A stretch of DNA of 64,000 nt from Marsupella aquatica. Taxonomy: Eukaryota > Plantae > Marchantiophyta. The stretch covers positions 21,837,168-21,901,167 of the forward strand of contig OZ316891.1 of the NCBI GenBank assembly GCA_973895155.1, written 5' to 3'. The notes beneath the pieces were generated by a model, which saw nothing but the letters and a program-made list of their open reading frames with translations, made no database searches and was not told the DNA's origin. The position numbers were made by a program, and so were the translations under genes. This document shows, in pieces, positions 1 through 64,000 of this stretch; positions within the stretch are counted from its first letter, which is position 1, and every line of letters begins with the position of its first letter.

Positions 1-220
1 CTTCTGCAATTGGGGGAAATGCCTTTCAGCCGCCATCCAGATAACCCTGATGCACATCCTGATGCTCTTATATGCCCACGACATTATTGTGAGGTCTGTA
101 AGGAGTATCGGGAGGGCATTTGGGATTTTGTCCAATGTCGTAGATGCCCTTGTGCATGGTGTCGTGATGAAGGACCTATAGCAGATAGGCACTTGAGGAG
201 AAGGGTGAGGGGCCGAGACA
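1..220 (+). pseudogene. Fragment of a second EDM2/NSD-type PHD-finger gene, cut by the CACTA-1 terminus at 221
   Basis: ICPRHYCEVC...FVQCRRCPCAWC aligns with ACPLHRCKAC...IVHCARCPTMWH in ORF 10570..11250. The last codons of ORF 10..246 (TLEESEVN) are read from the TIR. The 5' end is outside the window or spliced. Confidence 0.65.
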
Positions 221-249
221 CACTAGAAGAATCCGAGGTGAACTGAGAC

Positions 250-540
250 CGCAATATATGACTCATTTTGGCTCATGTGACTTCATTGTGACTCAACGTG
301 ACTTGACCCACGCTGTGACCCTTGGAGTTGCAAAAGTTGAGACCAAAAAATGGAAGTCACTATTGATACTGGGCTTTGCAACTTGCTTGATACCCATTTG
401 TGACTGATCTGTGACTTTATTGTGGAGTCTAGCCTTGTTTCGACGTGACTGCAATATGACTTCAGCGAGTCACATCGTAAGTCACATACATGACTTACCC
501 GCATTCAACAACGACTAGCGTGTGACTATTTAGTGTCACA
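250..540. repeat. Subterminal short repeats (GTGACT/AGTCAC, both orientations) of CACTA-1
   Basis: Dense TGACT/AGTCA motifs directly inside the TIR at 221. Similar motifs occur at about 16690-16990 and 41400-42015. This layout is typical of CACTA TnpA-binding regions. Confidence 0.7.
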
Positions 541-1075
541 GGAGAGACCAATGGAGACCCTGGCCCGCGTCACACAACAGAACCATTTGGGACTCTATAT
601 ACTCATGTTTATAACTAATAAGGTTCACATGCAAGTTATAACCATGACTAATGAACACAGAGGGACAGTTCATAAGAAGAGAGAGCACTCGACATTACAA
701 TACATAGAAACCTGATGTTCTAACTTTAGAAATATAACACATTGAATACAAGAAATGAACATAGCATGAATGACATCCACATGAAACAAAGCATCATATA
801 AGCAGATCCTACATAAAACATTCATAAGAATTAAACACAATCACAATCTTGCTAAAAAATGAAGATCATTTGAATTCCAATGGAATAGTTTACAATGTGA
901 TCAATGTAATTTAGACAAAACAGGAACTCATAATTGATGACTGTAGGATGAGATAACTGAAAGCACATGCATGATACTATGAATCTCCAAGAGGACATGA
1001 TTCTTGTACTGTTTCTTGACATCTAAAATCTACATAACATGACTCACACTACAAACAAATAATGGCATGACATTG

Positions 1076-4000
1076 TTATGGATCCTCTATGAACTTGCTT
1101 GGCCATAATACCAAAGAACCTGCAGCATCTCCAAGTGTCTTTTGAGGAGGATCATCATTTGTGTTTGGAATGGGAAGGACAGCTTTAGGTTTCACTAGTA
1201 ATGTGACTAACACTACTGAATAACCTGGGGGAATCCTCTTGCCATGGAACGTTGTGGAACCAACCTGCACTCTGGCAAATCCTACTCGTGTTCCACTCTC
1301 ATCAACAGCTAACAAGCCACTTTGTCCCTCAGCATTAGGTGCTTTCCCCACTTCCACCTTAGATCTTTCTGCCAGCACTGTTCTTGGAGGTTTGTATGAA
1401 ACCTTTGACGTGGCTCTGCTCCCACCAGCAGACTTGCTTCGTGTGCGCATGCTTCCTCTCTTCACAGTAGTGAAGCTAGGCTCAGTAGGTTCCTCTGTTA
1501 GGACTGTCACAGTAGCAGGTTCATCACCTGGGAGTGTCATACCAACTAACTCTTTGGTTGGATTTATCTCAACAAGAGGCACACCTGTCATTGAGAATGA
1601 TACATTCTGCAAATCATTTATCTCTGCAATGGAGTCAAGATCTACATAGCATGAATCTGGCTCAATGGTATCATTGTCATGCTTGCTGATATCCTCATTT
1701 GCCCCAACATTGATATCATCCACTCCCTTGCCAATGTCATCCTCATCCAAACATGGTTGACTGCCCTCTGTCAAACAAGTTGCTTGTACAGACTGCAACT
1801 TTGTTGCCTCTAAATTACAGCGAGTATTTGCCAGGTTCTCATACTTCTTCTCTGTAGCACCTGTCTTATTCTCTATGGACACAACAACCACAATATATGT
1901 TACTGAAAATAACACATTCAACAAACAATGTCAATTCAAACTATACATTTAATAATCATATCCCACACAGTTGTAAAGGCCTTACCTTCAAGCCTACATG
2001 TCGTTGGCATGCCAGAAGAGTGCATCGACTTTGCCACCTCAAGTGGTGATGGTGGAACTCCTGCAGAATTGGAATCAATTTTATCTCTCACCGACACAAC
2101 AGCTTCCATTAATGTCTTGAAGTTCACATGGAACAAGTCAGTCAATGAATTCAAACGTTCATTGATCTCTGGAAGACATGTTTCGACAGCCTTCAAACGA
2201 CCACTTATCTCTGTAAGTGAAGATCCACCTCCCTACATGACACAGGGGTATAGGTTCAATCACTCCATATGAAATGTTGGGCAATATATGCACAATCAAT
2301 GTTATATACAGTGTACACCTGAAATTCAACGCAGGTCATTCAATTACCAATCAGAACTCATATAACTTACATGCTTGGAGGATTCAGATGCACCCTCTTG
2401 AGCCCGGGTGTTCACAATTTCAGCCCTCAACTCTTCTTTTGAAGGGCTTTGCCCCAATTGGGCTTTCTGCACATGCATGGCAAACACAAGTTATCGATCA
2501 ATATTCAGGGAACGTACACTAAAAAACAAAGTTTACATGTAGGGACAGTACACTAAAAAATAGTACATAGTGTAGCATAAATTACATAGCTAGGCCATTC
2601 ATTCTTACCAAACGTTTAGCTGTCGGTGCAGTGCCGGTCCTTCCTGTCAGATTAGGGTTCTGAACACTCAACCTGGCCTCGGTCATCTGTGAACTCTTCT
2701 TTTTTGAAGCATCTGTTACAAAATAAGCTACTAACCTTGCCCACACTTTATCATCACAACTGGCTGGTGGAGGCATATCTGGCTTCTCCCCACCTTCCTT
2801 CCAAGCCTTATGCATTCTCCACCTCTCTTGCTTGATAATTTTACCTGCTGTACTCTCTAGGCAACCTATGTCCACGCCATCATCACTGCCCACATAATTC
2901 CATTTGGCAGCAACATTTTCACATACAGTCTTCCAATCTTTTGGATGCTGTTTTTTAAAATTAATAACACTCACATCTAACCAACGCAATACTTCAGCTT
3001 TCAAATCAGCATGCCATCGGTTCTTGCGAGGACACTCAGCATCCACCCATTGTCTCTCATTCAACTTTACGTTCCCTTTCTTTGTCACCTCCCCTCGTGC
3101 ACTGCTCTCGGTAGTACTGGGCGTTGTATTGGCCACCCCTTCATTCACCCTACCTGGGGTTCTGAAGCCACCTGGGAAAATACAATGCCATTCATGCTTG
3201 AGAACTACATATAGCAGAATGGATGACGGCAACATTCAATGCTTCACTTCAAGAAAAATTCTTCAAACATACATACCTGTAGCTCTGCCTGTAGATGCCT
3301 GTGCAGGGACTGCACTCTGAAATTGTTGCGACCCTGGACCACCTGTCCAGCCTAGTACAGGGGCCGGATGATGTCACTTTCTAGGTATGTGTGTGCAAAC
3401 ATATGTACTGAAAACTAAGTACAAACTGTAGGAAAACAACTGAACATTCACCGACATACCTGTCCCCCTTCCGTGCTGCATCTGCATAGGGGCATTAGTG
3501 AATACTTGAGTCGATGGTTCGACTGTCCAACCTGCACACATACATTTTCTATCATTATACATGTGCAGAGTCCCCCCCACGTGAATGGACTCCACATATA
3601 ATGAGTTCTTCCATTGCTGACAAGATCAGACATTACCTGCTCCTCTTCCAGCGTTTGTAGGTACTGAATTTTGATATCCCTGCCAATTACCTTCACCACC
3701 TTCCCAACCTTGTTCATTCCACGACCCACCACCATCCTCCCAACCTGGTTCAACCCATGTCTGTCCTTGTGGACATTGGAACTGATCATTACTAGCATTT
3801 GCCCAATCAGGTTGGGCAGAATCTGCATGCAATGGCAGGTGGACAGAATTTCATGTTGTCTGAATCCAATACATCCCAAACAATGTCAAAAATTGATATG
3901 CAGTCTGAAATTCAGGAGTGCCATGCCTTCACAAAGAACTGGCATATAGATATATACTCACATCCCCACGGTTGAGGTGGACGTCCATACCCACGAGATT

Positions 4001-4783
4001 GTGGGTTTGGACCTGCTCTGCCTCTACCACGGGCATAACCTAGAGCTTGCCCCCTGCCATAGTATTGGGCACCAGCCTGGGATCTACCACTACTACCACC
4101 TCGCCAACCTTGATCAGAGGTCAGCCCCCCCTGCTGGTATGGTGCATGCACAGGCTTCGAAGGCAAAACAGAACTGGCAGGACGCTGCATCACATCACCA
4201 ACTACAATGTCAGGAACTAAGCAAGGTACATATGTGTAGTACTGAACATATGAAACCTCTAAACAAGAGTTTTTAACTCAAAACCTTGTTGGGAAAACTA
4301 CTTACATGTTTCTTTTGGGGCTGCTCTGCAATGTATTCATCTTCATAACCCCCATCCTCATCCATTTCCTCTGGAAAATACTCATCATCTGCATCTTCTT
4401 GTCTAGTGTCTGCACCCACCTGTGCAGCATCAATGTCATCTCCACATTCTGCCATTGTAGGTACGACCTTCTTGCTCAACCTGTCACTCCGACGCACAGG
4501 CCCAGAGATAGTGCTGGTCACCCTTCTTGCGTACTCCTTTTGTTTCTTTGAAAATGCTGTGGCTCTGCGACATTCCAATATGAGAATACAGTCACAATTT
4601 CAGTGCCACATTGAACTATTCATGTCACACAAACTCAGCGGAGGGGTGTAGTTGAGAATCGTTCCCTTACAATTCAGCCACATCCTTTTCCAGATCCAGT
4701 TCTGCGATTTTGGCTTTCACGTATGCTCGTTGTTCCATAGCTTTCCTTTCATACTCACACATCTCTGTGTCACTCTGTTCCAT
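1076..4783 (-). CDS. tnpA: TnpA-like (ORF2) protein of CACTA-1, about 10 exons
   Basis: GT-AG exon model: 4783-4671, 4564-4306, 4184-3962, ~3825-3637, ~3531-3460, 3351-3277, ~3172-2609, ~2466-2372, ~2232-1987, ~1861-1076. The first six junctions were checked and are in phase. Central Ptta/En/Spm-like region (DDKVWARLVAYF...KKSSQMTEAR...NLTGRTG); C-terminal Tnp1/En/Spm-like motif (FHGKRIPPGYSVV...KTLGDAAGSLVLWP). Confidence 0.75.
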
Positions 4784-4939
4784 CCTACTGGACCACAAAA
4801 ACATGTCATCTATGGTCACCCCGTATAACACAATGCAACCACAATCACCAGGCATCCATCCATACATCTGTGTTGCTTCAGAATTACTTTATTACACATC
4901 CTTCCCCTCACTAATGTCTATGCAAACAATTCACATTAC

Positions 4940-7900
4940 TCATGGCACAGGCACACTGTTGGCATCTGCATCTCTGAATTCGCCTCCTTCAGCAAATGCA
5001 TCTACCCTTGTCACAGGAATGAAGTCCCCGCTATCATGAACTACAGGCACTTGGTCTGAACGCCGACGATCAAAGGCACTATGAGAGTGTAAATGAAACT
5101 CAAGGTTTGATCCTTCCATCCGGCGTTGCCTGGCCTGTTTATGACACACTACACGCCAACCTGGGGAGTCTTCCACATCCAGGAAGAAAGCTTGCTCCAC
5201 CTGACTAGGAAACACAAATGGCTCAGACCATTCGGGCAATTTCCCTCTGAAATTGGCCAGCAAGAAACCGTCGTTGTCTCTCTTCATGGTAGCCCTGTTA
5301 CCAAGCCAATCCTGCCGCACCCATGAACCTTTCATAAGAATCACAGGACTGGACACCGCCCCATAGTCCAGAGCCCATATGTCAACTAATTCTCCCACAT
5401 ATCCCATCTCCATCCAGGCCCTGTCGTGATTGTGGCTCTGTTGCTCAAATACAGTGATGAGCCCGCAGTCATTCGTCACCCTGTAGGCACTGTCACCATC
5501 CTTCACTCGGAAGTGATTCCCATATGCTCTCATCCGTTTGTAAGTCTTCACTTTCAGGCTAGGGGCATTAGACAGTAGGTAAACATCTGCATCCATGTCT
5601 GGGTGGGTCTCGTGATGCTCTCTAATTGCCACTCTGATCCACTCCATGAAACCTGGAAAAGTTGTTCCTGCAGTGGGATGGGCCGCCTTCAATGACTCAT
5701 ACTCCCTGAACGAACAACCACACAGCATTAGCTTGGGTAAACATGAACAGGCTGAAGGAGAAAACCACACGAACACAACATTTAAGCTCATGAACTGGAT
5801 TATAGCACATGTATGCACTCACTGTATCCAGGGTTCCATCACCACAGTGTTGTGCAATACAAAGTCATGTGCCAAGTCTCTCATAGATATGGTCAGGTTC
5901 TTTGTGGTTGCAGCCCCTTCCAGTACTTCACCTACCACCCCTTCCTCCTCATCAGAATTCCACACCCTGGTCTTCACATGCTCATATTGTGCTATGTATT
6001 CGGTCAGAAATCCCAGAGTCTCATCCTTGATGTAACCTTTAGCCATGCTTGCTTCAGGTTTGTAATATGTTCTCACGTGACCTTTGAGTAGCTTCATGTA
6101 CCGTTCCAAAGGGTACAACCAACGAGCACTCACAGGCCCAAATTGGTGTAGCTCTTCCACAACATGGACAAGTAGGTGGGTCATGACATCAAAAAATGCG
6201 GGAGGAAAATAAATCTCCAGGTCACACAGCACCTGAGCGACATCTTCTGTCAGTTGTGGGAAGTGTGTTTCATCCCAAACCTTCACACAAATACGACGAA
6301 ACACATCACTGAGTCGCATGATCACAGTACGAACAGGCTTCTGCAACAGGCCCCTCAGGCATAAAGGCAACACCTGTTGCATCAACATATGGTAGTCATG
6401 GCTTTTCATACTACCAAGCTTTCTAGTCATGATATGCTTCTTGAAAGCACTGCCATAGTTTGAAGGAACCTTCAAAGAACTCAACCTCTGCACAAATAGT
6501 TCCCACTCTGTGTCTGTCAGAACATAGGGCGCTTGGTACTTCAAGAGCACATCAGCTCTGTGGGCATGTGGCCTCAACCAAAGATGGGGTTTCATTCCCC
6601 TCTGTTCAAGATCCAATCTCACTGAACCAGTGTCTTTCTCTCCACACAAGAATCTGAGTAGACTCTCACAAATATTCTTTTCAATGTGCATAACATCAAT
6701 GTTATGTTTGCTTGGCTCAAACTCCTGCATCGTTGCAATGCAAAAGCGTCAGGAAATGCCTCAAGTTTAGTCTCTCTCTTCGAAATGAATGCACATGCTC
6801 TGAACCAAAACATGTATCCCAATTAGCATCAACTCCAAGAGGCTTACCCTCCAGTACTTGAGCTCCAAGTCCAATATGCTCAGTCTTTTTACACCATATC
6901 GCTTTATTGGATCACTCACTCCATCTTCCCTGCCCCCTCGTTTGATATAGTCATCCCTCAGTGCTCCCCACTGCCTGATCTCCTCTTTGGTCACTCGTGC
7001 CGGGGGTCCACGTTGCTCAATCTCATTGCCAAAGTGTGCAATCAGTGCCTGTCTTTCTCTGTAAGGGTGATCTGTCTTCAGAAAACGACGATGGCCCATG
7101 TATATCACTTTCTGCAGGGCTCTGGAGTACTCACTGGTGACATTGCGCCCACAGATAGTACAAGCACAATATCCTTTTGTTGTTTGGCCTGATATCATCC
7201 CATGGGCTGGGTAGTCAGCTATAGTCAGAATGACAATGGCTCTAAGGATGAATGGGTTTAACCTCCCAAGCCTCTGTAGGACATCATATGTGAGAACTCC
7301 TTCCTCCCAAAGCTTTCTCAATTCCTCCACTAGGGGAGCCAGAAACACATCTATGTTGGCAGATACAGCACTGTCTGGCCCTGGTATCAGTAGGACCATC
7401 AGAACAAAAAATCGCTTTGTAGTCATCCAAGGAGGAAGGTTATAATTCAAAATAGTTACAGGCCAGCATGAAAATTTGTTGTTCTTGTCTCCAAATGGGT
7501 TTACCCCATCCAATGACAGCCCAAGTCTGACATTCCTCGGCTCAGCAGCAAATTCGGGATACATCTCATCTATGAGTTTCCATTGCCTTGAATCTGCAGC
7601 ATGTCGTTGTAGCCCATCATCACTTTTCTTGTCAGTTGCCCAAGTCATCATCTCCGAGATGGCACGGCTTCTGAACATCCGCTGAAGTCTGGGAATGAGT
7701 GGAAAATGACGAAGTACCTTGGCGGGAACCATAGACTTTCCTGAGTTCCGATACCTGTGCTTCCCACACTTAGGGCATGTCAACGATTCTTTATACTCCT
7801 TTCTGAAAAGAACATGCCCATCAGGACAGGCATGGATCGAATCATAGTTCAATCCAAGATTAGATATGCATCTTTTTGCCTCGTACATGTTCTTGGGCAA

Positions 7901-8671
7901 AATATTACCATCTGGTAGCACAGTTGTTCGCAAGAATGCCAACAACTCAGAAACCAAAACGTTGGGGACATTGTGGTTGCCGCAAATGTTCAGGAACATG
8001 ATGACAAATCCCAGTTTAGAACATTTGCTACCGGGGTACAAAGACTTCCTGCCTTCCTGTATTTGCAGGGGAGAGCCAAACATCCCATCATGCCCAGGGG
8101 TTTCCTGCCCTATCTCAAACTCATCAAGAGGCTCTTCGACAGGGGGCACACTTGCATCTGCAGCCGTATCCTCTTCATTGTCCAGCCCATCATGAAATGC
8201 ATCCAAGTCTTGGAAGATGTCTCTCACCATCTCTTCCACATGAATTCCTTCGTCACGTGGTGCTGCCTGAGCACCATCCCGTTGGAGAGCTGACAACCCA
8301 CAGAGACCAGCTACAACATTTTCAAATGCACCAGGCAGAACCTCACTTGCCCGTCTTGCAGCATTGGCAGCATCAAATTCTAACCTCCACTCCTCGTCGG
8401 AAGAATCTTCCTCTGCAGGATCATTCCAAACTCGATGTCGTGGATCTCTTCCATGAACCGCGATATGCCGCCAAACCTCATTCAGACCCCTGGTACGGGA
8501 TCCTTGGCAGATTGCACAAGGACATCTCATCCTACTGGCTCCTGAAAGTCTGGTTCGTAACCTTTCACGCTGCCAAAGCTTATTATCATGGCGTGATATC
8601 CTTGTGGGATGATGCAAAGGCAGTGCCTGTGCCCTGGGCTGGGTCTGGGGAGGGTGGTGACCAGGGTGCAT
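4940..8671 (-). CDS. tnpD: CACTA TnpD transposase, 3 exons (8671-6848, 6724-5823, 5705-4940), 1163 aa, apparently intact
   Basis: Transposase-associated Zn motif CPCAIC...H; IHACPDGHVLF...CPKCG; EPRNVRLGLSLDGVNPF; ADYPA; HNIDVMHIEKN; MKSHDYH; FPPAFFDVMTHL; WLYPLERYM; EPFVFPSQVEQAFF. Both introns are GT-AG and join in frame with no stops. Confidence 0.93.
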
Positions 8672-9104
8672 TGTAACAGGCTGGGAGCTCTGCAGTCATG
8701 GACAGCAGTGAACAAGGATGCCTAATGGTGGTATTTGTGTTCCATATATCCCTGACTGTATCTGCCAAAAGAGTTAACATAACGTGTACTAAATTCTCAC
8801 AAACCCTAAACCACCCCAAAAGAAAAAAACAGGTTCGCAAGTAGTGTACCTATTGTCAAGTGAATGACACAAAATTTCTAAATGTTGGAGGGTGTCACCA
8901 CCTCCTCCGCTGTCCTCAAATGTACCGCCTCTGCATGTACGTTTACAGTGACACCCCCAGGCAGCAGGAAACAACAATCCGCCAACAGTAAAATAAGCCC
9001 AACTGCCACCAACCATAACAAGGTACATTAGTTCAAAGATCACATTTATTTCAATGATCTGATTTATACAAAAAAACTTGTGTCCAAACTGATGCTACTA
9101 CTCC

Positions 9105-9977
9105 TCACTCTGATTCAGAATCGCTAATGACCCATTCCTCACTTGTTGTCTCATAGTCCTCTCTGTAAGGATCCTGACCCTTCCGTGGCCAGGCCTCAAA
9201 AAGATCATAGTCCATTGGGTTTTGACGCTTCCCAGCTGCTACTGATTCCACAAGCCAAGCATATGAAACCACAAACACATTATGGGACATGACATAAAAG
9301 CGAATGTCTCCCTTCCCAAACTTGCGGCAGGCTTTGGGATATGACTTAGTAATGACATGAGTGGTGTCCTCTGTTATATTCTCCTCCACTGTCCCACCTA
9401 GGTCAAGCACTGTGGACTTGTACACTTTGCACTTAACCTCTCCAATTCCCGCCTCCACAAATACCATGCTCAGCCCTTTCAGAATGGGGGTTGGTTGCTT
9501 CGTCTCCTCAGCCAACATACTCTTCAGCCTTGTAGAGCTCTGTCCTTTGTTGAGTACAGGTCCATATTGGAGATCAGCAAGCCGTGCCTTTGCTTCCCAG
9601 ACTTCTTGTTCAGCCCAAGCTGATGCAGTAGCTTCTTCATCCTCCCACAACTCATATTGCTCAGTATCCTGTACAATCTTATGTGCTATGGAATCTGTGA
9701 TCCAAGAGGCCTCAACTACTTTTAGGCCTTGCTTAGTAATTGCAGAATTCATGTAGGACCATGACCACTTCTTTATCACTGATAGCCATGTCCCTGCAAC
9801 AACATGTGTAGTCTCTGGAGTGATGTCCTGAACTACAGTGCCATGGAGCTCAGAGAATCGTTTCTGTACAGTTGGCCAATGCACTTTGGTCAACCCATGC
9901 TGGCCATGGACCAAAATCGCTCTGACCCCTGTAAACACTGCTGGGTGGTCACACTTTCTACGTTTACCAGGCTCCAT
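9105..9977 (-). CDS. Intronless tandem-BRCT protein (DNA polymerase lambda-type BRCT x2), CACTA-1 cargo
   Basis: Two internal repeats with the BRCT signature: VFTGV...LHGTVVQDITPETTHVV...VVEASWITDSI...QYEL and ILKGL...LGGTVEENITEDTTHVI...VVSYAWLVESV...DYDL. N-terminal KRRK may be an NLS. Confidence 0.85.
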   Translation of the reverse strand: MEPGKRRKCDHPAVFTGVRAILVHGQHGLTKVHWPTVQKRFSELHGTVVQDITPETTHVVAGTWLSVIKKWSWSYMNSAITKQGLKVVEASWITDSIAHKIVQDTEQYELWEDEEATASAWAEQEVWEAKARLADLQYGPVLNKGQSSTRLKSMLAEETKQPTPILKGLSMVFVEAGIGEVKCKVYKSTVLDLGGTVEENITEDTTHVITKSYPKACRKFGKGDIRFYVMSHNVFVVSYAWLVESVAAGKRQNPMDYDLFEAWPRKGQDPYREDYETTSEEWVISDSESE

Positions 9978-10569
9978 GTACACACACCCTACGTGATGAC
10001 AGTGAATTTTGGAAGAATGGGTTCACCTGACAATACAAGGACAACAAAATTCCTGCTTTTTGAGTTGATCTGGCCCACTGGTGCTCAGGTCCGATTTTGA
10101 TAGGTACAAGGGATATGTGAACAATACGTACTAGGCACCTGCACGGATGCAGGACATTGTTTGAATATATACTACAAAATCCATATCCGTGGTGAAATGA
10201 AGTGCAACCAACTTGTCATGGCACATACATATTTTGTTGTAAAGGAGGATACATTCAATGACAAACTTATAGGGCAATTTGATTAATTGCATGCCTGATA
10301 ATTTATACGCTTACAACTTAGAAGTCCTGTTTTAATTTAGCAGTGTGATGAAAGTGTTTATGAAAATGACCACTCAGCCTAAATACTTCCAAGAAGGCTT
10401 GTAAGGATAAGTTTGTATAGGCATGTACCCAGCCACTGACGCCAGAGCACAAGATAAGTGCTGCCTATATAAACTCGCCTACCCAACTCCTTTTCAAAAT
10501 TGGAATCTCTGCAATCTCAAAAAATAGTACATCCACATCAGGTGCACTGTGCATGTACAATGTTCAGCT

Positions 10570-11250
10570 TCACAGCCAAGATATGTGATCTCTCACAGGA
10601 GTGCGCGAGGTAGGATCAATGGCATGGCGATGACAATAAAATATCCATCGATCAACACCATGTGCAGAGTGATCATAGATTTCTCTGTCACAAGCATAAC
10701 CCTCTGCTTGATGATCTTTCAGGCAATGATAGTGCCACATAGTGGGACACCTAGCACAGTGGACTATGTCAGTCCAGTAGTCATCATCATGCTCACCACA
10801 TGCCTTGCACCTATGAAGTGGGCAAGCTGTGGCATGAGCAGGCAAACACTCAAAACAGAAAAATCTCACACAAAAACGGTCTGGACATTTCCTAACATTT
10901 GCTGCAGCATCAACAGAGCCCTCATAGGACCCCAACTTCCCACACTGTGCACACTTAGCCTGCTTCTCCAAACAATCAGTGCACATCCAGTCTCCCTGGT
11001 GTGTTGACGGGAGGCCCACCCCTGGACAGTTGTTTTCTGCAGCAAGGTCAGACTCCGGGTTGAGGTGGAAATGCCTCATGCAAGGGCCCTCACAAATGAC
11101 CAGGCCCCCACCATCGTCACAAATGGCACAACAATGAGCTGCCTTCTGGAAAATCTGACTTGCAGAGAAGTTAGTAGCATCTGCCCCAAGTACACCTGTG
11201 TTTCTCACCTCTGTCACACGCTTTTTGGCTTGAATTTTAGGCCGTGCCAT
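10570..11250 (-). CDS. Intronless EDM2-like composite triple-PHD-finger protein, CACTA-1 cargo
   Basis: CAICDDGG-x-CEGPCMRHFH...C...CTDC; CAQCGKLGS...C-x4-C...CFEC; CPLHRCKAC...CARCP...HYHCL...FYCHRHAID...TPVRDHI follows the plant EDM2 PHD module residue by residue, as I recall that sequence. No other EDM2 domains are present. Confidence 0.87.
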   Translation of the reverse strand: MARPKIQAKKRVTEVRNTGVLGADATNFSASQIFQKAAHCCAICDDGGGLVICEGPCMRHFHLNPESDLAAENNCPGVGLPSTHQGDWMCTDCLEKQAKCAQCGKLGSYEGSVDAAANVRKCPDRFCVRFFCFECLPAHATACPLHRCKACGEHDDDYWTDIVHCARCPTMWHYHCLKDHQAEGYACDREIYDHSAHGVDRWIFYCHRHAIDPTSRTPVRDHISWL

Positions 11251-11261
11251 GCCTGCGCATG

Positions 11262-11405
11262 AGATAGACTCTACAATTTAGCAGACTGCACAGAAAGTAA
11301 TATATATTTAGCATTTAAGGTACAAAGGCATTTAGATAGACTCTACAATTTAGCAGACTGCACAGAAAGTAAAATATATTTAGCATTTAAGGTACAAAGG
11401 CATTT
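11262..11405. repeat. 72-bp tandem duplication just upstream of the PHD ORF
   Basis: AGATAGACTCTACAATTTAGCAG...AAAGGCATTT occurs at 11262-11333 and 11334-11405 with one mismatch. Confidence 0.95.
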
Positions 11406-12020
11406 GCTACTGCAATGAATTGGAATGGCCACACAAGGATGCAGAGCACACATACTTTTGGTATGTTGAGCCCACACACAAAACTGATCCCCTAATACAA
11501 TTTCTCCACCAACACCTCAATTTTAATTGTGGCTATGATTCACCAAAGGAGATCTGCAACAACATTTCATGCATTTGAATCACATACAATAGTCGTGACA
11601 TGTAAAACAGGCATTCTTCGAAGAGGATTGGTATGAAGCAGTGTCATAAGGGTTGAAATTTATACATCCTAAATAGGTTATGATAGTGGCTGAGACAAAT
11701 AAGTGAGGCATAAATCATTTTGCATATTATCACATGGCCCATTAATTCATTCAACGTTGCAATGTTCACCAGGTTAAAGCAGTCATGAAAGCAGTCTTTC
11801 AATAGAGACTTTTATGCGAGTTTGCTAGCCTCTTAAATTAGGATATTTTGCTTAGTGCAGGCATAATAGGATATAAGTTATATACTGTTGACCCTAAACC
11901 CTGGACCCAAAATTGCTCATACATCAAAATTTTAAGTAAATATCCTCTGTGTTGAAGTCAGAGTGTTAAGCTATAGGTCAATGGTATCTGGTCTGTGCAT
12001 GCGGTGTGACAAGTGGTCCT

Positions 12021-12470
12021 CTAGAGCATGTGATCCAAACATGTGTAGACACCAAAGTCACCGGTGGTGGGGTCTAGGAGGGCAGGACAAGTGACATCAC
12101 CAGGCACACTGCAGGATGGCGAGTGGTTCCAAATGATACATTGTGCTCTATGCAAAAATCGGCATCCAAGAGAACGGTCATCCAATTCTGGGCCAGAAGC
12201 CCTACAGGCAGGACAGTCATATTGGCAACTGTGTACACACCCTTGGCACCTAATTTGTGGCGGGTCATGTACAAGAGACACAAATACCAAGGATGTCGGG
12301 AAGGGTACTGAAGCAAGTAGAGGCCGGCTGTAGTTGTTCCTGGAAACAACAGGGTACTCAAAGTACCATGCAGACTGGGCTGGAAGGATCCCAAGTCTGA
12401 CATACTCAAGGCGCAACATCTCTGCCTTGCGTGCAAGTCGCACATGTTCAGCGTTGCGGGTCCTCACCAT
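12021..12470 (-). CDS. Cys/His-rich small protein of unknown family, putative CACTA-1 cargo
   Basis: 149-aa ATG-initiated ORF on the same strand as the other cargo; CQGCVHSCQYDCPAC...C...H...C...H...C...C...C..H. No family recognised. Confidence 0.45.
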   Translation of the reverse strand: MVRTRNAEHVRLARKAEMLRLEYVRLGILPAQSAWYFEYPVVSRNNYSRPLLASVPFPTSLVFVSLVHDPPQIRCQGCVHSCQYDCPACRASGPELDDRSLGCRFLHRAQCIIWNHSPSCSVPGDVTCPALLDPTTGDFGVYTCLDHML

Positions 12471-15442
12471 AAGTGTTGCTTTTGTTGTGATGTCCTCTGT
12501 TCACGTCCTTTGATGAGCAAGGTGAGCAGGAGGTCGACTTGCCTCGCCAACAGCAACCACCTAAACTAATCAGTTCCCACTCAACTACAGGTCATAGTAT
12601 ACACATAGCATGAAACGTGCATAGTACATATTTGATTCTGAGTTTATGAGTTTCCTAAGACAAAGAGCTTGGTGATAAACCCATATTCTCGATGGACATG
12701 TATATCAATCGTATTAAAATCCTGTTTTTTCATCCAGAAAGACCGAAAGTCTCACCTTGCAGGTTGCAGCAGAGAGAAAATTCACTGGTTGTCGTGTTGT
12801 GCAAGTGAACCTCCACTGATGCCCCCGGTGTAGCCCCTCAGATGCAGGTGACACTTACCAACTCCCAAGTTGCCTGGTCTAACAGAAAATGCTTATATCT
12901 TCAGAACTTTATAGAGCAAGTACATGATCACATACTTCTGGATCTATTCATATTTGGAACTCTTGCCAACTACAACTCCCATTATGCACAAGCTCACATC
13001 AACAGAGAAAGATACAGAATGCATACTTACTAGGCTCTAAGCACCTTCACTACCTTGTTGAACCCAGTCCTGAAGTCTTTTCAGCGTGTTTGTTGTGCTG
13101 TCTCCTTTGGCACCCAACACCTTAGTCCTTGATGTAACAGAATGCAATTTTACAAGTTAGATGCTTTGGAACCTTCTATGGTCTTAGCTGAATTGATGTC
13201 ATCGTAAGTGGTGAAAGACAAGGAAGACGAAAGCTGGTTGAAGAGCTGTAGACAACACACTAGCATGAAGTGCTTCAACCAATCCACTGCCAAACGGAAC
13301 TCTTACACAGTCACATTCTTTCAGTAAACAGAAACTCAGTCAAACTTTATAATCAAAGTACAGACTCTGAAGGACCAAAGGAGGATGTTGTGAGTTTCTC
13401 TGTTGTTTAATGTGTTACCCTTCTAGTTTCGAAGTTAGCAAATGCTGAATAATGTGTCTACCAGATCTTCGAAAAGAAGCCCACCACAATTAAGAACTTT
13501 GGTATCTGGGTGAGGTATCAGAGTCATACAGGTTATCCCAACATGTAGAAGAAATATCGTGAAACCACATTGAACATCGCTGTAGAGCAGATGTATGATG
13601 AGATGGCTTCTTGTCATAGAGTTCGGTTCCCTTGCATCCAGATCATCAAGACTACGACAGTCCCTGTCTCTCTGTGCAAGCGAGAAAGTACCAAGCAGTT
13701 CCATGATTCAAAGATCAAGTTCCCCTTGACGTACCGCAAGATTCAACCTCCATCGCGAAAGCTAAAGACGACTTACAAGGCCACCAAGCCCAACACATTT
13801 GTTTGAGTTTCTAGGTCAGGATGCTTAATATAAGGAAATTCAATTTTCACTTCGTTCCCAGCTTCTACTAATTGAATATACACGAGATGGAAGCAAGAAG
13901 ATAAGCCACAATCTAGCATCTTAGCCAAACACATTCGTCCCGACAAAGCAAAACTACAATCACACAGTGCGAGTTGTGTCTGCACCGGCACCCCCAGTGA
14001 GACTGATCAGCATTTGGACTGCATCATTGTCTAGAGCTAGCAGTGGAAGGAATCAACATAGCTAGCAGTGGAAGGTGCAGTGGAGATAGCATGGGGACAG
14101 GGAAGGAAATGCAGGTTCCTTAAGCATAAATTTCCAAAAATGGAACAACAGGAAATGAAGAATAGGCACTGAAGCGGTCAACTAGACAAACGTTGTAACA
14201 AGGCAGCAAGCATTGGATTAAGAAGAAGCAAGGTTTCATCAGCAGAAGCAAGGTTTCATCAACAATGGCATTGTGAGACAAACCACTCCTTACAAATTTC
14301 TACAGACATCCTCCCCACTTGCAGCTTCTCGGCCAGGCTGGATTTCTTGTAAGACAGGTTTCTTGTAAGAAAGATTTCTTGTTTGGTGAGGAAAGATCAA
14401 AAAGCAACTGATCAATGCCTTCTTGTCATCTAGAAGAGCTGGATGCAGCCCTGTCTCACATTTAATGTTAAACTGAATGAAAGACATTATGCGCATGCAC
14501 AAAAGAAAGACATGAATATAATTAAGGTAGGTTTTAAGGAGCGGAGTCAGCAGTCAGACTTAGAAAGTTCAAATTGAAGCGCCATTAGTTTGGCGTGGTC
14601 AAGAGTAAATAAATGTTGGTCAGGGATACTCACCTCTTTTGAATGTATTACTGACTCAGCTAAGCCCAGCTAGACAGAAGTCACTCAGACCCACAAAAAA
14701 GTGAAGATCCACCTCCAAGCCGGAGCTCTATCACTTCAGTAGAGCAGCTTCTGGACGGAACCAACTCTAATCAGCCCCACAGAACACAAATGTTAAGGCT
14801 CCAAGTCAGAGCTCACTTCAGCCGAGGTGGACATCGCAGCTAGACCATTCAGTATAGGCAGTATGGAGCCTGAGACTACGCTCATTGTTCAGAATTGAGG
14901 TGATGAAAGTGAGTTGGCATCAGTGGATACAATGAGAGGGGAAAAAATTCTGACCAAATCACACCTCTATAATCAGAGAGGTTCTATTTCCAGGGAACTC
15001 ATTCATTGACCAGAGTAATATGGCCCACATTTAATTAGACTATGATAGACTCTTCCTCTGCAGACTCAAACTCGAGGAACCCCCACGGATGCCAGCATAT
15101 ACACGAGCTAGAAGCAAGAACACAAGTCGCAATCTAGCATCTTGGCCAAACACATTCTTCCTGGCGATAGTAACTGCAAGCAAGGGGGAGACAGGGAGAA
15201 CAAGGAGAATAGGGAGGCAACTCACAATGGAGCTAGGTAGCTCATGATCAAGCAACTTGCAATTGCAGCAACAGTAGTCTTAGTAGCAAGCGATTGAGCT
15301 CCAGGAAATGACAAACCCGCAGCTGAGTCCTCAACTGACAAAATGTTCGCCACTCGACCCTCCTTCCAACTGCAACCGCCAGATAGTAGGAATAAGATAG
15401 AGAGGTTGCAGCCTTCTCAGTGATCCAATAGCACCTCTCTTA

Positions 15443-15705
15443 CCACCTCCGCTCTTAGCACATCCGCTCGCACCTCCGCTCTCAGCACCTCCTTTGGCAC
15501 CTGAGCCGCTCTCAGCACCTCCGCTCGCACCTCCGCTCTCAGCACCTCCTTTGGCACCTGAGCCGCTCTCAGCACCTCCGCTCGCACCTCCGCTTGCACC
15601 ACCTCCTTTGGCACCTGAGCCGCTCTCAGCACCTCCGCTCGCACCTCCGCTCGCACCACCTCCTTTGGCACCTGAGCCGCTCTCAGCACCTCTGCTCGCA
15701 CCGCC
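15443..15705. repeat. GC-rich minisatellite of 12/18-bp modules (GCACCTCCGCTC / GCACCTGAGCCGCTCTCA)
   Basis: Directly visible tandem units; it generates low-complexity ORFs in several frames. Confidence 0.9.
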
Positions 15706-17748
15706 GCCCAAACTGAAGCTACGTAGCAATCCTCAGCAGTGTGTGACAGAAGCACTCCACTCCAGCTCCACTCCGCTCGAGCTCCACTCCAGCTGCTCTC
15801 CGCTCGTAGCTCCTCGGCCAGACCGGCGGCCAGAGCAGCTCCCAAATTGCAGCTCCTGCCCGCCCACAGCTCCTCCCAGTCCTAGAGCTCGTCGTCCACT
15901 GCAGCTCACCTCTCCACTCCGCAAGCCGGTCGCCCTCTCAGCTTGAATGCTCTAGAGCTTTGAAGGTAAACCTTCAAGCTCCAAGCACAAAACTCCCCTA
16001 CGCGAAGGAACTGCCCCGATCACGAAGCACACTCCCCACTTTGTGAGACCACGCACAATGTGACAACCTTCAGGCACGACGAATGTCCCCGTAATGGACA
16101 AGTGAGTTTTTCTGAAACAAAACCCTCCGAGTTCCCACGCACATTGAACTGAACTTTGCATTCTGCTGGCGTGTTTAAACCCTAAACAAAACCCGCGCAC
16201 CCTAAACTCGTGTCCAAAGGCACACTCCCGCACAAAGCATACCTTAACACTTAGTGACACTTAGTGAACCAAACCCAATGAGCCTCGACCACTTTGCGTT
16301 GACATGAGCCGTTGATACACATGTTAGTACCCTAAAGCAAATTGGACACGACACTTTGTGAGCAAAGATTAAATGAACGCAACTGTAACCTCTTAGAACG
16401 CAACTGTAAATTAACCCTTACACATGCCACTTAGGGAGGGTGGACAAAGAATGGGGGCCAGACACTACTTTAGCCCTGAATTGAAAATGATATCACCCCA
16501 ATATTCTTGTCAAAGTTGCCCATGAACTCTAAGGAATCCATTGAGCAGCATAAGACTTACTATTATAGAGGCAAGTACTCCCATGCACGTTTAATTAGGC
16601 TAGCTAGGATAACTAGCTACAATGCTCTTGACATGAAGACATTTAACTAGTTCTGCAACCCTAAACCCCCATTCCTTCTATGTGCACCTAGTGCTCCCGA
16701 CTCCGCAAGTTGCAAGTCAAGGGTTGTAAATGGAACATTCCGTGATGTCTAGAGTGCATGTAATCCTTCTTGCACTCTATTTCAGAATGCCGTAATGGAG
16801 AGTAGCTTATTCAACTTACATATGACTGCCCTACTAGTGTTACAATTGCTACTTTATCAGAAGTTGTAGGAATGACTTTCACAAATATCCCCCAAAAATC
16901 AGTTGATAAAATGTAACAACAATGACTCCCCTAAACTTGGAGTCATGTATTTTTGAAAGTCTCCCTAAAGTCACAAAGCATAGGGTCTCAAAAGGGGACG
17001 TTTTCTTCTAGTGGAGATATTAGGATCATATGTCGTAAGAAAACTAATTTTCGTGATGTGTTGGTCCGCAAATATGGTGAAGTATGGTTTAACAGTATTT
17101 TAGTTTCACCTGAACCTTTCTTAATACCCACTACCCTTGTTACTAGAATTATCATTTTGATTTTAGTGTAGAACTTATGAGCATGCAAAGTTAACTTCAT
17201 AAGAGCGAACATGCTCCGTGGATGAAAGCACAACATCATAACCCTTTTTTCCATACCTACGGACTATTGCCTCCTTGGCAGCTACCTTGGGTCGAGTTAC
17301 AAAACGAATATCTCCCAACGAGAAAGAAACGGGAGGCTCATCGGAGGGAAGTTTGTTGAGATCCATCTCAATACAAGATAAAAATTGTGCAAGCCCAATC
17401 CTGCCTGTAAACTACATAAGGGTATACAATTGGCTCTATTGAATTTAATACCGCAGTTGCAAATGTTTCTCCAAAGTGAAAAGTCATATGCTGGCGCATT
17501 ATCTCTTTTTGGAGTACATGAATTTTAATAAGGAAAGGATTAGGGAGAGGAAGAATAGGTACTGGTCTGGGCATTATCGTACTATCAAATATTCCATCCA
17601 ACTAATTTTCATTCTAATGACAAGAGATAGAATCATTCAACAAAAAGATCATCCATTTCAAACAAATATCATGCATTGAGTTAACTCTAAGTATATACAT
17701 GCAGATGTTTATCTTAATAGGTTGATCTTCTTTTGAATGAAAATACTA

Positions 17749-18011
17749 TCTGAAGGTCCAACTCATACAAAATACCTCTGGCCGAGCCGAAGCTCTAAGC
17801 AAGAGTGCATGAGTGGGTCTACTTCATAAGGATTTCACCCAAAAGGGAGCATATGATGTCAAGGCATTGTTGAGCACTTTCCAACTCTTTAGAACTTAAT
17901 AACCATCTCCTATCAAATGACAACACTTTCTGAAGGTCCGACTCATACAAAATATCCCTGGCCGAGCCGAAGCTCTAAGCAAGAGTGCATGAGTGGGTCT
18001 ACTTCATAAGG
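17749..18011. repeat. 83-bp direct repeat with 180-bp period
   Basis: TCTGAAGGTCC...CTACTTCATAAGG at 17749-17831 and 17929-18011, nearly identical. Confidence 0.9.
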
Positions 18012-18231
18012 GTTATATTCATAGAAGAGATCATCAAATCCAATGGATTTTTAAGACTTCACAACTTAGTTGATGAAAAATGGGGAGTGAGGGGAGAGAG
18101 CCCATCTCCTCTTTATTTATAATGCTCACACCTCAAGCACACGGATCAAGCATGGCACACGGATGGAAGCCATGTGTCACACATCCAAGGCAAGTAAGTG
18201 TGCTAGTACTATAGTTACGTGAGTGGAGCAA

Positions 18232-18520
18232 CTGTAGACAGTACACTATAGTATGCACACTGTAGATCGTACACTATAGCATGCATACTGTAGATCGTAC
18301 ACTGTAACATGCACATTGTAGATTGTACACTGTAGCATGCACACTGTAGATCGTACACTGTAGCATGTACACTGTAGCATGCACACTGTAGATCGTACAC
18401 TGTAGGTCTTGCACTGTAGCATGCACACTGTAGATCGAACAATATAGTATGCATACTGTAGACCGTGTACTGTAGCATGCACACTGTAGGTTGTGCACTG
18501 TAGCATGCACACTATAGACT
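18232..18520. repeat. 14-bp-unit minisatellite (CACTGTAGCATGCA / CACTGTAGATCGTA)
   Basis: About 20 contiguous 14-bp units of two mostly alternating types. Confidence 0.93.
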
Positions 18521-18666
18521 GCATATGCGAGAATTTAAACTACTATCCTATACTACTAAGCTATACTTAGGAGGAACTTACTAAACAAAGAATCCCCACG
18601 ACAACGGCCATGCATGCTGATCGCTATACATGTGAACTCGATGTAAGTGCTCTAGCTACAACTTGT

Positions 18667-20756
18667 CTACATCGAACTAGAAAGGAGTGTTCCTGCCCCT
18701 CCTTGCCTTCTTCCCCTTGGCCTTCTCCTTGCCCTTGTGTGCTCTTGGGGGGGTGCAACCTGGACTTCCTCCTCCTCTTGGTCACCCTCATCCTCATCCT
18801 CATCCCCACCTCCACCGCCCTGGCTTGCCGCGCTACCACCCCCAGCACCACTGGAACGTGCTGATGCAAATGACTGGTCTCCAGTGCTAGTTGGCTTGGC
18901 TTGAGTAGCAGGAGCTGTGCTCCCCTCCCCTGTCCCCTCCACATCCTCATCACTACTATCGGTGCCACCCTCGGTATGGGAGTCACCATCCTCCCCTCCC
19001 TGCTTCCATTAGCAAACCAGGGTGTCTGTTAGTCTCATATTCTTTACAAGTGTGAACAAATGAGATATTCATTCAAAATTGCAATGAATGTAATAACCTA
19101 AAAATTCTCACCAATAATTCATCAACTTGCTGAAAGAGATGCTCCTTCCCATGTTTCTGGCCCACCTCCATCTCAGCCGCCGTAATCTTCCTCTTGTACC
19201 TCTTGTACTAAGCCAAAACAAAACCAGCACAATTGGGTTAACACCAACCCATAACCCGATTCACATGGCTTCTAAAAATTAGGGGGTTTGTTGGGGCTGG
19301 TGGGGTGGTGCATCAAGGTTTTGGGGTTATGGAGGGTGGCATATATGGGGAAGACCCTCAAAGAACACTTAAACGATCGGAAAATTTAAAAATTCAAATT
19401 TTTGAAATTTTGCGAAGGCGCCAGCTTCGCAATCATAAGGACAATTACGTTTGCGAAGCTGGTTGCGATGCGAACGTCTTCGCAATGCCTTCGCAAACGT
19501 AAGCAAAAAAAGGGCATAATAAGGTTTGCGAAGGATTTGCGAAGCTACCCGCATCGCAAATGTATCGCAAACTCTGTCATGGCAAAAACCCGAGAGGGAA
19601 GCAACTGTACGTGACCTAATCTGACACAACAAGTCTAATTGTAACTACTTGGTGGAAATGCAAGAAAGAGTTGGCTCATTGCAGGTGTGTTGGAATAGGA
19701 ATTGGAGTAGCAAGAAGTCAAGGGAGGAGAGGGAGGTGCACTCACGAATGCTGCTTTGAGGCCGGGGAGGCCACCTTGACCCAGCCTGTGGGTGATGTTG
19801 GGCTTGTCTCGGACTCGCTTAGCTGCCTTCAGGAACTTGTTGGGTGGATCGCCTACTTCTGCTACAACCTGCTGGAGCTGGGCTACCTTCTGCTCCATCA
19901 CCTTCAGGTCCCGGTCAGACTTCCCGGCCTACTTTGCCCTTCGAGCCTTTGCCAGCTTCTCTGTGAAATCATTGAGGAGCCTGGCTGCTTTCAACTTCAC
20001 CTCTGTCTGGTAGAAGGCCTGCCAGATATCTTCTGAGAATTGCAGCGGCCTCTGCAAATTCTTATACTCCTCCAAATCTCTAAGGTGAGACCTGATCTTC
20101 ATTCTATCATGGTATCTAGCTTGTGACATGGAGTTTGAAATTTTGTTAGCAAGCCACTGTGAATCCATCTCTCCTCCATTTCGAAATGCATCTTTCACCT
20201 GATTGATGACTCACTTCTGCTCTGCCTTTGAGCGAGTGCCCCACTCGACTCCTCTTGCAAAATTTGTGGATACAATGTGCCTGATTGTGCTCTTGGCCCC
20301 ATTGTAAGCAAGCTCGGTGGGAATCCCCTCATCCTCTAAAGTAATCAGAGGCAGCTTCCTCCTTGCTGCCTCCTTCTTTCTTTGCTCCTCCCTCTGTTTC
20401 CTGATCAGGTCTCTCTCATCTTTCCTCCTCTTCTTTTCCAATGCTTGAGGCGAGAGCACTCCAGCTTGAGCTCTCTCGTCCCTCTTTCGCTTCCTCTCAG
20501 CAGCCGTCTGCTCTGCTGCCTTCCTTGCATCCTCCTCCACTGCTGCTTGCCCTGCAGTGAGACCTGCTTGCAAGGCTTGGCCCAGAAGGGCACTCAATGA
20601 TGCCAGCCCTGTTGGACTGGTGAAATCAATTTGACTCAACTGTGCAACCAAAAAATGCTCATCCACAATCGCCTTCAATCGATTCCCCCCCCCTCGGTTG
20701 CCTCCGCTGCTGCCAGAAGCTCCTCCATCACCACCAGTCCCCTCTTCGCTCGCCAT
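18667..20756 (-). pseudogene. TnpA-like gene of CACTA-2 with two in-frame stops, about 3 exons
   Basis: ORFs 20211..20912, 19929..20198 and 19635..19901 share one frame separated by single stops. Motifs RPLQFSEDIWQAF and ITHRLGQGG resemble Ptta/En/Spm proteins. Donor GTGAGT near 19745, short exon near 19100-19210, acidic final exon. Confidence 0.6.
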
Positions 20757-21469
20757 CGCTCCGCCCTTGCCCTCGTTGCTCTCCTCAGGCCTGAATGAAC
20801 TGAATCCGCCTTGTCCGCGCTCGGCAATCCATAAGGATTCAAAATATTGGGCTTTGCGATTCGTTTCGCATCGCAGTTTGCGATGCATCGGCCTTCGCAA
20901 AAAGCTTCGCAAATTCTATCTTTGCGAAGCTTCAAGATTCGCAAAAGCCTTTGCTATTTGGTTTTGCCATAACCCCCGTCTCGCATGCGTATTTGATGTG
21001 TTGTTAGGGATACTAAGGGGGCTTATGAACATTAAATGGGGTAGATGTAGAGGATTATGTTGCATTTTAGTGGGATGTGATGAGATAAGGATTGGGGGGG
21101 TTAGAAAATTGAAGGAGTTATATTGCAGGGTAAGAGGAGGGGGTTTGGCCTGGTTAGGGGAGGGTTTCTTTTGTGAAGGTTGGGCTTAGATTGGCTTAGA
21201 TACGAGGGGTTTTATGTTTTGGGTTTGCAGGGGGGTTTTATTTATGAAGGTTGGGGTTATATGTATTGGAGGGTAAGAGCTAGGAGGGGTTTTATGTTTT
21301 GGGTTTTGGGGTTTAGGCCAACTTAGGAGGGTTTGAAAGAGAGGTTTCAGTTTTATAGTATCTTGGGTTACTTTTATGGTATCTTAGGAGGGTAACCAAG
21401 AGGGGTGGCATATAATTATGGTAGAGAGAAGCATAGGATGGTTGAAGGGAATTGACCATTTAGGTTTTT

Positions 21470-22530
21470 GCTAACTTCATTGGCTTACGCTTTTAGAGTT
21501 CCCAAGGGTCTATGGTGGGTTTTTATTGCATGACACTCACCTTTCACTTGAAGCGGGATGAGGTTTTGGTTTTTATGCTAACAATTGAGGGAAATCCCAT
21601 GTAATCATGATCCAGTGCAGGATCATCACTGCTTCCTCAACTTTTGTCTAATGCATATGCATTGTGGGAACCCGGACATCTAAAAGGTATATTTAAACAT
21701 GTATGTTAGCAGGGTTTGATAAAGAGATTGTTCATAAACCTTGCCCTTCTTTGTTGTGCAAGAATATCTATATGCACATGTTTGGGGGTCTACAACTTGA
21801 GAGAAGCTAATGGCTATCCAAACTTACTTTTTTGTTTCCAGTATTTTCCTTGTGCTTCTAGATTCAGCTCATGTTCAATGAGCCACACGACCTACAGGCA
21901 CTATTGAGTCCGGATCTCATTCAGGTAATTATTGTCCAACTTCATTCTGGGCTTAGGCCTTTAGAGTTTTCCCAGGGGTCTAGGGTGGGTTTTTATTGCA
22001 TGACACTCACCTTTCACTCGAGGGGGGATAAGGGTTTAGGGTTTAGGGTTTTATGCTAACAATTGAGGGGAAAACCCATGTAATCATGATACAACGCAGG
22101 GCCAACACTACTACCTCAACTTTTGTCTAATGCATATGCATTGTGGGAACCCGGGCATCTAAAAGGTATAACATCATGTATACAGTCAATGTTGTTAGTA
22201 CAGATTTTTATGCTTGCCCTTCTTTGTTGTGCCATGATATATGTGGGTAAATGTCTAAGATTCCACAACTTGACGGCTGCTAATTACCATCCAAACTTAC
22301 ATTTTGTTTCCAGTATTTTCCTCCTACTTCTAGATTTGGCAAATGTTCCAAAAGCCACGTGACCTATAGGCACTGTTGAGCCCGGGTCATTCAGGTAATA
22401 ATCTAACCTCACTTAGGACATAGGGTATTACAATTTTCCCAAAGGTTATAATGTGGTTTCTTCTTGCATGACACTCACCTTAATTTGGGTTTCATGCTAA
22501 CAAATATAAAAGGGTAATAAAACCCCATGT
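21470..22530. repeat. Diverged tandem repeat, about 470-bp period (about 2.3 copies), upstream of CACTA-2 TnpD
   Basis: TTGCATGACACTCACCT recurs near 21526, 21996 and 22464; GTGGGAACCCGG.CATCTAAAAGGTATA recurs near 21664 and 22143. Confidence 0.85.
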
Positions 22531-22635
22531 ATAAACCAACCTAATTGTTTTTTGAGTTCATTTTTTTTAAATTGCTTTATATATGGCCTAATTTTTCCTA
22601 TCATGCCCTACATGCAATGTAATGTGGCAGTGGAT

Positions 22636-25600
22636 ATGTCCTCTTCCTCTGAACTATCCAGTAGTGAGTACTCCTCCGATGACGATATACCCCCTCCTCC
22701 TCAGCCCGAGGTTACTGGTCCTCGTGGTCCACCCCGAAGACTTTGTGACTGCACCAGATGTGTGGGCCAAATTTCTCAAAAATCTTATGTGTGTGCTCAA
22801 CATATTGAGAGATATGGACGTCATAGAGGTCTTACTCCCGGGGCTTCTTCATCCCATATGGTAAGTTTGTTTCAATTGATTGCCGTTCTTTACTGTTATT
22901 TTTAGAGGTGAATCAATGTTTACACATATGGTTTACACATTTGGTTGTTTGTGGGTGTTTGAATGGAATAGGGATCCAGTATGCGTAGATTGGTGACACC
23001 ACCACCCTATGTCCCATCACAAGGAGTTTTAGATGCTATAGGCAATGCACTTTCACAAGCCTTGGGTTTGGGAATTAGTACCAGTCATGGGATAGAAGGG
23101 GAACACCCTCATGTGCCCACTGAGACACGAAGACCCCGGTCCAGGCCCCAATCCAACAGGAGGCCACGAGCACCCAATGACCCATCCAGAACACTAGTTC
23201 AGGGTAGGTGGGGTGTTTGTTCATTCACTGGCAAGTGTGCCTCTATCATCAAGGATTGGGAACCTATCACTCTTGGCTTGCCTTATTTTACAGATTTTGA
23301 TGAGGAGATTGTGGTTTGGGGTAGACGTTGGATTGTGAAAACTTCCACACTTGGAGAGAGACATGGATATGGAGTATTTGCTTGTGAGGATATCATCATG
23401 GATGAGGAGGGTGGGTCAAGTGTTCGTGGTAGAGAGGGTCCTACTTTGTTCCCATACGGTGGACCCATCTACAAGAGAAGACATTGGAACATGATCCTTG
23501 CACAACATCCTGAGTGGAAAACATATGCTCTAGAGATGGATACTTTTGATGGTAGCACTAGAAGGTATAGTGAGCAGCGGGTGATAGATGGTGATCCCAT
23601 ACGTAATGGGAATATTGCTGGTTTCATAAATAGTACTGTGGGGACTCGGCCCAAGCGTAGGGCCAATTGTGAGTGGGTTTTTACTGATGGTCCAATGCCG
23701 GCACCATATGGCACGACATATCATAAGGACCATTGCTTAGTTCTTGCTACTAGGACCATTAGAGCAGGAGATGAGTTATTCACACACTATGAGTGGGATT
23801 AGGAAATCATGTCCTTTATCCTCTTGCACCTATTTTGGACTTCCCATTTACTATTATATATATGGCCTTTGGGCTCATTTTGGAGTAATAAGGTTTTAGC
23901 TCATGCATTTACTTTAATTCTTAATGTCTTGAATGAATGGTGTTAAGTCTATTTTAATTTGTTGTACTTGGTCAAATATACATGAGGAGGTTTTTTGGTT
24001 GTAATGTGCATAGAATGCGCAACCATCTCAACAAATGTTACCACGAAGGTTGAGAGCAACATATCGGGAGATGGGTATGCCAGAAGAGGGAGAACCATCA
24101 GAGGGTGATTCCTCATCAAGTAATGATGTAGGTGGTGCTGATGAGGAAGCCGCACCTCGGACTGATGACCAGGTCATGCATGATCAAGATAGAGCCATGG
24201 ATGACTTCATGGTTGATTGGTTTGGTGCCGATGTTGAGGATGATGTGCCTCACATTGGTCATGAGGTTGGCCCTTCAAATGACCCACGGCCACAACATAC
24301 TCCAGAGGGACAACAACAATGGAAAGAGGCAGAGGAACATGCTCGAACACCTATTTTTGAGGGTGCTCGGTTGAGCCGTCTTTCTGCCATATTGGGGCTC
24401 TTGAACATTCAAGCCAAACACAAGACAAGCAATTCTATCAGACATATTTGAATATTGTCATGACTTGATGTTACCCTCGGAGAATGTGTTGCCAGGGACC
24501 TGGAAGGATGCAAAGAAGGTTCTCTCATCCATTGGTATGGATTACCATATTATTCATGCCTGTGTGAATGATTGCATGTTATTTCACGGGGATACAGCCC
24601 ATATCACAGAATGCACAGTGTGTCATGAGCCACGGTATGAGCCAAACATGCTAACCCAGAAGGTACCAAGGAAAGCAGTTCATTGGTTCCCCATAATTCC
24701 TCGCTTGTTGCACATGTATAGATGTTCTGACTTGGCCGAGTTGATGGTATGGCACAAGAAACATCGTTCGGAGCCCGGTGTCATGCGATTACCAATTGAC
24801 TCTCCTGCTCATAAACATGTGGAATCAACATGGCCAGATTTTGAGCGTGACCCTCGGCATGTGCGACTTGGGTTGGCATCAGATGGAGTTAGCCCTCATT
24901 CACTTGGAGGGAAGGGGAGACCTACATCGGTCTGGCCTGTGGTTCTCATGAATTACAACCTTCCACCATGGTTGTCCATGAAAAAGGGTTTTTTGTTGCT
25001 ATCTTTGATTATCCCAGGGCCAAAGAAGGTGAAGAACATGGACACCTATTTGACATTACTGGTTCAGGAACTCCAGAAATTATGGGAAGGAGTATGGGCA
25101 TATGATGGTCGAAAGACTACAGGGGGTACCCCATGGGTTTTCAAACTCAAAGGGGTTTGTATGTGGACCATGCATGACTACCCAGGTAAGAACTTTGTTG
25201 TTTAAATGCATCATATTCTAATGCATGGTATCCCCTCATTTCCATGTGCTAATCCTAACATAATGTGTGTTTATATGACCAGGATTTGGCTTTGTGAGTG
25301 GGTTGCAAACCCAAGGCTACAAGGCTTGCTCCACTTGTGGCCCAAGCCTTGGTGATGTAGCCAAGTATTCATCACATCTTCGCAAGATTGTTTATCTTGG
25401 GCATACAAAGTTTCTTCCAATGGGACATCAGATGAGGCGTGACCCACTACTATTTTCCTCTATTGATATGCCCTTTGGTGACGAGCGTGATGTACCTGAG
25501 CCAACAACTTTTACACACTGGAAAGACATGGCTGCAAGAGTGGCAGACCCAGAGGATCCCATGCAATTTGACGGTAGTGGCTTGACAAGGTGGAGTATAT

Positions 25601-27402
25601 TAACCACTTTGCCCTATTGGGGTGAGTTGAAGATCCGCCATCTATTAGACCCCATGCACATTGAGGGAAATGTGGGAAAGGCTTTGATAAAGGCTTTCTA
25701 TGGAGAGAAAGACACTAACTTCAGGGAGGCTTGTGAGGATCTTGAGATGCATCTAGACGTGTGGGTCATAAGTGATCCTATCACAGGGATCGAGCATCGA
25801 CCTTCAGCTCCATGGGTGCTTCCTATTGGCCAGAGAAGGGAGTTTCAGAATCGCATAGGAGACATGCGGTTTCCTACTGGTTATGGTGCCAATCTCCGAA
25901 AGGCCTTTGGGATGGAGGACAATCATAAGTGGCCAAGGTATCTCAAGACACATGACTACCATAGGTTATTGCAGCACATATTGCCTGTGGCCATAATAGG
26001 TTTGGCAAGTGAAGAAGTGCAAGATGCCCTTTGGTCATTGGGAAAACTATTGAGATGGGTATGCTCTAAGGAGATATATACTGATGAGATCCCTGGGATG
26101 GAGGTTTTGGCAGCAGAGGTGGTATGCAAGTTGGAGAAGGCCCTTCCTCCTTCCTTTTTTGACTGTCAAGTGCATTTACTTGTTCATCTTGTTCATGAGG
26201 TGGCCATTGCAGGTCCTGTGCATTGTCGGTGGATATATTGGCTAGAACGATACATGGCAGTGTTAAAAGGTTATGTACGTAACCGTGCACGGGTTGAGGG
26301 AAGCATGGCTACAGGATACTTAGCAGCTGAGAGTATGTTCTATTGTAGTAACATATTGGCCACAATTGATTGTACCTCTCCCCGTACTTGGGTAGAGGAG
26401 AGGGAAGATGAAGAGGATCGTTTAACAGGTGCTAGGAAAACTCGCATGTTGACACCAGTGGAGGTGAAACAACTGACCACATTCATGTTGAGTAACAGCA
26501 CTATCATGGAAGAATGGAGGGATTTCTATGAGGATGCCAAAAGTAACAGCACAAGACCAAGGATTTTTCCAAAGTACCTTGACTATATGAAGGAGAAGTT
26601 AGTTGAGGTGGATGACATGGTGGTCAGGGGAGAGAGTGTATTACATTTTCCGGCTATCACAGATGATGTTCGTACCATTGTTCATGGTCCCTTGAGAGTG
26701 GTTACAACAAGGACAGCAATGTGGACACAAGGAAGACATTTCAAGTGATCTCCATCTACCTTAGTAACCTTTGATTTGAATCACTTGGTTTAATTTAATT
26801 CATTTATAATACAAACACGTATATTGAAGAGGCAGATTCTTGGTGTGTTCAATTAATTGGAATATGTTTGTGTCTATTTTTGTGTAACATATCCTTATGG
26901 TTTGATGGATTTTAGGATTTCTTCCCTTGATGAGAAGAGGGGTCGTACCTTTGATTGTGGAGTTCAAGGACAATTCTCTCAAGATTCCCGCAGCAGTCGC
27001 CATGACACAAATATTATTCGAGATGTTGTGCCACATTATGGAAAGGTAGAAGAGATTCTAGTGATATCTTATGATGCACAATCAAAGTTTGAAGAGTATG
27101 TCTTCAAGTGCAAGTGGTTCAAAGTGAACCTTGCAGGTAACAATCCTACTGTGGTTCAAGATGAGTGTGGATTTACACGACTGAAGACGTCTGCCACTAG
27201 TTTCCAGCCATCTCATTGGCAAACATCAGAGCCGTTCACTTTTCCAAGTCATGTGGAACAATGTTTCTATATTCCATACCCCCCAAACCCAGAGGAATGG
27301 TCACTTGTCATCACATATGTGCCACGGTCTCGTTCAATCGTTGGGGAAAAGCCTGATATTCTGGTTGTGTCCCAACCTGAAGATGATGAGGACCAAGTTT
27401 GA
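22636..27402 (+). pseudogene. tnpD: CACTA-2 TnpD transposase (exons 22636-22860, 24014-25185, ~25283-26744, ~26916-27402), frameshifted near 24440
   Basis: Exon 1 Zn motif CDCTRC...HIERYG; IHACVNDC...CTVC; DPRHVRLGLASDGVSP; MHDYPG; RHLLDPMHIEGN; LKTHDYH; PPSFFDCQVHL; WIYWLERYM; FKCKWF; EPFTFPSHVEQCFY. The frame changes between ORFs 24035..24451 and 24465..25205. Confidence 0.9.
22972..23802 (+). CDS. SET-domain (lysine methyltransferase-fold) terminal exon inside TnpD intron 1
   Basis: SET motifs in order: VKTS...HGYGVFACEDI, FPYGG, YALEM, VIDG...GNIAGFINS, ANCEWV, VLATRTIRAGDELFTHY*. Acceptor AG at 22970-22971 is in phase with exon 22636-22860. Confidence 0.87.
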   Translation, partial: GSSMRRLVTPPPYVPSQGVLDAIGNALSQALGLGISTSHGIEGEHPHVPTETRRPRSRPQSNRRPRAPNDPSRTLVQGRWGVCSFTGKCASIIKDWEPITLGLPYFTDFDEEIVVWGRRWIVKTSTLGERHGYGVFACEDIIMDEEGGSSVRGREGPTLFPYGGPIYKRRHWNMILAQHPEWKTYALEMDTFDGSTRRYSEQRVIDGDPIRNGNIAGFINSTVGTRPKRRANCEWVFTDGPMPAPYGTTYHKDHCLVLATRTIRAGDELFTHYEWD

Positions 27403-28208
27403 GGGGTCTGTGTTTGTGGATATATAGCTACATGGATATATAGTTAGATTTGATGATATGAAGATTTCTCTTCTCGGTAGAATGGAGAAATATGTGCTTC
27501 TCAATTATCAATAAACTTATGTTTTGTAAGTATATCATTTTCAAATGTTGTTTTCTATATCTCCCATCCCTACCCCACACTCACCACACCTTTTGGTAGA
27601 CTTTATGCAAAGAAAACTCATGTTGCTTGTAGTCCTCTATCCTCCATGCTTTCCTAATCCCCCCCTAGCTGTTCTCCTTATTACTTGTACCCACCTCCCT
27701 CCTCCTTTCTTTCATTGTCTGTCCCTCTAATTAAACCCTCCTTCCTCCTTCCTCTCCTTGTCCCAACCCCTGGCTTTCTATTTCAACCCTATACTTTCCT
27801 TACTTTCCACCCCTGTCCCCCACTCTTACCTATACAACCTAGCTTCTCTCCTCCCTCCTAAACCTATACCCTTAAACCTCCCTCATTTCCTTGTCCCTCT
27901 CTAAACCAATACCCTCCCTCCTTTCCTTGTCCCTCTCTAAACCCTAAACTCCCTCCTTTTTATTTTCACTCCCTAAATCCAAACCCTCCCTAAAACTATA
28001 TCTACATACCCTTCCTCCTCCCTCATTTCCTTGTGCCCCCTAAACCTGTATCCTCCCTCTTGGATCCCTCCGTTCCTTGTCCCTCCTAGCCCCATTCCCT
28101 TCCTCCTCCTTTTCATTGTCCCTCCCTAAAAATTACATGTATCCACCCTCCTTTACCCTCCCTCCCCAATCCCATTCCTTTTCCACCTCTTTGAAGCGCT
28201 CATAATAT

Positions 28209-28740
28209 TTTGCGAAACATCTTGCGAAACCCCTACACCCGCAAACTCATCGCTACATTTGCGATACTTAACTGCTCCCTAATTGCCATCATCCCCTCAT
28301 CGCAAACTTCTGAAGATACCACCATCTCAAAGTTGCGAAACCAAAACATTCACAAAATGAGACCCTAGACAGGCACAGGATTTGCGAGCCTATTACTATC
28401 GCAAGTTAGCCATATATTCCACAAACATCGCTCATTTTCCAGACAATAAGACTCGCAAAATATTTTGAGATGCTTAAATATTCGCAACCATTTAGTTTTC
28501 CGGCGCATCTCAATGAATTTGCGAAGCGGTAAAGATCGCTAACTTGTTCAATGGTAATTGCTTCGGAAATGTTTTGTGATACCTGAAGTGTCGTAAAATG
28601 TTGCGATGGTCTAAGTTTCGCAATTATGTGTTGCGATATGTGTAGATTCGCTAAGTGCGATACGTATCGTATCGCAAGGTTAGCGATGAGATTAATCTTG
28701 CAAAGCTTTCTTCCTCTTGTAAAACGCCTTCGCAAAATTG
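28209..28740. repeat. TCGCAA/TTGCGA subterminal repeat field of CACTA-2
   Basis: Many TCGCA/TGCGA motifs in both orientations directly inside the TIR. Confidence 0.8.
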
Positions 28741-28752
28741 GCAAATATGTAG

Positions 28753-29049
28753 CTCGGGGGTCTCACTATATGGGGACCTCCCCATCGCCTGCGACGTTTT
28801 TAGGCCTCGGACCCCCTAAAATGTAAGAAAAAAAATTTATTTTTTAACCCCTATAAAGTTGGAATATTCTTGGAATATTCTAAAAATTGGATTAAAAAGA
28901 CCCTAATGTTCTTATAAGTCTCAAAATTGAATTTAAAAGTCCCTATTGTTCTTCTACAAAAATTCTTAAGTCTTCCCTTAGAACCAATAAAATGACCCTA
29001 TCCTTCGTCGCACGTGATATGCCATTTTTGTGGAAGTGAAACCCCCGAG
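28753..29049. mobile_element. 297-bp MITE, copy 1
   Basis: TIR CTCGGGGGTCTCACT...AGTGAAACCCCCGAG; 8-bp TSD ATATGTAG (28745-28752, 29050-29057); empty site in the mirror copy at 57793-57810. Confidence 0.95.
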
Positions 29050-29062
29050 ATATGTAGTAGTG

Positions 29063-30199
29063 AAAGAGCCTCTGATTTGGCCCGAAACAAGGCTCTAAGC
29101 AAACCGAAAAGTGTATAAAGCCCCCTGGGGCTTGAATCTAAACAACAAGTTGTGAAAGCTTGTGTGTACACAAGGTGGGATGAGAACTTGCCAGTTAAAC
29201 GCTCGCGGCTGGGAATAGCCCCGGGATGGGTGGCCTTGCGCTTCGCCTTGTGCTCGCAATTCGGAATAGTCCCAGGATGTGTGACCTTGCACTTCACCTT
29301 GCGCTTGCGACTCGAAATAGTCCTGGGATGGATGACCTTGCGATTCGCCTTATGCGCGCATAGTTGTGTGTGTACACAAAACAAAAGTCGTCGGGCTCAA
29401 AAATGGCAATATTTGCCACTCAAAAGCAGCAATTTCCTTCACAAAAACGGCAACGTTGATGGCTCTCGACCTCCGCAAACCCGTCGCACACAGTTTTGGG
29501 ACATTCCGCAAGCGTCCCTTGACAATAAAACGCTACGAGCACTCAAAATTCCAACAGACCTGTCCACAAAATAGCAGCGCAATACAAGCAGCAACCTTTG
29601 GCCATCTCTTTCCAGATCTAGACTCCGACTCAATCCAGATCCAGATCTAGACCAGATCCAGATCCAACAACGTTCAAGCTTGGCCAAAACCAGATCGAAT
29701 AGCAACAGTGTACTCAAACAATATCTGAACCAACGATTCAAGAAACATGAATCCGCGTCAAACACAAATCCAATTGATTTGAGCTACCACGAACCGTCAC
29801 CGTCAACGACAAACTCAAACTGAGCTTCTGTCCGCACAACAGAGTTTGAAGCTCATGATCTTTCAATGTAATCTCCTCAACAATCGGCACAATGATCCCG
29901 GTCAACAATACCCCATCGATCCCGCACCGATCCAATCACACACGTATGTTAAGCCAATGCACCTTGCACTACTCAAGGAATCCATGTTACACAAGCGGAG
30001 CTCACAGTCACCATAGCCACACTCAAGCTCCTCTCTCTCCAAGGCTCAACATTGAAAGATGACCTTTCAATGCCTCACAAGTGAGAAGTACCCTCTCACA
30101 CAAACCTAACGGAACCTTATCGGCTCATATAGCACACATACCAAATATACGGATCTAGATAGTACGATACACTCTAACACTACCTAGAATGGTGTGACA
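29063..30199 (-). mobile_element. Partial LTR of another retrotransposon inserted into the integrase (mirror of 56656-57792)
   Basis: Begins TGTCACACCATT where integrase coding stops; similar to sequence starting at 60141; contains three repeats of about 60 bp at 29205-29355; truncated by the CACTA-2 TIR. Confidence 0.7.
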
Positions 30200-32195
30200 T
30201 GCCACAAGTTCTATCCACTTGGAGAAATGCTCTATCATGATCATGATGTAGAGATTACCCCGAGATGTGAGGGGCAATTCTCCAGCCAAATCACATGAGC
30301 AACGATGAAACATGCCTTGAATAGGGAATGGATGAAGTGTGGGTTGCTGAGATGTGAAAAAAGTCCTCACCTATCACACTATTCACACCAGGCAATAACA
30401 TCCCAAACCTGGCCATGCATGCCCCTCCAATGATAATGGGGAACCAAGAGGCTGTAAGTCCTCTTAATGCCAAAATGACCAAGCTTAGAATGTACCTTAC
30501 GGATAGGGCTAACCCTCTCATGAATGGGTGGAACCACCACTTCCCTGTCTGGCAAGCAGCGCACAAGATGATCTCCCTTCCACAAGTAGCGCTTGGACCT
30601 CTATTGAATTTGGTCTCTCTGGGCTGCAGTGACATGTGTGGGGTATTCTCCATGCTGTAGAAATCTCAGAGTATTGTTGTCCTCCCATATGTCCACCACA
30701 GGTTGGTCAACAACGTAGCATGGCAGCAAAGCAAGATAGGTAGATGCATGAAATGCAGGTAGGATGGAAACCTGGTCAAAATCCTGTCGTGCATCTGAGG
30801 AATCATCAGAGGTAATCAAAGGGGTGCAGAACATAGTGTCAGCATTCTGATGTGTCACACCAGGCCTATGAATTACCTCAAAGTCATACTCCTAGAGTAT
30901 GAGTGTCCAACAAGCAAGCTTGCCAGTAAGCTTTCGTTAGTCATCAACCACTTCAAGGGCTGGTGGTTGGTGTAGAGAGTAAATCTGGTCCCATAGAGGT
31001 AGGGCCTGTAATGTATGACAGCCCACACAACAGCAAGGCATTCACCCTCATAAGAAGAATAATGACTCTTTGCCTGATTGTTGCTCTTGGATGCATAGGC
31101 AATGACGTACTCTTTACCTTCCTCATCATGATGGCCCAAAATGGCACCAATCTCAAGGGCACTCCAATCTGTGTGTAGCACAAAGACCTTGCTAAAATCA
31201 GGTCTTCTCAACACCGGGTATTCTGAGAGCTTCTCCTTCAAAGTGGCAAATGCTGCCTCAGCATCTGTACTCCATGTCCAAGTCACATTCTTTTTCAACA
31301 AAGAGTACAATGGGTGTGCAATGGTACTGAAATCTTTGATGTAGATCCGGTAGTAATTGCACAACCCAATAAAGCTCCTAAAAGTGTGAACATCAGTAGG
31401 AGTGGGCATTTCCAAGATGGATACTACCTTGCCCAATGAGCCATGGTTCCATTTGGAATAATGCGATGCCCAAGGTATATTATTGATCTGACAGCAAATT
31501 CACACTTCTTGGGGTGTATCTTTAGGTTCACCTTCTTAAGCCTCAAGAATAGCTCCTCAAGGTCAAGTAGATGCTGGTCAAATCCTTTGCTGTGGACCAA
31601 CACATCATCAATGTAGCATTTTAGAAACTCAGCACCTTGAAGAACCTGGTCCATGACTCTTTGAAAGAATATGGGCGCATTCTTCAAGCCAAATGGCATC
31701 ACCAACCACTCCCATACTTAGTTGGTTACTACCATGGAAATTTTTTTTCTTGCGGTCCTTTGCAAGCAGCAAAATCTGGTTAAAGCCTTGCCTTAGATCC
31801 ACAAGAGTAAAGATGTCTGAGTCTCCAATGCTGTCAAATAGCTCCTCTGGCCGTGGCATGGGATACCTGTCCTGGGGTGTGACCAGGTTCAGTGGCCTAT
31901 AGTCCCCACACATGCGCTTCTCTGTCCACAATCCACTGAAATCCTTCTTTGTTGGCATCACTGTAGCTGCTACAAAATCTGATGTAGATGGCTCAATAAG
32001 ACCAGCTTCATAGAGCTCTTGGCACCTCTCATCCACCAGCTGCCACTCATGCTTACTCAAACGGTGTCTCCGCTTGAAGATAGGTGTTTCATCAGCCAAC
32101 TCAATGGGGAACTGCATAGTCTTGCACTTACCCAAGTCCTTCATAGAGAAAGCAAACACATTCTCATGCTTGAGGAGCAAATTCAGCAGCTGGTC
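30200..32195 (-). pseudogene. Ty3/Gypsy RT-RNase H-integrase N-terminus (mirror copy)
   Basis: RMCGDYRPLN, MPFGLKNAP, CYIDDV, LHTDWS, EGECLAVVWA, HSKLGHFG; several stops and frameshifts. Confidence 0.93.
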
Positions 32196-32594
32196 CTTCT
32201 ATCTTTTACTTAGGTGGTTGCCCATGATGAATGTGTAGTTGGAAACACTAGGAATAGGACCTGATGTACTCGGGTGCTTGAAGAGCCAAAAGTGCCAGCC
32301 TCTCCATTGTCCAAGCTGCTAGCATGGTGCTGATAAGGTGATGAGGCCTCTCCAAGGCCTGTTGTACCTGCTGATCTGGGTTGGTCCACACCATGAAACT
32401 CAGAAATATTGTCAGCCATGTTACAAGGGACCTCCTCCCCCCCGATAGTTGGACTGAAGTGGTGAGTGTTGAATAGAGGTACGTGCACCTGGTCTGGATG
32501 CCATGTAGCAGCTCCATGGAGTGGTAGGGCTGGAACTCCTGATGTTGGATGAATGTACATCTGAAAAAGGATGCAAGTGACCAGAAGCCAAGTG

Positions 32595-33517
32595 AGAGCA
32601 TTGAGATCCATTACCCTGCCAAGTAAAGCATTCCTGGCCAGCCTGGTGATTTGGGTGTGGCCTGTAGGACCGGATTGGAAGCCCATAGCCCGTTCTCTCT
32701 CCTCAGGACTAGGTTCATCCCATGTACTGGTAGAATGTCGATAAACCAGGCCAGGACCATCACCCTGAAAAGCATGGGCACCTGGAAAGGACACAAATGT
32801 AGGCCAAGCAGCACGGGGCTCTCCAATGGTATTGGCTGGATACCAAGGGGCTGGCTCCTGTCGTGTAGCTGGTTGGCAAGAACTGGCAGTATCCAAAATC
32901 TGGTCCACTGTGAGGTTAGTGTCCTTGGATGTGTGGTGAAGAGCTAACTCCAGCAAGGAAGGTGGTGCAAGGTTAGTCCAAAAGTTACAAAGATGATGTG
33001 CATAAGAACCATAGTGCACTGCATCAATGAGAAGGGGTGGTCCCAAGTAGTGTTGGACCATACTGAAATCCTCTTTGACCTGTGGATGTTGGTCAAACTG
33101 AGATGGAGTATTCTCAATGATGTAACCAACAACAGGGTAGAGGGCCTGAGCCCAGGTAAGAACCTGAACCAATGCTGTGAAAAGGCCAGAACAAGAATCA
33201 ATGTGCAATCCAACATCGTGACCAGCAGCTGAAAATCCTTGGCATTCCCAACCAGCTATGATCAAATCAAGGGAGCCAAGAAGGGTTAAGTGTCGGTGCT
33301 GGATATCTAGAGGGAAGAAAGAAAAGGCAAACTTCCATGCACTGTGTGGAAATTGCTGGGGAAATCGCTTTGAAAATTCCAGCAGACAGGATTCAGCCAC
33401 TTGTCTTGCACTTGGATCAATATCCACGTAGATGTACTACCTCACCACCATGCCAGATTGTAGGAGAGATTCTAGGCCTGTAGAAATGCCACCAAAAAGT
33501 TCAAGCAATGTAAGGCC
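32595..33517 (-). pseudogene. C5 DNA cytosine-methyltransferase domain within Gypsy pol (mirror copy)
   Basis: Same motifs as 53338-54260. Confidence 0.87.
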
Positions 33518-33894
33518 ATCTGGAGGAGGAGTCCATGTAACTGGTGCGCTCAAGATTGGGGCTATTGGCTGTCCATTGTGCTGCCCAAGGTCTTCAAACT
33601 TGCACAATGCAGCCACCAAAGGTCCATGGGCTACTTGAAGTCGTTGTACCACCTCTGGTTGATGATCCACGTTGCTAGAAAGTGCTGCTATATGTGCAGC
33701 AGCATGTGTAGTAGCCACCTCATCGTCATCCTTCTCAATCCAATCGTGCAATGGGTGGTTGACATAGGTAGTTGTGTGCACTTCTTTCAACACACAGTGG
33801 TGAGCCATAGGTGTATGGGCACCATGCAAATCAAGTGGAATGTAGCCCAAGTGTGAGCCATCAGTATGCCAATCAACTATGTAGTATGCATGCT

Positions 33895-34235
33895 CATGCC
33901 AGTTGTCAATGGTAAAACCTGGTGGGAACAAAGCCTCTTGGCCAATGAGCACATCATATGTCGTGGCATTGGTAACCAAACATCTGAGTGGGAAATGCAA
34001 TTCCTGATCTATACCTCCATTAAAAGTGAGAGTGAGTAAAATTGAACTCTCACCCAACACATCCTCCACAGTGCCATTAGCAATCCAAATGTGCCACCTG
34101 GATTGCTATAAATGATCAGTCAGGAGTCTCATCTTCTTGGCAAACTGAATGCCCAAGATCATTGGTTGAGCGCCTGTGCCTAGCATGACCACCTAAGGAG
34201 TGTGACCCTCCAACTTGACCACTGAATTCTTGTTG
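33895..34235 (-). pseudogene. Retrotransposon aspartic protease (mirror copy)
   Basis: VMLGTGAQPMI...YDVLIGQEAL, with stops. Confidence 0.75.
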
Positions 34236-34472
34236 TCAACAATGGCAATGGTGGTGGAAACTGAAGTCCTATCACTAGGCACCACTCTCGGCAAATGATG
34301 AGGTACCTTGTGAAGGGAGTTAGTGTCCACGGTCTTTCCACTCAACAACATAGCCCAGAAAGATGGAGCAGCATGACCAGAATTAAGTGTAGCTCTGGTC
34401 ACACAATCAGCAGCAATCGGTAAAAGGGAAGCCAAACCAGTGGAAACATGTAATGGAGAAGAAGAAGGTCCA

Positions 34473-37121
34473 TGTCACCTGCTTATCAAACGATTTACAC
34501 GACAAATACGTGTTTCCTCCTACTAAAATTGTTTGTTATCGTATGACGGGAACGTGGAGGGACGCTATTAGGATTCTATTGCATGTAGGATGAGTATGTT
34601 TGATTCCGCTCCCGGAAGTGTAATTTTTGATCAAGTCTACCGACTAGCCCCTCTGCTTTTGATCAAGTCCCATGGACTACGCCACACACACACTCCTACT
34701 GGTCGCTGGTGGAGTGCTGTCACCACCCCCCCTACTCACACAGTCGACCAATCCGTGCAAGTATTCCTTAGACACTTCTTGGGAAAGAACACAATCGTGA
34801 GCCGAAAAAGATAACGCCACACCAAAATTTGAGGAATCAAACCAAATCCATATCTTTTGGCAAAAAATGGTAACACATTGCAAGGACAACCCAGCCTCCT
34901 GCCGTCTGCCCAACTCCTGCCTCGCTGGGGCAAGCGCTACACCTCTACCTCACTAGTCTGGCTTGAATTGCCCTTCTGGCTATGAGCTAACTTCCCTAAT
35001 ACCAACACTAGACTGAGTTCCCCCCCTCACTACTACGGGGCTCTCCCCCTAAATACTCAAAACAACACACCAAAGCACCCCTCACGGGGTCACAAGGATG
35101 GCGGCTACCCTAGCGGCACCGCTAAAACCTTCACAAAAGAAATCCCTAATCCTAAAGCATGCGACACACACATGCTCCTCAAACCCTAATCTAACAATGG
35201 GACTGACGATGCCTTCGATGGCGCCCCAACATTGCTCCGTGAACCGCGAAAATGCAAGGGACCCCACAATTGCCGAAACTAGGTGCCACTCTGAGTGCAC
35301 CTCTGAGCTCACCTCTGGGTAGCCCTACTCCTCCTGATCATGAATCACAAAACCGCTCTTGAAACGGACGTCGAACGACCAAGTTATGGCCGTTTCAGTA
35401 TCACTTACTCACCAACTTCGTCGGGCTCTAATTTACTCATCCTGGCTCCGTTTGAGGAGCGCCGCTTCTTGTTGAAATCAGCTCCGCGAGCTCCTTCCAA
35501 CAAGCCCGTGAGTGCACCCTTCCAAAAAGTTTCAAAATCCAGAGGTCGTATGACAAGTCCGTACGGCTACCCTAGTCCTCCTCCTCCTCACTCACGGTGC
35601 CATGGCTTGAGCCCCGTGAGTCGGTCTCTCATCACTCCTCCTCCTCACTCACGGTGCCCTGGCTTGAGCCCCGTGAGTTGGTCTCCTCATCGCTCCTCCT
35701 CCTTCTTACTCATGGTGCCCTGGCTTGAGCCCCTTGAGTTGGTCTCCTCATCGCTCTCCATTGGAGTGGATACCACTCCGCTAAACAAGGATTCACTTGA
35801 GTCCACCACCTCCTATCCTATCTATCTACCCTGCCTACCCACCTCAATCCTCTTGATCGCCACCACCGGTCTGTTGTAAAAGGAGGGGGCCCCTATAATT
35901 GTCGAAACTAAAATTTTATCAGAATTCACTTCTGAAAACATATTTGAGGAGCCCTTCTCTTCTTGATCATGGCTCCGTAAACGGTGCACAAAACGGAGGT
36001 CAAACGGCCAAGATATGGTCGTTTAAGTTTTCAGGGGACCGTCTCCCTCCGTTTCGTCCGTACAACACCAAGGGGCCCCAGCTTTGCAAAACACGGATCA
36101 CGGGTTCCCCGTATGTGTTGCTACCTCCTCCTTCCAAAGCCGGGACTTCCTGCCATACGGACGTCCGTACGGCCTCAAAATCCCCGTATTCTCAAAAATC
36201 GCGATTTGTTGTATCTCCCTCGTCTTAGCTCCGTTTTGGCCGTGTGACACATCGTTGGATTCAGCTCAACGAGCTCTTTCCAGCAAGCCCGTAGACTCCT
36301 GATTTTGAGATGGTCGAAAATCTGATGTTTGTACAACTAGGGTCCGTACACACGGTGGAAGCAAGCACAAGAGGGAAAGGGTTTAGGGTTTAGGTATGGG
36401 TAGAAACCCCACAAGTGAGAATAAAGAAAAAGGGAAGGAAGAAAGTGTGAGGGCCCATTCTACGGATGTGTTCTTCTACGGAGTGCCCCTTTACGGAGTG
36501 GGGAAGGGAAAGAGAGCAAAAACCATGTGAGAACCACACAAAGGGTGAAGGGGAACACAAGTGTGGGAACCCCTCCCTTCTAAGGGCCCTCCCACCATCA
36601 CTACTCCAAGATTGCTTAGTTTGTCGTTTTACGGGCATTGAGGTCCCTCAAGATGTCACTGTTTGATATGAACCTAAAATCAACTAGAGAACCTCAGTTT
36701 CGCATGGGGCTCATTGAGGGCTTCAAAATGAATCCAAACATGACCATGTTTGGAATAGTACTAGCGCAGCAACGTCTGTTTTAAGTTTCAATGTTTTCTA
36801 TATTTTGGTCATTCTTCCCATTTTGCGTCAAACGTGGAGCCTCCGACCAGCCCCCACCCCTCCAAGATGCCCACACCTTGGCTCCAAGTCCTTGGACTGC
36901 CTTGTGGCCTCCTTGTACCCCCTCAATGGTTCCCTTGTCATCCATCACCGCCCTACACCCCTCTCAACTCCGGCCTCCAGTTGTCGCATCCATTTATTAG
37001 AACTAACAAAAATAAAAAATTTGAAAATCCAACCACTTTTACTACACCTACTTATCTTTCTACCTATATACGCTATTATAAGTCATCACTGAGTTACTAT
37101 CGGGTTTGGGGCCCTGTCACA
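34473..37121. mobile_element. 2649-bp solo-LTR-like insertion (mirror of 49734-52382)
   Basis: TG...CA termini, 5-bp TSD GTCCA, no recognisable protein; internal repeats of about 57-60 bp at 35575-35760. Confidence 0.85.
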
Positions 37122-37306
37122 GTCCAGTATGTTCATGAGATTGGACCTCCAAAACCGGTGTCACAGGGGCTGATGAAGAATGTAGTGAACCCTCTAGCGC
37201 TTTGATGAGAGCTCTAGCATCCAATTGTAAATCATGGCAACTAAAAAGTGTTGTAAGAATCCTTTGTGCCATACCAGAGGTGAAATGCTCAAGCAGCTCA
37301 AGAGAA

Positions 37307-38137
37307 ACGAGTTATGGTCCGATCCGGGTTTGGCCGATTGGGGGTCCCAAGCGACGATACCAGCACCCACGTCCAGAACAGCTCCTTCCTTGGGCGCAGC
37401 CCAGGTTTCCCCTCGTACCTATCAATCACCAACTGAACGTGTAGCTTGTGCTAAAGCTTGTCCCAACACGTCGGGACCATAATGGCCCCAACTATAGCAG
37501 CCAACTCCTGTTTCTTGCCCCACTGATGGTCTAGGGGCCAAGTGCACTTGGAACTCAACCTCCATGCCTACTTGGTCTTGCCTCCCCAACGCAAGCTCCC
37601 TTGAGAGACTGAATGCGACTTGGTTGCTATTTCAGCAGGATTTTGCAAGCGGGCAAGAGAGCCCCTGCAAACCCCAAGAACCTATGGCACCCTCAAACCC
37701 AGATGAGCTCAAGAGGACATAACCCTTCTTGAGAGATTTCCAATGCACCCAAGAAGTCCCCCAACGGACTTCTCGTTGGGAAGTTATTGTCATTTTCGTT
37801 TGGCATTACCCCTTAGTGTTGCGATCGTTGTGGCTCACGACTTTGGCTTGCCCTTTAGCCCCCAAGGAGACATTACTCCCCTCATATATGCTTCTGGAGA
37901 TCTGCCACCCTAGACCAACTTTGGTCCCCAAATTTTGGCCCCCCACCTGGACCCCAACCCGCATGTCTGGGCGCGTCACAAACCTGGCAATGCCCATAAC
38001 TTTCTAGTTAGGTGTCCGCAAGCAGAGTGCCTTAGCCTGTTGCAATTGGGCAAACCCAGTGCTCATGCCTAGGCCCTTACATCCCATCGTCGCTTGGGAC
38101 CCCCAATCGGCCAAACCCGGATCGGACCATAACTCGT
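37307..38137. repeat. Perfect 52-bp inverted repeat (37307-37358 / 38086-38137) at the inner junction of the large duplication
   Basis: ACGAGTTATGGTCCGATCCGGGTTTGGCCGATTGGGGGTCCCAAGCGACGAT and its exact reverse complement. Confidence 0.92.
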
Positions 38138-38527
38138 GCCCCAAGCGTTTGTTGCCCATGGAGTCAACTCCATTGGCCTTGGGCCCAAGAGGAGCTCTCA
38201 CTCAAGCCCTCAGAACTCAAAGTCCGTTTAGGGGTCTGGACGGTTGACCTTGAGCCCGGCCCTTTTTCCCTTGACCCGACCAGCCCTCAACTAGTCTAAG
38301 TCCTTAGTGTGTGTCACTAGCTTAGCGCCTTGCCTTCGCCAGAGTCACGCCCTGTTGCCCACAAGTCTCCCCATGCTAAGTCCTCCCCGGATGGCTTATT
38401 CGGGCCTGGACCATAAGGGAGCTCGGCGTCAGAGTCAGCAATGCTAGAGCTAAGTGTTAAGGTAGTCGAGTTTCACAACTTGGTCCCACTCTGTCTCACT
38501 CTAGAGAGCTTCTTCATCACTGTTACA
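37359..38527 (-). mobile_element. Probable LTR fragment
   Basis: GC-richer non-coding block ending TGTTACA (minus strand starts TGTAACA), followed by an abrupt shift to AT-rich DNA. The other end is missing. Confidence 0.35.
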
Positions 38528-40294
38528 TGTCCCCACCATAGTCATATTGAAGCCCCCAATAAACTTGACCTAAAAATGGACCAACACCATGAATCAGTTG
38601 CACTCTAAATCAAGTTTTAAAAGTTCCCAAGATTATAGAAAATGTTTATTTCCATTAGAACATGCTGCCTTATAGTGTTTTCACATCTTATTGTCTTCAC
38701 TTCTATAAGAGAAATTATAATTGATGAATGATAAACAACATGCATGCAGAGTGTATGTGTCCCAAATTTAGTTATATTTGAACAGGACAAGATAGGAACA
38801 TATTGGGCCTGTTGCGTGCCCTTATCCCTTCAAGAAGAAGATATGAAGGTACATATATATTGATTGTCTTACTATATACTATATCCCTAAAACAAATAAA
38901 ACACCCCTTACTTCGTTCACACATGATGTCAAATTAAATTTGTGTAAGCTAGTGACCCCCCCAAGCTAAGACGTACCTTTTGGCTTAGGATACATATTTG
39001 GGTATTCCCTTGGACATTATATACATTTGGGTATATGCAAACATATATGGAAAAAACACATGTATGGACACATGTACCAATTAAGAATGGACATGTGCAC
39101 TACCACTAATGTAATGCCATGTGTTGTTACCTCTTGATCCCCCCTTCCATAGAAGTAAAAATGAGAACATTTAAAAGGGTCTTGCAAAATAGGAGGTTCA
39201 AGAATATATGTGGAGGTTACTTACTTGTAAAATAATTATAAAAATTATTGCGGAAGGGATAAAATTGACCCTTGAATGGTTCTCACATCCTCCCCGTATT
39301 AGAAAGGAGTGGGGGCCCAGGGATCGCAGTAGGTAATCTCCATACTCTATCAATTTATTTCATGCATCTTTCATGCATTTATGGGGATTGAAACATTTAC
39401 TGTCCACACAGATTTTCCAAGACCGTGCAGATACACACCCCAGAACAATGGAGGACCTCAATGAAGACAGTGGTGGAAATTAGTCAATGCATCGGCCGCT
39501 AGGGGTTATGTGTGGGGTGCAATTTGGGTTTGGCGTACGCATTTCTAAGAGATTTGTTCCATGATTAGACCATTCATAGTGTAGTAATTTTAATTAGTAC
39601 ACCATTGCTTGAATTGATCAAGTAATGCTTTTGTTGAGTTATTTTAATCAATGCGTCAACAATCAGCAACCGTCCACCAACGATCGGCAAGGGTATAACC
39701 ACTGTGCCAGAAAATAGTAAAAAGGAAACAACAAACAGAAAACAGTAAATAGCAAATGGATAAGTTTTTTTTGAAATTTTTTTGAAATTTTTTTTGGAGT
39801 TATTTGTTTTTGGAAATTTTTTTTGGGGGTTTGTATTTTTGTCATTTTTTTACTAGCGTCCCAAGCTAGTAATAGTAGCGTCTGGCGCTAGCCAAAAATG
39901 ATCATTTTTAAAAATATTTTGAAAATTTTGAGTTTTAATGAGAAATTTTTTATATTTCATTTTTGCTCATAATAGTAAAATTTTGCTCATAACAGGAAAT
40001 CATTTTCCTGTTTCTTGGCATGGTGTAAAGCCTCATCGGCATCAACGAACAACAAACAATTTACAAACAAATCAACAAGCTTTATTGAGCACCTTTGCTG
40101 GTCCGCACAATTCAGAAACTGAGAGTGTCCACTCCTTTCTCATTTTTCCAAGTAATCTCTTGCAAAATGAAACCTTGCCGCAAGGTATCACTAAGTTGAG
40201 CCAAACTCACCCGCTAGCCATGTGGGACTCCAAGTCTATAGTTACACATAGCAAGACCCTGCTAATGTTGCTTTACATGCCAATCGGCATGATA

Positions 40295-40317
<23 letters not shown>
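40295..40317. repeat. (CT)n microsatellite
   Basis: Visible CT dinucleotide run. Confidence 0.9.
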
Positions 40318-40325
<8 letters not shown>

Positions 40326-40899
40326 GCTCTACTAGTGCCGGAAGGCTCAACTTGAAAGAATGAGGAGCTAATCCTCATTCTCCAAGGTATACCTCCCGGG
40401 ATACCTCCATGGCACAAAAGGCATGGTAACCTGGGTGAACAGGCCATCCCTAGTAGGTGACCTGCTATACCACGTCACCCTCCCAAATCCACAACTTACA
40501 CAACATGTGTAACCAACAAAGTTGCAACCCAAATGCAACATGGAGTGACAGCCAACATAGATCCATGGATCCCATTTTTTCCCAAGTCCAAACAAAACTC
40601 AACAAAAATTGATAACCAATGTATTGAATGTATCCCCAGTTTAGTCCATATGAAGAGTTGATAGAAGCTGCCAAAGGCGGTGAGAATGGATATGAACCAA
40701 AGGGCCAGGTGGAGAGCCAAATTTCATCACAAGCAGGTGATATGTAGGGTGTGACCATGGACACTAGAGCAGAAGTTGAAGTTTCAGCTACCAAGAGACC
40801 TGTTCAGAATTGGGCTAGAGCAAGTGGTGGACAGCGGTAAAGTAGAAGCTGATGCAGAATTAGGAACTTAGCACAGCCTTAGTATATCTTGTTCTCACC

Positions 40900-42037
40900 A
40901 CAACAGGATGAGATGAGTGACATAGGGTTTGGAAAATTGCGCCCTGAGCGGATTATGTTTCATGATTGCAAAGTAGTGCCAATAGGGTATTTTGTAGTGT
41001 TGTTGACAAAGCTTGTGAAGCCAAAGACTCCTTTGTCAGTTCCTAATTTGAATGATGACCCACCATAGACAGATACTTTGAATGAGCTCTTTGGTGTTGT
41101 GGCCAATAGATTACATAGGGACAGCTGAAATGTGTGATCTGTATTTTTGAATACTTAAAATAGATGCATGATTGGTGCCAATGTCACCAAGACATTTCAT
41201 ATTGCAAGAATCCTGGTATTTCCATTGATCATGTTGTGACAACTTTGATTGTATTGAATTATGCATTTATGTTCATTAGTCAATATGAGTTCTAAGATCT
41301 TGTCTCCCTGTTTTCATGTAAAATTTGTATGGACTTGCTTTGATTTTTGGGATGTAATGAGTTAACTTTTACAAGTCTCAATTTGTCAGTTATGGTCATG
41401 GTTCTAGTTCTATGTAGAGGCCACATGTGACTCACGTCAAGTCAAAATTATGAACACTTGGTCAAAAAACACTTCAGTATGCGGTCGTTAACTAGAATAA
41501 ATAAATGAGTCATTGCTGGTCATTAAGTTATGACCGTTATATATTTATTACATCATGGTCCCCAATACGACTGACCAGTCTAGCCCAATCTTTAAATGTC
41601 AATGTCATGAACTACCCATTGTCACCGTTGGTCCCAAATGCGACCATGTACTATTGACTTTTAAGACCAACTACTGTAGTCGTTATCAGTCGCCCGTGTT
41701 TCGATATTGAACCATAGCACCATTCATATGTGCAAAGGCTACTCTTCCTCGCTGCCTGTTTGTGACTAATTTATACCTCATCTTGAGTCAAGAAAATAAC
41801 TACGTTGTAGTTTTTCCTAAGATTGTAGCATTTCTCATTCAGAAGTGCACAAGTACGGATCTTGTCTATATTAGTCACAAACCGTGTCTTAAAGCCTAGT
41901 AGTAGAGATGATCAAGTCACTTTAAATAAGGCACTCTGTCAAACTTACAACTGACTTTATACCCTCCAAACTTTAGTCACAAGGAGTCATGGGCAGTCCT
42001 AAAACCTAGTCATATAACAAGGCGGTTTCTACTAGTG
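40900..42037 (+). mobile_element. 3' remnant of a CACTA-1-related element
   Basis: About 40955-41070 translates as FHDCKVVPIGYFVVLLTKLVKPKTPLSVPNLNDDPP*, homologous to the CACTA-1 TnpA C-terminus. GTGACT/AGTCA repeats follow, then terminus GGCGGTTTCTACTAGTG ending 42037. Confidence 0.8.
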
Positions 42038-43690
42038 CCAGATGGGATCCACGGATCCCATTTGGTATTCACCCGCCAAAATTTTCCCTTTTTGTACTTC
42101 GCACCTTGATATCAAGGTTTGAATACCAACAAGGATCCATGGATCCCATTGTCGATCCAACTTCAAAACAATTTCAGATTCTTCCTTGCATATCAAAACC
42201 CCAATTAATCACATCCATTTTTTACTCTTTAGAGATTTGTACGGACCAATCAACAAATTAACCTACCTGAAAATGGAGGCAAATACCAAGTGGGTTTGTG
42301 GACCCAACCTCAGATTCAAAGTCCCAAATTGGCCCTCGGCCACAAGCCACTCATCCATTTTCACATTTGAACCAAATTGGATCCCATTTGGTCTTTGTAA
42401 AGTTCTTATCACTCTTTGTAGAGTTCTAGATTTGTAAAAAAAATGTTCTAATACCAAATGGGATCCATGGATCCCACTTGGTATTCGTACAAGTTTTCAT
42501 GACTTTTTCCTTTCAAGATTTGTGAAATAACATGTTTGAATTATACCAAATGGGATACCCCGTATCCCACTTGGTATTATATTCCTCTTAAAGTTTTTAT
42601 CTTTTGTTGATTCTTTGAGATTTAAATGTAATATGATTTTTTGCAAAATTTTGCCTGGTCTCTGATTTTTTATTTTTTATTTTTGAAGCGCAAAGTGAGG
42701 AGCTGAAGCTTCTTAGCTCTTCTTTCTAACAGTGTCAATTATAAGGAATTTGGATAAATAGCAGTCACAAAGACATGGCTTCCAAACCGTGAGAGGATAC
42801 AAACTTAATTTTCTGCAATTTTGTAATTTCACCCAACAACATAATTTGGTCATATCTTAGTCAATGGTTCGTTGTTTTGGACTCAGTATGGACCAATTTA
42901 ATGTGCACGCTATGATGAAAGCTTTTCAATCCACTATTTGGATTTGATTGAGTTACACATAGAAACACATGAATTCTTGTCAAAACTAGTGATGAAGAAG
43001 TTAAGTATGAGTTTGGATCATTCCAAGACGAGTTTCAAGACTATATGAGCTAGATAGGGTCTTTGAATTTGACTTGGAGAAAATATTTGAGTGTGCTTAA
43101 GGGCTCAAAGTTAAGAATAACCTAGATGGTATCTCACTTTGGATTAAATTCCTCAATTTTATGGCTTGCACATTCCAAAAGCCTCATATCCTTGGATTGA
43201 ATCTGAAGTGAAATATATATGTGGTATCCCATTTTGTATTCAACTCCTCAACTTATAGCTTGTGCATTCCAAAAGCCTCATATCCTTGGGTTGAATCCAA
43301 AATGGGATACGTGGTATCCCATGTGCGCCACTTCACATTCCTCCTTCTAGTTTCAACTCATAAGTTTATAGATCACCAATTCGAACCTCCTAATTGCTTT
43401 TATTTTGATGACATACAAAAGTGTATTAAGATTTGGGATTTGATGAGAGAAAGAGAAAAAAGACACAAAGAAAAATGAGTGTTGTATTTTTGTCAAGACA
43501 CTTCTATTTACACTCTTTTTTGTTGACCGTGGTTAGTTTTTGACCATAGTCAAGGCACAGTCGATTAAAAATTACCGTTAAAAAGGAATTTTGGGGGAAT
43601 GTTCTGCACGGGTAATATACTGATATTTGAGATTTTTTTTTCAACCCGAAGTGGGATGCAAAATGGGATACTTGTATCCCACATTCGGAT
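42038..43690. repeat. Dispersed short palindromes ATACCAAATGGGAT(C/A)C-Nn-G(G/T)ATCCCACTTGGTAT
   Basis: Copies near 42038, 42123, 42451, 42543, 43297 and 43661, plus half sites. Confidence 0.75.
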
Positions 43691-43854
43691 TCAATTACTT
43701 TTATCCCATTTTTTGCAACCAAAAACTTGGTTTTTACAAAGGAATGCAGAATCTATATCCAATACTTTTTTTGCCTTAGATTTTTTTTTGCCATGGACAA
43801 AACAAGAAGTGTGTTCACATTCTCGTTTGGTCCGTCACTAATCTTAAGTGTCTT

Positions 43855-44115
43855 TTGAGATGTAGAGAAGGGGGAGTTAGCCTAAATCCCAATAAATGTA
43901 CTTTCTTTGTGCCATAGGGAAAAATATTAGGCCATATAGTTTGTAAACAAGGCTTGTTAGTAGATCCAAATAAAATCAAGATTATGAAAGAAACACCGGT
44001 ACCTACAAGTGCAACCCAAGGAAGAAGGTTTCTGGGAAGTGGAGGTATTTATCGACAATATGTTAAAGGATATTCACAAATCAGTGCTCCTTTGGCACGA
44101 TTAACGGGATTAACA
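43855..44115 (+). pseudogene. Old Ty3/Gypsy RT C-terminal fragment
   Basis: LNPNKCTFF..GKILGHIVCKQGLLVDPNKI...RRFLGSGGIYRQYVKGYSQISAPL. Confidence 0.8.
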
Positions 44116-45103
44116 GGAAGTCAATTTCAATTCAAGCCTGTAATGGCAAAATGTCATCTGGTGTTCTAGTTGATCGTTTAGAAGCCATGCCTGGAAAAGA
44201 TGTGGACTCTTTGAGGGAACAAATTGTGGCCCGAGACTTCAACAATATAGATATGCATTTTGAGTTCGCTCAAAGTTTTATTGGTCAATTTGGTTGACAA
44301 AAGTTGGAGACAAGTTTGATCTAGAGGTTCAAAGGCGGCAAGCAAACGCTATGTGTATCATTTTTTTGTCGATCAAGAGTTGTCAAATCATGATTTGTAT
44401 TTTTGGATTTATCCTTTGTGTTGGGTTGGGCAAGCATAAGTCAAGATGCAAGTGGAAACGTTACATTTCTAGAGTAATCTATGTATCCTGCAGCCACAAT
44501 TCACCCAAAGCGGGACCTCTCTGCTTGGGAAGTCTTCAATATTTGTCCTTGGTATCTTAATAGTGATCAGTGGTCCACTGCTTTTGATTAGACTGAGAAG
44601 TCTGCTAATGCAAAGATTATGAAGGGGGAAGAGCTAGCCAAAGTATATTCTTTCATAAATAAATTTTGGGCCAGTGGAGAAGGAAGATCTTGCTTGCAGC
44701 GTGTTCATGGAAGATGTTTGTTCTCGGCAAGGCGGTAATATTGACCGCACCAGAGAGTCAAAGGGAAAGGCCACTGTTGTTTTGAAAGCAGATTCTCATA
44801 AAGTCACAATGTCACAACTCAGTTTGAAACCAAATAAGTAGTCGCAGCAAGGCTCGCTTGCAATATAGGATCATTTTAATATTCTTCCTGTTATTTTGGT
44901 AAAATTGTCTAAATCATCTTTTTTTTCAAAAAGGAAACATTCGACAAGTGATGTGTCCCAAGATCCAAAAGAGGAGAATGAGGCGGAAGGTAGAGAAATA
45001 TATTCCTGAAGAGAGTCCAGTTTTGAAGCAGACTTTAAAGAGGGCAGCTGATTTGGGAACTCAGCTCAAAGAAGAAGAAAAGAGCTTGGCAGGTCATTGA
45101 TCG

Positions 45104-45829
45104 TGTCATGCCGAGGGACAATGCCTCTTATGCACATCGGCATGTCCCTCGCATGCCCGCTAGGTATGTAGTTAGGGCTAGTGTACTACTTGAGTTAGCA
45201 ACATGTTCTTGTAGCAAGCTAGTCTGGGCCGTTCTTGAAGCAAACATGCTTGTTAGTGAGACACCAGGACTTTGCTTACTTAGGGCATGCCTTTCTTTGT
45301 TAGTTTTCACTTCTTCTTGAATCTCTGTTGATAGAGCTCAGACAGTGCTCGTCGGTTTGGTACATGGGATTCACGAAGTGATTCATTAGATGTTCCCAAT
45401 CGATCTTGGCATCTCGCCGGTTTTCGATTCAATTTCAGTACGCTTGTTTATCTTACGCCTTTTATTCAAGAAGAACTGTCAAGATAGCAGTGCCCTAGGG
45501 AATCACTCGTTGGATTATTAGAACGGGGTGCGAACAAATGAAGGTTCTTTTTAATCTTGTTGGTGTAATAATTATAATCAAAAATTTGTAATAAAGGCGT
45601 TTAAAAATCCAATTTTGGTAAAAATATTAGTTTTTATATTCAGCAAGGTATTTAAAAATTTGTCAAAGCCATATAATCAAGGGTACAAGGGTATTTTTAA
45701 TTGAATTTATTTTTTAATTTATTTTTTCAAATTTCATTAGTTTGTTCTCACGTGTTTTAGGGGTTTTACTCTAAGTGATTCCCCAGGGTAGTGGTGAGGG
45801 GAAGAAGATTGCTTGTGACAATTTTGACA
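45104..45829 (+). mobile_element. Candidate 5' LTR of the methyltransferase-bearing Gypsy element
   Basis: TGTCA...TGACA termini followed by TTTTTGGTGAAGCC (PBS-like TGG at 45835), upstream of the leader and gag. No second LTR is in the window to confirm it. Confidence 0.45.
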
Positions 45830-46309
45830 ATTTTTGGTGAAGCCATTGCAATTTCTTCGACAAACATCGGAGCGACGGACTGAAAGTTATGGGTTTATGT
45901 TGTTATGTGTATACTTAAGTGTATACACATATCAATGCTCTTGACGGGGTCCGGAGTTCCCTTTCCGGTTGCATCCACAACGCCTTTGCTGCTTCCGACT
46001 GTCACTGCCGATTGTTGCCGACTGCCAACCTGCTACCGCAAATTGCTTCCGGCTGCTGCACAGGGCGTTGCGCCTTTGCTTCCATTTCTAGCGACCTTTT
46101 GGGAGTTTGGGGCCCCTTTTTTGTAGGTTTGTATGGCCATTTCCCAGCCACAGCTACTGCGTGACCACCTTTGGACTGCCTCGGCCACCGACTACTTCCT
46201 GGCTGCATAGGGCCGCGCGCTAGTTTTTCTTTCGGCCCTTTCTTACACCCTTTTTGCCTCCATTGCCTTGCCATTCCTTCCGCTTTGGTGTGCAGGCTGT
46301 GCATAGGGT

Positions 46310-46790
46310 TTTAGCATTAAAGCAGGGGAGGGGGAATTCAATTAGACTCCCTTCTCTTGGGAGTAGGTTCACCCGTGGCTAGGCAGGAGCGCAAGGAGAG
46401 GGCACAAAGCCCTATGAAGCTTTAAAGGAGGGGGAGCGAGTGCCAGGAGAGGGCACGAGGCCCTATGAAGCATTAAAGGGGGAGGGGAGGGAAGTACATA
46501 CGACTCCTTCCCTCAGGAGTCCTCTTGCAGGGCACGAAGCCCATCCAACAGCGTTAAGGAGGGGAGGGGGAAGCGAGTGCCAAGAGAGGGCTTGAGGCCC
46601 TAGGCAACATTAAAGGAGGGGAGGGGAGTTCAATTTGAACTCCCTCACATGGGAGTCTTTTGCTAGGGCACGAGGCCCTATGAAGCATTAAAGGGGGAGG
46701 GGAGGGGAGTTCGTAGCCCCCCTCTTCGGGAGCTCATAAGGAGGGTGGAGGGTGCTCAAAGCCCTATGCAGGGCCCGAGCCCATTAAGGG
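46310..46790. repeat. Degenerate G-rich tandem repeats in the Gypsy leader (GGGCACGAGGCCCTATGAAGCATTAAAGGGGGAGGGGAGGG)
   Basis: About 6-7 diverged units of roughly 50-80 bp. Confidence 0.8.
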
Positions 46791-47549
46791 GCCCGTTTCT
46801 TCTTCCTTGCCTCACCGGCTCCCCGTTTCTGTTTTCTTTTTGCCTTGCCCTTTGCCACCCGACTGTCAGTGAATAGGGCACCAATTCTCCTTTTTGCCTT
46901 GCCACTGCCATCGCGAGTTGTCTCCGTATTTCTTTCTCGGGGTCTGGTTGCTACATAGGGATGCGAGCCTGGTTTGTGTAGACACCTCTCGCTTGTGCAT
47001 ACACATTGGGGACCCCTTTTTGCCGTTTCCTCTTGGTTTCGTTCGCTTCATTATTTTGACCCTTTTAGGCAAGGCCCCGATGCCCCGATGCCCCGATGCC
47101 CCGGCCTCCTTGCCTCACACCGTTTGTTTCATTGTGGGTTAATTTTCTAGCCTTGGGGCTGCCATTTCTTTTTCTTGTCAGTTTCTTTCCCGACAGCACC
47201 TCACACCACCAGAAAAAGAGGGGGGGGGGGGTGGAGACATATCCTGTTGCTACCATTTCCAATTTGGCATCTTGGGTACTGTCACACAACATGTCAGCAG
47301 ACAAGCCGGGAGGTAGCAGCTCACCGCCACCAACACCCCGGTACCACTTACGGAGTGATCCACGACCGTTGGTGCCAATTTTATTGGAATCTCAATAATT
47401 TCAATGGCGTCAGTAGATAGCAGCAACACCCACATCACGCAACCCTTATGCTACATTTGGCAGTCGCTTCACCACTACCCCAAAGCCTGCTATTGCTTCT
47501 TTACCCTTTACTTCTTCTGCATCAATGGTTGTTCCAGCTTCACCGACAT

Positions 47550-49733
47550 ACAACATGGCCGTCAGCCACTCATCTGGCCGCATTGAGCGCTTTAGCAAGC
47601 GGCCAGACTGTTTCTTTGCGTGAGTTCAAATCCACTTTCTACACTGTCATTTACAAATTGGAGTTGATGTATGGCAGCAATTTCACAAATGCATTTGTAT
47701 TTAAGCAACTAGCCAGGTATGTGCACCATGAGGCTTTGGATGTGTATGAGTAGCACTCTCAACGGCTGCTTGCTGTCACACAATTGCCTAACCTTGCCTA
47801 TGCCAGTGCAATTGCGGTAGCCTCACAATTGGCCTTATAGAATGCCATTGCAGCCCATGCTGCTGCTCTTGCCACTTCCCCTCCTACTCTAGTTCCTACC
47901 ATTGCGCCAGTTACTCCCACTGTGAGTCTTGGCACAGGCTACATCGGGCATTTCTCCCACCATTGATTCCCATGCCTTTGCTGATCCAATGGCTGAGTTT
48001 TTCCAGGTTCTTGAATTAGAATTCCCAATCAAGAGTGCTGACAAAATCATGCAGTTGGCCACCTTTGTGAGGCAGCGCGCTGAAACACTGAAGATGATGT
48101 ATTGTCGGCTTCTCAAGCTGAAAGAGGACACCCAGAGCATCACTGACCTAGAGGCTCGGGGGTCTCACTATATGGGGACCTCCCCATTGCCTGCAACGTT
48201 TTTAGGCCTCGGACCCCCTAAAATGTAAGAAAAAAAATTTATTTTTTAACCCCTATAAAGTTGGAATATTCTTGGAATATTCTAAAATTTGGATTAAAAA
48301 GACCCTTATATTCTTATAAGTCTCAAAATTGAATTTAAAAGACCCTATTGTTCTTCTACAAAAATTCTTAAGTCTTCCCTTAGAACCAATAAAATGACCC
48401 TATCCTTCGTCGCACGTGATATGCCATTTTTGTGGAAGTGAGACCCCCGAGCCTAGAGGCTGCTCATTGCTATCTTCATGCATCGGAGGGCACACCAGCT
48501 CTCCATTCGCAAGTGTTGCAGCAAGAATTCTCAGAGTTTGGAGATAGCTACACATTTCTCAATATCTATGAAACTGCTGAGAAACTTGAGTTGGCCCATG
48601 CACATTATGAGGCCAGTATTGCGTGTCCATCGTGATCCAGGTATCAGGCTGTTGCCTCCACACTGGCCACTCCTTCCAGTGTACCACAATATGGTCCAAT
48701 ACCAAGCAAGCACATGCTGCTTTCATGCTGCCATCGTGCAACTATTGTGGTAACCCTAATCACAAGGCTAATGAATGTGATATTATTGCTGAGGACCTAT
48801 CTTGTGATTTTTGTGGGAAAATGGGCCATTTGGAGGCAATTTGTTTTGCCAAATTCCTAGAGAGGAAGCAGCTACGACAACAGGCCCCTCATCCTGCTCC
48901 TGCTTCCACTCCCCCACCAGCTAGGAGGGCTCCTATTGCCTCAGTTGCTCCTCCTTCCAGTGGCAAAGCACCCGGTGCCAACAAATCGCCCAAGCAGCAA
49001 CAGAAGCAACCAGCTCAGAAGGAGGCTCACAACGCACAGGCAACTCAACTCCAATCTCTGACTCATGAGGTTAAGTCCTTACGTGCCAAACTTGCCAACA
49101 TCAAAGGCAAGTCCACTGCCTCTATTGGTCCTTCTCAACCGGCTGGTCACGTGCAACCCATCCCTGGTCCAGGCACCATTGATAGTTCAACACCTCTACC
49201 TCGCTTTTTCTATGGCTTGCCATTTGATGCTCATATGGGTGAGCATGTGTTGTCCTCTGCTACACAGCTTGGCCTTACAGCAAAATTTTCAGATTCATTC
49301 TGCCCATCCTATTTTGCTTACCAGCACGCTAGTACTGCCTCTCGTACTGCTCCCACACGCCGCATTGTACAGGCTGATGGTGTTGCTGCCGGTCCTATGA
49401 CTAGAGCTAAGGATGCTTGAGCTGTCATGCCCTAATCTTTTTAGCCACTCATGCTTGCTAAAGAGCGCATCTTGTTGGCGAGGGGGGAGGGAGCTGCAGC
49501 TACATCCATTCCACCACCAGGTGTTGCTGACATTTCACAGGGAGTTGTTTCTCTTGAGCTGCTTGAGCATTTCACCTCTGGTATGGCACAAAGGATTCTT
49601 ACAACACTTTTTAGTTGCCATGATTTACAATTGGATGCTAGAGCTCTCATCAAAGCGCTAGAGGGTTCACTACATTCTTCATCAGCCCCTGTGACACCGG
49701 TTTTGGAGGTCCAATCTCATGAACATACTGGAC
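47550..49733 (+). pseudogene. Gypsy gag with two CCHC zinc knuckles, interrupted by MITE copy 2
   Basis: DPMAEFFQVLELEF...FVRQRAETLKMMYCRL; CNYCGNPNHKANEC and CDFCGKMGHLEAIC (about 48737-48844); stops present. Confidence 0.8.
48155..48451. mobile_element. 297-bp MITE, copy 2
   Basis: Perfect 15-bp TIR CTCGGGGGTCTCACT/AGTGAGACCCCCGAG; 8-bp TSD CCTAGAGG (48147-48154, 48452-48459). Confidence 0.96.
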
Positions 49734-52382
49734 TGTGACAGGGCCCCAAACCCGATAGTAACTCAGTGATGACTTATAATAGCGTATATAGGTAGAAAGA
49801 TAAGTAGGTGTAGTAAAAGTGGTTGGATTTTCAAATTTTTTATTTTTGTTAGTTCTAATAAATGGATGCGACAACTGGAGGCCGGAGTTGAGAGGGGTGT
49901 AGGGCGGTGATGGATGACAAGGGAACCATTGAGGGGGTACAAGGAGGCCACAAGGCAGTCCAAGGACTTGGAGCCAAGGTGTGGGCATCTTGGAGGGGTG
50001 GGGGCTGGTCGGAGGCTCCACGTTTGACGCAAAATGGGAAGAATGACCAAAATATAGAAAACATTGAAACTTAAAACAGACGTTGCTGCGCTAGTACTAT
50101 TCCAAACATGGTCATGTTTGGATTCATTTTGAAGCCCTCAATGAGCCCCATGCGAAACTGAGGTTCTCTAGTTGATTTTAGGTTCATATCAAACAGTGAC
50201 ATCTTGAGGGACCTCAATGCCCGTAAAACGACAAACTAAGCAATCTTGGAGTAGTGATGGTGGGAGGGCCCTTAGAAGGGAGGGGTTCCCACACTTGTGT
50301 TCCCCTTCACCCTTTGTGTGGTTCTCACATGGTTTTTGCTCTCTTTCCCTTCCCCACTCCGTAGAGGGGCACTCCGTAGAAGAACACATCCGTAGAATGG
50401 GCCCTCACACTTTCTTCCTTCCCTTTTTCTTTATTCTCACTTGTGGGGTTTCTACCCATACCTAAACCCTAAACCCTTTCCCTCTTGTGCTTGCTTCCAC
50501 CGTGTGTACGGACCCTAGTTGTACAAACATCAGATTTTCGACCATCTCAAAATCAGGAGTCTACGGGCTTGTTGGAAAGAGCTCGTTGAGCTGAATCCAA
50601 CGATGTGTCACACGGCCAAAACAGAGCTAAGACGAGGGAGATACAACAAATCGCGATTTTTGAGAATACGGGGATTTTGAGGCCGTACGGACGTCCGTAT
50701 GGCAGGAAGTCCCGGCTTTGGAAGGAGGAGGTAGCAACACATACGGGGAACCCGTGATCCGTGTTTTGCAAAGCTGGGGCCCCTTGGTGTTGTACGGACG
50801 AAACGGAGGGAGACGGTCCCCTGAAAACTTAAACGACCATATCTTGGCCGTTTGACCTCCGTTTTGTGCACCGTTTACGGAGCCATGATCAAGAAGAGAA
50901 GGGCTCCTCAAATATGTTTTCAGAAGTGAATTCTGATAAAATTTTAGTTTCGACAATTATAGGGGCCCCCTCCTTTTACAACGGACCGGTGGTGGCGATC
51001 AAGAGGATTGAGGTGGGTAGGCAGGGTAGATAGATAGGATAGGAGGTGGTGGACTCAAGTGAATCCTTGTTTAGCGGAGTGGTATCCACTCCAATGGAGA
51101 GCGATGAGGAGACCAACTCAAGGGGCTCAAGCCAGGGCACCGTGAGTAAGGAGGAGGAGGAGCGATGAGGAGACCAACTCACGGGGCTCAAGCCAGGGCA
51201 CCGTGAGTGAGGAGGAGGAGTGATGAGAGACCGACTCACGGGGCTCAAGCCATGGCACCGTGAGTGAGGAGGAGGAGGACTAGGGTAGCCGTACGGACTT
51301 GTCATACGACCTCTGGATTTTGAAACTTTTTGGAAGGGTGCACTCACGGGCTTGTTGGAAGGAGCTCGCGGAGCTGATTTCAACAAGAAGCGGCGCTCCT
51401 CAAACGGAGCCAGGATGAGTAAATTAGAGCCCGACGAAGTTGGTGAGTAAGTGATACTGAAACGGCCATAACTTGGTCGTTCGACGTCCGTTTCAAGAGC
51501 GGTTTTGTGATTCATGATCAGGAGGAGTAGGGCTACCCAGAGGTGAGCTCAGAGGTGCACTCAGAGTGGCACCTAGTTTCGGCAATTGTGGGGTCCCTTG
51601 CATTTTCGCGGTTCACGGAGCAATGTTGGGGCGCCATCGAAGGCATCGTCAGTCCCATTGTTAGATTAGGGTTTGAGGAGCATGTGTGTGTCGCATGCTT
51701 TAGGATTAGGGATTTCTTTTGTGAAGGTTTTAGCGGTGCCGCTAGGGTAGCCGCCATCCTTGTGACCCCGTGAGGGGTGCTTTGGTGTGTTGTTTTGAGT
51801 ATTTAGGGGGAGAGCCCCGTAGTAGTGAGGGGGGGAACTCAGTCTAGTGTTGGTATTAGGGAAGTTAGCTCATAGCCAGAAGGGCAATTCAAGCCAGACT
51901 AGTGAGGTAGAGGTGTAGCGCTTGCCCCAGCGAGGCAGGAGTTGGGCAGACGGCAGGAGGCTGGGTTGTCCTTGCAATGTGTTACCATTTTTTGCCAAAA
52001 GATATGGATTTGGTTTGATTCCTCAAATTTTGGTGTGGCGTTATCTTTTTCGGCTCACGATTGTGTTCTTTCCCAAGAAGTGTCTAAGGAATACTTGCAC
52101 GGATTGGTCGACTGTGTGAGTAGGGGGGGTGGTGACAGCACTCCACCAGCGACCAGTAGGAGTGTGTGTGTGGCGTAGTCCATGGGACTTGATCAAAAGC
52201 AGAGGGGCTAGTCGGTAGACTTGATCAAAAATTACACTTCTGGGAGCGGAATCAAACATACTCATCCTACATGCAATAGAATCCTAATAGCGTCCCTCCA
52301 CGTTCCCGTCATACGATAACAAACAATTTTAGTAGGAGGAAACACGTATTTGTCGTGTAAATCGTTTGATAAGCAGGTGACA
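49734..52382. mobile_element. 2649-bp solo-LTR-like insertion between gag and protease
   Basis: TGTGAC...GTGACA termini; 5-bp TSD TGGAC (49729-49733, 52383-52387); removing it restores the frame HEHTG-PSSSPLH. Confidence 0.87.
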
Positions 52383-52619
52383 TGGACCTTCTTCTTCTCC
52401 ATTACATGTTTCCACTAGTTTGGCTGCCCTTTTACCGATTGCTGCTGATTGTGTGACCAGAGCTACACTTAATTCTGGTCATGCTGCTCCATCTTTCTGG
52501 GCTATGTTGTTGAGTGGAAAGACCGTGGACACTAACTCCCTTCACAAGGTACCTCATCATTTGCCGAGAGTGGTGCCTAGTGATAGGACTTCAGTTTCCA
52601 CCACCATTGCCATTGTTGA

Positions 52620-52960
52620 CAACAAGAATTCAGTGGTCAAGTTGGAGGGTCACACTCCTCAGGTGGTCATGCTAGGCACAGGCGCTCAACCAATGATCTT
52701 GGGCATTCAGTTTGCCAAGAAGATGAGACTCCTGACTGATCATTTATAGCAATCTAGGTGGCACATTCGGACTGCTAATGGCACTGTGGAGGATGTGTTG
52801 GGTGAGAGTTCAATTTTACTCACTCTCACTTTTAATGGAGGTATAGATCAGGAATTGCATTTCCCACTCAGATGTTTGGTTACCAATGCCACGACATATG
52901 ATGTGCTCATTGGCCAAGAGGCTTTGTTCCCACCAGGTTTTACCATTGACAACTGGCATG
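52620..52960 (+). pseudogene. Retrotransposon aspartic protease (catalytic D replaced by G)
   Basis: VMLGTGAQPMI (consensus LDTGA), IRTANG flap, YDVLIGQEAL; stop at 52747-52749. Confidence 0.78.
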
Positions 52961-53337
52961 AGCATGCATACTACATAGTTGATTGGCATACTGATGGCTC
53001 ACACTTGGGCTACATTCCACTTGATTTGCATGGTGCCCATACACCTATGGCTCACCACTGTGTGTTGAAAGAAGTGCACACAACTACCTATGTCAACCAC
53101 CCATTGCACGATTGGATTGAGAAGGATGACGATGAGGTGGCTACTACACATGCTGCTGCACATATAGCAGCACTTTCTAGCAACGTGGATCATCAACCAG
53201 AGGTGGTACAACGACTTCAAGTAGCCCATGGACCTTTGGTGGCTGCATTGTGCAAGTTTGAAGACCTTGGGCAGCACAATGGACAGCCAATAGCCCCAAT
53301 CTTGAGCGCACCAGTTACATGGACTCCTCCTCCAGAT

Positions 53338-54260
53338 GGCCTTACATTGCTTGAACTTTTTGGTGGCATTTCTACAGGCCTAGAATCTCTCCTACAATCT
53401 GGCATGGTGGTGAGGTAGTACATCTACGTGGATATTGATCCAAGTGCAAGACAAGTGGCTGAATCCTGTCTGCTGGAATTTTCAAAGCGATTTCCCCAGC
53501 AATTTCCACACAGTGCATGGAAGTTTGCCTTTTCTTTCTTCCCTCTAGATATCCAGCACCGACACTTAACCCTTCTTGGCTCCCTTGATTTGATCATAGC
53601 TGGTTGGGAATGCCAAGGATTTTCAGCTGCTGGTCACGATGTTGGATTGCACATTGATTCTTGTTCTGGCCTTTTCACAGCATTGGTTCAGGTTCTTACC
53701 TGGGCTCAGGCCCTCTACCCTGTTGTTGGTTACATCATTGAGAATACTCCATCTCAGTTTGACCAACATCCACAGGTCAAAGAGGATTTCAGTATGGTCC
53801 AACACTACTTGGGACCACCCCTTCTCATTGATGCAGTGCACTATGGTTCTTATGCACATCATCTTTGTAACTTTTGGACTAACCTTGCACCACCTTCCTT
53901 GCTGGAGTTAGCTCTTCACCACACATCCAAGGACACTAACCTCACAGTGGACCAGATTTTGGATACTGCCAGTTCTTGCCAACCAGCTACACGACAGGAG
54001 CCAGCCCCTTGGTATCCAGCCAATACCATTGGAGAGCCCCGTGCTGCTTGGCCTACATTTGTGTCCTTTCCAGGTGCCCATGCTTTTCAGGGTGATGGTC
54101 CTGGCCTGGTTTATCGACATTCTACCAGTACATGGGATGAACCTAGTCCTGAGGAGAGAGAACGGGCTATGGGCTTCCAATCCGGTCCTACAGGCCACAC
54201 CCAAATCACCAGGCTGGCCAGGAATGCTTTACTTGGCAGGGTAATGGATCTCAATGCTCT
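53338..54260 (+). pseudogene. C5 DNA cytosine-methyltransferase domain embedded in Gypsy pol between protease and RT
   Basis: Motifs in canonical order: I LELFGGISTG; II YIYVDID; III LDI; IV DLIIAGWECQGFSAAG; V SGLF; VI YIIENT; VII/VIII IDA..GSYAHHLCNFWTN; IX EERERAMGF; X RNALLGR. Same reading frame as the protease, with one TAG at 53416-53418. Confidence 0.88.
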
Positions 54261-54659
54261 CACTTGGCTTCTGGTCACTTGCATCCTTTTTCAGATGTAC
54301 ATTCATCCAACATCAGGAGTTCCAGCCCTACCACTCCATGGAGCTGCTACATGGCATCCAGACCAGGTGCACGTACCTCTATTCAACACTCACCACTTCA
54401 GTCCAACTATCGGGGGGGAGGAGGTCCCTTGTAACATGGCTGACAATATTTCTGAGTTTCATGGTGTGGACCAACCCAGATCAGCAGGTACAACAGGCCT
54501 TGGAGAGGCCTCATCACCTTATCAGCACCATGCTAGCAGCTTGGACAATGGAGAGGCTGGCACTTTTGGCTCTTCAAGCACCCGAGTACATCAGGTCCTA
54601 TTCCTAGTGTTTCCAACTACACATTCATCATGGGCAACCACCTAAGTAAAAGATAGAAG

Positions 54660-56655
54660 GACCAGCTGCTGAATTTGCTCCTCAAGCATGAGAATGTGTT
54701 TGCTTTCTCTATGAAGGACTTGGGTAAGTGCAAGACTATGCAGTTCCCCATTGAGTTGGCTGATGAAACACCTATCTTCAAGCGGAGACACCGTTTGAGT
54801 AAGCATGAGTGGCAGCTGGTGGATGAGAGGTGCCAAGAGCTCTATGAAGCTGGTCTTATTGAGCCATCTACATCAGATTTTGTAGCAGCTACAGTGATGC
54901 CAACAAAGAAGGATTTCAGTGGATTGTGGACAGAGAAGCGCATGTGTGGGGACTATAGGCCACTGAACCTGGTCACACCCCAGGACAGGTATCCCATGCC
55001 ACGGCCAGAGGAGCTATTTGACAGCATTGGAGACTCAGACATCTTTACTCTTGTGGATCTAAGGCAAGGCTTTAACCAGATTTTGCTGCTTGCAAAGGAC
55101 CGCAAGAAAAAAAATTTCCATGGTAGTAACCAACTAAGTATGGGAGTGGTTGGTGATGCCATTTGGCTTGAAGAATGCGCCCATATTCTTTCAAAGAGTC
55201 ATGGACCAGGTTCTTCAAGGTGCTGAGTTTCTAAAATGCTACATTGATGATGTGTTGGTCCACAGCAAAGGATTTGACCAGCATCTACTTGACCTTGAGG
55301 AGCTATTCTTGAGGCTTAAGAAGGTGAACCTAAAGATACACCCCAAGAAGTGTGAATTTGCTGTCAGATCAATAATATACCTTGGGCATCGCATTATTCC
55401 AAATGGAACCATGGCTCACTGGGCAAGGTAGTATCCATCTTGGAAATGCCCACTCCTACTGATGTTCACACTTTTAGGAGCTTTATTGGGTTGTGCAATT
55501 ACTACCGGATCTACATCAAAGATTTCAGTACCATTGCACACCCATTGTACTCTTTGTTGAAAAAGAATGTGACTTGGACATGGAGTACAGATGTTGAGGC
55601 AGCATTTGCCACTTTGAAGGAGAAGCTCTCAGAATACCCGGTGTTGAGAAGACCTGATTTTAGCAAGGTCTTTGTGCTACACACAGATTGGAGTGCCCTT
55701 GAGATTGGTGCCATTTTGGGCCATCATGATGAGGAAGGTAAAGAGTACGTCATTGCCTATGCATCCAAGAGCAACAATCAGGCAAAGAGTCATTATTCTT
55801 CTTATGAGGGTGAATGCCTTGCTGTTGTGTGGGCTGTCATACATTACAGGCCCTACCTCTATGGGACCAGATTTACTCTCTACACCAACCACCAGCCCTT
55901 GAAGTGGTTGATGACTAACGAAAGCTTACTGGCAAGCTTGCTTGTTGGACACTCATACTCTAGGAGTATGACTTTGAGGTAATTCATAGGCCTGGTGTGA
56001 CACATCAGAATGCTGACACTATGTTCTGCACCCTTTTGATTACCTCTGATGATTCCTCAGATGCACGACAGGATTTTGACCAGGTTTCCATCCTACCTGC
56101 ATTTCATGCATCTACCTATCTTGCTTTGCTGCCATGCTACGTTGTTGACCAACCTGTGGTGGACATATGGGAGGACAACAATACTCTGAGATTTCTACAG
56201 CATGGAGAATACCCCACACATGTCACTGCAGCCCAGAGAGACCAAATTCAATAGAGGTCCAAGCGCTACTTGTGGAAGGGAGATCATCTTGTGCGCTGCT
56301 TGCCAGACAGGGAAGTGGTGGTTCCACCCATTCATGAGAGGGTTAGCCCTATCCGTAAGGTACATTCTAAGCTTGGTCATTTTGGCATTAAGAGGACTTA
56401 CAGCCTCTTGGTTCCCCATTATCATTGGAGAGGCATGCATGGCCAGGTTTGGGATGTTATTGCCTGGTGTGAATAGTGTGATAGGTGAGGACTTTTTTCA
56501 CATCTCAGCAACCCACACTTCATCCATTCCCTATTCAAGGCATGTTTCATCGTTGCTCATGTGATTTGGCTGGAGAATTGCCCCTCACATCTCGGGGTAA
56601 TCTCTACATCATGATCATGATAGAGCATTTCTCCAAGTGGATAGAACTTGTGGCA
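54660..56655 (+). pseudogene. Ty3/Gypsy RT, RNase H and integrase N-terminus
   Basis: RMCGDYRPLN, QDRYPMP, MPFGLKNAP, YIDD, TDWS, YEGECLAVVWA, H-x4-H...C-x2-C, IEHFSKWIEL; frameshifts and stops; cut at 56656 by an LTR. Confidence 0.94.
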
Positions 56656-57792
56656 TGTCACACCATTCTAGGTAGTGTTAGAGTGTATCGTACTATCTAG
56701 ATCCGTATATTTGGTATGTGTGCTATATGAGCCGATAAGGTTCCGTTAGGTTTGTGTGAGAGGGTACTTCTCACTTGTGAGGCATTGAAAAGTCATCTTT
56801 CAATGTTGAGCCTTGGAGAGAGAGGAGCTTGAGTGTGGCTATGGTGGCTGTGAGCTCCGCTTGTGTAACATGGATTCCTTGAGTAGTGCAAGGTGCATTG
56901 GCTTAACATACGTGTGTGATTGGATCGGTGCGGAATCGATGGGGTATTGTTGACCGGGATCGTTGTGCCGATTGTTGAGGAGATTACATTGAAAGATCAT
57001 GAGCTTCAAACTCTATTGTGCAGACAGAAGCTCAGTTTGAGTTTGTCGTTGACGGTGACGGTTCGTGGTAGCTCAAATCAATTGGATTTGTGTTTGACGC
57101 GGATTCATGTTTCTTGAATCGTTGGTTCAGATATTGTTTGAGTACACTGTTGCTATTCGATCTGGTTTTGGCCAAGCTTGAACGTTGTTGGATCTGGATC
57201 TGGTCTAGATCTGGATCTGGATTGAGTCGGAGTCTAGATCTGGAAAGAGATGGCCAAAGGTTGCTGCTTGTATTGCGCTGCTATTTTGTGGACAGGTCTG
57301 TTGGAATTTTGAGTGCTCGAAGCGTTTTATTGTCAAGGGACGCTTGCGGAATGTCCCAAAACTGTGTGCGACAGGTTTGCGGAGGTCGAGAGCCATCAAC
57401 GTTGCCATTTTTGTGAAGGAAATTGCTGCTTTTGAGTGGCAAATATTGCCATTTTTGAGCCCGACGACTTTTGTTTTGTGTACACACACAACTGTGCGCG
57501 CATAAGGCGAATCGCAAGGTCATCCATCCCAGGACTATTTCGAGTCGCAAGCGCAAGGTGAAGTGCAAGGTCACCCATCCTGGGACTATTCCGAATTGCG
57601 AGCACAAGGCGAAGCGCAAGGCCACCCATCCCGGGGCTATTCCCAGCCGCGAGCGTTTAACTGGCAAGTTCTCATCCCACCTTGTGTACACACAAGCTTT
57701 CACAACTTGTTGTTTAGATTCAAGCCCCAGGGGGCTTTATACACTTTTCGGTTTGCTTAGAGCCTTGTTTCGGGCCAAATCAGAGGCTCTTT
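56656..57792 (+). mobile_element. Partial LTR inserted into the integrase
   Basis: GTGGCA|TGTCACACC here versus the uninterrupted GTGGCATTGCCG at about 58842 in the sister copy; homologous to 60141 onward. Confidence 0.72.
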
Positions 57793-58027
57793 CACTACTA
57801 CATATTTGCCAATTTTGCGAAGGCGTTTTACAAGAGGAAGAAAGCTTTGCAAGATTAATCTCATCGCTAACCTTGCGATACGATACGTATCGCACTTAGC
57901 GAATCTACACATATCGCAACACATAATTGCGAAACTTAGACCATCGCAACATTTTACGACACTTCAGGTATCGCAAAACATTTCCGAAGCAATTACCATT
58001 GAACAAGTTAGCGATCTTTACCACTTC
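57793..58027 (-). mobile_element. 235-bp duplicated terminus of CACTA-2 with intact TIR
   Basis: CACTACTACATATTTGCC followed by TTGCGA/TCGCAA repeats. Confidence 0.9.
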
Positions 58028-58029
58028 AT

Positions 58030-59824
58030 TACATTACAGGCCCTACCTCTATGGGACCAGGTTTGTTCTCTACACCGACCACCAGCCCTTGAAGTGGTTG
58101 ATGACCAACGACAAGCTTACTGGCAAGCTTGCTCTTTGGGCACTCATACTCCAGGAGTATGATTTTGAGGTAATTCATAGGCCTGGTGTGACACATCAAA
58201 ATGCTGACACTATGTCCCACAGCCCTTTGATTGCCTCTGATGATCCCTCAGATGCACGGCAGGATTTTGACCAGGTTTCCATCCTGCCTACATTTCATGC
58301 ATCTACCTATCTTGCTTTGCTGCCATGCTACATCGTTGACCAACCTGTGGTGGACATATGGAAGGACAGCGACACTCTGAGATTTTTGCAGCATGGGGAG
58401 TACCCCACCCATGTTACTGCTGCCCAGAGAGACCGAATTCAGCAAAGGTCCAAGCGCTACTTGTGGAAGGGAGATCATCTTGTGCGCTGCTTGCCAGACA
58501 GGGAAGTGGTGGTTCCACCCATTCATGAGAGGGTTGGCCTTATCCGTAAGGTACATTTTGAGCTTGGTCATTTTGGTGTTAAGAGGACTTATAGCCTCTT
58601 GGTCCCCCATTATCATTGGAAAGGCATGCATGGCCAGGTTCGAGATGTTATTGCCCGATGTGAGCAGTGTGATAGGGTAAGGACTTCTTTCACATCTCGG
58701 CAACCCACACTTCATCCACTCCCTATTCAGGGCATGTTTTATCGTTGGTCATGTGATTTGGCTGGAGAATTACCCCTCACATCTTGGGGTAATCTCTACA
58801 TCATGATCATGATAGAGCATTTCTCCAAGTGGATAGAACTTGTGGCATTGCCGGATAAGACCTCCCGTAGCACCAGCCAGGCATTCCTAGAACAAGTTCT
58901 CAGCCGCTTTGGAGCTTGTGCAGAATGTCTCACTGACCAGGGCTCAGAGTTTAGAGGAGAGTTCCAGGAGCTGCTTGATCAGGCCCTCATTGATCATCGC
59001 TGGACATCACGAGATCACCCATAGGCAGATGGCTTGGCAGAGCGCATGGTTTAGACATGCAAGAAGGGCCTTCGGAAGATCTGCCTCACCAAAAACAAGG
59101 AGGATTGGGACCTGGCCTTACCCTACATTACCATGGGGTATAGGATGTCTAGACATGCATCACTGTCTAACTTTTCTCCCTACTTCTTGTTGTTTGGTCG
59201 TCACCCAGTTCCACCTTCTGCTATTGCTGCTCACATGCTTCAGGTGGTGGACTTGGATTCAGCTGTGACTTGGTCTGATGTGATCTCTGAGAGGGCTGCC
59301 CTATTCAGGAGGGTTATGCCCATGGCCATGGAGAATTTGGCCATTGCACAGCACAGGGACACATTGCGTTATGCACACACACGACGGGGCACTTTTCAGC
59401 CCAAGGTCAGGAAGTTTGATGTGGGAGATTTTGTGTACTTGCAGCGGCAAGCTAACGACACCCTGGACACCTCTACCAGTCGTACTATTCTCAAGGTTAA
59501 AGCTATTCGACCGTCTGGAGTGCTGACAGGTCAAAGCGGTCGAATAGCGTCTGGAGTGTTGACAATAAGCGCATAATTGTTGACAATGCCAAGAACTGCG
59601 CCCCTTGTCATCTGCCTAACCTGGATCCCACCATTGTGACTTCTACTTGGATTCCACCTGTGGACTACCCTTGCAAAGTGTGTTTGCGAATTGATGATGC
59701 TGACCAGATGTTGCTGTGTGACAATTGCAATGGAGGGTACCATCTTTTCTGCCTTTGGCCTGAACTTACTCAGGTGCCAAAAGGATTATGGTTTTGCCCT
59801 TCCTGTGCTCCACGTGCTACCTGA
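58030..59824 (+). pseudogene. Sister Gypsy copy: RNase H end, integrase and C-terminal PHD finger
   Basis: Closely similar to 55840-56655 but less decayed; HFELGHFG...CEQC, CDLAG, LTDQGSEF, DGLAER, SPYFLLFG; PHD CKVC...LLCDNC...YHLFCL...WFCPSC at about 59672-59805. Confidence 0.92.
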
Positions 59825-60140
59825 CTTTTCTTCAACCCTCCTTTTGGTTGTGGTCTGGGGGGGATACAGAGGTTTACACCTCCACTACGTACATACCACC
59901 TCATTTGCTTTTTCTTGGCACTTGTAAATGTGATGAGACTTTTTCTATGCATGTTGGTTGCTAGCAGCTTGCACATGTGCATTGCCAGTGCTTTGTATGT
60001 TTTTGATACACTATGGCTACGATACTATATGTCATGACAACATTAAAATATTGGGCTAGTTCATTTTGAAAAGATTAACCAAAGTCCAAAGGGTTGAAAG
60101 CAAAGGTCTAAAGAGGACAAATCCCAACCTAAATGTCGAT

Positions 60141-63029
60141 TGTCACACCATTATGAGTGGTAGTATAGGATATCGGACTATGTAGGTTTGAGGCTTTCAT
60201 ATGTGTGTTATCTAAGTGTTTTAGGGTTAATGTATGTTTGTGAGGGATAGTTATATATCTCTAAGTTGTGTTGGCTCAAAGGTCTCATCTTTTGATATTG
60301 AGCCTTTCGAGCACAAACTCTAGCGGCTATGGTGTGGCTGTCTAGGTTGTGTGTACGTAACGTGGATTCCTTGAGGCAGAAGGTGCGTTTGGCTTGACAT
60401 AAGTGTGTGATCGCGTCGGGCAGGATTGTGTGTTGGATTAGCATCAATCATTGTTTGATTGCTCTTGAAGATTACATCAAAAGATCGGCTTCAAACTCTG
60501 TTGTGCAAACTGTGCAGACAGAAGTTTGATTTCATTTTGGTTTTGTTGTTGACGATTCATGGTAGCTCGGATCGGGTGTTTTTATTGAATGGATCGTTGG
60601 TATCTCAATCTATTGCAAGTTGGTGCGGCGCTTGCGTAGTTCAAGTGAAGCTTCAAGTTGTTGTTGCTAAGTTGCGGTTTTGGAGTTGTGGTCTTCATTG
60701 ATATGCATTGCTGCATTGTGGAGGACTGATTGTGTGATCGACAAGCGGATGTTGCTGTTGACAATTGTGTGTGAGACGGACGATGGCGTCTTGTCCTATT
60801 TTGTGAAGGGAAAGTAGTCAGATGTGCGACTCTTTGAGGTTTTGATTGAGGTGGTTTGATTGGGAGCCCGATAGTTGATTATGTTTACAATTTTTGTAGG
60901 ATGCAGTTATGATTTGCATCAAGTTCCTTGTTGATGGATAGTGTGTTTCTATGAACGAAACAACGTTGAATGTTGGTGAATTGTGTTGGTGGCGCGCGAC
61001 AAGATAAGGCACCGTGGAGAGGCAAGGCGGCTGTGACTTAGGGCACAGAGGAAACAACAAATAGTGAATAGTGATTTTCCTGTCAATTGTGGCGTGTTTA
61101 GCACATGACTTGAGCGAAGAGAGTCTTGGTGGGGAGGCACCCACAACCCACGGCCTGTGGCCGATTCATCTTGGTTGTGTGGGTTGGCACCCACAGCCCA
61201 TGGCTTGTGGCCTCTTGCAGTTTGGTTGCGTGGGTAGTCACCCACAGCCCACGGCCTGTGGCCGATTCATCTTGTTTGTGTGGGTAGGTACCCACAGCCC
61301 CTGGCTTGTGGCCTAGGGTTTTGGAATCACAGTCTTCCAATAATGCAAAGCTACTTGGTGAACAACGGACCGGTTTCACTCGAAGTGGAGTGCAGTTTTG
61401 GCCAACAACATTGCTAGCAGATACCAGTGGAGCTTCATATAGTGATTTTGACAAGGGCTCTGTAGCCAACTCTCCTCATCATCAGGTTGTTGCACCATTG
61501 TTGTGGGATATGGAGGAGACGTATGGGTCCACTAAGGGCCCTAGGAGATACTCTGGTGCAGTTGGCACAATTGATTTGGATGATTTCATCCAAGATTTTG
61601 ATACGTGGTGTGATATGCAAACAATGCGTAATGCCACATTGTTTAGACCTTTCATGGCATGAAAAGGGTTGTTTCAGCATTTGGAGGGTCCACCCATGGA
61701 TGATTACCATGAGTTTTGGAAGACCCATTTGGCTGATATTGAGATATGGAGACAACACTGGTCACCAAACTATGTGTCCATCACTTACGGCACAAGTGCG
61801 GTTTCTCAACCTGTTGCCCCGACTTTTGCTTCTTCTAGTAGCACTAGCCAGAGTGGCACTCCACCAACATCCACCGTTACTCCTACCGGTGCAATTGTGG
61901 GTGGGAGTGGAGTTGTGCCAACATTTAACCCTATGGTGAAGTTCTTTGATGTGTTGAAGTAGAACTACCAGGGTGTGAGAACTGATAAGTTGAAGGGTCT
62001 TCAAGATTTTCAGCGCAAGACTGGAGAGAGTCTACACAAAGCATACACTCGTATGCGAAGATATATTAATTACAGTCACCAAGGGAGTGACAGAGGCCCA
62101 AGTAGTTCAATTTTGGTATGCAATTTTGGATAGAGAGTTGCGGCGTAGAGTAAGAGACGCCACTCTATTGAGGGATTCAGATTCCACATTGGCTGTTGTT
62201 TTTGCACTAGCCGAGCGCATTGAGCTCAATATGGTGAATGAGAAGGTGGTGACTTCCGGATTTGTCAAGGAAGGCTCACCAAAGGTTGCATCTACACCCA
62301 CACTGCAACCTACTGTAAGGAAGAGCCAGAGGGAGAAGCCTACAACATGGGAATCTACTAGTCAGAGACCTGTGCCCTCCTATGCTGGACAACAGTCATG
62401 ATGTTGGACTTGTGGTGGGGATCATGCATGAAGATATTGCCAAGATAATAGAGGGTCCGGAGGGGCATCTATGCCCGATCAACGATTATGTGATCATTGT
62501 GGAGTTTCTGGTCACACCAAGGATAGGTGTTTTATACTCCATCCTGAACTACAACGGGGAGGATCATGTACGTATGATCAGGGAAGAGGAGGTAGAGGTG
62601 GTGGTCGCGGCCGAGGTATGCCATATGCAAGGAGACAAGGAGGTGATGCTCCTGCCACTACCATAGATCCAAAGGATGAAAAGATTGCTCAATTGGAGCA
62701 ACAACTAGCTGCCATGGCGAGTTCTCAGGTTAGACCTACTTCTGGTGATGGAGCCTCTACATCCTATGGAGCTGACGGAGACTTGGCCACCATGGGATTC
62801 ATGTGTGACATTGCCCATGTTGATGCATTGGCAACTTTGACTCGAGGAGCAACCAAAGCCCTTGAGCCCCGAGGAGCAATGGTAGAGTTGGATCCTCAAA
62901 GGGGGGAAGCTTGTCGTCAAACGAAGCTTCCCCAATCATTTACATTGTTAGAGGCAGTTTAAACTAACTCTATAAACCCGGTTAAGACAAATCCAAGTGT
63001 GGATAAGTTGGTGGAATTGGATAATGTTG
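60141..63029 (+). mobile_element. 5' part of another Ty3/Gypsy element (LTR, leader repeats, decayed gag)
   Basis: TGTCACACCATT start shared with 56656; repeats of about 50 bp at 61137-61312; gag downstream. The LTR 3' end is not resolved. Confidence 0.7.
61345..62962 (+). pseudogene. Gypsy gag with zinc knuckles
   Basis: DLDDFIQDFDTW; NPMVKFFDVLK.NY...FQRKTGESL..AYTRM (homologous to the gag near 47985-48120); CWTCGGDH and CDHCGVSGHTKDRC; stops and frameshifts. Confidence 0.78.
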
Positions 63030-64000
63030 TGTCGCGTCCCTAACCCAGGCCTTAAATCCAGTTTAGTTCCATGGCGCGACTTTGACCACCAGTAAGGGTG
63101 AGGGTTCGGGCAAGGAGGTGTGTAGCGGCCTCGATTAGCCCCTAGTCGGGCTAATGTAATATACTTATGGGTATAACCCTTACGCAATTCGTACTAGTCA
63201 TAGGTATATTTGTTTTCCACCGCTGGAATTTTCCCACAGTTAGTGACTCGGACTAACTCCCGGCTTGGGGCTTTCAAGCCATCGACGCAACAGAACCTTG
63301 TGACATGCAATGGGTGGCAATCCCTACCATTAGTCTGCACCCGGTACGTCCCTTGAAATGGCGCCTTTGCCCAGACAAAGCATACACACAACACCAGTTA
63401 CTCGCGGAAACATTATAGGGAAAAGACTACATTTACTCAGCAAAGCATCAGTTTACATGGTTGACTCGACTTCTAAGGGGGTCAACAGGCCCAACGGTAG
63501 TCAATGCCCAGTCTCTACGAGGCCCCGCCTTGCACTTGCCCGACAAGCTCGACTCTGGCTCTCACTCCTTGGTGCGCTCTGACCCTGCTCAGGCCGGAAC
63601 TCCCCGTGTCTCGCCTTTTCTTCTACTAAGATAACTAAGCCTTCTCCCCCTCCCATAGCGGAAGGGGAAGCCTAAATACTACGGTTGCGGAAGGAAACCG
63701 GAGGATACTACCTTCTGGGATAATACCTACTGACTAACTACCTATTGACTAACTACCTTCTGACTAGTTGACTGTTGTCGACAAGGGTGCTGACCGACAT
63801 GGCAGCAGCAAAGCCTACTAACAACAAGCTAGTCCGTTGATGGACTCCATCCTACGTTGGCTGATCCTAAGTGATTTGGTCCTAACTCTTCATACTGCCG
63901 CTAATCGGCGCCTAATGACGGCTATTCTGTCGTTACGCCTGACCAGAAGATGCCGCTGACTCAACTGCCTCGCGTGGCGCCTGCTCCCTCTTACGTGTGT
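63030..64000. mobile_element. Probable LTR of a further nested retrotransposon, running off the window
   Basis: Gag-side sequence switches at TGTCGCGTCCC to CpG-richer non-coding DNA. Confidence 0.4.

Follow-up and report, generated by a model that had tools for sequence, protein, structure and literature searches.

Transposable elements (TEs) with chromatin enzymes are already known from algae, oomycetes, and fungi. According to the available text of PMC12730594, SET methyltransferases are encoded by Phytophthora HarbingerS and MuDR families (Kojima and Jurka 2014, cited therein), and EnSpm and other DNA transposons in fungi are TET/JBP-encoding. Among retroelements, KnitGypsy-Dnmt3 of Klebsormidium nitens is described in the available part of PMC5890265 as holding a Dnmt3-related, unrearranged C5-methyltransferase inside the Gypsy Pol, and the accessible portion of PMC6673714 describes PHD-bearing retrotransposons such as REM1 and CR1 as widespread. 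Here, we analyzed a stretch of 64,000 nucleotides (the window), which is a nest of moss- or liverwort-type (bryophyte-type) transposons; the chromatin domains they carry are cargo of the respective families and exist in multiple copies. What is new is a CACTA transposon whose transposase gene contains a conserved SET exon; the DNA methyltransferase (DNMT) and the integrase PHD (INT-PHD) have precedent. No paper on SET in a CACTA element was found in the literature searched, a scope that excludes Repbase Reports and most subscription journals.

An initial annotation had proposed three unrelated transposon families, each with chromatin readers or writers. The named domains (SET, BRCT, NSD-type PHD, integrase PHD, and C5-DNMT) are real and are spread over three families in the 64-kb window, but the families are not all unrelated, as they represent two superfamilies: CACTA (two families, CACTA-A and CACTA-B) and Gypsy (one family, with both DNMT and INT-PHD). 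Transposase_21, DUF4218, and DUF4216, which we used to recognize a CACTA/EnSpm TnpD transposase, were found in both CACTA-A and CACTA-B, whose TnpD proteins share 29–37% identity. Our preferred reading, to which we give a probability of roughly 60%, is that nested bryophyte-type TEs each carry the inherited cargo of their family, that the SET exon of CACTA-B is alternatively spliced to yield either a zinc-finger-SET or a zinc-finger-transposase protein, and that the families lie together through nesting and local duplication. The CACTA-B features are:

18670–20915, minus strand: divergent second gene without a Pfam match; its position and acidic tail are TnpA-like
22636–22860, plus strand: exon 1 with a CxCxxC...H zinc-finger motif; GT donor at 22861, phase 0
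22972–23802, plus strand: SET exon, intact, with a phase-0 acceptor and its own stop codon at the end
24014–27402, plus strand: TnpD body with a phase-0 acceptor (24014); the window copy changes frame near 24405–24448
29050–29062, minus strand: right TIR CACTACTACATAT

The SET exon thus sits between a zinc-finger first exon and the TnpD body, a layout that recurs in related loci. Among those with room, the zinc-finger exon was present upstream of SET in 16/17 and TnpD downstream in 14/20 (absent in 6/20), and the second gene held the same position in 10 of the 13 loci with 2 kb or more of upstream sequence. In loci whose match extended to the exon edge, the donor GT was kept in 16/16, the SET acceptor AG in 11/11, the SET stop in 18/18, and the TnpD acceptor AG in 19/20. 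The zinc finger of exon 1 has no Pfam match and resembles the N-terminus of CACTA-A TnpD weakly (E 0.028). An exact and 3-mismatch search of 16900–19700 gave no left TIR for CACTA-B in the window; relatives place it about 1.1–1.2 kb left of the last conserved exon. One related locus (L026) holds a complete SET-bearing element at 6072–15964, comprising second gene, zinc finger, SET, and TnpD, with CACTA termini at 6072 and 15964 (one mismatch at the right end) and a 3-bp TSD (ACA). Gene models from Sphagnum and Calypogeia, which may be ab initio, join the zinc finger to SET, and in another model (P0021) SET runs into the TnpD start. If TnpD used its own ATG after 24014, SET and TnpD could instead be two tandem genes.

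The SET exon (22972–23799) matched Pfam SET above the cut-off (5.7e-6). Searching PDB by sequence gave no significant match; an AF2 model (pLDDT 71.9) was recognized by Foldseek as a SET fold, with 208 PDB matches at E ≤ 0.001 and every listed match a SET protein. The model resembles MLL1, G9a, SET8, LegAS4, and viral SETs about equally; the fold points to no subfamily, so that no mark can be assigned. SET relatives were absent from the 51 viral contig stretches examined. SET lysine methyltransferases usually have an NH motif and post-SET cysteines. In the alignment, the SAM-binding GxG motif and the final Tyr are present, the Asn of the NH motif is nearly invariant with its His replaced by S/N/A, and post-SET cysteines are absent. 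The exon product is a predicted lysine methyltransferase.

The other CACTA element, CACTA-A, has stand-alone PHD and BRCT ORFs. Its features, together with a gene fragment at its border, are:

1–219, plus strand: NSD-type PHD gene, 3' part, lying outside CACTA-A and interrupted by its left TIR
221–17013, minus strand: CACTA-A element; both ends begin CACTAGAAGAA
1079–4600, minus strand: multi-exon TnpA-like gene (Transposase_24 E 1.5e-4, below cut-off), with a G/W-rich exon near 3650–3800
4943–8545, minus strand: TnpD transposase in three stop-free segments (Transpos_assoc, Transposase_21, DUF4218, DUF4216)
9108–9977, minus strand: stand-alone tandem-BRCT ORF, 290 aa, intact (Pfam 2.6e-13)
10573–11250, minus strand: intact stand-alone ORF of 226 aa for an NSD-type PHD cassette (NSD-PHD models and profile match)
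12024–12500, minus strand: Cys-rich stop-free frame within CACTA-A, matching no known family
13408–13760, plus strand: decayed RPL18A fragment, passive cargo in CACTA-A, used as control

CACTA termini at 221 and 17013 mark both ends of the element; its flanks repeat GAG, the left one having 3 additional bases, and give no clean 3-bp TSD. Two PHDs had been claimed here. The ORF at 10573–11250 stood: three NSD-PHD Pfam models match it, all below their own cut-offs, its profile matches NSD2 at 1e-10 as a three-finger NSD-type PHD cluster, and the cassette matches a streptophyte cluster of the ESM Atlas (0.92). The second, at 1–219, is partial and lies outside CACTA-A; it shares 45% identity over 33 aa with the first (E 4e-6; Pfam E 0.25), and the interrupted gene appears to resume just beyond 17013. 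The cassette ORF stops at 226 aa without another domain, as do 5/5 relatives from a near-length search (span 217–245 aa), and PHD relatives were absent from 42 viral contig stretches examined. PHD relatives keep length, ends, and metal ligands at 37–82% identity, and among BRCT relatives the length and ends of the ORF are maintained at 21–62%.

Argonaute-hook (GW/WG) proteins contain a disordered tract in which GW/WG motifs recur many times. The G/W-rich segment noted earlier proved weak, with 2 GW and 2 further W in about 30 aa; translation in six frames gives three segments of this kind, this one and two that are off-frame. An Argonaute hook as an established feature was rejected.

In run X1, near-identical pieces across the CACTA-A TnpD and the BRCT-PHD spacer reached a depth of 1554–1782, compared with 21–23 for exact-match pieces at 40563–41995, with the proviso that X1 depth is not copy number and that X1 is possibly a sample of the window's own source. 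The PHD and BRCT ORFs were about as deep as the transposase. No contig among those listed bridged PHD, BRCT, and TnpD. The decayed RPL18A fragment was also deep (1344 at 13548, run X1), so high depth is by itself no proof of function. All four runs examined consisted of contigs, and depth in them carries no information on expression.

SET homologs numbered 46 among 762 candidates, with a cluster of 360, and relatives occur in Sphagnum species and two liverworts; S. fallax and S. magellanicum each have numerous loci that bear chromosome numbers. Comparing the window with related loci, dN/dS was 0.19 for SET (24 loci), next to 0.09 (11 loci) and 0.17 (6 loci) for two TnpD exons. These ratios indicate that SET is under purifying selection, an estimate that rests on few independent lineages because the SET loci are closely related (253/276 pairs with dS < 0.3). 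Could the modules instead have no function and be passive Pack-type cargo that multiplied by hitchhiking? The depth of the RPL18A fragment would fit, as would the dN/dS of 0.81 among recent SET copies and the stops in 7/24 SET cores; recent TnpD copies, however, decay alike (dN/dS 0.64, stops in 5/11), whereas the value for SET between lineages is low, its splice sites and stop are conserved, and the PHD and BRCT ORFs have kept their form. We regard passive cargo as very improbable overall, and for SET it is largely refuted. Single-copy neutral capture, the condition under which the earlier proposal was to fail, is likewise refuted for SET, which is multi-copy, lies inside element ends, extends across Sphagnum and two liverworts, and is under apparent purifying selection. 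For PHD, BRCT, and DNMT it is unlikely, given the conserved protein families and a read depth like that of the transposase.

Under our preferred reading, a single CACTA-B gene would thus produce zinc-finger-SET or zinc-finger-transposase by alternative splicing, with both isoforms predicted from exon order, phases, and splice sites. The shared zinc finger would bring SET to the element, where it may methylate lysines in chromatin or proteins of the element itself, histones being a putative substrate. The PHD and BRCT ORFs of CACTA-A would likely act as reader/adaptor accessories. Beyond the exon arrangement, the directly observed basis of this reading is the location inside element ends, multi-copy status, purifying selection, and the SET fold. 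One could go further and picture the CACTA-B pre-mRNA as a switch between histone methyltransferase and transposase, its terminal exon chosen by chromatin state, such that a silenced copy would first change its own marks and then transpose, while the sister CACTA would have reshaped an NSD-like reader and a BRCT adaptor to serve that purpose too; we consider this extension unlikely. Alternatively, the SET isoform might serve self-restraint or act as a non-histone regulator, methylating transposase or TnpA or depositing a repressive mark that holds transposition in check, instead of opposing host silencing. Splicing that is mutually exclusive with the transposase would suit a regulatory isoform, and a fold without subfamily leaves the mark unassigned, but transposon-borne modifiers are read as counter-silencing in the available text of PMC12730594 and we found no direct evidence in favor of restraint, which makes it a rather improbable role.

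To the right of the CACTA-B TnpD body lie the Gypsy elements and a local duplication:

28523–37308, minus strand: left copy of an inverted duplication (partner 49547–58027), with a second dead DNMT copy at 32555–33526
47555–49693, plus strand: gag (zf-CCHC) of the DNMT-bearing Gypsy family, broken and carrying a MITE insertion
52402–56656, plus strand: Gypsy PR-DNMT-RT-RH-INT, truncated; Dnmt3-like domain at 53329–54300
58028–59824, plus strand: sibling Gypsy with RH-INT-PHD, sharing 92% identity with the DNMT copy; PHD at 59672–59806

RH-INT of the INT-PHD copy is 92% identical over 819 nt to that of the DNMT copy, which places DNMT and INT-PHD in one Gypsy family; no LTR pair was found for it. 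The integrase PHD (59672–59806; Pfam 4.3e-12) is preceded by two stops and a frameshift. The C5-DNMT (53329–54300) gave no Pfam match in the window, yet shares 31–71% identity with 19/20 long relatives over most of its length, and 8/14 relatives scanned match PF00145. The domain is intronless and lies inside the Gypsy Pol, with PR-DNMT-RT-RH-INT in one ORF in two relatives (P0053 and P0151); the best PDB matches of an intact relative are DNMT3C/3B/3A at 1.5e-8. The window copies have a stop at 53416 and have lost both motif-VIII Arg while keeping the catalytic Cys, whereas motifs are intact in relatives and both arginines are present in 25/25. Two separate DNMT captures were rejected, since the copies are one dead insertion in an inverted duplication at 99.66% identity, without a single difference in the DNMT, stop included. 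DNMT and integrase PHD co-occur in 9/14 relatives scanned. On our preferred reading, the Gypsy Dnmt3-like domain is old cargo, dead in the window.

These data also bear on the earlier proposal of a lineage-wide arms race, here taken to mean that several TE families recently and repeatedly captured host chromatin modules, and that they may act together or on one another. The reality of all named domains across three families in so short a window speaks for it, as do the selection on SET and its spread in bryophytes, the decayed DNMT-Gypsy that abuts the SET-CACTA in L026 too, and a CpG o/e of 0.16–0.39 in all seven modules measured, from which we infer host methylation. Against repeated recruitment, no close host donor was found for any module; every module has relatives of the same design at 21–41% identity, SET fits no host subfamily, distant retroelements also have DNMT and INT-PHD, arranged in either of two domain orders, and the window copies of both are dead. 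NSD-PHD, BRCT, or Gypsy-PHD matches were found in 0/37 SET loci, and a decayed DNMT-Gypsy adjoined 1/37, although these loci are mostly short (7 of at least 7.8 kb). We therefore find an arms race of this kind doubtful, and the initial annotation's own caveat that co-location may only reflect nesting fits best: nesting and a local duplication, as opposed to cooperation, likely brought the families together.

For plant transposons, a SET exon in a CACTA transposase gene offers a compact system for testing self-directed chromatin writing. Many Sphagnum "SET domain-containing protein" models probably represent transposon genes, in which case counts of the SET family would be inflated. Compared by description in the available sources, CACTA-B is like HarbingerS and MuDR of Phytophthora in being a DNA transposon with SET as regular cargo; it differs in that the carrier is a CACTA/EnSpm element in bryophytes with the SET exon inside the transposase gene. 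The CACTA-A PHD shares the three-finger NSD-type cluster of NSD2/NSD3, from which it differs as a stand-alone ORF without SET or another enzyme domain, inside a CACTA element. EDM2 combines an NSD-like PHD cluster with a C-terminal methyltransferase-like domain; the CACTA-A ORF has the cluster without that domain, and the matches found for it support the label NSD-type where the initial annotation had written EDM2-type. The window Gypsy, again likened by description to the accessible account of KnitGypsy-Dnmt3, shares its Dnmt3-related, unrearranged C5-methyltransferase inside Pol, but occurs in a land-plant-type host, to which it extends the Klebsormidium-type design, has a sibling with an integrase PHD, and is represented by dead copies. 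As with REM1 and CR1, it has a PHD finger on a retroelement protein, and relative to what the available source describes, the sole new point is that it probably shares a family with DNMT. Finally, as in the TET/JBP transposons, EnSpm included, an epigenetic enzyme is found in several unrelated TE lineages of a single host group; there, as far as the available text describes, one enzyme type moves between superfamilies, whereas the families in the window each have a different module.

The strongest result overall is the SET exon of CACTA-B, one of two CACTA/EnSpm DNA-transposon families in the window.

Features of the window (coordinates in nt; strand where assigned).
1-219: second NSD-type PHD gene, cut by the CACTA-A insertion
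221-17013: CACTA-A element, both ends match, CACTAGAAGAA
9108-9977, minus strand: tandem-BRCT ORF of CACTA-A
10573-11250, minus strand: NSD-type PHD ORF of CACTA-A
Minus strand: Cys-rich frame of CACTA-A
Minus strand: transposase (TnpD) and TnpA-like gene of CACTA-A
13408-13760: decayed RPL18A fragment, antisense in CACTA-A
18670-20915: divergent second gene of CACTA-B
Plus strand: zinc-finger exon, SET exon and TnpD of CACTA-B
29062: right end of CACTA-B
47555-49693: Gypsy gag
52402-56656: Gypsy PR-DNMT-RT-RH-INT
58028-59824: Gypsy sibling RH-INT-PHD, 92% identical
28523-37308 and 49547-58027: inverted duplication, 28 differences within its 8259-bp core

Exon 1 of CACTA-B ends at 22860 in phase 0, the SET and TnpD exons, opening at 22972 and 24014, each have an AG acceptor in phase 0, and a stop codon closes the SET exon. 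A metagenome scan condensed 140 matching stretches into 37 SET loci, most with best-matching segments 75–97% identical to a Sphagnum protein. The zinc-finger exon lies upstream of SET in 16 of the 17 loci with at least 500 bp of room, TnpD follows in 14 of 20 (at least 700 bp), and the divergent gene lies upstream in 10 of 13 (at least 2 kb). Where the match reaches the exon edge, we found the donor GT in 16/16 loci, the SET acceptor AG in 11/11, the SET stop in 18/18 and the TnpD acceptor AG in 19/20. One locus, L026, holds an entire ~9.9 kb element with SET inside and a TSD of ACA. Public gene models join the zinc finger to SET, and one continues SET into the start of TnpD. The SET-in-transposase design is well supported. 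The spacer between the divergent genes of CACTA-B carries three diverged ~470-bp tandem units (21473-22481).

Because the splice signals, as read from sequence, are conserved, one CACTA-B pre-mRNA would most likely give rise to two products with a common zinc finger, namely the transposase and a short protein in which the zinc finger is joined to SET. The predicted role of the SET domain is lysine methylation in the vicinity of the element, with a mark that may either activate or restrain. More speculatively, chromatin state might choose the terminal exon, modelled on the ASI1-AIPP1-EDM2 complex, which is described as controlling polyadenylation at intragenic heterochromatin (PMC9292364).

Named species were available for 11 of 46 SET homologs, all bryophytes (8 Sphagnum, 2 Calypogeia fissa, 1 Riccia sorocarpa). 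The top SET cluster comprises 360 members, with 40 examined and 15 listed; the members listed from all clusters come from at least six S. fallax chromosomes of different number and at least five of S. magellanicum. Between window and loci, dN/dS was 0.19 for the SET core (dS 0.61, n = 24 loci) and 0.09 (11 loci) and 0.17 (6 loci) for the TnpD exons, values that amount to few independent contrasts because the loci are closely related. Recent copies compared among themselves gave 0.81 (SET) and 0.64 (TnpD), as expected for post-insertion decay. The predicted model adopts a SET fold (pLDDT 71.9) and matches LegAS4, MLL1, G9a, SET8 and viral SETs to much the same degree (13–23% identity), so that this model-based comparison singles out no one subfamily, donor or mark. 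The moss and liverwort zinc-finger-SET proteins P0001 and P0002 are ~61% identical, and dS between the window and Sphagnum-type loci is 0.6–1.4; from these values, horizontal transfer between moss and liverwort is worth testing.

In CACTA-A, the PHD ORF has 5 relatives among 123 candidates (37–82% identity, 217–245 aa), which share its ends and zinc ligands, and the NSD2 PHD cassette was the top PDB match in a profile search. For the BRCT ORF, 25 relatives reach E ≤ 0.001, and the closest is 62% identical over its full length; the ORF resembles the BRCTs of TopBP1, Rtt107 and BRCA1, with no clear donor among them. BRCT domains are adaptors in repair signalling rather than chromatin readers proper. 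In the sequencing run X1, which may be the window's source sample, the depth of pieces with 0–2 differences, which does not equal copy number, was 1554–1782 over TnpD and the BRCT-PHD spacer; it was 506–606 over CACTA-B versus 21–23 at 40563-41995. These depths point to many near-identical copies; no contig bridging PHD, BRCT and TnpD was found among the X1 contigs listed. Since depth in X1 is high for the decayed RPL18A fragment too, the functional case lies in intact frames and protein conservation. The fragment has multiplied along with CACTA-A, and many copies skip ~13956-14670. A lone piece at 40922-41095 (+) matches the C-terminal end of CACTA-A's TnpA-like protein at 48% identity.

The PHD gene cut at 1-219 continues in frame after 17013, provided that GAG is the duplicated target. 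Facing peptides at 17016-17099 (+) and 17178-17411 (−) are alike (score 54; in a post hoc test, 0 of 5000 shuffles scored as high), and the minus-strand peptide matched no Pfam family. The Pfam scan took in 596 of 688 stop-free frames of at least 45 aa; of the others, 86 fall wholly inside the duplicated copy and 6 are repeat frames. The window consists of transposon DNA that is poor in CpG. Observed/expected CWG is 0.63–0.85 in CACTA-B (22972-26745) versus 1.4–1.65 in CACTA-A (6770-11250) and Gypsy (53329-59821), which hints that CACTA-B differs from them in methylation history or in origin.

For the Gypsy methyltransferase (DNMT), we recovered 20 long relatives among 2219 candidates; of the 14 scanned, 8 contain PF00145 and 9 a PHD past the integrase. 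DNMT stands either between PR and RT, as in the window, or between RH and INT (P0052-P0070), which implies one move or two captures within Pol. An intact relative has DNMT3 enzymes as its top PDB matches, and the window DNMT aligns colinearly but weakly with DNMT3A (E 0.45). Both window copies share an identical stop and no longer have the two motif-VIII arginines, which are present in 25/25 relatives; the codons now at these sites, CAT and TGT, fit CpG deamination. The INT-PHD copy carries two stops and one frameshift. Further Gypsy remnants are an RT/RH fragment (43852-44106) and a second gag-like region past the INT-PHD element (61900-62959).

The duplicated unit takes in the CACTA-B end and flanking DNA, and in its right copy the CACTA end stops after 235 bp, fused to Gypsy RNase H. 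This looks like the outcome of alternative (reversed-ends) transposition, though it may instead have arisen in the assembly as an artefact. A MITE-like 298-bp insertion occurs in two 98% identical copies (28752-29049 and 48154-48451), one of them inside the CACTA-B terminus and missing from the duplicated copy; read depth is very high in its bin.

Nesting plus one duplication account for the window's arrangement, in line with the caution in the initial annotation that co-location may reflect nesting. NSD-PHD, BRCT or Gypsy-PHD matches occurred in 0 of the 37 SET loci, only 7 of which reach at least 7.8 kb, and L026 alone (1/37) has a decayed DNMT-Gypsy adjoining the element. Coupling between families is therefore unsupported, and the proposed lineage-wide arms race is a framing not yet earned. 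Nor are the three families all unrelated: the CACTA-A and CACTA-B TnpDs are 29–37% identical, making them two families of one superfamily.

Several of these modules have precedents. A Klebsormidium Gypsy with Dnmt3 is on record (PMC5890265), and PHDs in retrotransposons are described as widespread (PMC6673714). HarbingerS and MuDR elements of oomycetes are reported to carry SET, and EnSpm elements of fungi to carry TET (PMC12730594). Our literature search, which did not cover Repbase Reports or subscription journals, turned up no SET-bearing CACTA/EnSpm and no SET-bearing transposon of bryophytes. SET as transposon cargo is already known; what appears new here is a SET exon in a CACTA transposase gene, a design that can be tested experimentally.

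Follow-up and report, generated by a model that had tools for sequence, protein, structure and literature searches.

The general anatomy of the En/Spm (CACTA) transposons provides the closest frame of reference for the element described here. The extra domain in PMC8978399 is Peptidase_C48, and "PHD" was not found in the available text of that paper. Few anti-silencing proteins have been proven in plant transposons. VANC is one of them (PMC13317346), and according to a recent survey, broad adaptations against silencing are rare (PMC12973397). ASI1/AIPP1 are binding partners of the host protein EDM2. This protein also binds H3K9me2, influences the silencing of TEs and favors full-length transcripts; its effect is mixed, silencing being promoted at some TEs and opposed at others (PMC7529245, PMC3632883, PMC10241880). 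The CACTA element considered here carries, next to its transposase genes, an EDM2-type multi-PHD ORF, a tandem-BRCT ORF and a Cys/His-containing ORF, a cargo of which our literature search found no description.

The element occupies positions 221–17013 (16.8 kb) of the window, by which we mean the whole 64,000-nt stretch of Marsupella aquatica contig OZ316891.1 that was analyzed, and belongs to a many-copy family. The preliminary description had proposed an element with matching termini and all genes on one strand, and both points hold. CACTAGAAGAA occurs exactly at 221 (221–231, plus strand) and at 17003–17013 (minus strand), forming a perfect 11-nt inverted pair of the CACTA type; the two remaining matches in the window each contain a mismatch. 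The repeat at 221–231 is the 3′ terminus; subterminal repeats of the GTCAC/GTGAC type occupy the roughly 400 nt next to it, the left 400 nt (221–620) holding 13 of the 49 such motifs in the element. Subterminal motifs are few at the 5′ terminus (17003–17013), with a single one in the right 400 nt. All five genes (TnpA, TnpD and the BRCT, PHD and Cys ORFs) lie on the minus strand, the three extra ORFs being placed between the element 5′ end and TnpD, that is, upstream of TnpD. The many similar copies in contigs suggest recent spread.

At the right boundary, position 17013 is exactly where a contig of run X1 stops; a contig of X2 continues beyond it into dissimilar sequence. At the single readable insertion site, that of this copy, a 3-bp target duplication is absent as read (ACA versus GAG); the 6-nt flanks agree at five of six positions, and GAG is seen again 3 nt farther out on the left. 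The left flank outside the element (1–220, plus strand) belongs to another PHD gene of EDM2 type, a distant one that the element has interrupted by its insertion. The piece present here is 57% identical to the relative P0161 over 69 aa (E 1e-29) and matches the EDM2-module HMM at E 2e-10. The gene is itself repeat-borne, and a neighboring CACTA element carries a SET ORF. Neither HMM nor BLAST supported the right flank as a continuation of the left-flank gene. When the two flanks are joined, the reading frame stays open, a result that we do not take as proof of the boundary.

The 5′ non-coding region (13900–17002, minus strand) appears to be subfamily-specific, with an X1 contig depth of 376–440 versus 1554–1782 in the core. 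It holds a 57-nt tandem array (approximately 15390–15730) within a GC-rich, CpG-retaining stretch (CpG observed/expected 0.71–0.78 versus 0.23–0.40 in the genes) that is likely the promoter region. CpG depletion is equal in the cargo and TnpD, indicating that copies have been methylated over time. As judged from sequence motifs, separate promoters seem as possible as one shared spliced leader. TATA-like and telo-box-like motifs are present in the spacers. In a check for shared-leader splicing, based on a matrix from 11 predicted introns, the acceptor before the BRCT ORF came 13th among 1239, with the other four at background; since true acceptors scored from −7.5 to 7.3 in leave-one-out, this check is too weak.

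TnpD (4940–8671, minus strand) had been described as uninterrupted, which proved incorrect. It is divided among three ORFs, and the 1163-aa product is open only once two predicted introns (GT-AG; 123 and 117 nt) are removed (predicted exons 8671–6848, 6724–5823 and 5705–4940); alternative splice choices likewise yield open frames. The protein matches Transposase_21 (E 2e-70) and DUF4218 (E 5e-28), with TAD and DUF4216 below cut-off, and has the C(2)C (aa 504–507) and H(3-4)H (aa 791–795) motifs as defined in PMC12730594. The TnpA-like gene (1076–4783, minus strand) is represented by an open model of 10 predicted exons and 872 aa, with nine GT-AG introns of 105–142 nt, no internal stops and a Transposase_24 Pfam match (E 1.5e-4) below the curated cut-off. 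Its G/W-rich stretch (aa 150–286) has six GW/WG dipeptides, the motif reiterated in low-complexity regions of AGO-hook proteins, with 40 G and 10 W in 195 aa; this number is not above that of shuffles of the same region (p 0.21).

The intronless 290-aa ORF at 9105–9977 (minus strand) indeed encodes a tandem BRCT (profile E 2e-13), its two repeats being alike. The Pol lambda link proposed for it gained no support. The human Pol lambda BRCT match is weak (E 1.1) and ranks after Rtt107, BRCA1 and ligase IV; the ORF may resemble plant Pol lambda. The intronless 149-aa Cys/His-containing ORF (12021–12470, minus strand) has 10 Cys residues, seven of them retained in both of its relatives (54–55% identity). 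No family, fold or function could be assigned to it. There was no match in Pfam, NCBIfam or Atlas, profile comparison with the PHD module gave none either, and Foldseek had no match at E ≤ 0.001 (best VIA, Z 4.2; low-confidence model, pLDDT 58), results that show neither novelty nor lack of a fold.

The third cargo ORF (10570–11250, minus strand; intronless, 226 aa) was correctly recognized as EDM2-type. It contains the complete multi-PHD module in the atypical 2.5-repeat arrangement of EDM2, preceded by a basic head, and is 30% identical to Arabidopsis EDM2 residues 225–432 over 211 columns. The alignment is confined to these EDM2 residues, and the RFD-like N-terminal and methyltransferase-like C-terminal domains are missing; by its sequence, the ORF is a derived module and not an EDM2. 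Its predicted structure is confident (pLDDT 88), and the zinc ligands are nearly invariant. In the AIRE alignment, however, the acidic residue for H3K4 binding corresponds to His, and the acidic run before EDM2 PHD1 is missing, so EDM2 specificity may not persist.

In the tree, the PHD ORF and ten further short proteins form a clade of 11 (100/100) apart from named EDM2. On comparative grounds, this clade is old and under purifying selection. A metagenome scan gave one locus from 136 pattern matches; compared with it, the PHD ORF has codon-position identities of 59/60/32%, 25% identity at four-fold sites and 84 of 193 residues identical. This locus (1.9 kb), the sole distant-relative locus fetched, lacks a transposase, and an in-frame stop lies immediately 5′ of its matched part. 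Quick trees did not distinguish among donors of the module. In the best tree the short-PHD clade joins liverwort EDM2 paralogues of about 280–770 aa (95/85), and grouping with canonical liverwort EDM2 was not rejected (p-AU 0.20).

The observations support the cargo ORFs as family-wide, TnpD-linked, frame-preserved and deeply conserved. In run X1, single-contig depth is 1554–1782 over TnpD and 1641 in the BRCT–PHD spacer, and the cargo is present across many copies rather than in this one only. A single 1381-nt contig of run X6, with a divergence of about 5%, covers the TnpD 5′ end together with BRCT; no element boundary separates TnpD from the cargo. Runs X7–X9, mostly short, low-depth, near-identical contigs, were left out of species-range use. 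All 12 indels listed (of 33) in 7800–12700 fall outside ORFs (p ~0.001, taking them as eight clusters in a region that is 59% coding), and none of the 12 listed (of 79) in a further contig comparison is in a cargo ORF. The ORFs are complete and intronless, and similar-length intact, stand-alone relatives match them end to end at 37–82% identity (PHD 82/75/53/37/38%, BRCT 60/54%, Cys 55/54%). Thus, the data support the proposal of three intronless open ORFs, retained as accessory genes with each reduced to a single type of domain. The listed variants are few (synonymous/non-synonymous: BRCT 0/4, PHD 2/1, Cys 2/2, TnpD 7/3); from its ratio, no short-term constraint on BRCT is apparent, and three of its four non-synonymous variants are in the acidic tail.

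What might these genes do? Our best guess from sequence is a counter-silencing role for the PHD cargo; the counter-silencing and repair toolkit of the preliminary description is still a hypothesis. Counting against such a role are the past methylation of the copies, the opposite effects of EDM2 at different TEs, the possible loss of EDM2 specificity, the listed BRCT variants and the fetched distant-relative locus with its in-frame stop. We regard it as an evenly balanced proposal that this many-copy land-plant CACTA element keeps three selected accessory genes, with the PHD protein a chromatin reader or decoy helping element expression under silencing. Beyond the anatomy, linkage, frame, ORF conservation and PHD clade computed above, we infer capture, trimming and head gain: an ancestor would have taken just the PHD module from an EDM2-family gene, shed the other domains and gained the basic head. 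The PHD protein may then occupy silent chromatin of the element itself, where it would be a competitor of host EDM2 or else make use of the way EDM2 lets transcripts pass heterochromatin at full length. At sites of excision or insertion, the BRCT pair could recruit the repair of double-strand breaks, and the 149-aa Cys ORF probably encodes a small metal-binding helper. A broader version is tentative at best: an old plant CACTA clade would encode a counter-silencing protein combining the EDM2 PHD module with an H3-tail mimic, acting as reader plus decoy on the EDM2/H3K9me2 pathway, in a cassette exchanged among CACTA lineages that gained BRCT and SET modules.

The chief alternative to counter-silencing is integration targeting. 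The PHD of RAG2 steers or activates RAG1. By analogy, PHD and BRCT might be transpososome subunits, the former directing TnpD to a chromatin type or activating it there and the latter passing the break to repair; we consider this possible, if rather unlikely. It agrees with the common transposase group of TnpD and RAG1 (PMC12730594), with the finding that certain MULE transposases contain PHD domains (PMC12973397 Table S6; 5 of 1846 clusters), with the linkage of BRCT to TnpD at equal depth in X6 and with the position of the element inside another repeat-borne PHD gene. Targeting leaves the H3-like head unexplained, however, and in X6 the contigs at the PHD and Cys genes have greater depth (551 and 316) than those of TnpD–BRCT (182–186), a hint that the PHD part also travels without this TnpD.

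The head is predicted to be disordered, and its H3-tail-like register makes a decoy function possible. In 12 of 19 short relatives it fits the motif of H3 residues 1–9 better than its own shuffles (p<0.05), though these proteins are related and hence not independent. An M-[AST]-R-x-K start is found in 9 of the 19 versus 3 of 171 other fetched proteins, and the head peptide had no sequence match in PDB. It is nevertheless doubtful that the selected genes are mainly titrating decoys without reader activity, the head absorbing host H3K4/H3K9 writers or readers. A basic nuclear localization signal gives a similar pattern, some relatives (P0003, P0161) lack it, and the fully kept zinc ligands fit a folded reader.

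We give still less credence to the ORFs being passengers, recent neutral captures of unrecognized lineage-specific host gene fragments. Indels avoid these complete, intronless ORFs with their end-to-end relatives, a second distant PHD gene is found in a repeat within the window, and diverged high-depth X7 contigs cover the PHD ORF; close host paralogues are nonetheless possible, and all listed BRCT variants are non-synonymous. It is highly improbable that the boundaries are wrong or the copy chimeric, with the cargo of another element: the lack of a 3-bp duplication, the 5′ 3 kb at about a quarter of core depth and a right flank not shown as continuing the left-flank gene would fit, but the ends match, contigs stop or diverge at 17013, a contig joins TnpD to BRCT, and a chimeric 5′ end would leave the cargo joined to TnpD.

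Returning to the counter-silencing reading, the 226-aa PHD protein would be open to direct tests and would offer structural work a minimal natural EDM2 PHD module, and with its head a transposon may be mimicking a histone. How does the element compare with known systems? With En/Spm it shares CACTA ends, subterminal repeats (here mostly at the 3′ end), a multi-exon TnpA with Transposase_24, a TnpD with TAD/Transposase_21/DUF4218/DUF4216 (domain order from PMC8978399) and a GC-rich repeat region near the 5′ end; it differs in its three stand-alone genes upstream of TnpD and in lacking a 3-bp duplication at this copy. Like the VANDAL Mutator elements with VANC and KIU, it is a putatively autonomous DNA transposon with an accessory gene (PMC13317346, PMC10398659), and in KIU, as here, a captured host domain is conserved over long times (PMC13317346). 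Factors of the VANC type demethylate their cognate element sequence-specifically. VANC belongs to another superfamily and reads DNA motifs (PMC13317346), whereas the cargo here has a predicted histone-reader fold and no VANC-related Pfam match. A high-copy CACTA element long keeping an EDM2 reader module points to a second route, via histone marks instead of DNA motifs.

Captured epigenetic genes are also carried by other DNA transposons, EnSpm included, namely TET/JBP in fungal EnSpm/Plavaka and SET in HarbingerS/MuDR; those are enzymes in fungi and oomycetes (PMC12730594), whereas the element here is from a plant and carries BRCT together with a reader module that is non-catalytic. Compared with the 1297-aa Arabidopsis EDM2 (PMC7529245, PMC3632883, PMC10241880), the PHD ORF retains the complete module, its zinc ligands and its C-terminal motif, but without the flanking domains and the acidic run, and falls in a separate, fast-evolving clade with a basic head. 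Finally, Pack-CACTA and Pack-MULE elements likewise hold host-derived sequence between TIRs (PMC13317346). Unlike non-autonomous Pack-CACTAs with their near-identical, usually broken host fragments, this element encodes its own transposase, with open TnpD and TnpA models, and its cargo consists of whole, old, selected ORFs, intact and only about 30% identical to named host proteins.

The element at 221–17013 is a member of a genuine CACTA/EnSpm-type family whose accessory genes are old and have been retained. Its termini match as the preliminary description held: CACTAGAAGAA occurs exactly at 221 (plus) and, inverted, at 17003–17013 (minus). With up to one mismatch allowed, the window holds four matches to CACTAGAAGAA, where shuffled sequence averages 1.55; the two at the element ends are the only exact ones. 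A 7-nt block is common to both ends, in register, within the first 30 bases compared; GTCAC/GTGAC motifs number 13 in 400 nt at the left end and 1 at the right. The flanks (GAGACA/GAGATA) carry no 3-bp duplication, their 6-nt match being 5/6. One contig of sequencing run X1 stops exactly at the right end, 17013; a contig of run X2 passes this point into unlike sequence. The left flank (1–220, plus strand), itself repeated among run contigs, is part of a second EDM2-type PHD gene that is 57% identical to P0161, a relative of the cargo PHD protein, and distant in sequence from the cargo PHD gene; its continuation from 17014 onward is unsupported.

TnpD, initially described as uninterrupted, is split over three ORFs, but the 1163-aa open frame stands once two predicted introns (6847–6725 and 5822–5706) are taken out. 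The exact length is that of the model, and alternative splice choices likewise leave the frames open. TnpA is modeled with 10 exons, 9 GT-AG introns and an open 872-aa frame; its six GW/WG dipeptides do not exceed what local G and W content would produce (p 0.21).

Upstream of TnpD/TnpA, and on the same minus strand, lie the three intronless open ORFs recognized from the outset: Cys (149 aa), PHD (226 aa) and BRCT (290 aa). A 72-nt tandem duplication (11262–11405) immediately precedes the PHD start. Searches limited to similar lengths, beyond which fused BRCT or Cys forms could still exist, returned unnamed relatives: five for PHD (82–37% identity), two for BRCT (60 and 54%) and two for Cys (55 and 54%). 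Seven of the ten Cys-ORF cysteines are kept in both relatives; no family or fold assignment was obtained for this ORF. The BRCT ORF fell in generic BRCT clusters alone in the Atlas, below 0.9, and the suggested tie to Pol lambda is not supported: the human Pol lambda BRCT matches at E 1.1, ranked below Rtt107, BRCA1 and ligase IV.

The EDM2-type character of the PHD protein is well founded. It is 30% identical to Arabidopsis EDM2 residues 225–432, and a profile of the PHD set, with the threshold at E<=0.001, matched 564 proteins; more short proteins rank at the top, and long ones follow. Among ten longer matches checked by name are EDM2 from Neltuma, Mangifera and Arabidopsis, as well as PHD proteins from Marchantia, Riccia, Calypogeia and Diphasiastrum. 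The structural model (pLDDT 88 from residue 30 onward) retrieved PZP and NSD PHD domains in Foldseek. In a tree of 31 rows picked from 161 extracted modules, with long-branch rows excluded, 11 short PHD proteins form a single clade (100/100) separate from canonical EDM2; this clade groups with liverwort paralogues (95/85), though the AU test does not reject a grouping with canonical liverwort EDM2 instead (p-AU 0.20). The matches alone point to a land-plant host, possibly a liverwort. Compared with L001, a 1.9-kb metagenome contig, third positions stand at 32% and four-fold sites at 25% (near saturation), yet 84/193 residues are identical, which argues for long purifying selection on PHD. Judged from sequence, the cargo ORFs are old, selected genes. 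The L001 relative (595–1200) is distant (41%), intronless and likely a decayed copy; an in-frame stop lies directly upstream of the matched part.

Short PHD proteins have a basic N-terminal head in place of the acidic run that precedes the first cysteine of EDM2. After Met removal, residues 1, 2, 4, 7 and 9 of the window protein equal those of the histone H3 tail. Heads of 12/19 short proteins resemble it better than their own shuffles (p<0.05), and 9/19, compared with 3/171 others, start with M-[AST]-R-x-K; the rows are kin in both counts. A localisation signal could give a similar pattern. The boldest reading, that the transposon encodes an EDM2-type reader bearing a mimic of the histone tail, is possible but rather improbable.

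A second CACTA (22510–27399, plus strand) encodes a TnpD 30–37% identical to that of the first. Among its first exons, between a TAD-like one and the remaining TnpD, lies a SET ORF (22972–23799), which passes the Pfam SET cut-off with E 5.7e-6 and may represent an alternative splice product. Chromatin cargo therefore recurs in the genome, given this ORF and the repeated left-flank PHD gene. Charged, coiled-coil-like ORF pieces (18670–20915, minus strand), divergent from the second TnpD, are perhaps its TnpA-like gene; they gave no match to the first element's TnpA. A 14-nt tandem array lies at ~18175–18570, and a decayed TnpA C-terminal domain relic, 48% identical to the element's own, at 40922–41095 (plus). 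An 8.26-kb inverted duplication (29050–37308/49547–57805; 99.66% identity), either recent or an assembly feature, contains a retroelement (32213–34105, minus; 52750–54642, plus) that carries RT, RNase H and integrase-like segments, together with a region weakly resembling a C5 DNA methylase (Pfam DNA_methylase E 0.028).

According to PMC7529245, PMC3632883 and PMC10241880, EDM2 binds H3K9me2, a mark of silencing; it has ASI1/IBM2 and AIPP1/EDM3 as partners, keeps proximal polyadenylation in check within heterochromatic TEs and affects Mu1 and COPIA4 in opposite ways. Beyond the observed anatomy, linkage and conservation, we infer that the element would make a stand-alone copy of the EDM2 reader module. 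This module would occupy the element's own silent chromatin and there displace EDM2 or else secure full-length transcripts, and the BRCT protein would tie transposition to break repair. We consider this mechanism as a whole about evenly poised between right and wrong. Integration targeting is a possible but less probable role for the cargo, and a pure decoy is unlikely.

That the cargo genes are neutral passengers is unlikelier still: they are intronless, have relatives of similar length and are avoided by the indels shown. Of 33 indels in 7800–12700, the 12 shown all fall outside ORFs (p ~0.001 as 8 clusters; 59% coding region), the remaining 21 lying beyond this count; in another contig comparison, including X1, the 12 shown of 79 place none in cargo and one in TnpA. 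The listed substitutions form a small, mixed set (given as synonymous/non-synonymous: TnpD 7/3, TnpA 2/2, PHD 2/1, Cys 2/2, BRCT 0/4). Contigs came from 8/11 listed runs; nine coded runs match the stretch in part, 0/9 recorded as RNA, and the best-matching run may be the window's own source. The cargo is part of a many-copy family rather than confined to one copy: in X1, single-contig depth, a comparison within the run and not a copy number, is 1641 between BRCT and PHD (9968–10516) against 1554–1782 over TnpD. Depth falls to 376–440 over 13910–17013, a pattern suggesting that the family shares a core reaching from TnpA to ~13.9 kb while its 5′ regions vary. Near the drop lies a 65-nt direct repeat (88%; 13876–13940 and 15097–15161), and contig joints are frequent at 13955–14667. 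X6 contigs are deeper around PHD and Cys (551, 316) than over TnpD–BRCT (182–186), a hint that the PHD/Cys part is also carried elsewhere. A 1381-nt X6 contig, ~5% diverged, spans 8605–9859 and therefore links TnpD to BRCT; a boundary between TnpD and cargo is thus contradicted, and boundary error is a highly improbable explanation.

We found no CACTA element with PHD and BRCT cargo in the literature searched; Repbase, subscription journals and bioRxiv supplements lay outside the search and could hold one. By title or abstract start, the papers listed on EDM2, CACTA and PHD named no TE-encoded modules; EnSpm with PHD finger gave unrelated titles only, plant TEs were absent from the titles listed on histone mimics and transposons, and 'BRCT domain' was absent among the matches listed (15 of 27 papers). 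Term searches in Table S6 of PMC12973397, which surveyed 1007 plant genomes, gave 5/5 PHD rows as MULE and, among 775 active CACTA clusters, RTT107_BRCT_5 in one and SET in one. Other reports already describe DNA transposons that carry accessory epigenetic genes, namely VANC and KIU (PMC13317346), fungal EnSpm with TET/JBP and HarbingerS/MuDR with SET (PMC12730594), and plant CACTA with Peptidase_C48 (PMC8978399).

Follow-up and report, generated by a model that had tools for sequence, protein, structure and literature searches.

A CACTA transposon of the liverwort Marsupella aquatica carries a two-BRCT gene of likely Pol lambda origin

We analysed a stretch of 64,000 nucleotides from Marsupella aquatica (contig OZ316891.1, positions 21,837,168 to 21,901,167; hereafter the window), in which a gene encoding two BRCT repeats lies within a CACTA element of 16.8 kb (221 to 17013). 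Read along the minus strand, the element consists of its right end, a ribosomal protein L18a fragment (on the plus strand), a Cys-rich frame, a PHD ORF, the BRCT ORF, the TnpD transposase gene and TnpA-like exons, with the following features:

221..600 (+): left end, with the CACTA terminal repeat at 221-231 and subterminal TGACT at 34 per kb versus 2.3 inside
2582..3235 (-): TnpA-like exon (Transposase_24, below cut-off)
4940..8671 (-): intact-looking TnpD transposase (Pfam Transposase_21, E 2e-70)
8671-6848, 6724-5823, 5705-4940 (-): predicted TnpD exons, joined by GT-AG introns that keep the phase (derived manually)
9105..9977 (-): two-BRCT gene, 290 aa, single open coding exon
9108..9197 (-): acidic C-terminal tail (from sequence and model; low confidence in the model)
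9198..9500 (-): BRCT repeat 2, residues 160-260, with Lys182/Val185/Tyr186 corresponding to human Pol lambda Arg57/Leu60/Phe61
9501..9644 (-): predicted long helix (residues 114-137) and low-confidence linker (141-160), from the AlphaFold2 model
9645..9953 (-): BRCT repeat 1 (residues 9-111), in which the Ku-helix motif is lost and Trp64/Trp71/Trp73, specific to the family, surround helix 2
9954..9977 (-): leader, Pro then a basic patch KRRK (residues 5-8), from sequence
9989..10471 (-): putative own promoter and 5' intron of the BRCT gene, from motifs only (TATATA at 10471, GT at 10428, AG at 10027 or 9989)
10570..11250 (-): PHD cargo ORF of 226 aa that encodes three NSD-type PHD fingers (Pfam), a cassette that we take to resemble the plant EDM2 PHD cassette
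13453..13806 (+): ribosomal protein L18a fragment, intron-less, one stop, 145 bits to plant L18a
16700..17013 (-): right end, with the matching 11-bp terminal repeat at 17003-17013 and subterminal repeats at 19 per kb

The 11-bp end pair is weak when taken alone, as 50 of 300 shuffles yield one; the subterminal motif is enriched 8-15 times at both ends of the element, and a match of a related contig ends at 17013. No 3-bp target site duplication was found at this copy, where the flanks differ. The D, D and E motifs of TnpD fall at about 7516, 7222 and 6112. The score of the L18a fragment falls to 66 bits against the next, non-plant rows, and contig depth indicates that the fragment was amplified along with the element. 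The Cys-rich frame (12021-12500, minus strand) is open for 159 codons, found no match in Pfam and has a contig depth 2-6 times that of its neighbours. Between 13800 and 16800 contig depth is about ten-fold lower and a Gly-rich repeat frame occurs (15331-15732); this part of the element is likely a subfamily-specific insertion. Just outside the left end (window 1-220, plus strand) lies a PHD stub with 45% identity over 33 aa to the PHD cargo, and since this related stub adjoins the element, other elements seem to carry an NSD-type PHD cassette too.

The BRCT frame is open for 290 codons from its ATG, and a further 15 codons are open upstream; based on the stop frequency of the window, the chance of an open frame this long is about 8e-7 per frame. 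Its stop lies 434 bp ahead of the TnpD ATG (8671) on the same strand, and the stop is followed by an AATAAA at 9050. Pfam BRCT matches the ORF with 50.8 bits in two stretches, and each half alone exceeds the Pfam cut-off of 21.3 (25.5 and 34.2 bits). The two repeats are 23% identical (23/101) and spaced by 48 residues, and the final 21 residues contain eight Asp/Glu. The description in the earlier note, of two diverged BRCT repeats, a KRRK motif and an acidic tail in one open exon about 430 bp upstream of TnpD, is therefore borne out, as is its proposal that the BRCT had been duplicated: the profiles of repeat 1 and repeat 2 match each other with a score of 136, which exceeds every host class, whereas their scores against the second repeat of BRCA1-type proteins are 44 and 34. 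As each repeat finds its best match in the other, they appear to derive from one duplicated BRCT, and this duplication of a single domain is clearer from the sequences than the identity of its donor. The KRRK leader is likely a nuclear localisation signal, and resembles the start of plant Pol lambda. No lyase (8-kDa) or polymerase domain and no Pol X Pfam match were found in the ORF. A PHD-BRCT fusion as in BRCA1/BARD1 was also considered and appears unlikely, as the PHD ORF ends in a stop codon of its own and the relatives begin at the same Met; this start Met is common to the ORF and its two closest relatives.

Assignment of both repeats to the BRCT class is based on the Pfam scores, a beta-alpha-beta-beta-alpha-beta-alpha fold and the helix-3 Trp, with Trp92 and Trp241 invariant across nine rows. 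The AlphaFold2 model (21-row alignment) contains two BRCT folds with a mean pLDDT of 85 and a pTM of 0.49, compared to a pLDDT of 36 for a model built from 3 rows. Given this pTM and the shallow alignment, the model shows no confident head-to-tail packing of the repeats, and superposition of this shallow-alignment model on solved BRCT pairs gave an rmsd of 12-17 A over the two repeats. Foldseek matched multi-BRCT proteins in the PDB at an rmsd of 13-20 A, and among viral models only weak ligase-type BRCTs, in neither case discriminating the subfamily, while the Atlas returned generic BRCT clusters alone (<0.9). The predicted complex of two copies of the BRCT protein scored 0.04.

We assessed whether the ORF recurs with the element using nine sequencing runs from seven studies that contain the stretch or part of it, one of which may be its source. 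Summed contig depth, which is not equal to copy number, was 44-51k (X3) and 74-85k (X4) for the ORF and 32-75k (X3) and 89-186k (X4) for TnpD, such that the ORF depth was within or near the TnpD range in both runs. In run X4, 977 contigs matched a 1.56-kb stretch, namely 453 at >=99% identity, 263 at 95-99, 191 at 90-95 and 70 lower (261 being <95% alike), and this spread fits a diversified multi-copy family. Contigs from two other organisms tile the spacers flanking the ORF: those of X5 extend from the TnpD start into the spacer (8605-8940) and from the ORF start into the upstream spacer (9968-10516), and those of X7 from the spacer into the ORF end (8911-9274). Among the matched contigs, no single one covers both the ORF and TnpD. 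The selection test used the best supported 40 of 97 differences, 36 of which fall in the ORF (16 silent, 19 replacing and one apparent stop, the latter likely not real because its codon is shared with two other changes from the same runs). Third positions account for 22 of these 36 changes (p 0.0006), omega among copies is 0.34-0.44 (about 0.4), and among the four indels listed the ORF has one, which is 3 nt long. Copies of the ORF are therefore under moderate purifying selection, and the data support the BRCT ORF being accessory cargo of a multi-copy CACTA family. The earlier note had made its reading depend on the ORF being present in sister elements, which agrees with the multi-copy family and the TnpD-like contig depth but does not extend to the second CACTA of the window, where no BRCT frame was found; CACTA elements of this genome thus do not carry the BRCT ORF as a rule.

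A HMMER profile search of 1.84 billion representatives gave 60 hits. Ten stand-alone two-repeat relatives (the top HMMER hits plus three longer cluster members) were recovered, 264-321 aa long and 19-61% identical, along with several fragments. The names of the relatives among the 60 hits offered nothing beyond hypothetical or BRCT, and no named host gene of the two-repeat form, such that the ORF is, judging by sequence, the founder of an unnamed family. Of the relatives that carry a name, those from Riccia and Mesotaenium are nearest. Lower-ranking hits comprise ORFs with a single BRCT (two of them from Riccia fluitans), N-termini of Pol lambda type and proteins with several BRCTs. The stand-alone single Pol-lambda-type BRCT ORFs (P0029, P0058 and P0035, including the two from Riccia fluitans) retain the full Ku-helix motif in 3/3 cases, and may represent a pre-duplication stage and better candidates for an end-joining decoy. 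Word-index searches returned 2 and 4 family proteins, all from Logan. A metagenome scan with A1 produced 172 pattern hits, 0 of which were confirmed, and one with P0171 produced a single 1,404-bp locus, in which the 464 bp 3' of the ORF, too short a flank to reveal a TnpD, had no match to the window at E <0.05. Two near-identical Mesotaenium models on one scaffold (P0020 and P0176) comprise a Pol-lambda-type BRCT and no polymerase domain, and are either split gene models or true stand-alone copies.

To place the donor of the BRCT, domains were compared in a set of 150 cut from the family hits and 17 of 104 plant Pol lambda hits, with 11 near-copies excluded; four fragments were then dropped, leaving 146 rows for FastTree. 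Among the 17 non-plant rows classed as Pol lambda type, three have a polymerase domain and the rest are labelled by likeness, one of these not being identified. A Pol lambda profile scored best for 21/29 family domains, in a comparison whose other BRCTs had been picked because they resemble the query, several plant classes being absent. Conversely, the median score on the family profile was 41 bits for 20 streptophyte Pol lambda domains, 46.5 for other domains of Pol lambda type and 21 for 77 other BRCTs. The best single host domain for both repeats was a Pol-lambda-type BRCT of Mesotaenium, and this Mesotaenium row, which has no polymerase domain, scored 82 bits on the angiosperm Pol lambda profile and joins it in the tree (99/97). 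The segment from beta1 to helix 1 is 30 residues long in 37/37 Pol-lambda-type rows and has a median of 30-31 among family domains, against 28 for other BRCTs. A MAP[K/R] start is present in 85/104 plant Pol lambda proteins and in two of the three closest relatives, from which the third and the ORF differ by one or two letters. For repeat 2 the margin was small, with a BRCA1-type profile score of 104 versus 114 and 73 on two Pol lambda profiles. In column bootstraps, Pol lambda was preferred to BRCA1-type for the single ORFs (<0.002) and for repeat 1 (p 0.004 and 0.06), and not clearly so for repeat 2 (p 0.10 and 0.23).

Phylogenies varied in resolution. In the FastTree phylogeny 28/29 family domains adjoin streptophyte Pol lambda (0.936, 0.838), and in a careful 107-row tree the family and Pol lambda form one group that excludes the 47 other BRCTs (93/89, with the bootstrap not settled). 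A 49-row tree places family and BRCA1-type domains in one unresolved group. AU tests of the sister group rejected none of streptophyte Pol lambda (p 0.27), all Pol lambda (0.32) and BRCA1-type (0.60), and rejected the TopBP1 control (0.002). In the PDB, the best sequence matches were BRCA1, REV1, Rtt107 and Rad4; the human Pol lambda BRCT was absent from matches at E 1 with shallow queries, and with deeper queries scored 29 bits, below REV1 (38) and BRCA1 (33-36). In the PDB fold comparison human Pol lambda ranked 18th (Z 11.0 versus 14.8 for PARP4). The Pol lambda resemblance claimed previously, for which profiles and a phylogeny of BRCT subfamilies had been proposed, consequently holds for the profiles, loop length, leader and the two larger trees (146 and 107 rows), while the 49-row tree, the AU tests and the PDB comparisons by sequence and by fold fail to distinguish Pol lambda from BRCA1-type BRCTs. 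Taken together, these comparisons make Pol lambda the likeliest donor of the BRCT, a conclusion we hold with good confidence, and suggest that the Pol lambda leader and BRCT were probably captured and then duplicated in tandem.

We also examined the residues by which BRCTs contact their partners. A phosphate pocket, defined as Ser/Thr-Gly in beta1 plus Lys in helix 2 (PMC4728184), was found in 0/29 family domains versus 34/77 other BRCTs, indicating that the protein is not a usual phosphopeptide reader. Helix 1 of human Pol lambda (Arg57, Leu60) docks on the Ku bridge, and a dead enzyme whose BRCT is intact leaves less gap filling than a knockout does (PMC12056208), the Pro-basic N-terminal patch of Pol lambda touches ligase IV (PMC13649775), and the Arabidopsis Pol lambda BRCT binds XRCC4 and LIG4, with Arabidopsis Pol lambda also implicated in excision-site repair (earlier work cited in PMC4444747 and PMC12707071). 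At the Ku-helix positions, repeat 2 has the conservative Lys-Val-Tyr and repeat 1 His-Thr-Val. The strict helix-1 motif is present in 4/28 family domains (2/16 of repeat-1 type and 2/12 of repeat-2 type), compared to 20/20 streptophyte Pol lambda and 1/75 other BRCTs. Position 57 is Arg/Lys in 9/28 family domains versus 16/75 unrelated BRCTs and 20/20 streptophyte Pol lambda, and Thr at the equivalent position in P0002 (54% identical); P0001 and the ORF keep the conservative Ku-helix motif and the Pro-basic leader. Across nine two-repeat rows, conservation is lower in helix 1 (0.29-0.32) than in helices 2 and 3 (0.39-0.43), and among repeat-1 domains Trp64 is present in 16/16 and Trp73 in 15/16. 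The scarcity of the motif (4/28) and the conservation of helices 2 and 3 suggest that this copy could make the classic Ku contact, which is not a family-wide trait. Accordingly, the end-joining role envisaged in the earlier note is weakly supported, by repeat 2 of this protein but not by most of the family.

If the protein does derive from Pol lambda, the chance that it still engages the Ku/XRCC4/ligase IV complex seems about even. It could then serve, where the CACTA element makes breaks, as a mimic that lacks the polymerase, with repeat 2 and the Pro-basic leader binding in the manner of Pol lambda and the Trp-rich helix 2 of repeat 1 holding a second partner. Blocking would be favoured over recruiting, since a BRCT protein that has no catalytic domain would displace Pol lambda. 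With Pol lambda displaced, fill-in at the excision site would be hampered, and more breaks would be left for copying from the sister chromatid, by which the element would be restored. We consider a mimic of this kind, hampering fill-in at transposon breaks, to be plausible at somewhat less than even weight. The fuller scenario, in which a CACTA lineage took the Pol lambda docking module, doubled it and long kept it as an inhibitor or redirector of NHEJ that raises copy number through homologous repair, is one we would advance only tentatively, and would make the ORF a repair counterpart of anti-silencing cargo.

A protein of the same origin could alternatively have taken up a new job as a chromatin or anti-silencing adaptor that works with the PHD cargo and TnpA/TnpD, having abandoned end joining. 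Such a change would account for conservation on helices 2 and 3 (Trp64, Trp73) and not on the Ku helix, and the genomic setting is compatible with it, as the element bears NSD-type PHD fingers and the neighbouring CACTA has a SET-domain frame. There are precedents: VANC, from MAIN-like proteins, shows anti-silencing reuse by transposons (PMC13547354), and TET/JBP cargo was likewise repurposed (PMC12730594). However, no chromatin-binding feature was found in the ORF, the BRCA1-type phosphate pocket is missing, and the conservative Ku-helix motif and Pro-basic leader are held by both the ORF and P0001. We regard the adaptor as the next likeliest reading after the mimic, well below even odds.

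The remaining readings dispute the origin or the function itself. A BRCA1/BARD1- or REV1-type protein that reads damage phospho-marks or binds damage-signalling proteins would agree with the top PDB matches (BRCA1, REV1, Rtt107, Rad4), the unresolved 49-row group and the AU result (p 0.60, not rejected), and plant BRCA1/BARD1 combine PHD and BRCT, as the adjoining PHD and BRCT ORFs do here. That PHD ORF is, however, NSD-type; the pocket occurs in 0/29 family domains against 34/77 other BRCTs; each repeat matches the other (136) rather than a second repeat of BRCA1 type (44, 34); the linker has 48 residues versus 17-27 in BRCA1-type pairs; and the two-repeat models superpose at an rmsd of 12-17 A, which makes this reading improbable. 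It would be similarly unlikely, and if anything slightly more so, that the ORF is a passive host fragment of the Pack-CACTA style, functionless for the element. The broken ribosomal-protein fragment in the same element and the only moderate selection among copies are what such passivity would predict, but open frames of 264-321 aa persist in ten relatives at 19-61% identity, silent changes are in excess, and the 60 hits yield no named host gene of two-repeat form. A Pol lambda origin with a retained link to break repair is thus the reading that we prefer.

Compared with known systems, the protein resembles the plant Pol lambda N-terminus in its best-scoring host class for both repeats, beta1-helix1 length, Pro-basic start, missing phosphate pocket and the conservative helix-1 motif retained in repeat 2. 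It differs in having two BRCTs and no Ser/Pro-rich region, lyase or polymerase domain, in a longer, Trp-rich helix-2 region in the family (35 vs 31 residues), in a helix-1 Arg that the family does not conserve, and in being encoded within a transposon. Two BRCT folds per chain are shared with tandem BRCT readers (BRCA1, MDC1, TopBP1 7/8), unlike which the ORF has no Ser/Thr-Gly plus Lys pocket, a long helix-plus-loop linker, repeats from one domain and no confident head-to-tail packing. Its closest named relatives, KAL2607684.1 and KAL2652599.1 of Riccia fluitans (75 and 58 bits), are likewise Pol-lambda-type BRCTs lacking a polymerase, but are uncharacterised proteins with one repeat and the full Ku-helix motif. 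The element itself is like CACTA/EnSpm transposons (Pack-CACTA; TET/JBP-bearing fungal EnSpm) in its CACTA ends, subterminal repeats, TnpD Pfam domains, TnpA-like exon and captured host fragment, and unlike them in that the cargo is an intact, selected gene of DNA-repair type. On this evidence, both the gene and its family are real, and Pol lambda is their likely origin.

Cut-and-paste elements need their host to mend the breaks that excision causes, and the accessory genes known from transposons mostly counter silencing. Cargo genes in CACTA-type elements are already known (PMC12730594). Our literature search found no BRCT-carrying transposon and no transposon-encoded BRCT linked to end joining, and BRCT was absent from the main text of three recent surveys of transposon proteins. 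A selected and doubled Pol-lambda-type BRCT as transposon cargo accordingly appears to be new. Carried and selected in this way, it would provide a direct handle on whether elements steer the choice of repair pathway, through a protein small enough to test and for which a contact helix is predicted. Should the repair role not hold up, the family would still be an example, so far unnamed, of how a domain is captured and doubled by elements that gather PHD and SET domains as well.

The rest of the window holds further mobile elements. In the second CACTA (22510-27402, plus strand), a SET-domain frame is open for 276 codons and scores 27.1 bits in Pfam, above the cut-off; it precedes or interrupts the TnpD region of that element, after a Cys/His exon resembling a transposase-associated domain, and its sequence makes a transposon-borne histone methyltransferase possible. 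Two 8.26-kb segments (29050-37308 and 49547-57805) form an inverted duplication of a Ty3-like element with 99.66% identity, which is either a very recent duplication or an assembly artefact. Within the Ty3-like element, a frame at 32210-33436 weakly matches C-5 cytosine methylase (E 0.028).

Follow-up and report, generated by a model that had tools for sequence, protein, structure and literature searches.

The window analysed here, the whole 64,000-nucleotide stretch of a Marsupella aquatica contig, carries on its minus strand (10570..11250) a PHD-only gene of 226 amino acids, which lies inside a CACTA-type transposon and is very probably a maintained, element-borne cassette of the EDM2 type. 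A fuller reading, in which this intact cargo is likely an old capture from the host and likely a reader of the histone H3 tail that shields the chromatin of the element from silencing readers, has in our judgement about an even chance of being right.

The PHD-only gene and its product

The gene was delineated by its open frame, Pfam, profile searches and a structural model. Its ATG at 11250 and stop codon at 10572-10570 enclose exactly the segment named in the original prediction, the frame is uninterrupted and encodes 22 Cys and 16 His, and a frame of this length arose in only 1 of 20,000 base shuffles. As had been predicted, the protein consists of three PHD-type fingers and no other domain: Pfam returned PHD-1st_NSD, PHD_NSD and PHDvar_NSD in that order and no further domain, each model scoring below its curated cut-off (23.8 against 27, 17.8 against 23.9 and 23.6 against 27 bits, respectively). 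Only 40 residues precede finger 1 (C41-C93; 10972..11130, minus strand; Pfam and alignment), which carries the distal Cys75 of the EDM2 type and Trp88. The alignment also shows that acidic residues 45, 46 and 54 and the aromatic residue 88 are retained, and these presumably have the H3-binding role of their counterparts in AIRE-type fingers. Finger 2, beginning at C100 (10811..10953, minus strand; Pfam and alignment), has Cys132 where EDM2 has His and is followed by a linker of seven residues, and finger 3 (C148-H209; 10624..10809, minus strand) is of the PHDvar type according to Pfam, fold matching and alignment. An EDM2-type tail, TPxRDHI, was aligned at 10573..10602 (minus strand). The motif TPVRDHI, predicted to end the protein, is indeed present, but the true C-terminus, TPVRDHISWL, lies three residues beyond it.

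The predicted structure, based on 86 aligned sequences, reached a pLDDT of 89.7 and a pTM of 0.84 and superseded a poor earlier model from six sequences (pLDDT 45). Strand assignments for residues 2 and 6-7 of the model were discarded, as these columns of the alignment had been made to accommodate unrelated EDM2 residues. Foldseek gave three matches at E<=0.001, each a JADE1 PZP chain of low TM-score, and the top VIA fold match was NSD2 (9gbf; Z 5.0, rmsd 2.6, 75 residues), a weak match in that Z is under 8. The closest solved sequence in a profile comparison with the PDB was likewise NSD2, at residues 647-802 (E 1e-10). These are not the C-terminal fingers of NSD2. The fold and sequence matches of the cassette are PHD readers of H3; no EDM2 entry was found in PDB searches with the PHD-only protein.

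Relatives and phylogeny of the cassette

Among 123 candidates, five relatives of 217-245 amino acids were recovered that share 37-82% identity and the same C-terminal motif; all five were predicted on short contigs (1-6 kb), on which a transposon setting or a spliced fusion would not be visible. A profile search of 1.84 billion proteins gave 564 matches at E<=0.001, with the top five rows ranging from 166 to 245 amino acids. Nine of the ten top-row names looked up were plant proteins of EDM2 or PHD type, from liverworts, a lycophyte and angiosperms, and a search for longer forms returned the EDM2-like protein of a rice relative (E 1e-15) followed by two NSD proteins. The best named hits are thus EDM2-like and fall within the EDM2/NSD family, as the original prediction had anticipated.

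Phylogenetic analysis placed eight family rows in a clade with 100/100 support and a long stem. This careful tree of 31 rows was built without P0002, P0156, P0007 and 26 EDM2-type rows of a 60-row tree that was run in quick mode only. Support for grouping the PHD-only family with EDM2 was 76/93. In AU tests of the sister group, canonical EDM2 (p 0.25), bryophyte paralogs (0.52) and NSD-like proteins (0.365) were all retained, and short angiosperm-type rows were rejected (p 0.014). Individual residues favour EDM2. The distal Cys75 after an FH motif is shared by 14 of the 15 family rows and by 65 of the 67 EDM2-type rows, and the TPxRDH tail pattern is found in 100 of 157 proteins and in none of five NSD-like ones. 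Other characters set the family apart. For example, Cys replaces His at position 132 in 13 of 15 family rows (the other two being gaps), in contrast to His in 64 of 67 EDM2-type rows, and His39 is a further family-specific change. The short linker between fingers 2 and 3, already noticed in the original prediction, is seven residues long in all 13 family rows with both Cys, compared with an EDM2-type median of 27 (range 12-43). The 12 residues before finger 1 contain on average 1.2 acidic residues in the family (n=12) and 4.2 in EDM2-type proteins (n=64).

Host annotations likewise include short EDM2-like proteins, for instance in Marchantia (P0061, 280 amino acids) and Miscanthus (287 amino acids), so the PHD-only form is not unique to the element family; what is new here is the mobility of the cassette and its distinct clade. 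A scan of metagenomes produced 11 loci (from 221 stretches); no member of the PHD-only family and no transposase match was among them.

Comparison with EDM2 and other known systems

According to published descriptions, EDM2 has acidic regions as well as a methyltransferase-like (ELP) domain at its C-terminus (PMC7529245), its cassette is counted as two and a half PHDs (PMC7529245, PMC7472560) and its fingers bind H3K9me2 (PMC7472560). The PHD-only protein shares with Arabidopsis EDM2 the distal Cys75, the ligand pattern and the TPxRDHI tail, and is 28-34% identical to proteins named EDM2-like. It differs in having no N-terminal RFD (Pfam DNMT1-RFD is present in P0006 and P0019 and absent here), no methyltransferase-like (ELP) domain and no acidic stretch before finger 1, in the deletion of a 20-residue segment of finger 2, in the His-to-Cys ligand change in that finger and the linker of 7 rather than 27 residues, and in its intronless coding part and transposon location. 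The proposal that the gene is a version of EDM2 stands for the cassette, by virtue of Cys75, the tail and the best named hits, but the protein falls outside EDM2 proper. The description of EDM2 as an anti-silencing factor holds in part, since it is reported to lower marks at COPIA4 but to raise them at Mu1 (PMC7529245).

Bryophyte EDM2-like paralogs (Calypogeia P0015, Riccia P0018, Marchantia P0020, P0026 and P0061, and Physcomitrium P0109) resemble the PHD-only protein in stopping soon after the tail, as in the case of P0061, and a common clade is compatible with the AU test given above. In contrast to it, they retain His132 and the long linker, mostly have long N-terminal parts and are annotated host genes. 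The PHD cluster of NSD1/2/3 is similar in that NSD2 provides both the best solved sequence match and the best, although weak, fold match, but neither the distal Cys75 loop nor the tail is found in NSD-like rows (0 of 5), and the PHD-only protein lacks SET and PWWP domains.

Among transposon proteins, VANC of VANDAL/Mutator elements is described as an element-encoded anti-silencing protein that removes DNA methylation in a sequence-specific manner (PMC5735166), and its probable derivation from MAIN-like proteins offers a precedent for the capture of a host chromatin factor (PMC13547354). The PHD-only protein is also an element-encoded accessory, probably from a host chromatin factor; unlike VANC, it is a cassette of zinc fingers carried by a CACTA element, known from sequence alone, and Pfam found no VANC-like domain in it. 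Pack-CACTA elements are reported to capture host fragments (PMC13317346), and the present case is similar in having host-derived sequence within CACTA ends, but the PHD-only gene is whole, conserved and located next to transposase frames.

The CACTA element

The location of the gene within a transposon, as originally predicted, was confirmed by a pattern search for CACTA ends and by the transposase frames between them. The left end (221..250, plus strand) consists of an 11-bp inverted repeat and a shared 7-mer, with a GTGAC/GTCAC cluster extending to about 600, and the right end (16984..17013, minus strand) has the identical 11-mer and 7-mer at equal spacing. The end pattern matched twice in the window, and two matches occurred in none of 100 shuffles. 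The element spans approximately 16.8 kb with many frames. The PHD gene is followed downstream, all on one strand, by a tandem-BRCT cargo frame (9105..9977), a TnpD-type transposase split over three frames (4940..8695) and a TnpA-type piece (2582..3235), all identified with Pfam. Transposase_21 (E 2e-70) and DUF4218 (E 5e-28) are the main matches of TnpD, whose DUF4216 match is under the cut-off, as is that of the TnpA piece to Transposase_24 (E 1.5e-4). The best solved match of the BRCT frame is the BRCA1 BRCT (E ~0.007), and its product might recognise phosphorylated repair signals. On the same strand, upstream of the PHD gene, is a Cys/His-rich frame of 149 amino acids (12021..12470), recognised from its sequence and relatives, which could be assigned to no Pfam family; its product begins with a basic Val-Arg-Thr-Arg and has two relatives at 54-55% identity. 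A captured piece of RPL18A (13462..13806, plus strand; Pfam and translation) contains an in-frame stop and shows a one-base deletion variant among contigs; it is a decaying passenger, in contrast to the PHD-only gene.

The triplets adjacent to the ends (ACA left, GAG right) do not match as a 3-bp target-site duplication, and GAG also occurs 3 nt further out at the left flank. Because the adjacent triplets differ, the element is designated CACTA-type and a single clean insertion is unproven. Subterminal motifs are uneven, with 13 GTGAC/GTCAC clustered in positions 1-600 and only isolated single motifs at the right end. A fragment of a second PHD-only family lies at window positions 1-186 (plus strand), with 59% identity over 61 amino acids to P0156 (226 amino acids, E 5e-20). 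From this sequence match, the element appears to have landed inside this other PHD-only gene, cut near the left CACTA end; comparison by eye of the right-flank translation after 17013 with the C-terminus of P0156 gave no match. At 13955-14667, 711 bases are skipped in contigs of runs X1 and X5 and are thus missing from many copies.

Elsewhere in the window, a second CACTA-type element has a SET-domain frame (22972-23802, plus strand; Pfam E 6e-6, over the cut-off) upstream of its transposase (24405-27402); this frame had no PDB sequence match and, judged by its Pfam assignment, is more chromatin cargo. Retroelement frames at 32210-34105 (minus) and 52750-54645 (plus) show a weak, below-cut-off match to a C5 DNA-methylase (E 0.028) between their protease-like and reverse-transcriptase-like parts. 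An inverted duplication of 8,259 bases with 99.7% identity (29050-37308 and 49547-57805) is either a recent event or an assembly artefact. A canonical-looking PHD finger is encoded at 59681-59800 (plus strand) downstream of a Gypsy-like integrase region. Further repeats include a 14-bp tandem array (18175-18569), GC-rich repeats of 57 bp (15392-15733) and repeats of about 470 bp (21457-22481).

Copies and maintenance of the frame

Window positions 9000-12700 were present in 10 of 12 listed sequencing runs under three organism labels, at least half of the words being found in five; none of the runs containing this segment is recorded as RNA. Over 861 bases covering the PHD gene, 86, 1510, 90 and 37 contigs aligned from four runs. 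These contigs range from more than 99% to less than 90% alike, and run X1 includes two alternative contigs of similar depth, a spread that fits a multi-copy family with subfamilies. Its position inside CACTA ends, together with the many divergent contigs, rules out that the gene is the last (3') exon of an ordinary single-copy host gene. The PHD gene also had a higher summed contig depth, but such sums are unsuited for ranking parts of the element.

None of the ten listed indels among these contigs falls within the 681-base frame; all lie in roughly three clusters within the 180 bases that flank it. Of the best 40 of 102 variant rows, 37 lie within the frame; they comprise 16 synonymous and 21 replacement changes, reduced to 15 and 20 when one triple change is merged. 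Varying the transition weight gives a pN/pS of 0.36-0.49 (p 0.003-0.029), for rows that are the best-supported 40 of 102, selected and non-independent, with copies and organisms mixed. Among the changes in these best 40 rows, Cys codons are unaffected. A variant that seemed to create a stop at codon 134 was rejected, being one of three changes on one contig that together read Ser. The lack of listed indels in the frame and the pN/pS of approximately 0.36-0.49 indicate that the gene is maintained cargo. CpG in the frame is 0.25, against 0.23-0.40 in the other element frames and 0.65 in the RPL18A piece, and this depletion weakly suggests long residence in the element.

Proposed role and alternative explanations

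An acceptor-like AG, a candidate splice acceptor predicted from the sequence, lies 2 nt before the ATG (11253..11255, minus strand) and is preceded by an AT-rich stretch. The BRCT and TnpD frames, which share its strand, have similar AGs ahead of them. The original prediction of no introns thus applies to the coding part, but a 5' intron before the ATG is possible. Alternative splicing from a common leader is known from CACTA elements. An in-frame stop nine codons upstream means that a longer PHD protein would need splicing. Of 15 family N-termini, 11 apparently start with Met-Ala-Arg, and this conservation favours it as the true start. A repeat search also found a 72-bp tandem duplication (99% identical) just upstream of the gene at 11262..11405.

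In the proposed scenario, a cassette that is likely an old capture from an EDM2-like host gene would be translated from its own ATG after a 5' leader is spliced to the acceptor 2 nt upstream, its basic N-terminus would mediate nuclear entry and finger 1 would bind the H3 tail. The protein could then occupy marked nucleosomes or bridge them to other element proteins, and it would not replace EDM2 in its complex. Without the catalytic and RFD parts it would occupy or bridge, being unable to catalyse, and since the acidic stretch before finger 1 is missing, its histone specificity may differ from that of EDM2 or be lost. We prefer shielding over targeting or decoy roles by analogy only.

Residues 2-10 (11221..11247, minus strand) are basic and align in register with residues 1-9 of histone H3 (sequence from PMC3022755), as a possible mimic or nuclear signal, with five of nine residues identical and a BLOSUM score of 20. 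This score was reached in 18 of 134,879 background windows, in none of 2,756 windows after Met and in none of 152 N-termini; among 4,670 basic windows, the rate of an H3-like match was 0.24%. In the H3 register, the 15 family N-termini have A1 in 11, R2 in 13, K4 in 11, A or S7 in 10 and K9 in 6, and at positions 13-22 no residue occurs in more than five. It should be noted that the comparison was made after the pattern had been noticed, with an internal Met chosen in 3 of 15 and P0010 and P0016 omitted for having no Met in register. The shuffle p for the window protein was 0.008, or 0.07 with the first two residues fixed, a setting in which just 4 of 15 family N-termini gave p <0.05. A complex model of residues 2-31 against 34-226, made without alignments and with no peptides, scored 0.02. 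A Met-Ala-Arg-x-Lys start is also seen in a separate short EDM2-like group (L004, L005; P0034, P0042, P0059), possibly by convergence.

These observations raise the possibility, which we consider improbable though the strongest of the alternatives, of an H3 mimic fused to a reader, whose N-terminus would bind its own finger 1 (in auto-inhibition or head-to-tail chains) or soak up H3K4 and H3K9 writers and readers. The match to H3, its low background rates and the retention of at least four identities in 9 of 15 family N-termini above variable later positions agree with it, as does the M-A-R-x-K start of P0034, P0042 and P0059, and the AU test (p 0.014) speaks against joining the family to the short angiosperm-type rows. 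The test was nonetheless after the fact and lost strength with two residues fixed, six of the 15 N-termini have two or fewer identities, including relatives at 75% and 53% identity, and a basic nuclear signal after Met-Ala would look nearly the same; Met-Ala-Arg also starts liverwort EDM2-like proteins. By the same token, we regard as rather doubtful the broader picture of a CACTA-borne H3-tail mimic joined to a stolen EDM2 reader, serving as a virus-style decoy for H3K4/H3K9 writers or a head-to-tail chromatin polymer within a wider chromatin arsenal (PHD, BRCT, SET) of the lineage. Somewhat less probable still is that the cassette is an adaptor steering TnpA/TnpD to particular chromatin, perhaps with the BRCT protein or spliced to another element exon. 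The acceptor-like AGs before the PHD, BRCT and TnpD frames on a single strand would allow this, PHD fingers are reported in Rehavkus transposases (PMC6446971), a PHD-like finger sits behind the Gypsy integrase region of the same window and the left flank of the element is a piece of another PHD gene; the prevalent Met-Ala-Arg start, on the other hand, fits a separate protein.

The original prediction had included an interaction with the host complex ASI1-AIPP1-EDM2, which is reported to promote distal polyadenylation over heterochromatic introns (PMC4980392, PMC7472560), and by joining or competing with it the PHD-only protein might let the long element transcript evade early polyadenylation. 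The EDM2-type diagnostic residues and the length of the element with its many frames are consistent with this idea, which we nevertheless judge unlikely: the EDM2 parts outside the fingers are all absent, as is the finger 2 segment, the effect of EDM2 on transposon marks goes both ways (PMC7529245), the tree expresses no preference among canonical EDM2, bryophyte paralogs and NSD-like proteins as donor, and short EDM2-like proteins are annotated host genes too. In addition, a mapping of the AIPP1-binding region was not found in a literature search whose scope did not extend to the primary papers, and the presence of the complex in this organism is an assumption. Least probable is a neutral passenger fragment copied with the element. 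Although the decaying RPL18A piece and known Pack-CACTA capture (PMC13317346) provide precedents, the ligands and the length are fixed in a conserved family whose members share as little as 37% identity, and the frame has a pN/pS below 0.5 and no listed indels. Shielding of the element remains our preferred reading.

Significance

Judged from its sequence, the gene is real and encodes a putative transposon-borne reader that is apparently undescribed and a variant of transposon-captured chromatin factors; a literature search covering sources other than most subscription journals, Repbase and supplementary annotation tables found no CACTA-borne EDM2-type PHD gene. As a natural minimal EDM2 cassette of 226 amino acids, it makes cassette specificity easy to test. 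Few anti-silencing proteins of plant transposons have been described, and the target of VANC is DNA sequence; a mobile and conserved family of histone readers, if true, would represent a different strategy.

What the first reader, a model, noticed from the sequence alone, without database searches (positions are those of the whole stretch)
52620..56655. Ty3/Gypsy retrotransposon with a cytosine DNA methyltransferase inside pol (gag-PR-DNMT-RT-RH-IN)
Seen: C5-MTase motifs I-X in unpermuted order (unlike plant DRM), in frame with the protease and directly upstream of RT. The catalytic Cys is kept in an unusual GWECQGFS context (E where P is expected) and ENV reads ENT. Known: DNMT-bearing retrotransposons were reported in Symbiodinium and a charophyte alga (de Mendoza et al. 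2018, from memory), so the architecture has precedent. Inference: a multi-copy family, probably in a land plant, whose enzyme would be packaged with RT and could methylate new cDNA. This copy is dead.
Basis: partly seen in the sequence, partly recalled or inferred. Interest (0 to 1): 0.88.

Follow-up and report, generated by a model that had tools for sequence, protein, structure and literature searches.

The report
Bryophyte retrotransposon carrying DNMT3-like methyltransferase
This is a dead copy of a jumping gene, likely from a moss or liverwort, whose replication protein contains a DNMT3-like DNA-methylating domain that likely marks its own new DNA copies; the design was known from one alga, but relatives turn up in mosses, a liverwort and several green algae.

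Summary
Real, but with precedent. A C5 cytosine methyltransferase domain (53323-54309) sits between protease and RT of a decayed Ty3/Gypsy element; profile and fold searches rank DNMT3 first. The element belongs with KnitGypsy-Dnmt3 (de Mendoza 2018): 34% identity to a Klebsormidium nitens protein with the same protease-DNMT order, and the same A-coding-B-A-B end repeats. Named relatives occur in Calypogeia, Sphagnum, Closterium and Scenedesmus; in most sampled relatives the domain lies between RNase H and integrase instead. GWECQ is not decay: E-C is the commonest motif IV in the family (87 of 170), and the domain is under purifying selection. This copy is dead (stops, frameshifts, both motif-VIII arginines lost, integrase cut). 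Added here: a C-terminal PHD finger, 4-bp target duplications, TG..CA ends that meet inside the repeat, and a covarying 5'-end/primer-site pairing that points to Tf1-like self-priming. Enzyme activity is untested, and CpG content shows no self-methylation signature. This scan already reported the family and its repeat layout on other DNA.

The parts
45104..45465 (+). 5' terminal repeat A (starts TGTCATG); contains a later ~300-bp insertion just downstream in the leader (45485-45793)
   Evidence: Aligns to repeat A of L001, score 99 vs shuffled 60+-8, max 82 of 200; its end is joined to the start of B in contigs of four runs
45309..45322 (+). Likely 5' end of the transcript; 5' arm of the self-priming helix
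   Evidence: 13 of 14 bases complementary to 45464-45477; helix present in MFE and centroid fold, though whole-fragment z is only -0.65
45464..45477 (+). Primer-binding-site position; complementary to the element's own 5' arm, no tRNA-type TGG
47555..49733 (+). gag, decayed, with CCHC zinc knuckle near 48734-48781
   Evidence: tblastn to Calypogeia P0217, 45-72% identity in pieces; Pfam zf-CCHC E 1e-4
48154..48451 (.). 298-bp MITE inserted in gag (8-bp target duplication read from the sequence; second copy at 28752-29049)
   Evidence: family D3; contigs of three runs skip it
49734..52382 (.). 2.6-kb non-coding TG..CA insertion with a 5-bp target duplication, splitting gag
   Evidence: Contigs of all four runs join 49728 to 52383; ends read
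52633..53025 (+). Aspartic protease, catalytic aspartate lost, one stop
53323..54309 (+). DNMT3-like C5 cytosine methyltransferase domain, motifs I-X unpermuted; one stop, both motif-VIII arginines lost
54591..55892 (+). Reverse transcriptase (YIDD kept) and RNase H, with frameshifts
   Evidence: Pfam RVT_1 E 2e-21, RT_RNaseH_2 E 3e-31
55893..56655 (+). Connection region and integrase N-terminus, cut at 56655
56656..57793 (+). Terminal-repeat piece of a related element that interrupts integrase
   Evidence: 69-70% alike to the repeat at 60141
58030..59824 (+). Sister copy (92% identical over 819 bp): RNase H end, integrase, PHD finger (59672-59806)
   Evidence: Pfam rve E 2e-14, Integrase_H2C2 E 2e-13, PHD E 4e-12
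59852..59863 (+). Polypurine tract (G run) directly before repeat B
   Evidence: Same position in the 21 loci tabulated
59864..60039 (+). 3' terminal repeat B, ending in CA
   Evidence: Aligns to L001 PPT+B, score 81 vs 47+-6; contig cover steps up at 59864 and ends at 60039 with mixed flanks
29050..37308 (-). Inverted duplicate of 49547-57805, including a second copy of the methyltransferase (about 32546-33532)
   Evidence: 28 differences in 8259 bp

Best explanation
This is a dead copy of a green-plant Ty3/Gypsy retrotransposon of the KnitGypsy-Dnmt3 kind (gag-PR-DNMT-RT-RH-IN-PHD, end repeats A-coding-B-A-B), whose DNMT3-like domain likely methylated the element's own cDNA in working ancestors. 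Shown: domain order, DNMT3-type fold, purifying selection, repeat layout, 4-bp target duplications. Inferred cycle: (1) the RNA starts about 32 nt below a TATA box in A, and its first 12-14 bases pair with the primer site and self-prime, as in Tf1/sushi; (2) reverse transcription gives B-A-internal-B-A, so the true LTR is B+A and its outer ends lack TG..CA; (3) integrase instead uses the CA-nn-TG site inside the left LTR, and the outer ends are ligated before or after insertion, which yields A-internal-B-A-B; (4) the methyltransferase, made in the same polyprotein and so likely packaged with RT and integrase, methylates the cDNA, probably at CG, so that a new copy enters pre-marked like host DNA; (5) the PHD finger likely tethers integration to H3 tails unmethylated at K4.
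For: Order GAG-PR-DNMT-RT-RH-IN-PHD wherever covered in 80 of 80 metagenome loci, the best 80 of 560 related matches. Uninterrupted natural polyproteins exist (P0217 Calypogeia gag-PR-DNMT-RT 1549 aa; P0464 PR-DNMT-RT-IN-PHD 2358 aa). DNMT3A E 8e-18 against DRM 4e-11, HhaI 4e-6, DNMT1 2.4. DNMT pS 0.77 vs pN 0.19 for window/L001; dS 0.96, dN 0.097 for L015/L001. 31 of 81 copies keep all seven catalytic residues checked. All 35 DNMT-bearing RT-RH sequences form one clade against 17 outgroups (FastTree 100); all 17 of the 120 listed RT hits at 47% identity or more carry the domain. Target duplication of 4 bp exact at 8 of 12 independent sites, one mismatch at 3, none at 1. B|A junction has a 2-nt spacer in 21 of 21 rows, while A|B is exact in 14, differs by one base in 1, lacks 2 nt in 3, has a long deletion in 1 and is not comparable in 2. 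Self-pairing of 12 or more of 14 bases in 25 of 33 5' repeats, against 1 of 33 for the best control stretch; L001 fold z -4.6; window and L001 differ at two paired positions on both arms. Related SymbioDIRS-Dnmt3 enzymes methylate CG in yeast (PMC5890265).
Against: No activity shown for any member; KnitGypsy-Dnmt3 gave none in yeast. Motif IV has E where active enzymes have P; in fission yeast Pmt1 a P-to-S change goes with no DNA activity though tRNA activity remains (PMC3526270 passages). CpG observed/expected in the six JGI copies measured and L015 is 0.36-0.43, no lower than the window's CACTA elements (0.32-0.37), and between-copy C-to-T rates are equal at CG and CHG (0.235, 0.249), which host silencing explains. 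A plain circle model predicts A-B-A-coding-B as well, and none was seen at 33 5' ends. The 80 loci come from few metagenomes and several are the same site, so counts are not independent. No transcript start was mapped. The window's own fold is not more stable than shuffles.
Confidence: 0.62

Rival explanations
1. The domain is kept for a job other than methylating cDNA: it binds or flips DNA without transfer, methylates the element's RNA, or acts on host chromatin at the insertion site together with the PHD finger.
For: P replaced by E in 87 of 170 family proteins and V of ENV often by T or A; no yeast activity for the Klebsormidium enzyme; no extra CpG loss; Pmt1 precedent of a changed motif IV with RNA-only activity.
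Against: SAM-binding motif I, catalytic Cys, EN and RxR are all kept across deep branches, E and P alternate repeatedly on the tree, and the fold is closer to DNMT3 than DNMT2 (Z 20.3 vs 17.9).
Confidence: 0.25
2. The methyltransferase works with the integrase like a restriction-modification pair: every inserted copy keeps an intact CA-nn-TG site inside (B1|A2), and methylation of this CpG-rich site shields it, or tells the two sites of a cDNA apart.
For: The 50 bp before the B|A junction hold the most CpG of 26 bins (3.1 per 50 bp; most bins near 1, next 2.2; 21 rows). The same A-coding-B-A-B layout goes with a methyltransferase in unrelated SymbioDIRS-Dnmt3. Foamy-virus integrase cleaves palindromic LTR-LTR junctions (PMC1180852 abstract).
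Against: One family, non-independent copies; CpG-rich ends may reflect the promoter; host MET1/CMT would methylate the site anyway; DIRS elements without DNMT share the layout (one search says DIRS lacking DNMT coexist).
Confidence: 0.1
3. A host DNMT3 gene fragment captured once at this locus, or an assembly chimera.
For: The locus is a nest of insertions and an inverted duplication.
Against: Same position in 80 of 80 loci, 494 clusters at E<1e-30, named relatives in five green lineages, no introns, purifying selection.
Confidence: 0.01

Closest known systems
KnitGypsy-Dnmt3 of Klebsormidium nitens (de Mendoza et al. 2018, PMC5890265; read parts 1-4 of 7 and searched passages; main supplementary PDF not readable)
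   Same: Gypsy Pol with an unpermuted DNMT3-like domain; repeat layout the paper calls DIRS-like (A-coding-B-A-B); purifying selection; K. nitens GAQ93235.1 has protease then DNMT and is 34% identical, E 2e-47
   Different: Land-plant host; motif IV GWECQ and VI ENT against GFPCQ and ENV in the K. nitens protein; the paper's main text does not mention a PHD finger (0 hits) and the parts read give no priming or integration mechanism
SymbioDIRS-Dnmt3 (same paper)
   Same: DNMT3 in Pol, A-coding-B-A-B repeats; shown to methylate CG de novo in yeast
   Different: Tyrosine recombinase rather than DDE integrase; dinoflagellate; here insertions have 4-bp target duplications
Mammalian DNMT3A/3B and bryophyte host DNMT3 (Yaari 2019, PMC6453930, passages)
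   Same: Fold and motif order
   Different: About 20-24% identity; no PWWP/ADD or DUF3444; embedded in Pol
Self-priming Tf1/sushi and plant Tcn1 chromoviruses (Neumann 2019, PMC6317226, passages)
   Same: Primer site complementary to the element's own 5' RNA end rather than a tRNA
   Different: Those carry chromodomains and ordinary LTR pairs; this lineage has a PHD finger and groups apart from the chromodomain-bearing outgroups used (no named Tcn1 sequence was in the tree)
EpiLTRs and DAM-LTRs (bioRxiv 10.64898/2026.05.21.726589, passages)
   Same: LTR retrotransposons carrying a DNA methyltransferase plus a chromatin reader
   Different: DNMT4-like enzyme at the end of pol with DAM and chromodomain; the authors call these distinct from streptophyte Gypsy-DNMT3

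Membership tests
KnitGypsy-Dnmt3 (Gypsy-DNMT3) | Gypsy Pol domain set with DDE integrase after RT-RH | tested here: met
KnitGypsy-Dnmt3 (Gypsy-DNMT3) | Intronless, unpermuted DNMT3-related domain inside the Pol reading frame | tested here: met
   open in P0217, P0002, P0464
KnitGypsy-Dnmt3 (Gypsy-DNMT3) | Repeat layout A-coding-B-A-B | tested here: met
   Complete in 9 loci; A|B and B|A junctions in contigs of the window's own family. The window shows A and B on two different copies
KnitGypsy-Dnmt3 (Gypsy-DNMT3) | Homology to the K. nitens protein | tested here: met
   34% over 333 columns, E 2e-47; same PR-DNMT clade, FastTree 97. That GAQ93235.1 is one of the paper's copies is my inference from organism and domain order
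KnitGypsy-Dnmt3 (Gypsy-DNMT3) | [quoted passage not shown] | tested here: met
   0.07-0.11 between lineages; 0.37 among decayed sister copies, like RT 0.38
Active C5 DNA methyltransferase (DNMT3 type) | Motif I, catalytic Cys, EN of motif VI, RxR of motif VIII in this copy | tested here: not met
   Both motif-VIII arginines lost and a stop after motif I; these arginines are essential in Dnmt3a (PMC4802922 abstract)
Active C5 DNA methyltransferase (DNMT3 type) | Same residues in relatives | tested here: met
   31 of 81 copies keep all seven checked; kept in long open frames
Active C5 DNA methyltransferase (DNMT3 type) | Proline before the catalytic cysteine | tested here: not met
   E-C in at least 74 of 81 close copies; E-C 87, P-C 55, other 8, unread 20 of 170 family proteins
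Active C5 DNA methyltransferase (DNMT3 type) | Methyl transfer to DNA | not testable with these tools
   Needs an assay
Plant DRM | Permuted motif order and UBA domains | tested here: not met
   Order is I-X; DRM structures match only profile positions 78-209
DIRS/Ngaro tyrosine-recombinase elements | Tyrosine recombinase, no DDE integrase | tested here: not met
   rve and H2C2 integrase domains, TG..CA ends with 4-bp target duplications
Self-priming LTR retrotransposons (Tf1/sushi mechanism) | Primer site complementary to the first bases of the RNA | tested here: inconclusive
   Pairing, position and compensatory changes fit; the RNA 5' end was not mapped

The most novel reading that the evidence does not exclude
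One ancient Gypsy lineage spanning chlorophytes, charophytes and bryophytes replicates by self-priming and integrates through an attachment site inside its LTR rather than at the cDNA ends, and it keeps an active DNMT3 with a glutamate-cysteine active site plus an H3K4me0-type PHD reader because methylation controls or shields that internal site. It would be a retroelement with its own writer-reader pair and a restriction-modification-like logic, overlooked because paired-LTR finders miss its ends.
Probability: 0.15. Interest if true: 0.88.

Novelty: new member of a known kind. Interest (0 to 1): 0.52.

Why it matters
Transposons carrying the enzyme class that silences them are rare and unexplained. 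This family is large (494 clusters at 50% identity with E below 1e-30), has uninterrupted natural members, and reaches mosses and liverworts, where genetics and methylomes are available, so the open question from 2018 (what the DNMT does for the element) becomes testable. The E-C active site would widen what counts as a working C5 methyltransferase, and the end structure implies an integration route unlike the textbook one for DDE retrotransposons. It also warns that DNMT3 counts in green-plant genomes can include transposon copies.

Tried and rejected
No genome is held for the window, so no genome-wide copy count or search for intact copies. ESM Atlas gave no answer. IMG/VR scan: 1 weak hit of 35 stretches (28%). 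GTDB scan: 1 of 31 stretches, a 9.3-kb contig in a cyanobacterial MAG that holds the same DNMT then RT-RH-IN-PHD layout and is likely eukaryotic carry-over; no bacterial donor found. CpG-depletion test for self-methylation was negative. The RT search was crowded by chimeric pseudoscorpion gene models, and only 120 of 753 hits were listed. The careful IQ-TREE run did not finish, so trees are quick or FastTree, without host DNMT3 sequences as outgroup. Aligning six terminal repeats did not put the 3' arms in register, so covariation was read by hand, not scored. A regex count of PHD residues returned nothing. Target duplications were not examined for L037, L052, L060, whose ends matched only partly. 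The REM1 paper is not held. Rejected: DRM (order unpermuted), DIRS (DDE integrase), single-locus capture, and E-C as decay.
Full report
Observation. Window 52633-54645 (+) reads in one frame as protease then a C5 methyltransferase, broken by stops at 52747 and 53416. Motifs I, IV (GWECQGFS), VI (IENTP), VIII, IX and X are in canonical order. Alone the domain scores under Pfam's cut-off (E 0.01), but its best PDB sequence hits are DNMT3A (E 0.012), and a profile of 25 relatives gives DNMT3A 8e-18, DNMT3B 1e-14, DRM 4e-11 (partial), M.HhaI 4e-6, DNMT2 3e-4, DNMT1 2.4. The AlphaFold model (pLDDT 67, pTM 0.72) matches DNMT3B/3A in all listed Foldseek rows (best E 2e-12) and DNMT3A first among 48,161 chains (Z 20.3, rmsd 3.4, 251 aligned; DNMT2 17.9, M.HhaI 17.2). 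RT, RNase H and the integrase N-terminus follow.

The locus. The element begins at 45104 with repeat A. gag (about 47555-49733) is split by a MITE and a 2.6-kb TG..CA insertion; contigs from public runs skip both (MITE in 3 of 4 runs, the long insert in 4 of 4). Integrase is cut at 56655. A sister copy, 92% identical over 819 bp, supplies integrase, a PHD finger, the polypurine tract and repeat B (58030-60039). 49547-57805 is duplicated in inverted form at 29050-37308 with 28 differences. The copy is dead: stops, frameshifts, protease aspartate lost, and both motif-VIII arginines lost, residues essential in Dnmt3a (PMC4802922, abstract). Thousands of contigs per run lie on the stretch (8194, 18962, 10450, 651), so the family is multi-copy, though depth is no copy number. 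The host is not known; the nearest named relatives are the liverwort Calypogeia fissa (P0027, 71% over 73% of the domain) and Sphagnum, and the window groups with the Calypogeia protein, so a bryophyte is likely.

The family. The profile finds 494 clusters at E below 1e-30 among 1.84 billion representatives. Of 170 proteins examined, 98 have the domain between RNase H and integrase, 26 between protease and RT, 46 are the domain alone. Of 20 representatives looked up, five carry organism names: Klebsormidium nitens GAQ93235.1, three Closterium, and Scenedesmus (the last of the RH-DNMT-IN type). The two architectures form two clades on the DNMT tree (FastTree 97), and all 35 DNMT-bearing RT-RH sequences form one clade against 17 outgroups (100). 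These were chosen by their DNMT, so DNMT-less members of the clade are not excluded; however all 17 of 120 listed RT hits at 47% identity or more carry it. One old lineage with a relocated domain is the simplest reading; horizontal transfer was not tested.

The active site. E before the catalytic Cys is in at least 74 of 81 close copies and in 87 of 170 family proteins against 55 with P, switching repeatedly on the tree. 31 of 81 copies keep all seven catalytic residues checked. Between lineages synonymous sites are saturated while dN stays low (window/L001 pS 0.77, pN 0.19; L015/L001 dS 0.96, dN 0.097); among decayed sister copies dN/dS is 0.37, like RT at 0.38. So the domain is maintained, but activity is not shown: the Klebsormidium enzyme gave none in yeast, which the authors call inconclusive, while SymbioDIRS-Dnmt3 methylated CG (PMC5890265). 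My composition test found no self-methylation signature.

The ends. Nine loci show A-coding-B-A-B in full, the layout de Mendoza gives for KnitGypsy-Dnmt3. Elements start TGTCATG and end in CA, with a 4-bp target duplication exact at 8 of 12 independent sites, one mismatch at 3 and absent at 1. The polypurine tract precedes B, so the LTR made by reverse transcription would be B+A. The B|A junction is CA-nn-TG-like with a 2-nt spacer in 21 of 21 rows; the A|B junction varies as ligated ends would (14 exact, 1 single-base difference, 3 lacking 2 nt, 1 long deletion, 2 not comparable; some rows are the same site). In the window's own family, contigs join the end of A to 59864 in 4 of 4 runs, cover stops at 60039 with mixed flanks, and one loose end reads on into the start of A. 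No tRNA-type primer site follows A; instead 14 bases there pair with a stretch usually 32-34 nt below a TATA box (12 or more of 14 in 25 of 33; best control 1 of 33), the fold of L001 has z -4.6, and window and L001 differ at two positions on both arms. The two related repeats at 56656 and 60141 have a similar pair that also covaries. Self-priming is known for Tf1/sushi, Tcn1 and TAR (PMC6317226 passages), and integrase cleavage of a palindromic junction for foamy virus (PMC1180852 abstract). Against a plain circle model, A-B-A-coding-B was not seen at 33 5' ends; the left LTR becoming double-stranded first could explain this (inference). A-coding-B forms do not prove one-LTR circles, since L005 and L025 show both forms at one site. 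The PHD finger's best structural relatives are KDM5 PHD1, CHD4, BAZ, ATXR5, BHC80, AIRE and UHRF1; that these read H3 tails unmethylated at K4 is recalled, not tested.

Novelty. The element passes every KnitGypsy-Dnmt3 feature I could test, so it is a new member of a known kind. In the ten literature searches (listings only, apart from the papers named) I saw no report of these elements in land plants or chlorophytes, nor of their priming. But two later papers speak of 'streptophyte' retrotransposon DNMT3 (PMC12344493 and bioRxiv 10.64898/2026.05.21.726589, passages), and their supplements, and the main supplement of the 2018 paper (too large), were not seen and may list bryophyte copies or the E-C motif. 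This scan had already noted the family (e1-9798450, e1-7364826) and the permuted repeats (e1-7364823, e1-7364216) on other DNA; a word search for self-priming returned nothing. Verdict: real, well supported, precedented; interest 0.52, resting on the breadth of the lineage, the conserved E-C site and a testable replication model.

Noticed in passing
window 60141-63040 (+): A second, related element: A-like repeat from 60141 and a decayed gag most like the gag-PR-DNMT-stop subfamily (P0011, E 7e-19, 27%), interrupted before any protease. Its repeat and the piece at 56656 each hold a 10-12 bp inverted pair 179 nt apart that covaries between them.
   Followed up: partly
window 22972-27399 (+): CACTA-like transposase (Tnp2, DUF4218, DUF4216) preceded by a SET-domain ORF (PF00856, E 6e-6): another transposon next to a chromatin-writer domain.
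   Followed up: no
window 2585-11277 (-): CACTA-like element preceded by ORFs with NSD-type PHD fingers (10573-11277) and twin BRCT domains (9108-10022); cargo or a neighbouring gene not resolved.
   Followed up: no
window 28523-37308 and 49547-58027: 8.3-kb inverted duplication, 99.66% identical, bounded by a CACTA end (57794/29062) and an 831-bp element with 52-bp perfect terminal inverted repeats (37307-38137); possibly transposon-driven. Most differences are C-T transitions at CG and CHG.
   Followed up: partly
P0004, P0007, P0008, P0010, P0011; L082: A subfamily whose first reading frame ends after the methyltransferase (gag-PR-DNMT), with RT-RH-IN-PHD in a separate frame in L082; this would package the enzyme at Gag-like amounts.
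   Followed up: partly
L082 (CADCWO010000201.1): A eukaryotic-type retrotransposon contig inside a cyanobacterial MAG in GTDB, likely contamination.
   Followed up: partly
window 62432-62959 (+): Weak Methyltransf_25 hit (E 0.003, below cut-off) on a Gly/Arg-rich gag stretch; likely spurious.
   Followed up: no
L001 17229-18614: Flanking ORF reads as a plant pentatricopeptide-repeat protein (label from recall), consistent with plant host DNA in these metagenomes.
   Followed up: no

Follow-up and report, generated by a model that had tools for sequence, protein, structure and literature searches.

A Ty3/gypsy retrotransposon family pairing a DNMT3-like methyltransferase with a PHD finger at the end of its integrase

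Main finding

The window, a 64,000-nucleotide stretch of Marsupella aquatica contig OZ316891.1 (assembly GCA_973895155.1, positions 21,837,168 to 21,901,167 of the forward strand), holds a dead copy of a Ty3/gypsy family whose integrase is followed by a complete PHD finger, together with a second partial copy that carries a DNMT3-like C5-cytosine methyltransferase (DNMT). By sequence comparison, close relatives of this family belong to mosses and liverworts, and in relatives the order of domains is gag, protease (PR), DNMT, reverse transcriptase (RT), RNase H (RH), integrase (IN), and PHD. The finger is likely to read unmethylated H3K4, and it probably aims the integrase at chromatin bearing that mark, with the DNMT acting separately on the new copy.

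The integrase and PHD finger of copy 2

The PHD-bearing copy comprises the following features:

58030-60039, + strand: copy 2 as a whole, with its 5′ part missing
58030..59411, + strand: RNase H end and integrase (HHCC 58554-58670; D 58755, D 58935, E 59040; stops at 59022 and 59052)
59412..59617, + strand: C-terminal beta domain of the integrase (by analogy with retroviral integrases, SH3-like), which is broken near 59524-59569 and has NCAPC at its end
59672-59806, + strand: complete C4HC3 PHD finger (Pfam), the last Pol domain of copy 2
59853..59863, + strand: G-rich polypurine tract (PPT), directly before repeat B
59864..60039, + strand: terminal repeat B, ending ...GACA, a single B that forms the 3′ end of copy 2

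The integrase is of the rve type with HHCC and D, D, and E residues. The original prediction that it ends in a complete C4HC3 PHD finger rather than a chromodomain was borne out by Pfam (PHD, E 4.3e-12; score 46 bits, cut-off 24) and by the downstream sequence, where a stop codon at 59822-59824 closes the PHD frame and is followed by the polypurine tract and the terminal repeat, with no chromodomain after the finger. The Chromo domain also had no matches in the window's ORFs or in 43 Pfam scans of relatives. Other copies, in contigs of runs X1-X4, part from the window sequence at 60039-60041.

Copy 2 has its PHD out of frame with the integrase: stop codons occur at 59022, 59052, and 59574, and the sequence is locally disrupted near 59524-59569. 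Of the 27 distinct related insertions, 22 keep the finger in frame, at 48-54 nt after the C-terminal piece of the integrase. The sequence NCAPCHLP, encoded at 59594-59617 upstream of the PHD (within 59501-59824), had been taken for a linker. A structure model of a natural relative, the IN-PHD frame of metagenome locus L020 (47 sequences, pLDDT 86), instead assigns NCAPC to the C-terminal beta domain of the integrase as its final strand. The model shows, in order, the catalytic core, a C-terminal domain of five strands, the last at residues 272-275 (CAPC), and the finger, and it matches the integrases of PFV and Ty3. An invariant Cys ends the integrase C-terminal domain just upstream of the PHD, and an NCAPC-like motif is also kept in three PHD-less relatives (P0040, P0021, and P0008).

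The DNMT-bearing copy 1

The DNMT lies upstream in a longer copy of the same family, with these features:

45104..45465, + strand: terminal repeat A, starting TGTCATG, the likely 5′ end of copy 1
about 45104-56655, + strand: extent of copy 1 (gag, protease, DNMT, RT, RNase H, and the first part of integrase)
47400..49500, + strand: decayed gag with zinc knuckles, interrupted by a MITE-like insert
48154-48451: the MITE-like insert in gag, ~298 bp, with an 8-bp duplication
49734..52382, no strand assigned: unrelated nested insertion between gag and protease, TG...CA, 5-bp duplication, solo-LTR-like
52642..52980, + strand: aspartic protease with an altered active-site motif and a stop at 52747 (Pfam match in relative P0002)
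53338..54290, + strand: DNMT3-like C5-cytosine methyltransferase with a stop at 53416 (motifs I 53353; IV, GWECQ, 53602; VI 53737; VIII 53854, decayed; X 54235)
54657..55910, + strand: reverse transcriptase (YIDD at 55240) and RNase H, frameshifted
55911..56655, + strand: N-terminal part of integrase, cut at 56656 by the terminal sequence of another element, with the remainder outside the window

The claim that the two copies are closely similar over ~800 bp was confirmed by alignment of 58030-58848 with 55840-56656, which are 92.2% identical over 819 nt, 57 of the 64 differences being transitions. CpG observed/expected was 0.18 in copy 1 from PR to IN, versus 0.33-0.37 in copy 2, gag, and neighbouring transposons, which gives no usable sign of self-methylation.

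Linkage of DNMT and PHD in relatives

Because the original prediction joined DNMT and PHD across two partial copies, the link was examined in relatives. The window DNMT was aligned with three relatives, and the best 80 of 520 metagenome loci were taken (53-70% DNMT identity). Both IN and PHD were present in 37 of the 38 loci among these best 80 that extend at least 4.3 kb behind the DNMT start, and the sole long locus without a PHD, L044, breaks off inside the integrase core. The loci that reach the PHD (n=38, again among the best 80 of 520) represent 27 distinct insertions when collapsed at 97%, and in 35 of the 38 the spacing from DNMT to PHD is 3.89-4.07 kb (about 4.0 kb). Their linker-PHD regions are 64-91% identical to that of the window. 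All of these loci are decayed, and none of the 38 has an unbroken frame from DNMT to PHD, the longest covering 60%.

A more distant relative, P0038, encodes PR-DNMT-RT-RH-IN-PHD as one 2358-aa ORF, thereby showing, in a relative, the single polyprotein with a DNMT3-like domain and a PHD that had been proposed. Other single ORFs cover parts of this order, namely gag-PR-DNMT-RT (P0025), DNMT-RT-RH (P0001 and L002), and IN core to PHD (L020, 346 aa). The link across the two window copies is thus upheld by relatives. In the species itself, contigs of runs X1-X4 cover both the DNMT and PHD parts, and in them no joint spanned 56655 to 58849, so they give no direct in-species bridge from DNMT to PHD.

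Named relatives of the DNMT come from Calypogeia fissa (70%), Sphagnum compactum, and S. magellanicum, with Haematococcus lacustris further off. Spliced Sphagnum gene models P0144 and P0156 fuse pieces of the element and can pass for host DNMT-PHD genes, which calls for caution in annotation. Locus L031 has a family copy arranged tail to tail with a far more distant IN-PHD tail (6228-6716, − strand; 36-39% identity).

Position and separability of the two domains

A reverse search with the L020 IN-PHD frame against 1.84 billion representatives gave 457 matches under 1e-30, of which the best 150 were analysed with custom profiles. A PHD was present in 144 of these best 150. Among the 46 IN-PHD representatives in the same best 150 of 457 that reach RH, 38 carry a DNMT, located between RH and IN in 36 and before RT in 2, and 8 have none, 7 of which have little or nothing upstream of RT. 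The finding that would have counted against the link, full-length PHD copies without a DNMT, did not come true for the window's family; among these 8, the one that looks full-length is the distant P0274 (2435 aa; PHD, no DNMT detected). Conversely, relatives P0043, P0008, P0021, and P0040 have a DNMT without a PHD. In these comparisons, pairing of DNMT and PHD is the rule, yet either domain can occur without the other.

Algal-type elements, ordered RT-RH-DNMT-IN-PHD, have the DNMT immediately in front of the integrase. The window's clade places its DNMT ahead of RT, and most other elements place theirs behind RH; the PHD keeps its place on the integrase in both. An integrase tree was built from 65 rows (FastTree, midpoint-rooted, without an outgroup, weak backbone). 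In it a single clade (support 0.96), lying among elements whose DNMT follows RH, contains every element with DNMT before RT as well as the window and L002; the direction of the move does not follow from this tree. The GWECQ motif is mostly common to both placement types. Together these patterns suggest a single capture of the DNMT followed by one move.

Some algal-type relatives (P0013, residues 1395-1574, P0034, P0005, and 67 of the best 150 of 457) bear a further C-terminal domain, which Atlas places near phage SAM-dependent/N6 methyltransferases with scores of 0.94-0.95, to be read as a lead only. If this domain is N6-methyltransferase-like, a DNMT3-like domain, a PHD, and a DAM-like domain can share one Pol.

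The methyltransferase domain and selection

The best PDB matches of the DNMT are DNMT3A, DNMT3C, and DNMT3B, with E about 1e-8. Motif IV in the window is GWECQ rather than the usual PC form; in 85 proteins with both DNMT and IN, GWECQ was found in 34 and GWPCQ in 8, and motif IV was not located in 26. The retention of GWECQGF in 27 of 27 loci is circular, as the motif was a search pattern.

Between the window and related loci, dN was 0.17 for the PHD, 0.26 for the DNMT, and 0.15 for RT, within a range of 0.10-0.26 over all domains and with silent sites saturated; low dN at saturated silent sites shows that selection maintained PHD and DNMT in active lineages. Among loci, dN/dS was 0.29 for the PHD, 0.38 for the DNMT, and 0.38 for RT, versus 0.42 for the DNMT-RT linker (4 loci), values that hardly differ and, the copies being decayed, make a weak test.

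Predicted ligand of the PHD finger

The closest solved PHD structures in the PDB are those of Lid/KDM5 PHD1, CHD4, WSTF, ATXR5, and BAZ2B. The tryptophan of the aromatic cage presumably sits two residues before the zinc-binding His, as in ING/BPTF-type fingers. At that position Trp is absent from all 132 full C4HC3 relatives counted (12 further PHDs without a pattern match being left out), Gly occupies it in 116 of the 132, and the window and 26 of 27 related loci also have Gly there, the remaining locus having Arg. Features of H3K4me0 readers, namely lack of an aromatic cage and a hydrophobic residue before Cys3, are present in the family PHD, and Asp follows Cys3 in 124 and PxGxW occurs in 96 of the 132 relatives. 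Of the acidic cluster before Cys1, one Asp at -3 (D-Y-P-C) is left, most acidic residues lying in loop 1.

According to the portion of the literature consulted, readers of H3K4me3 require an invariable Trp, and readers of H3K4me0 have no cage and carry acidic residues before Cys1 (PMC3241642). A finger of the H3K4me3-reading ING/BPTF type was therefore rejected, given 0 of 132 with the cage Trp. The missing Trp and the resemblance to KDM5, BAZ, and ATXR5 fingers make it likely that the family PHD reads unmethylated H3K4.

Proposed roles of reader and writer

It is regarded as probable that the PHD steers the integrase toward chromatin with unmethylated H3K4 and that the DNMT acts separately on the new copy. 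The finger, judging from its missing cage Trp and its nearest solved counterparts, would bind the unmethylated histone H3 tail and tether the integrase to chromatin without H3K4 methylation, the job of the chromodomain in chromoviruses, and insertion would be directed away from active promoters. As the element encodes a protease, the DNMT and IN-PHD are probably in different mature proteins; the protease would free the DNMT3-like domain apart from IN-PHD, and the freed enzyme may then methylate the element's own cDNA or the fresh insertion. Reader and writer would share one aim, a copy that both lands in and resembles silent chromatin, without forming one module.

The idea of a coupled, ADD-like reader-writer, as originally put forward, was not supported, because the PHD is an integrase tail and RT, RH, and IN lie between it and the DNMT. 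It is accordingly considered unlikely that the PHD, like the ADD of DNMT3, recruits or activates the DNMT on H3K4me0 chromatin, whether in an uncleaved polyprotein or in the integration complex. H3K4me0, the predicted ligand of the PHD, is also the ligand of the DNMT3 ADD, which counts for such coupling, as do the very frequent co-occurrence of the domains (38 of 46 RH-reaching IN-PHD representatives among the best 150 of 457) and the algal-type order that places the DNMT immediately before IN-PHD. Against these points, about 1,300 residues and three domains separate DNMT and PHD in the window's family, P0274 carries a PHD with no detected DNMT while P0043, P0008, P0021, and P0040 carry a DNMT with no PHD, and the finger is a C4HC3 on the integrase rather than an ADD beside the enzyme.

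Somewhat less probable again is a PHD that serves as a structural or non-histone extension of the integrase, contributing to intasome stability or binding host proteins or the end junction, with no H3 reading. The weak acidic cluster before Cys1 and the invariant Cys that closes the integrase C-terminal domain would suit such a role, and some plant PHD-like domains do not bind H3, according to the consulted part of PMC9640981; however, even very distant elements retain features that bind the H3 N-terminus (Asp after Cys3, PxGxW), and the close matches are known H3 readers. Chance juxtaposition of a DNMT and a PHD from two families sharing an integrase region, for which the placement of the two domains in separate window copies (92% alike, junction at 58027-58030) might speak, is highly improbable given runs X1-X4 contigs that cover both parts, and is refuted for relatives by collinear DNMT and PHD in 37 of 38 testable loci with 53-70% DNMT identity.

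With PHD-directed integration and separate methylation of the new copy as the preferred reading, both PHD-guided integration and transposon self-methylation become testable in moss and liverwort genomes with many copies.

Terminal repeats and the route of integration

Relatives have the layout A-coding-PPT-B-A-B, in which A begins TGTCATG and B ends ...GACA, giving TG...CA ends. The 3′ repeats of the 27 distinct insertions are B-A-B in 17, B-A in 2, and B only in 8, and the upstream end is always a single A (17 of 17 distinct insertions whose 5′ end was covered). The 4-bp target duplications were exact in 9 of 13 cases, agreed in 3 of 4 letters in 2, and failed in 2, in which the end was probably called one sub-repeat early. 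The 4-bp duplications and TG...CA ends show DDE-type insertion. A DIRS/PAT tyrosine-recombinase retrotransposon was considered and rejected, as the elements have instead an rve integrase, a PFV/Ty3 fold, and 4-bp duplications.

The inner junction between B and A is a near-palindromic CA-NN-TG with a 2-nt spacer in 18 of 18 cases (GC, AC, GT, or AT). This junction resembles the circle junctions of IS3-type elements. In run X3, three contigs continue past B plus 2 nt with the sequence found at window position 45104 (the first 18 nt of A match), and in other contigs the sequence ahead of B is similar to the window near 45465, the end of A; the B-NN-A junction implies that the host's own family has the same A-coding-B-A-B layout. 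No obvious tRNA primer site was found after A in L002 (5544-14858) or in 26 other distinct loci.

Since the polypurine tract precedes B, ordinary reverse transcription would leave B-A at each end and place the integrase sites internally, so the genomic form needs the left B to be shifted to the right end. Cutting of end-joined cDNA at CA-NN-TG would accomplish this shift, and the element's ends would be rebuilt from the internal B-NN-A junction. The end structure is thus hinting at a non-standard, perhaps circular, integration substrate. Under the simplest two-LTR-circle model, A-B-A-coding-B should arise as well; its absence from all 17 distinct insertions whose 5′ end was covered makes that model less likely. 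Single-B copies are compatible with both B-B recombination and direct integration.

A fuller account, tentative and open to considerable doubt as a whole, would describe an old green-lineage Ty3/gypsy clade, from chlorophytes to mosses and liverworts, in which an H3K4me0-reading PHD aims the integrase, a DNMT3-like enzyme moved slots once, and the DDE integrase cuts the internal CA-NN-TG junction of end-joined (circular) cDNA to give A-coding-B-A-B with 4-bp duplications, a route without LTR-retrotransposon precedent in the literature searched. If true, DDE integration from joined or circular cDNA would depart from the rule that LTR retrotransposons integrate linear cDNA.

Relation to known elements

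DNMT3-in-Gypsy and PHD-in-Gypsy have each been published, apart from one another, in KnitGypsy-Dnmt3 and in Gypsy-7a of Chlamydomonas. KnitGypsy-Dnmt3 of Klebsormidium nitens carries a DNMT3 in a Gypsy Pol and has DIRS-like repeats (de Mendoza et al. 2018, PMC5890265); in the portions consulted, its isolated DNMT was inactive in yeast, a result the authors call inconclusive, and the capture is presented as specific to the K. nitens lineage. The element is termed 'Gypsy-DNMT3 of streptophytes' in the accessible part of bioRxiv 10.64898/2026.05.21.726589. The present family shares with it an intronless DNMT3-like domain in a Gypsy Pol, A-coding-B-A-B repeats, and PR-RT-RH-IN with a DDE integrase, although window copy 2 itself has B only, without B-A-B. 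In contrast to a capture confined to K. nitens, relatives here occur in liverwort, moss, and chlorophyte records, which widens the range of Gypsy elements bearing a DNMT3 from a single alga to land plants and chlorophytes and adds a likely targeting module. The PHD, land-plant members, target duplications, and internal junction are not in the text of that account; 'PHD' is absent from the main text and three supplements of PMC5890265 (text, not figures). No named K. nitens element was among the matches of any sequence search.

The suggestion that integrase-PHD fusions may be known in algae is supported in that a PHD-Gypsy fusion is described for Gypsy-7a_cRei of Chlamydomonas reinhardtii (Craig et al. 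2023, PMC9940879). In the consulted sections, this element has a PHD in its Gag-Pol, proposed to limit harmful insertions as may be the case here, an LTR drawn in subparts, and a 2.6-fold intergenic excess that may reflect selection, per the authors. Unlike the present family, it has no DNMT in its domain legend (PMC9940879). No PHD passage was found in the portion consulted of the Chlamydomonas comparative genomics paper. REM1, which Perez-Alegre reportedly described in 2005, is said to group with Gypsy-7a_cRei as a PHD-Gypsy element of Chlamydomonas.

Chromoviruses likewise carry a histone-reader module at the integrase C-terminus, and the reader here is a PHD rather than a chromodomain and the ends are split repeats. 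The plant LTR survey of Neumann et al. 2019 (PMC6317226), in the text consulted, places the Tcn1 clade of chromoviruses in mosses and contains neither 'PHD' nor 'methyltransferase'. EpiLTRs, in the accessible part of the preprint (bioRxiv 10.64898/2026.05.21.726589), combine DAM, a DNMT4-related DNMT, and a chromodomain; they resemble the present family as retrotransposons with a DNA methyltransferase and a histone reader and differ from it, as here the enzyme is DNMT3-like, the reader is a PHD, and Pol ends at the PHD with no DAM (algal-type relatives may have one). PHD-retrotransposon fusions have been reported in cnidarians, according to the part of 10.1101/2021.11.30.470311 consulted.

An arrangement of the DNMT3 ADD type was rejected, since the PHD comes after IN, about 4.0 kb past the start of the DNMT. 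The ADD of DNMT3 is a reader fused directly upstream of the methyltransferase. In the literature searched (subscription papers, theses, and Repbase being outside its scope), no paper on DNMT3, PHD, and Gypsy together in land plants and no description of the internal junction were found. The freshest detail is the end structure, A-coding-B-A-B with its CA-NN-TG junction.

Other features of the window

TGTCACACC marks the start of another element, present as two window copies at 56656-58027 and 60141-62962 that are about 69% alike, the second of which runs into decayed gag. A second copy of the ~298-bp MITE-like insert, also with an 8-bp duplication, lies at 28752-29049. An inverted duplicate of 8.26 kb (29050-37308 and 49547-57805, 99.66% identical) spans PR-DNMT-RT-RH and nested insertions and is either a recent segmental duplication or an assembly artefact. 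Two CACTA-type transposases (4940-11277, − strand, and 22972-27402, + strand) each adjoin same-strand chromatin-type domains, one having a BRCT and three NSD-like PHDs and the other a SET domain.
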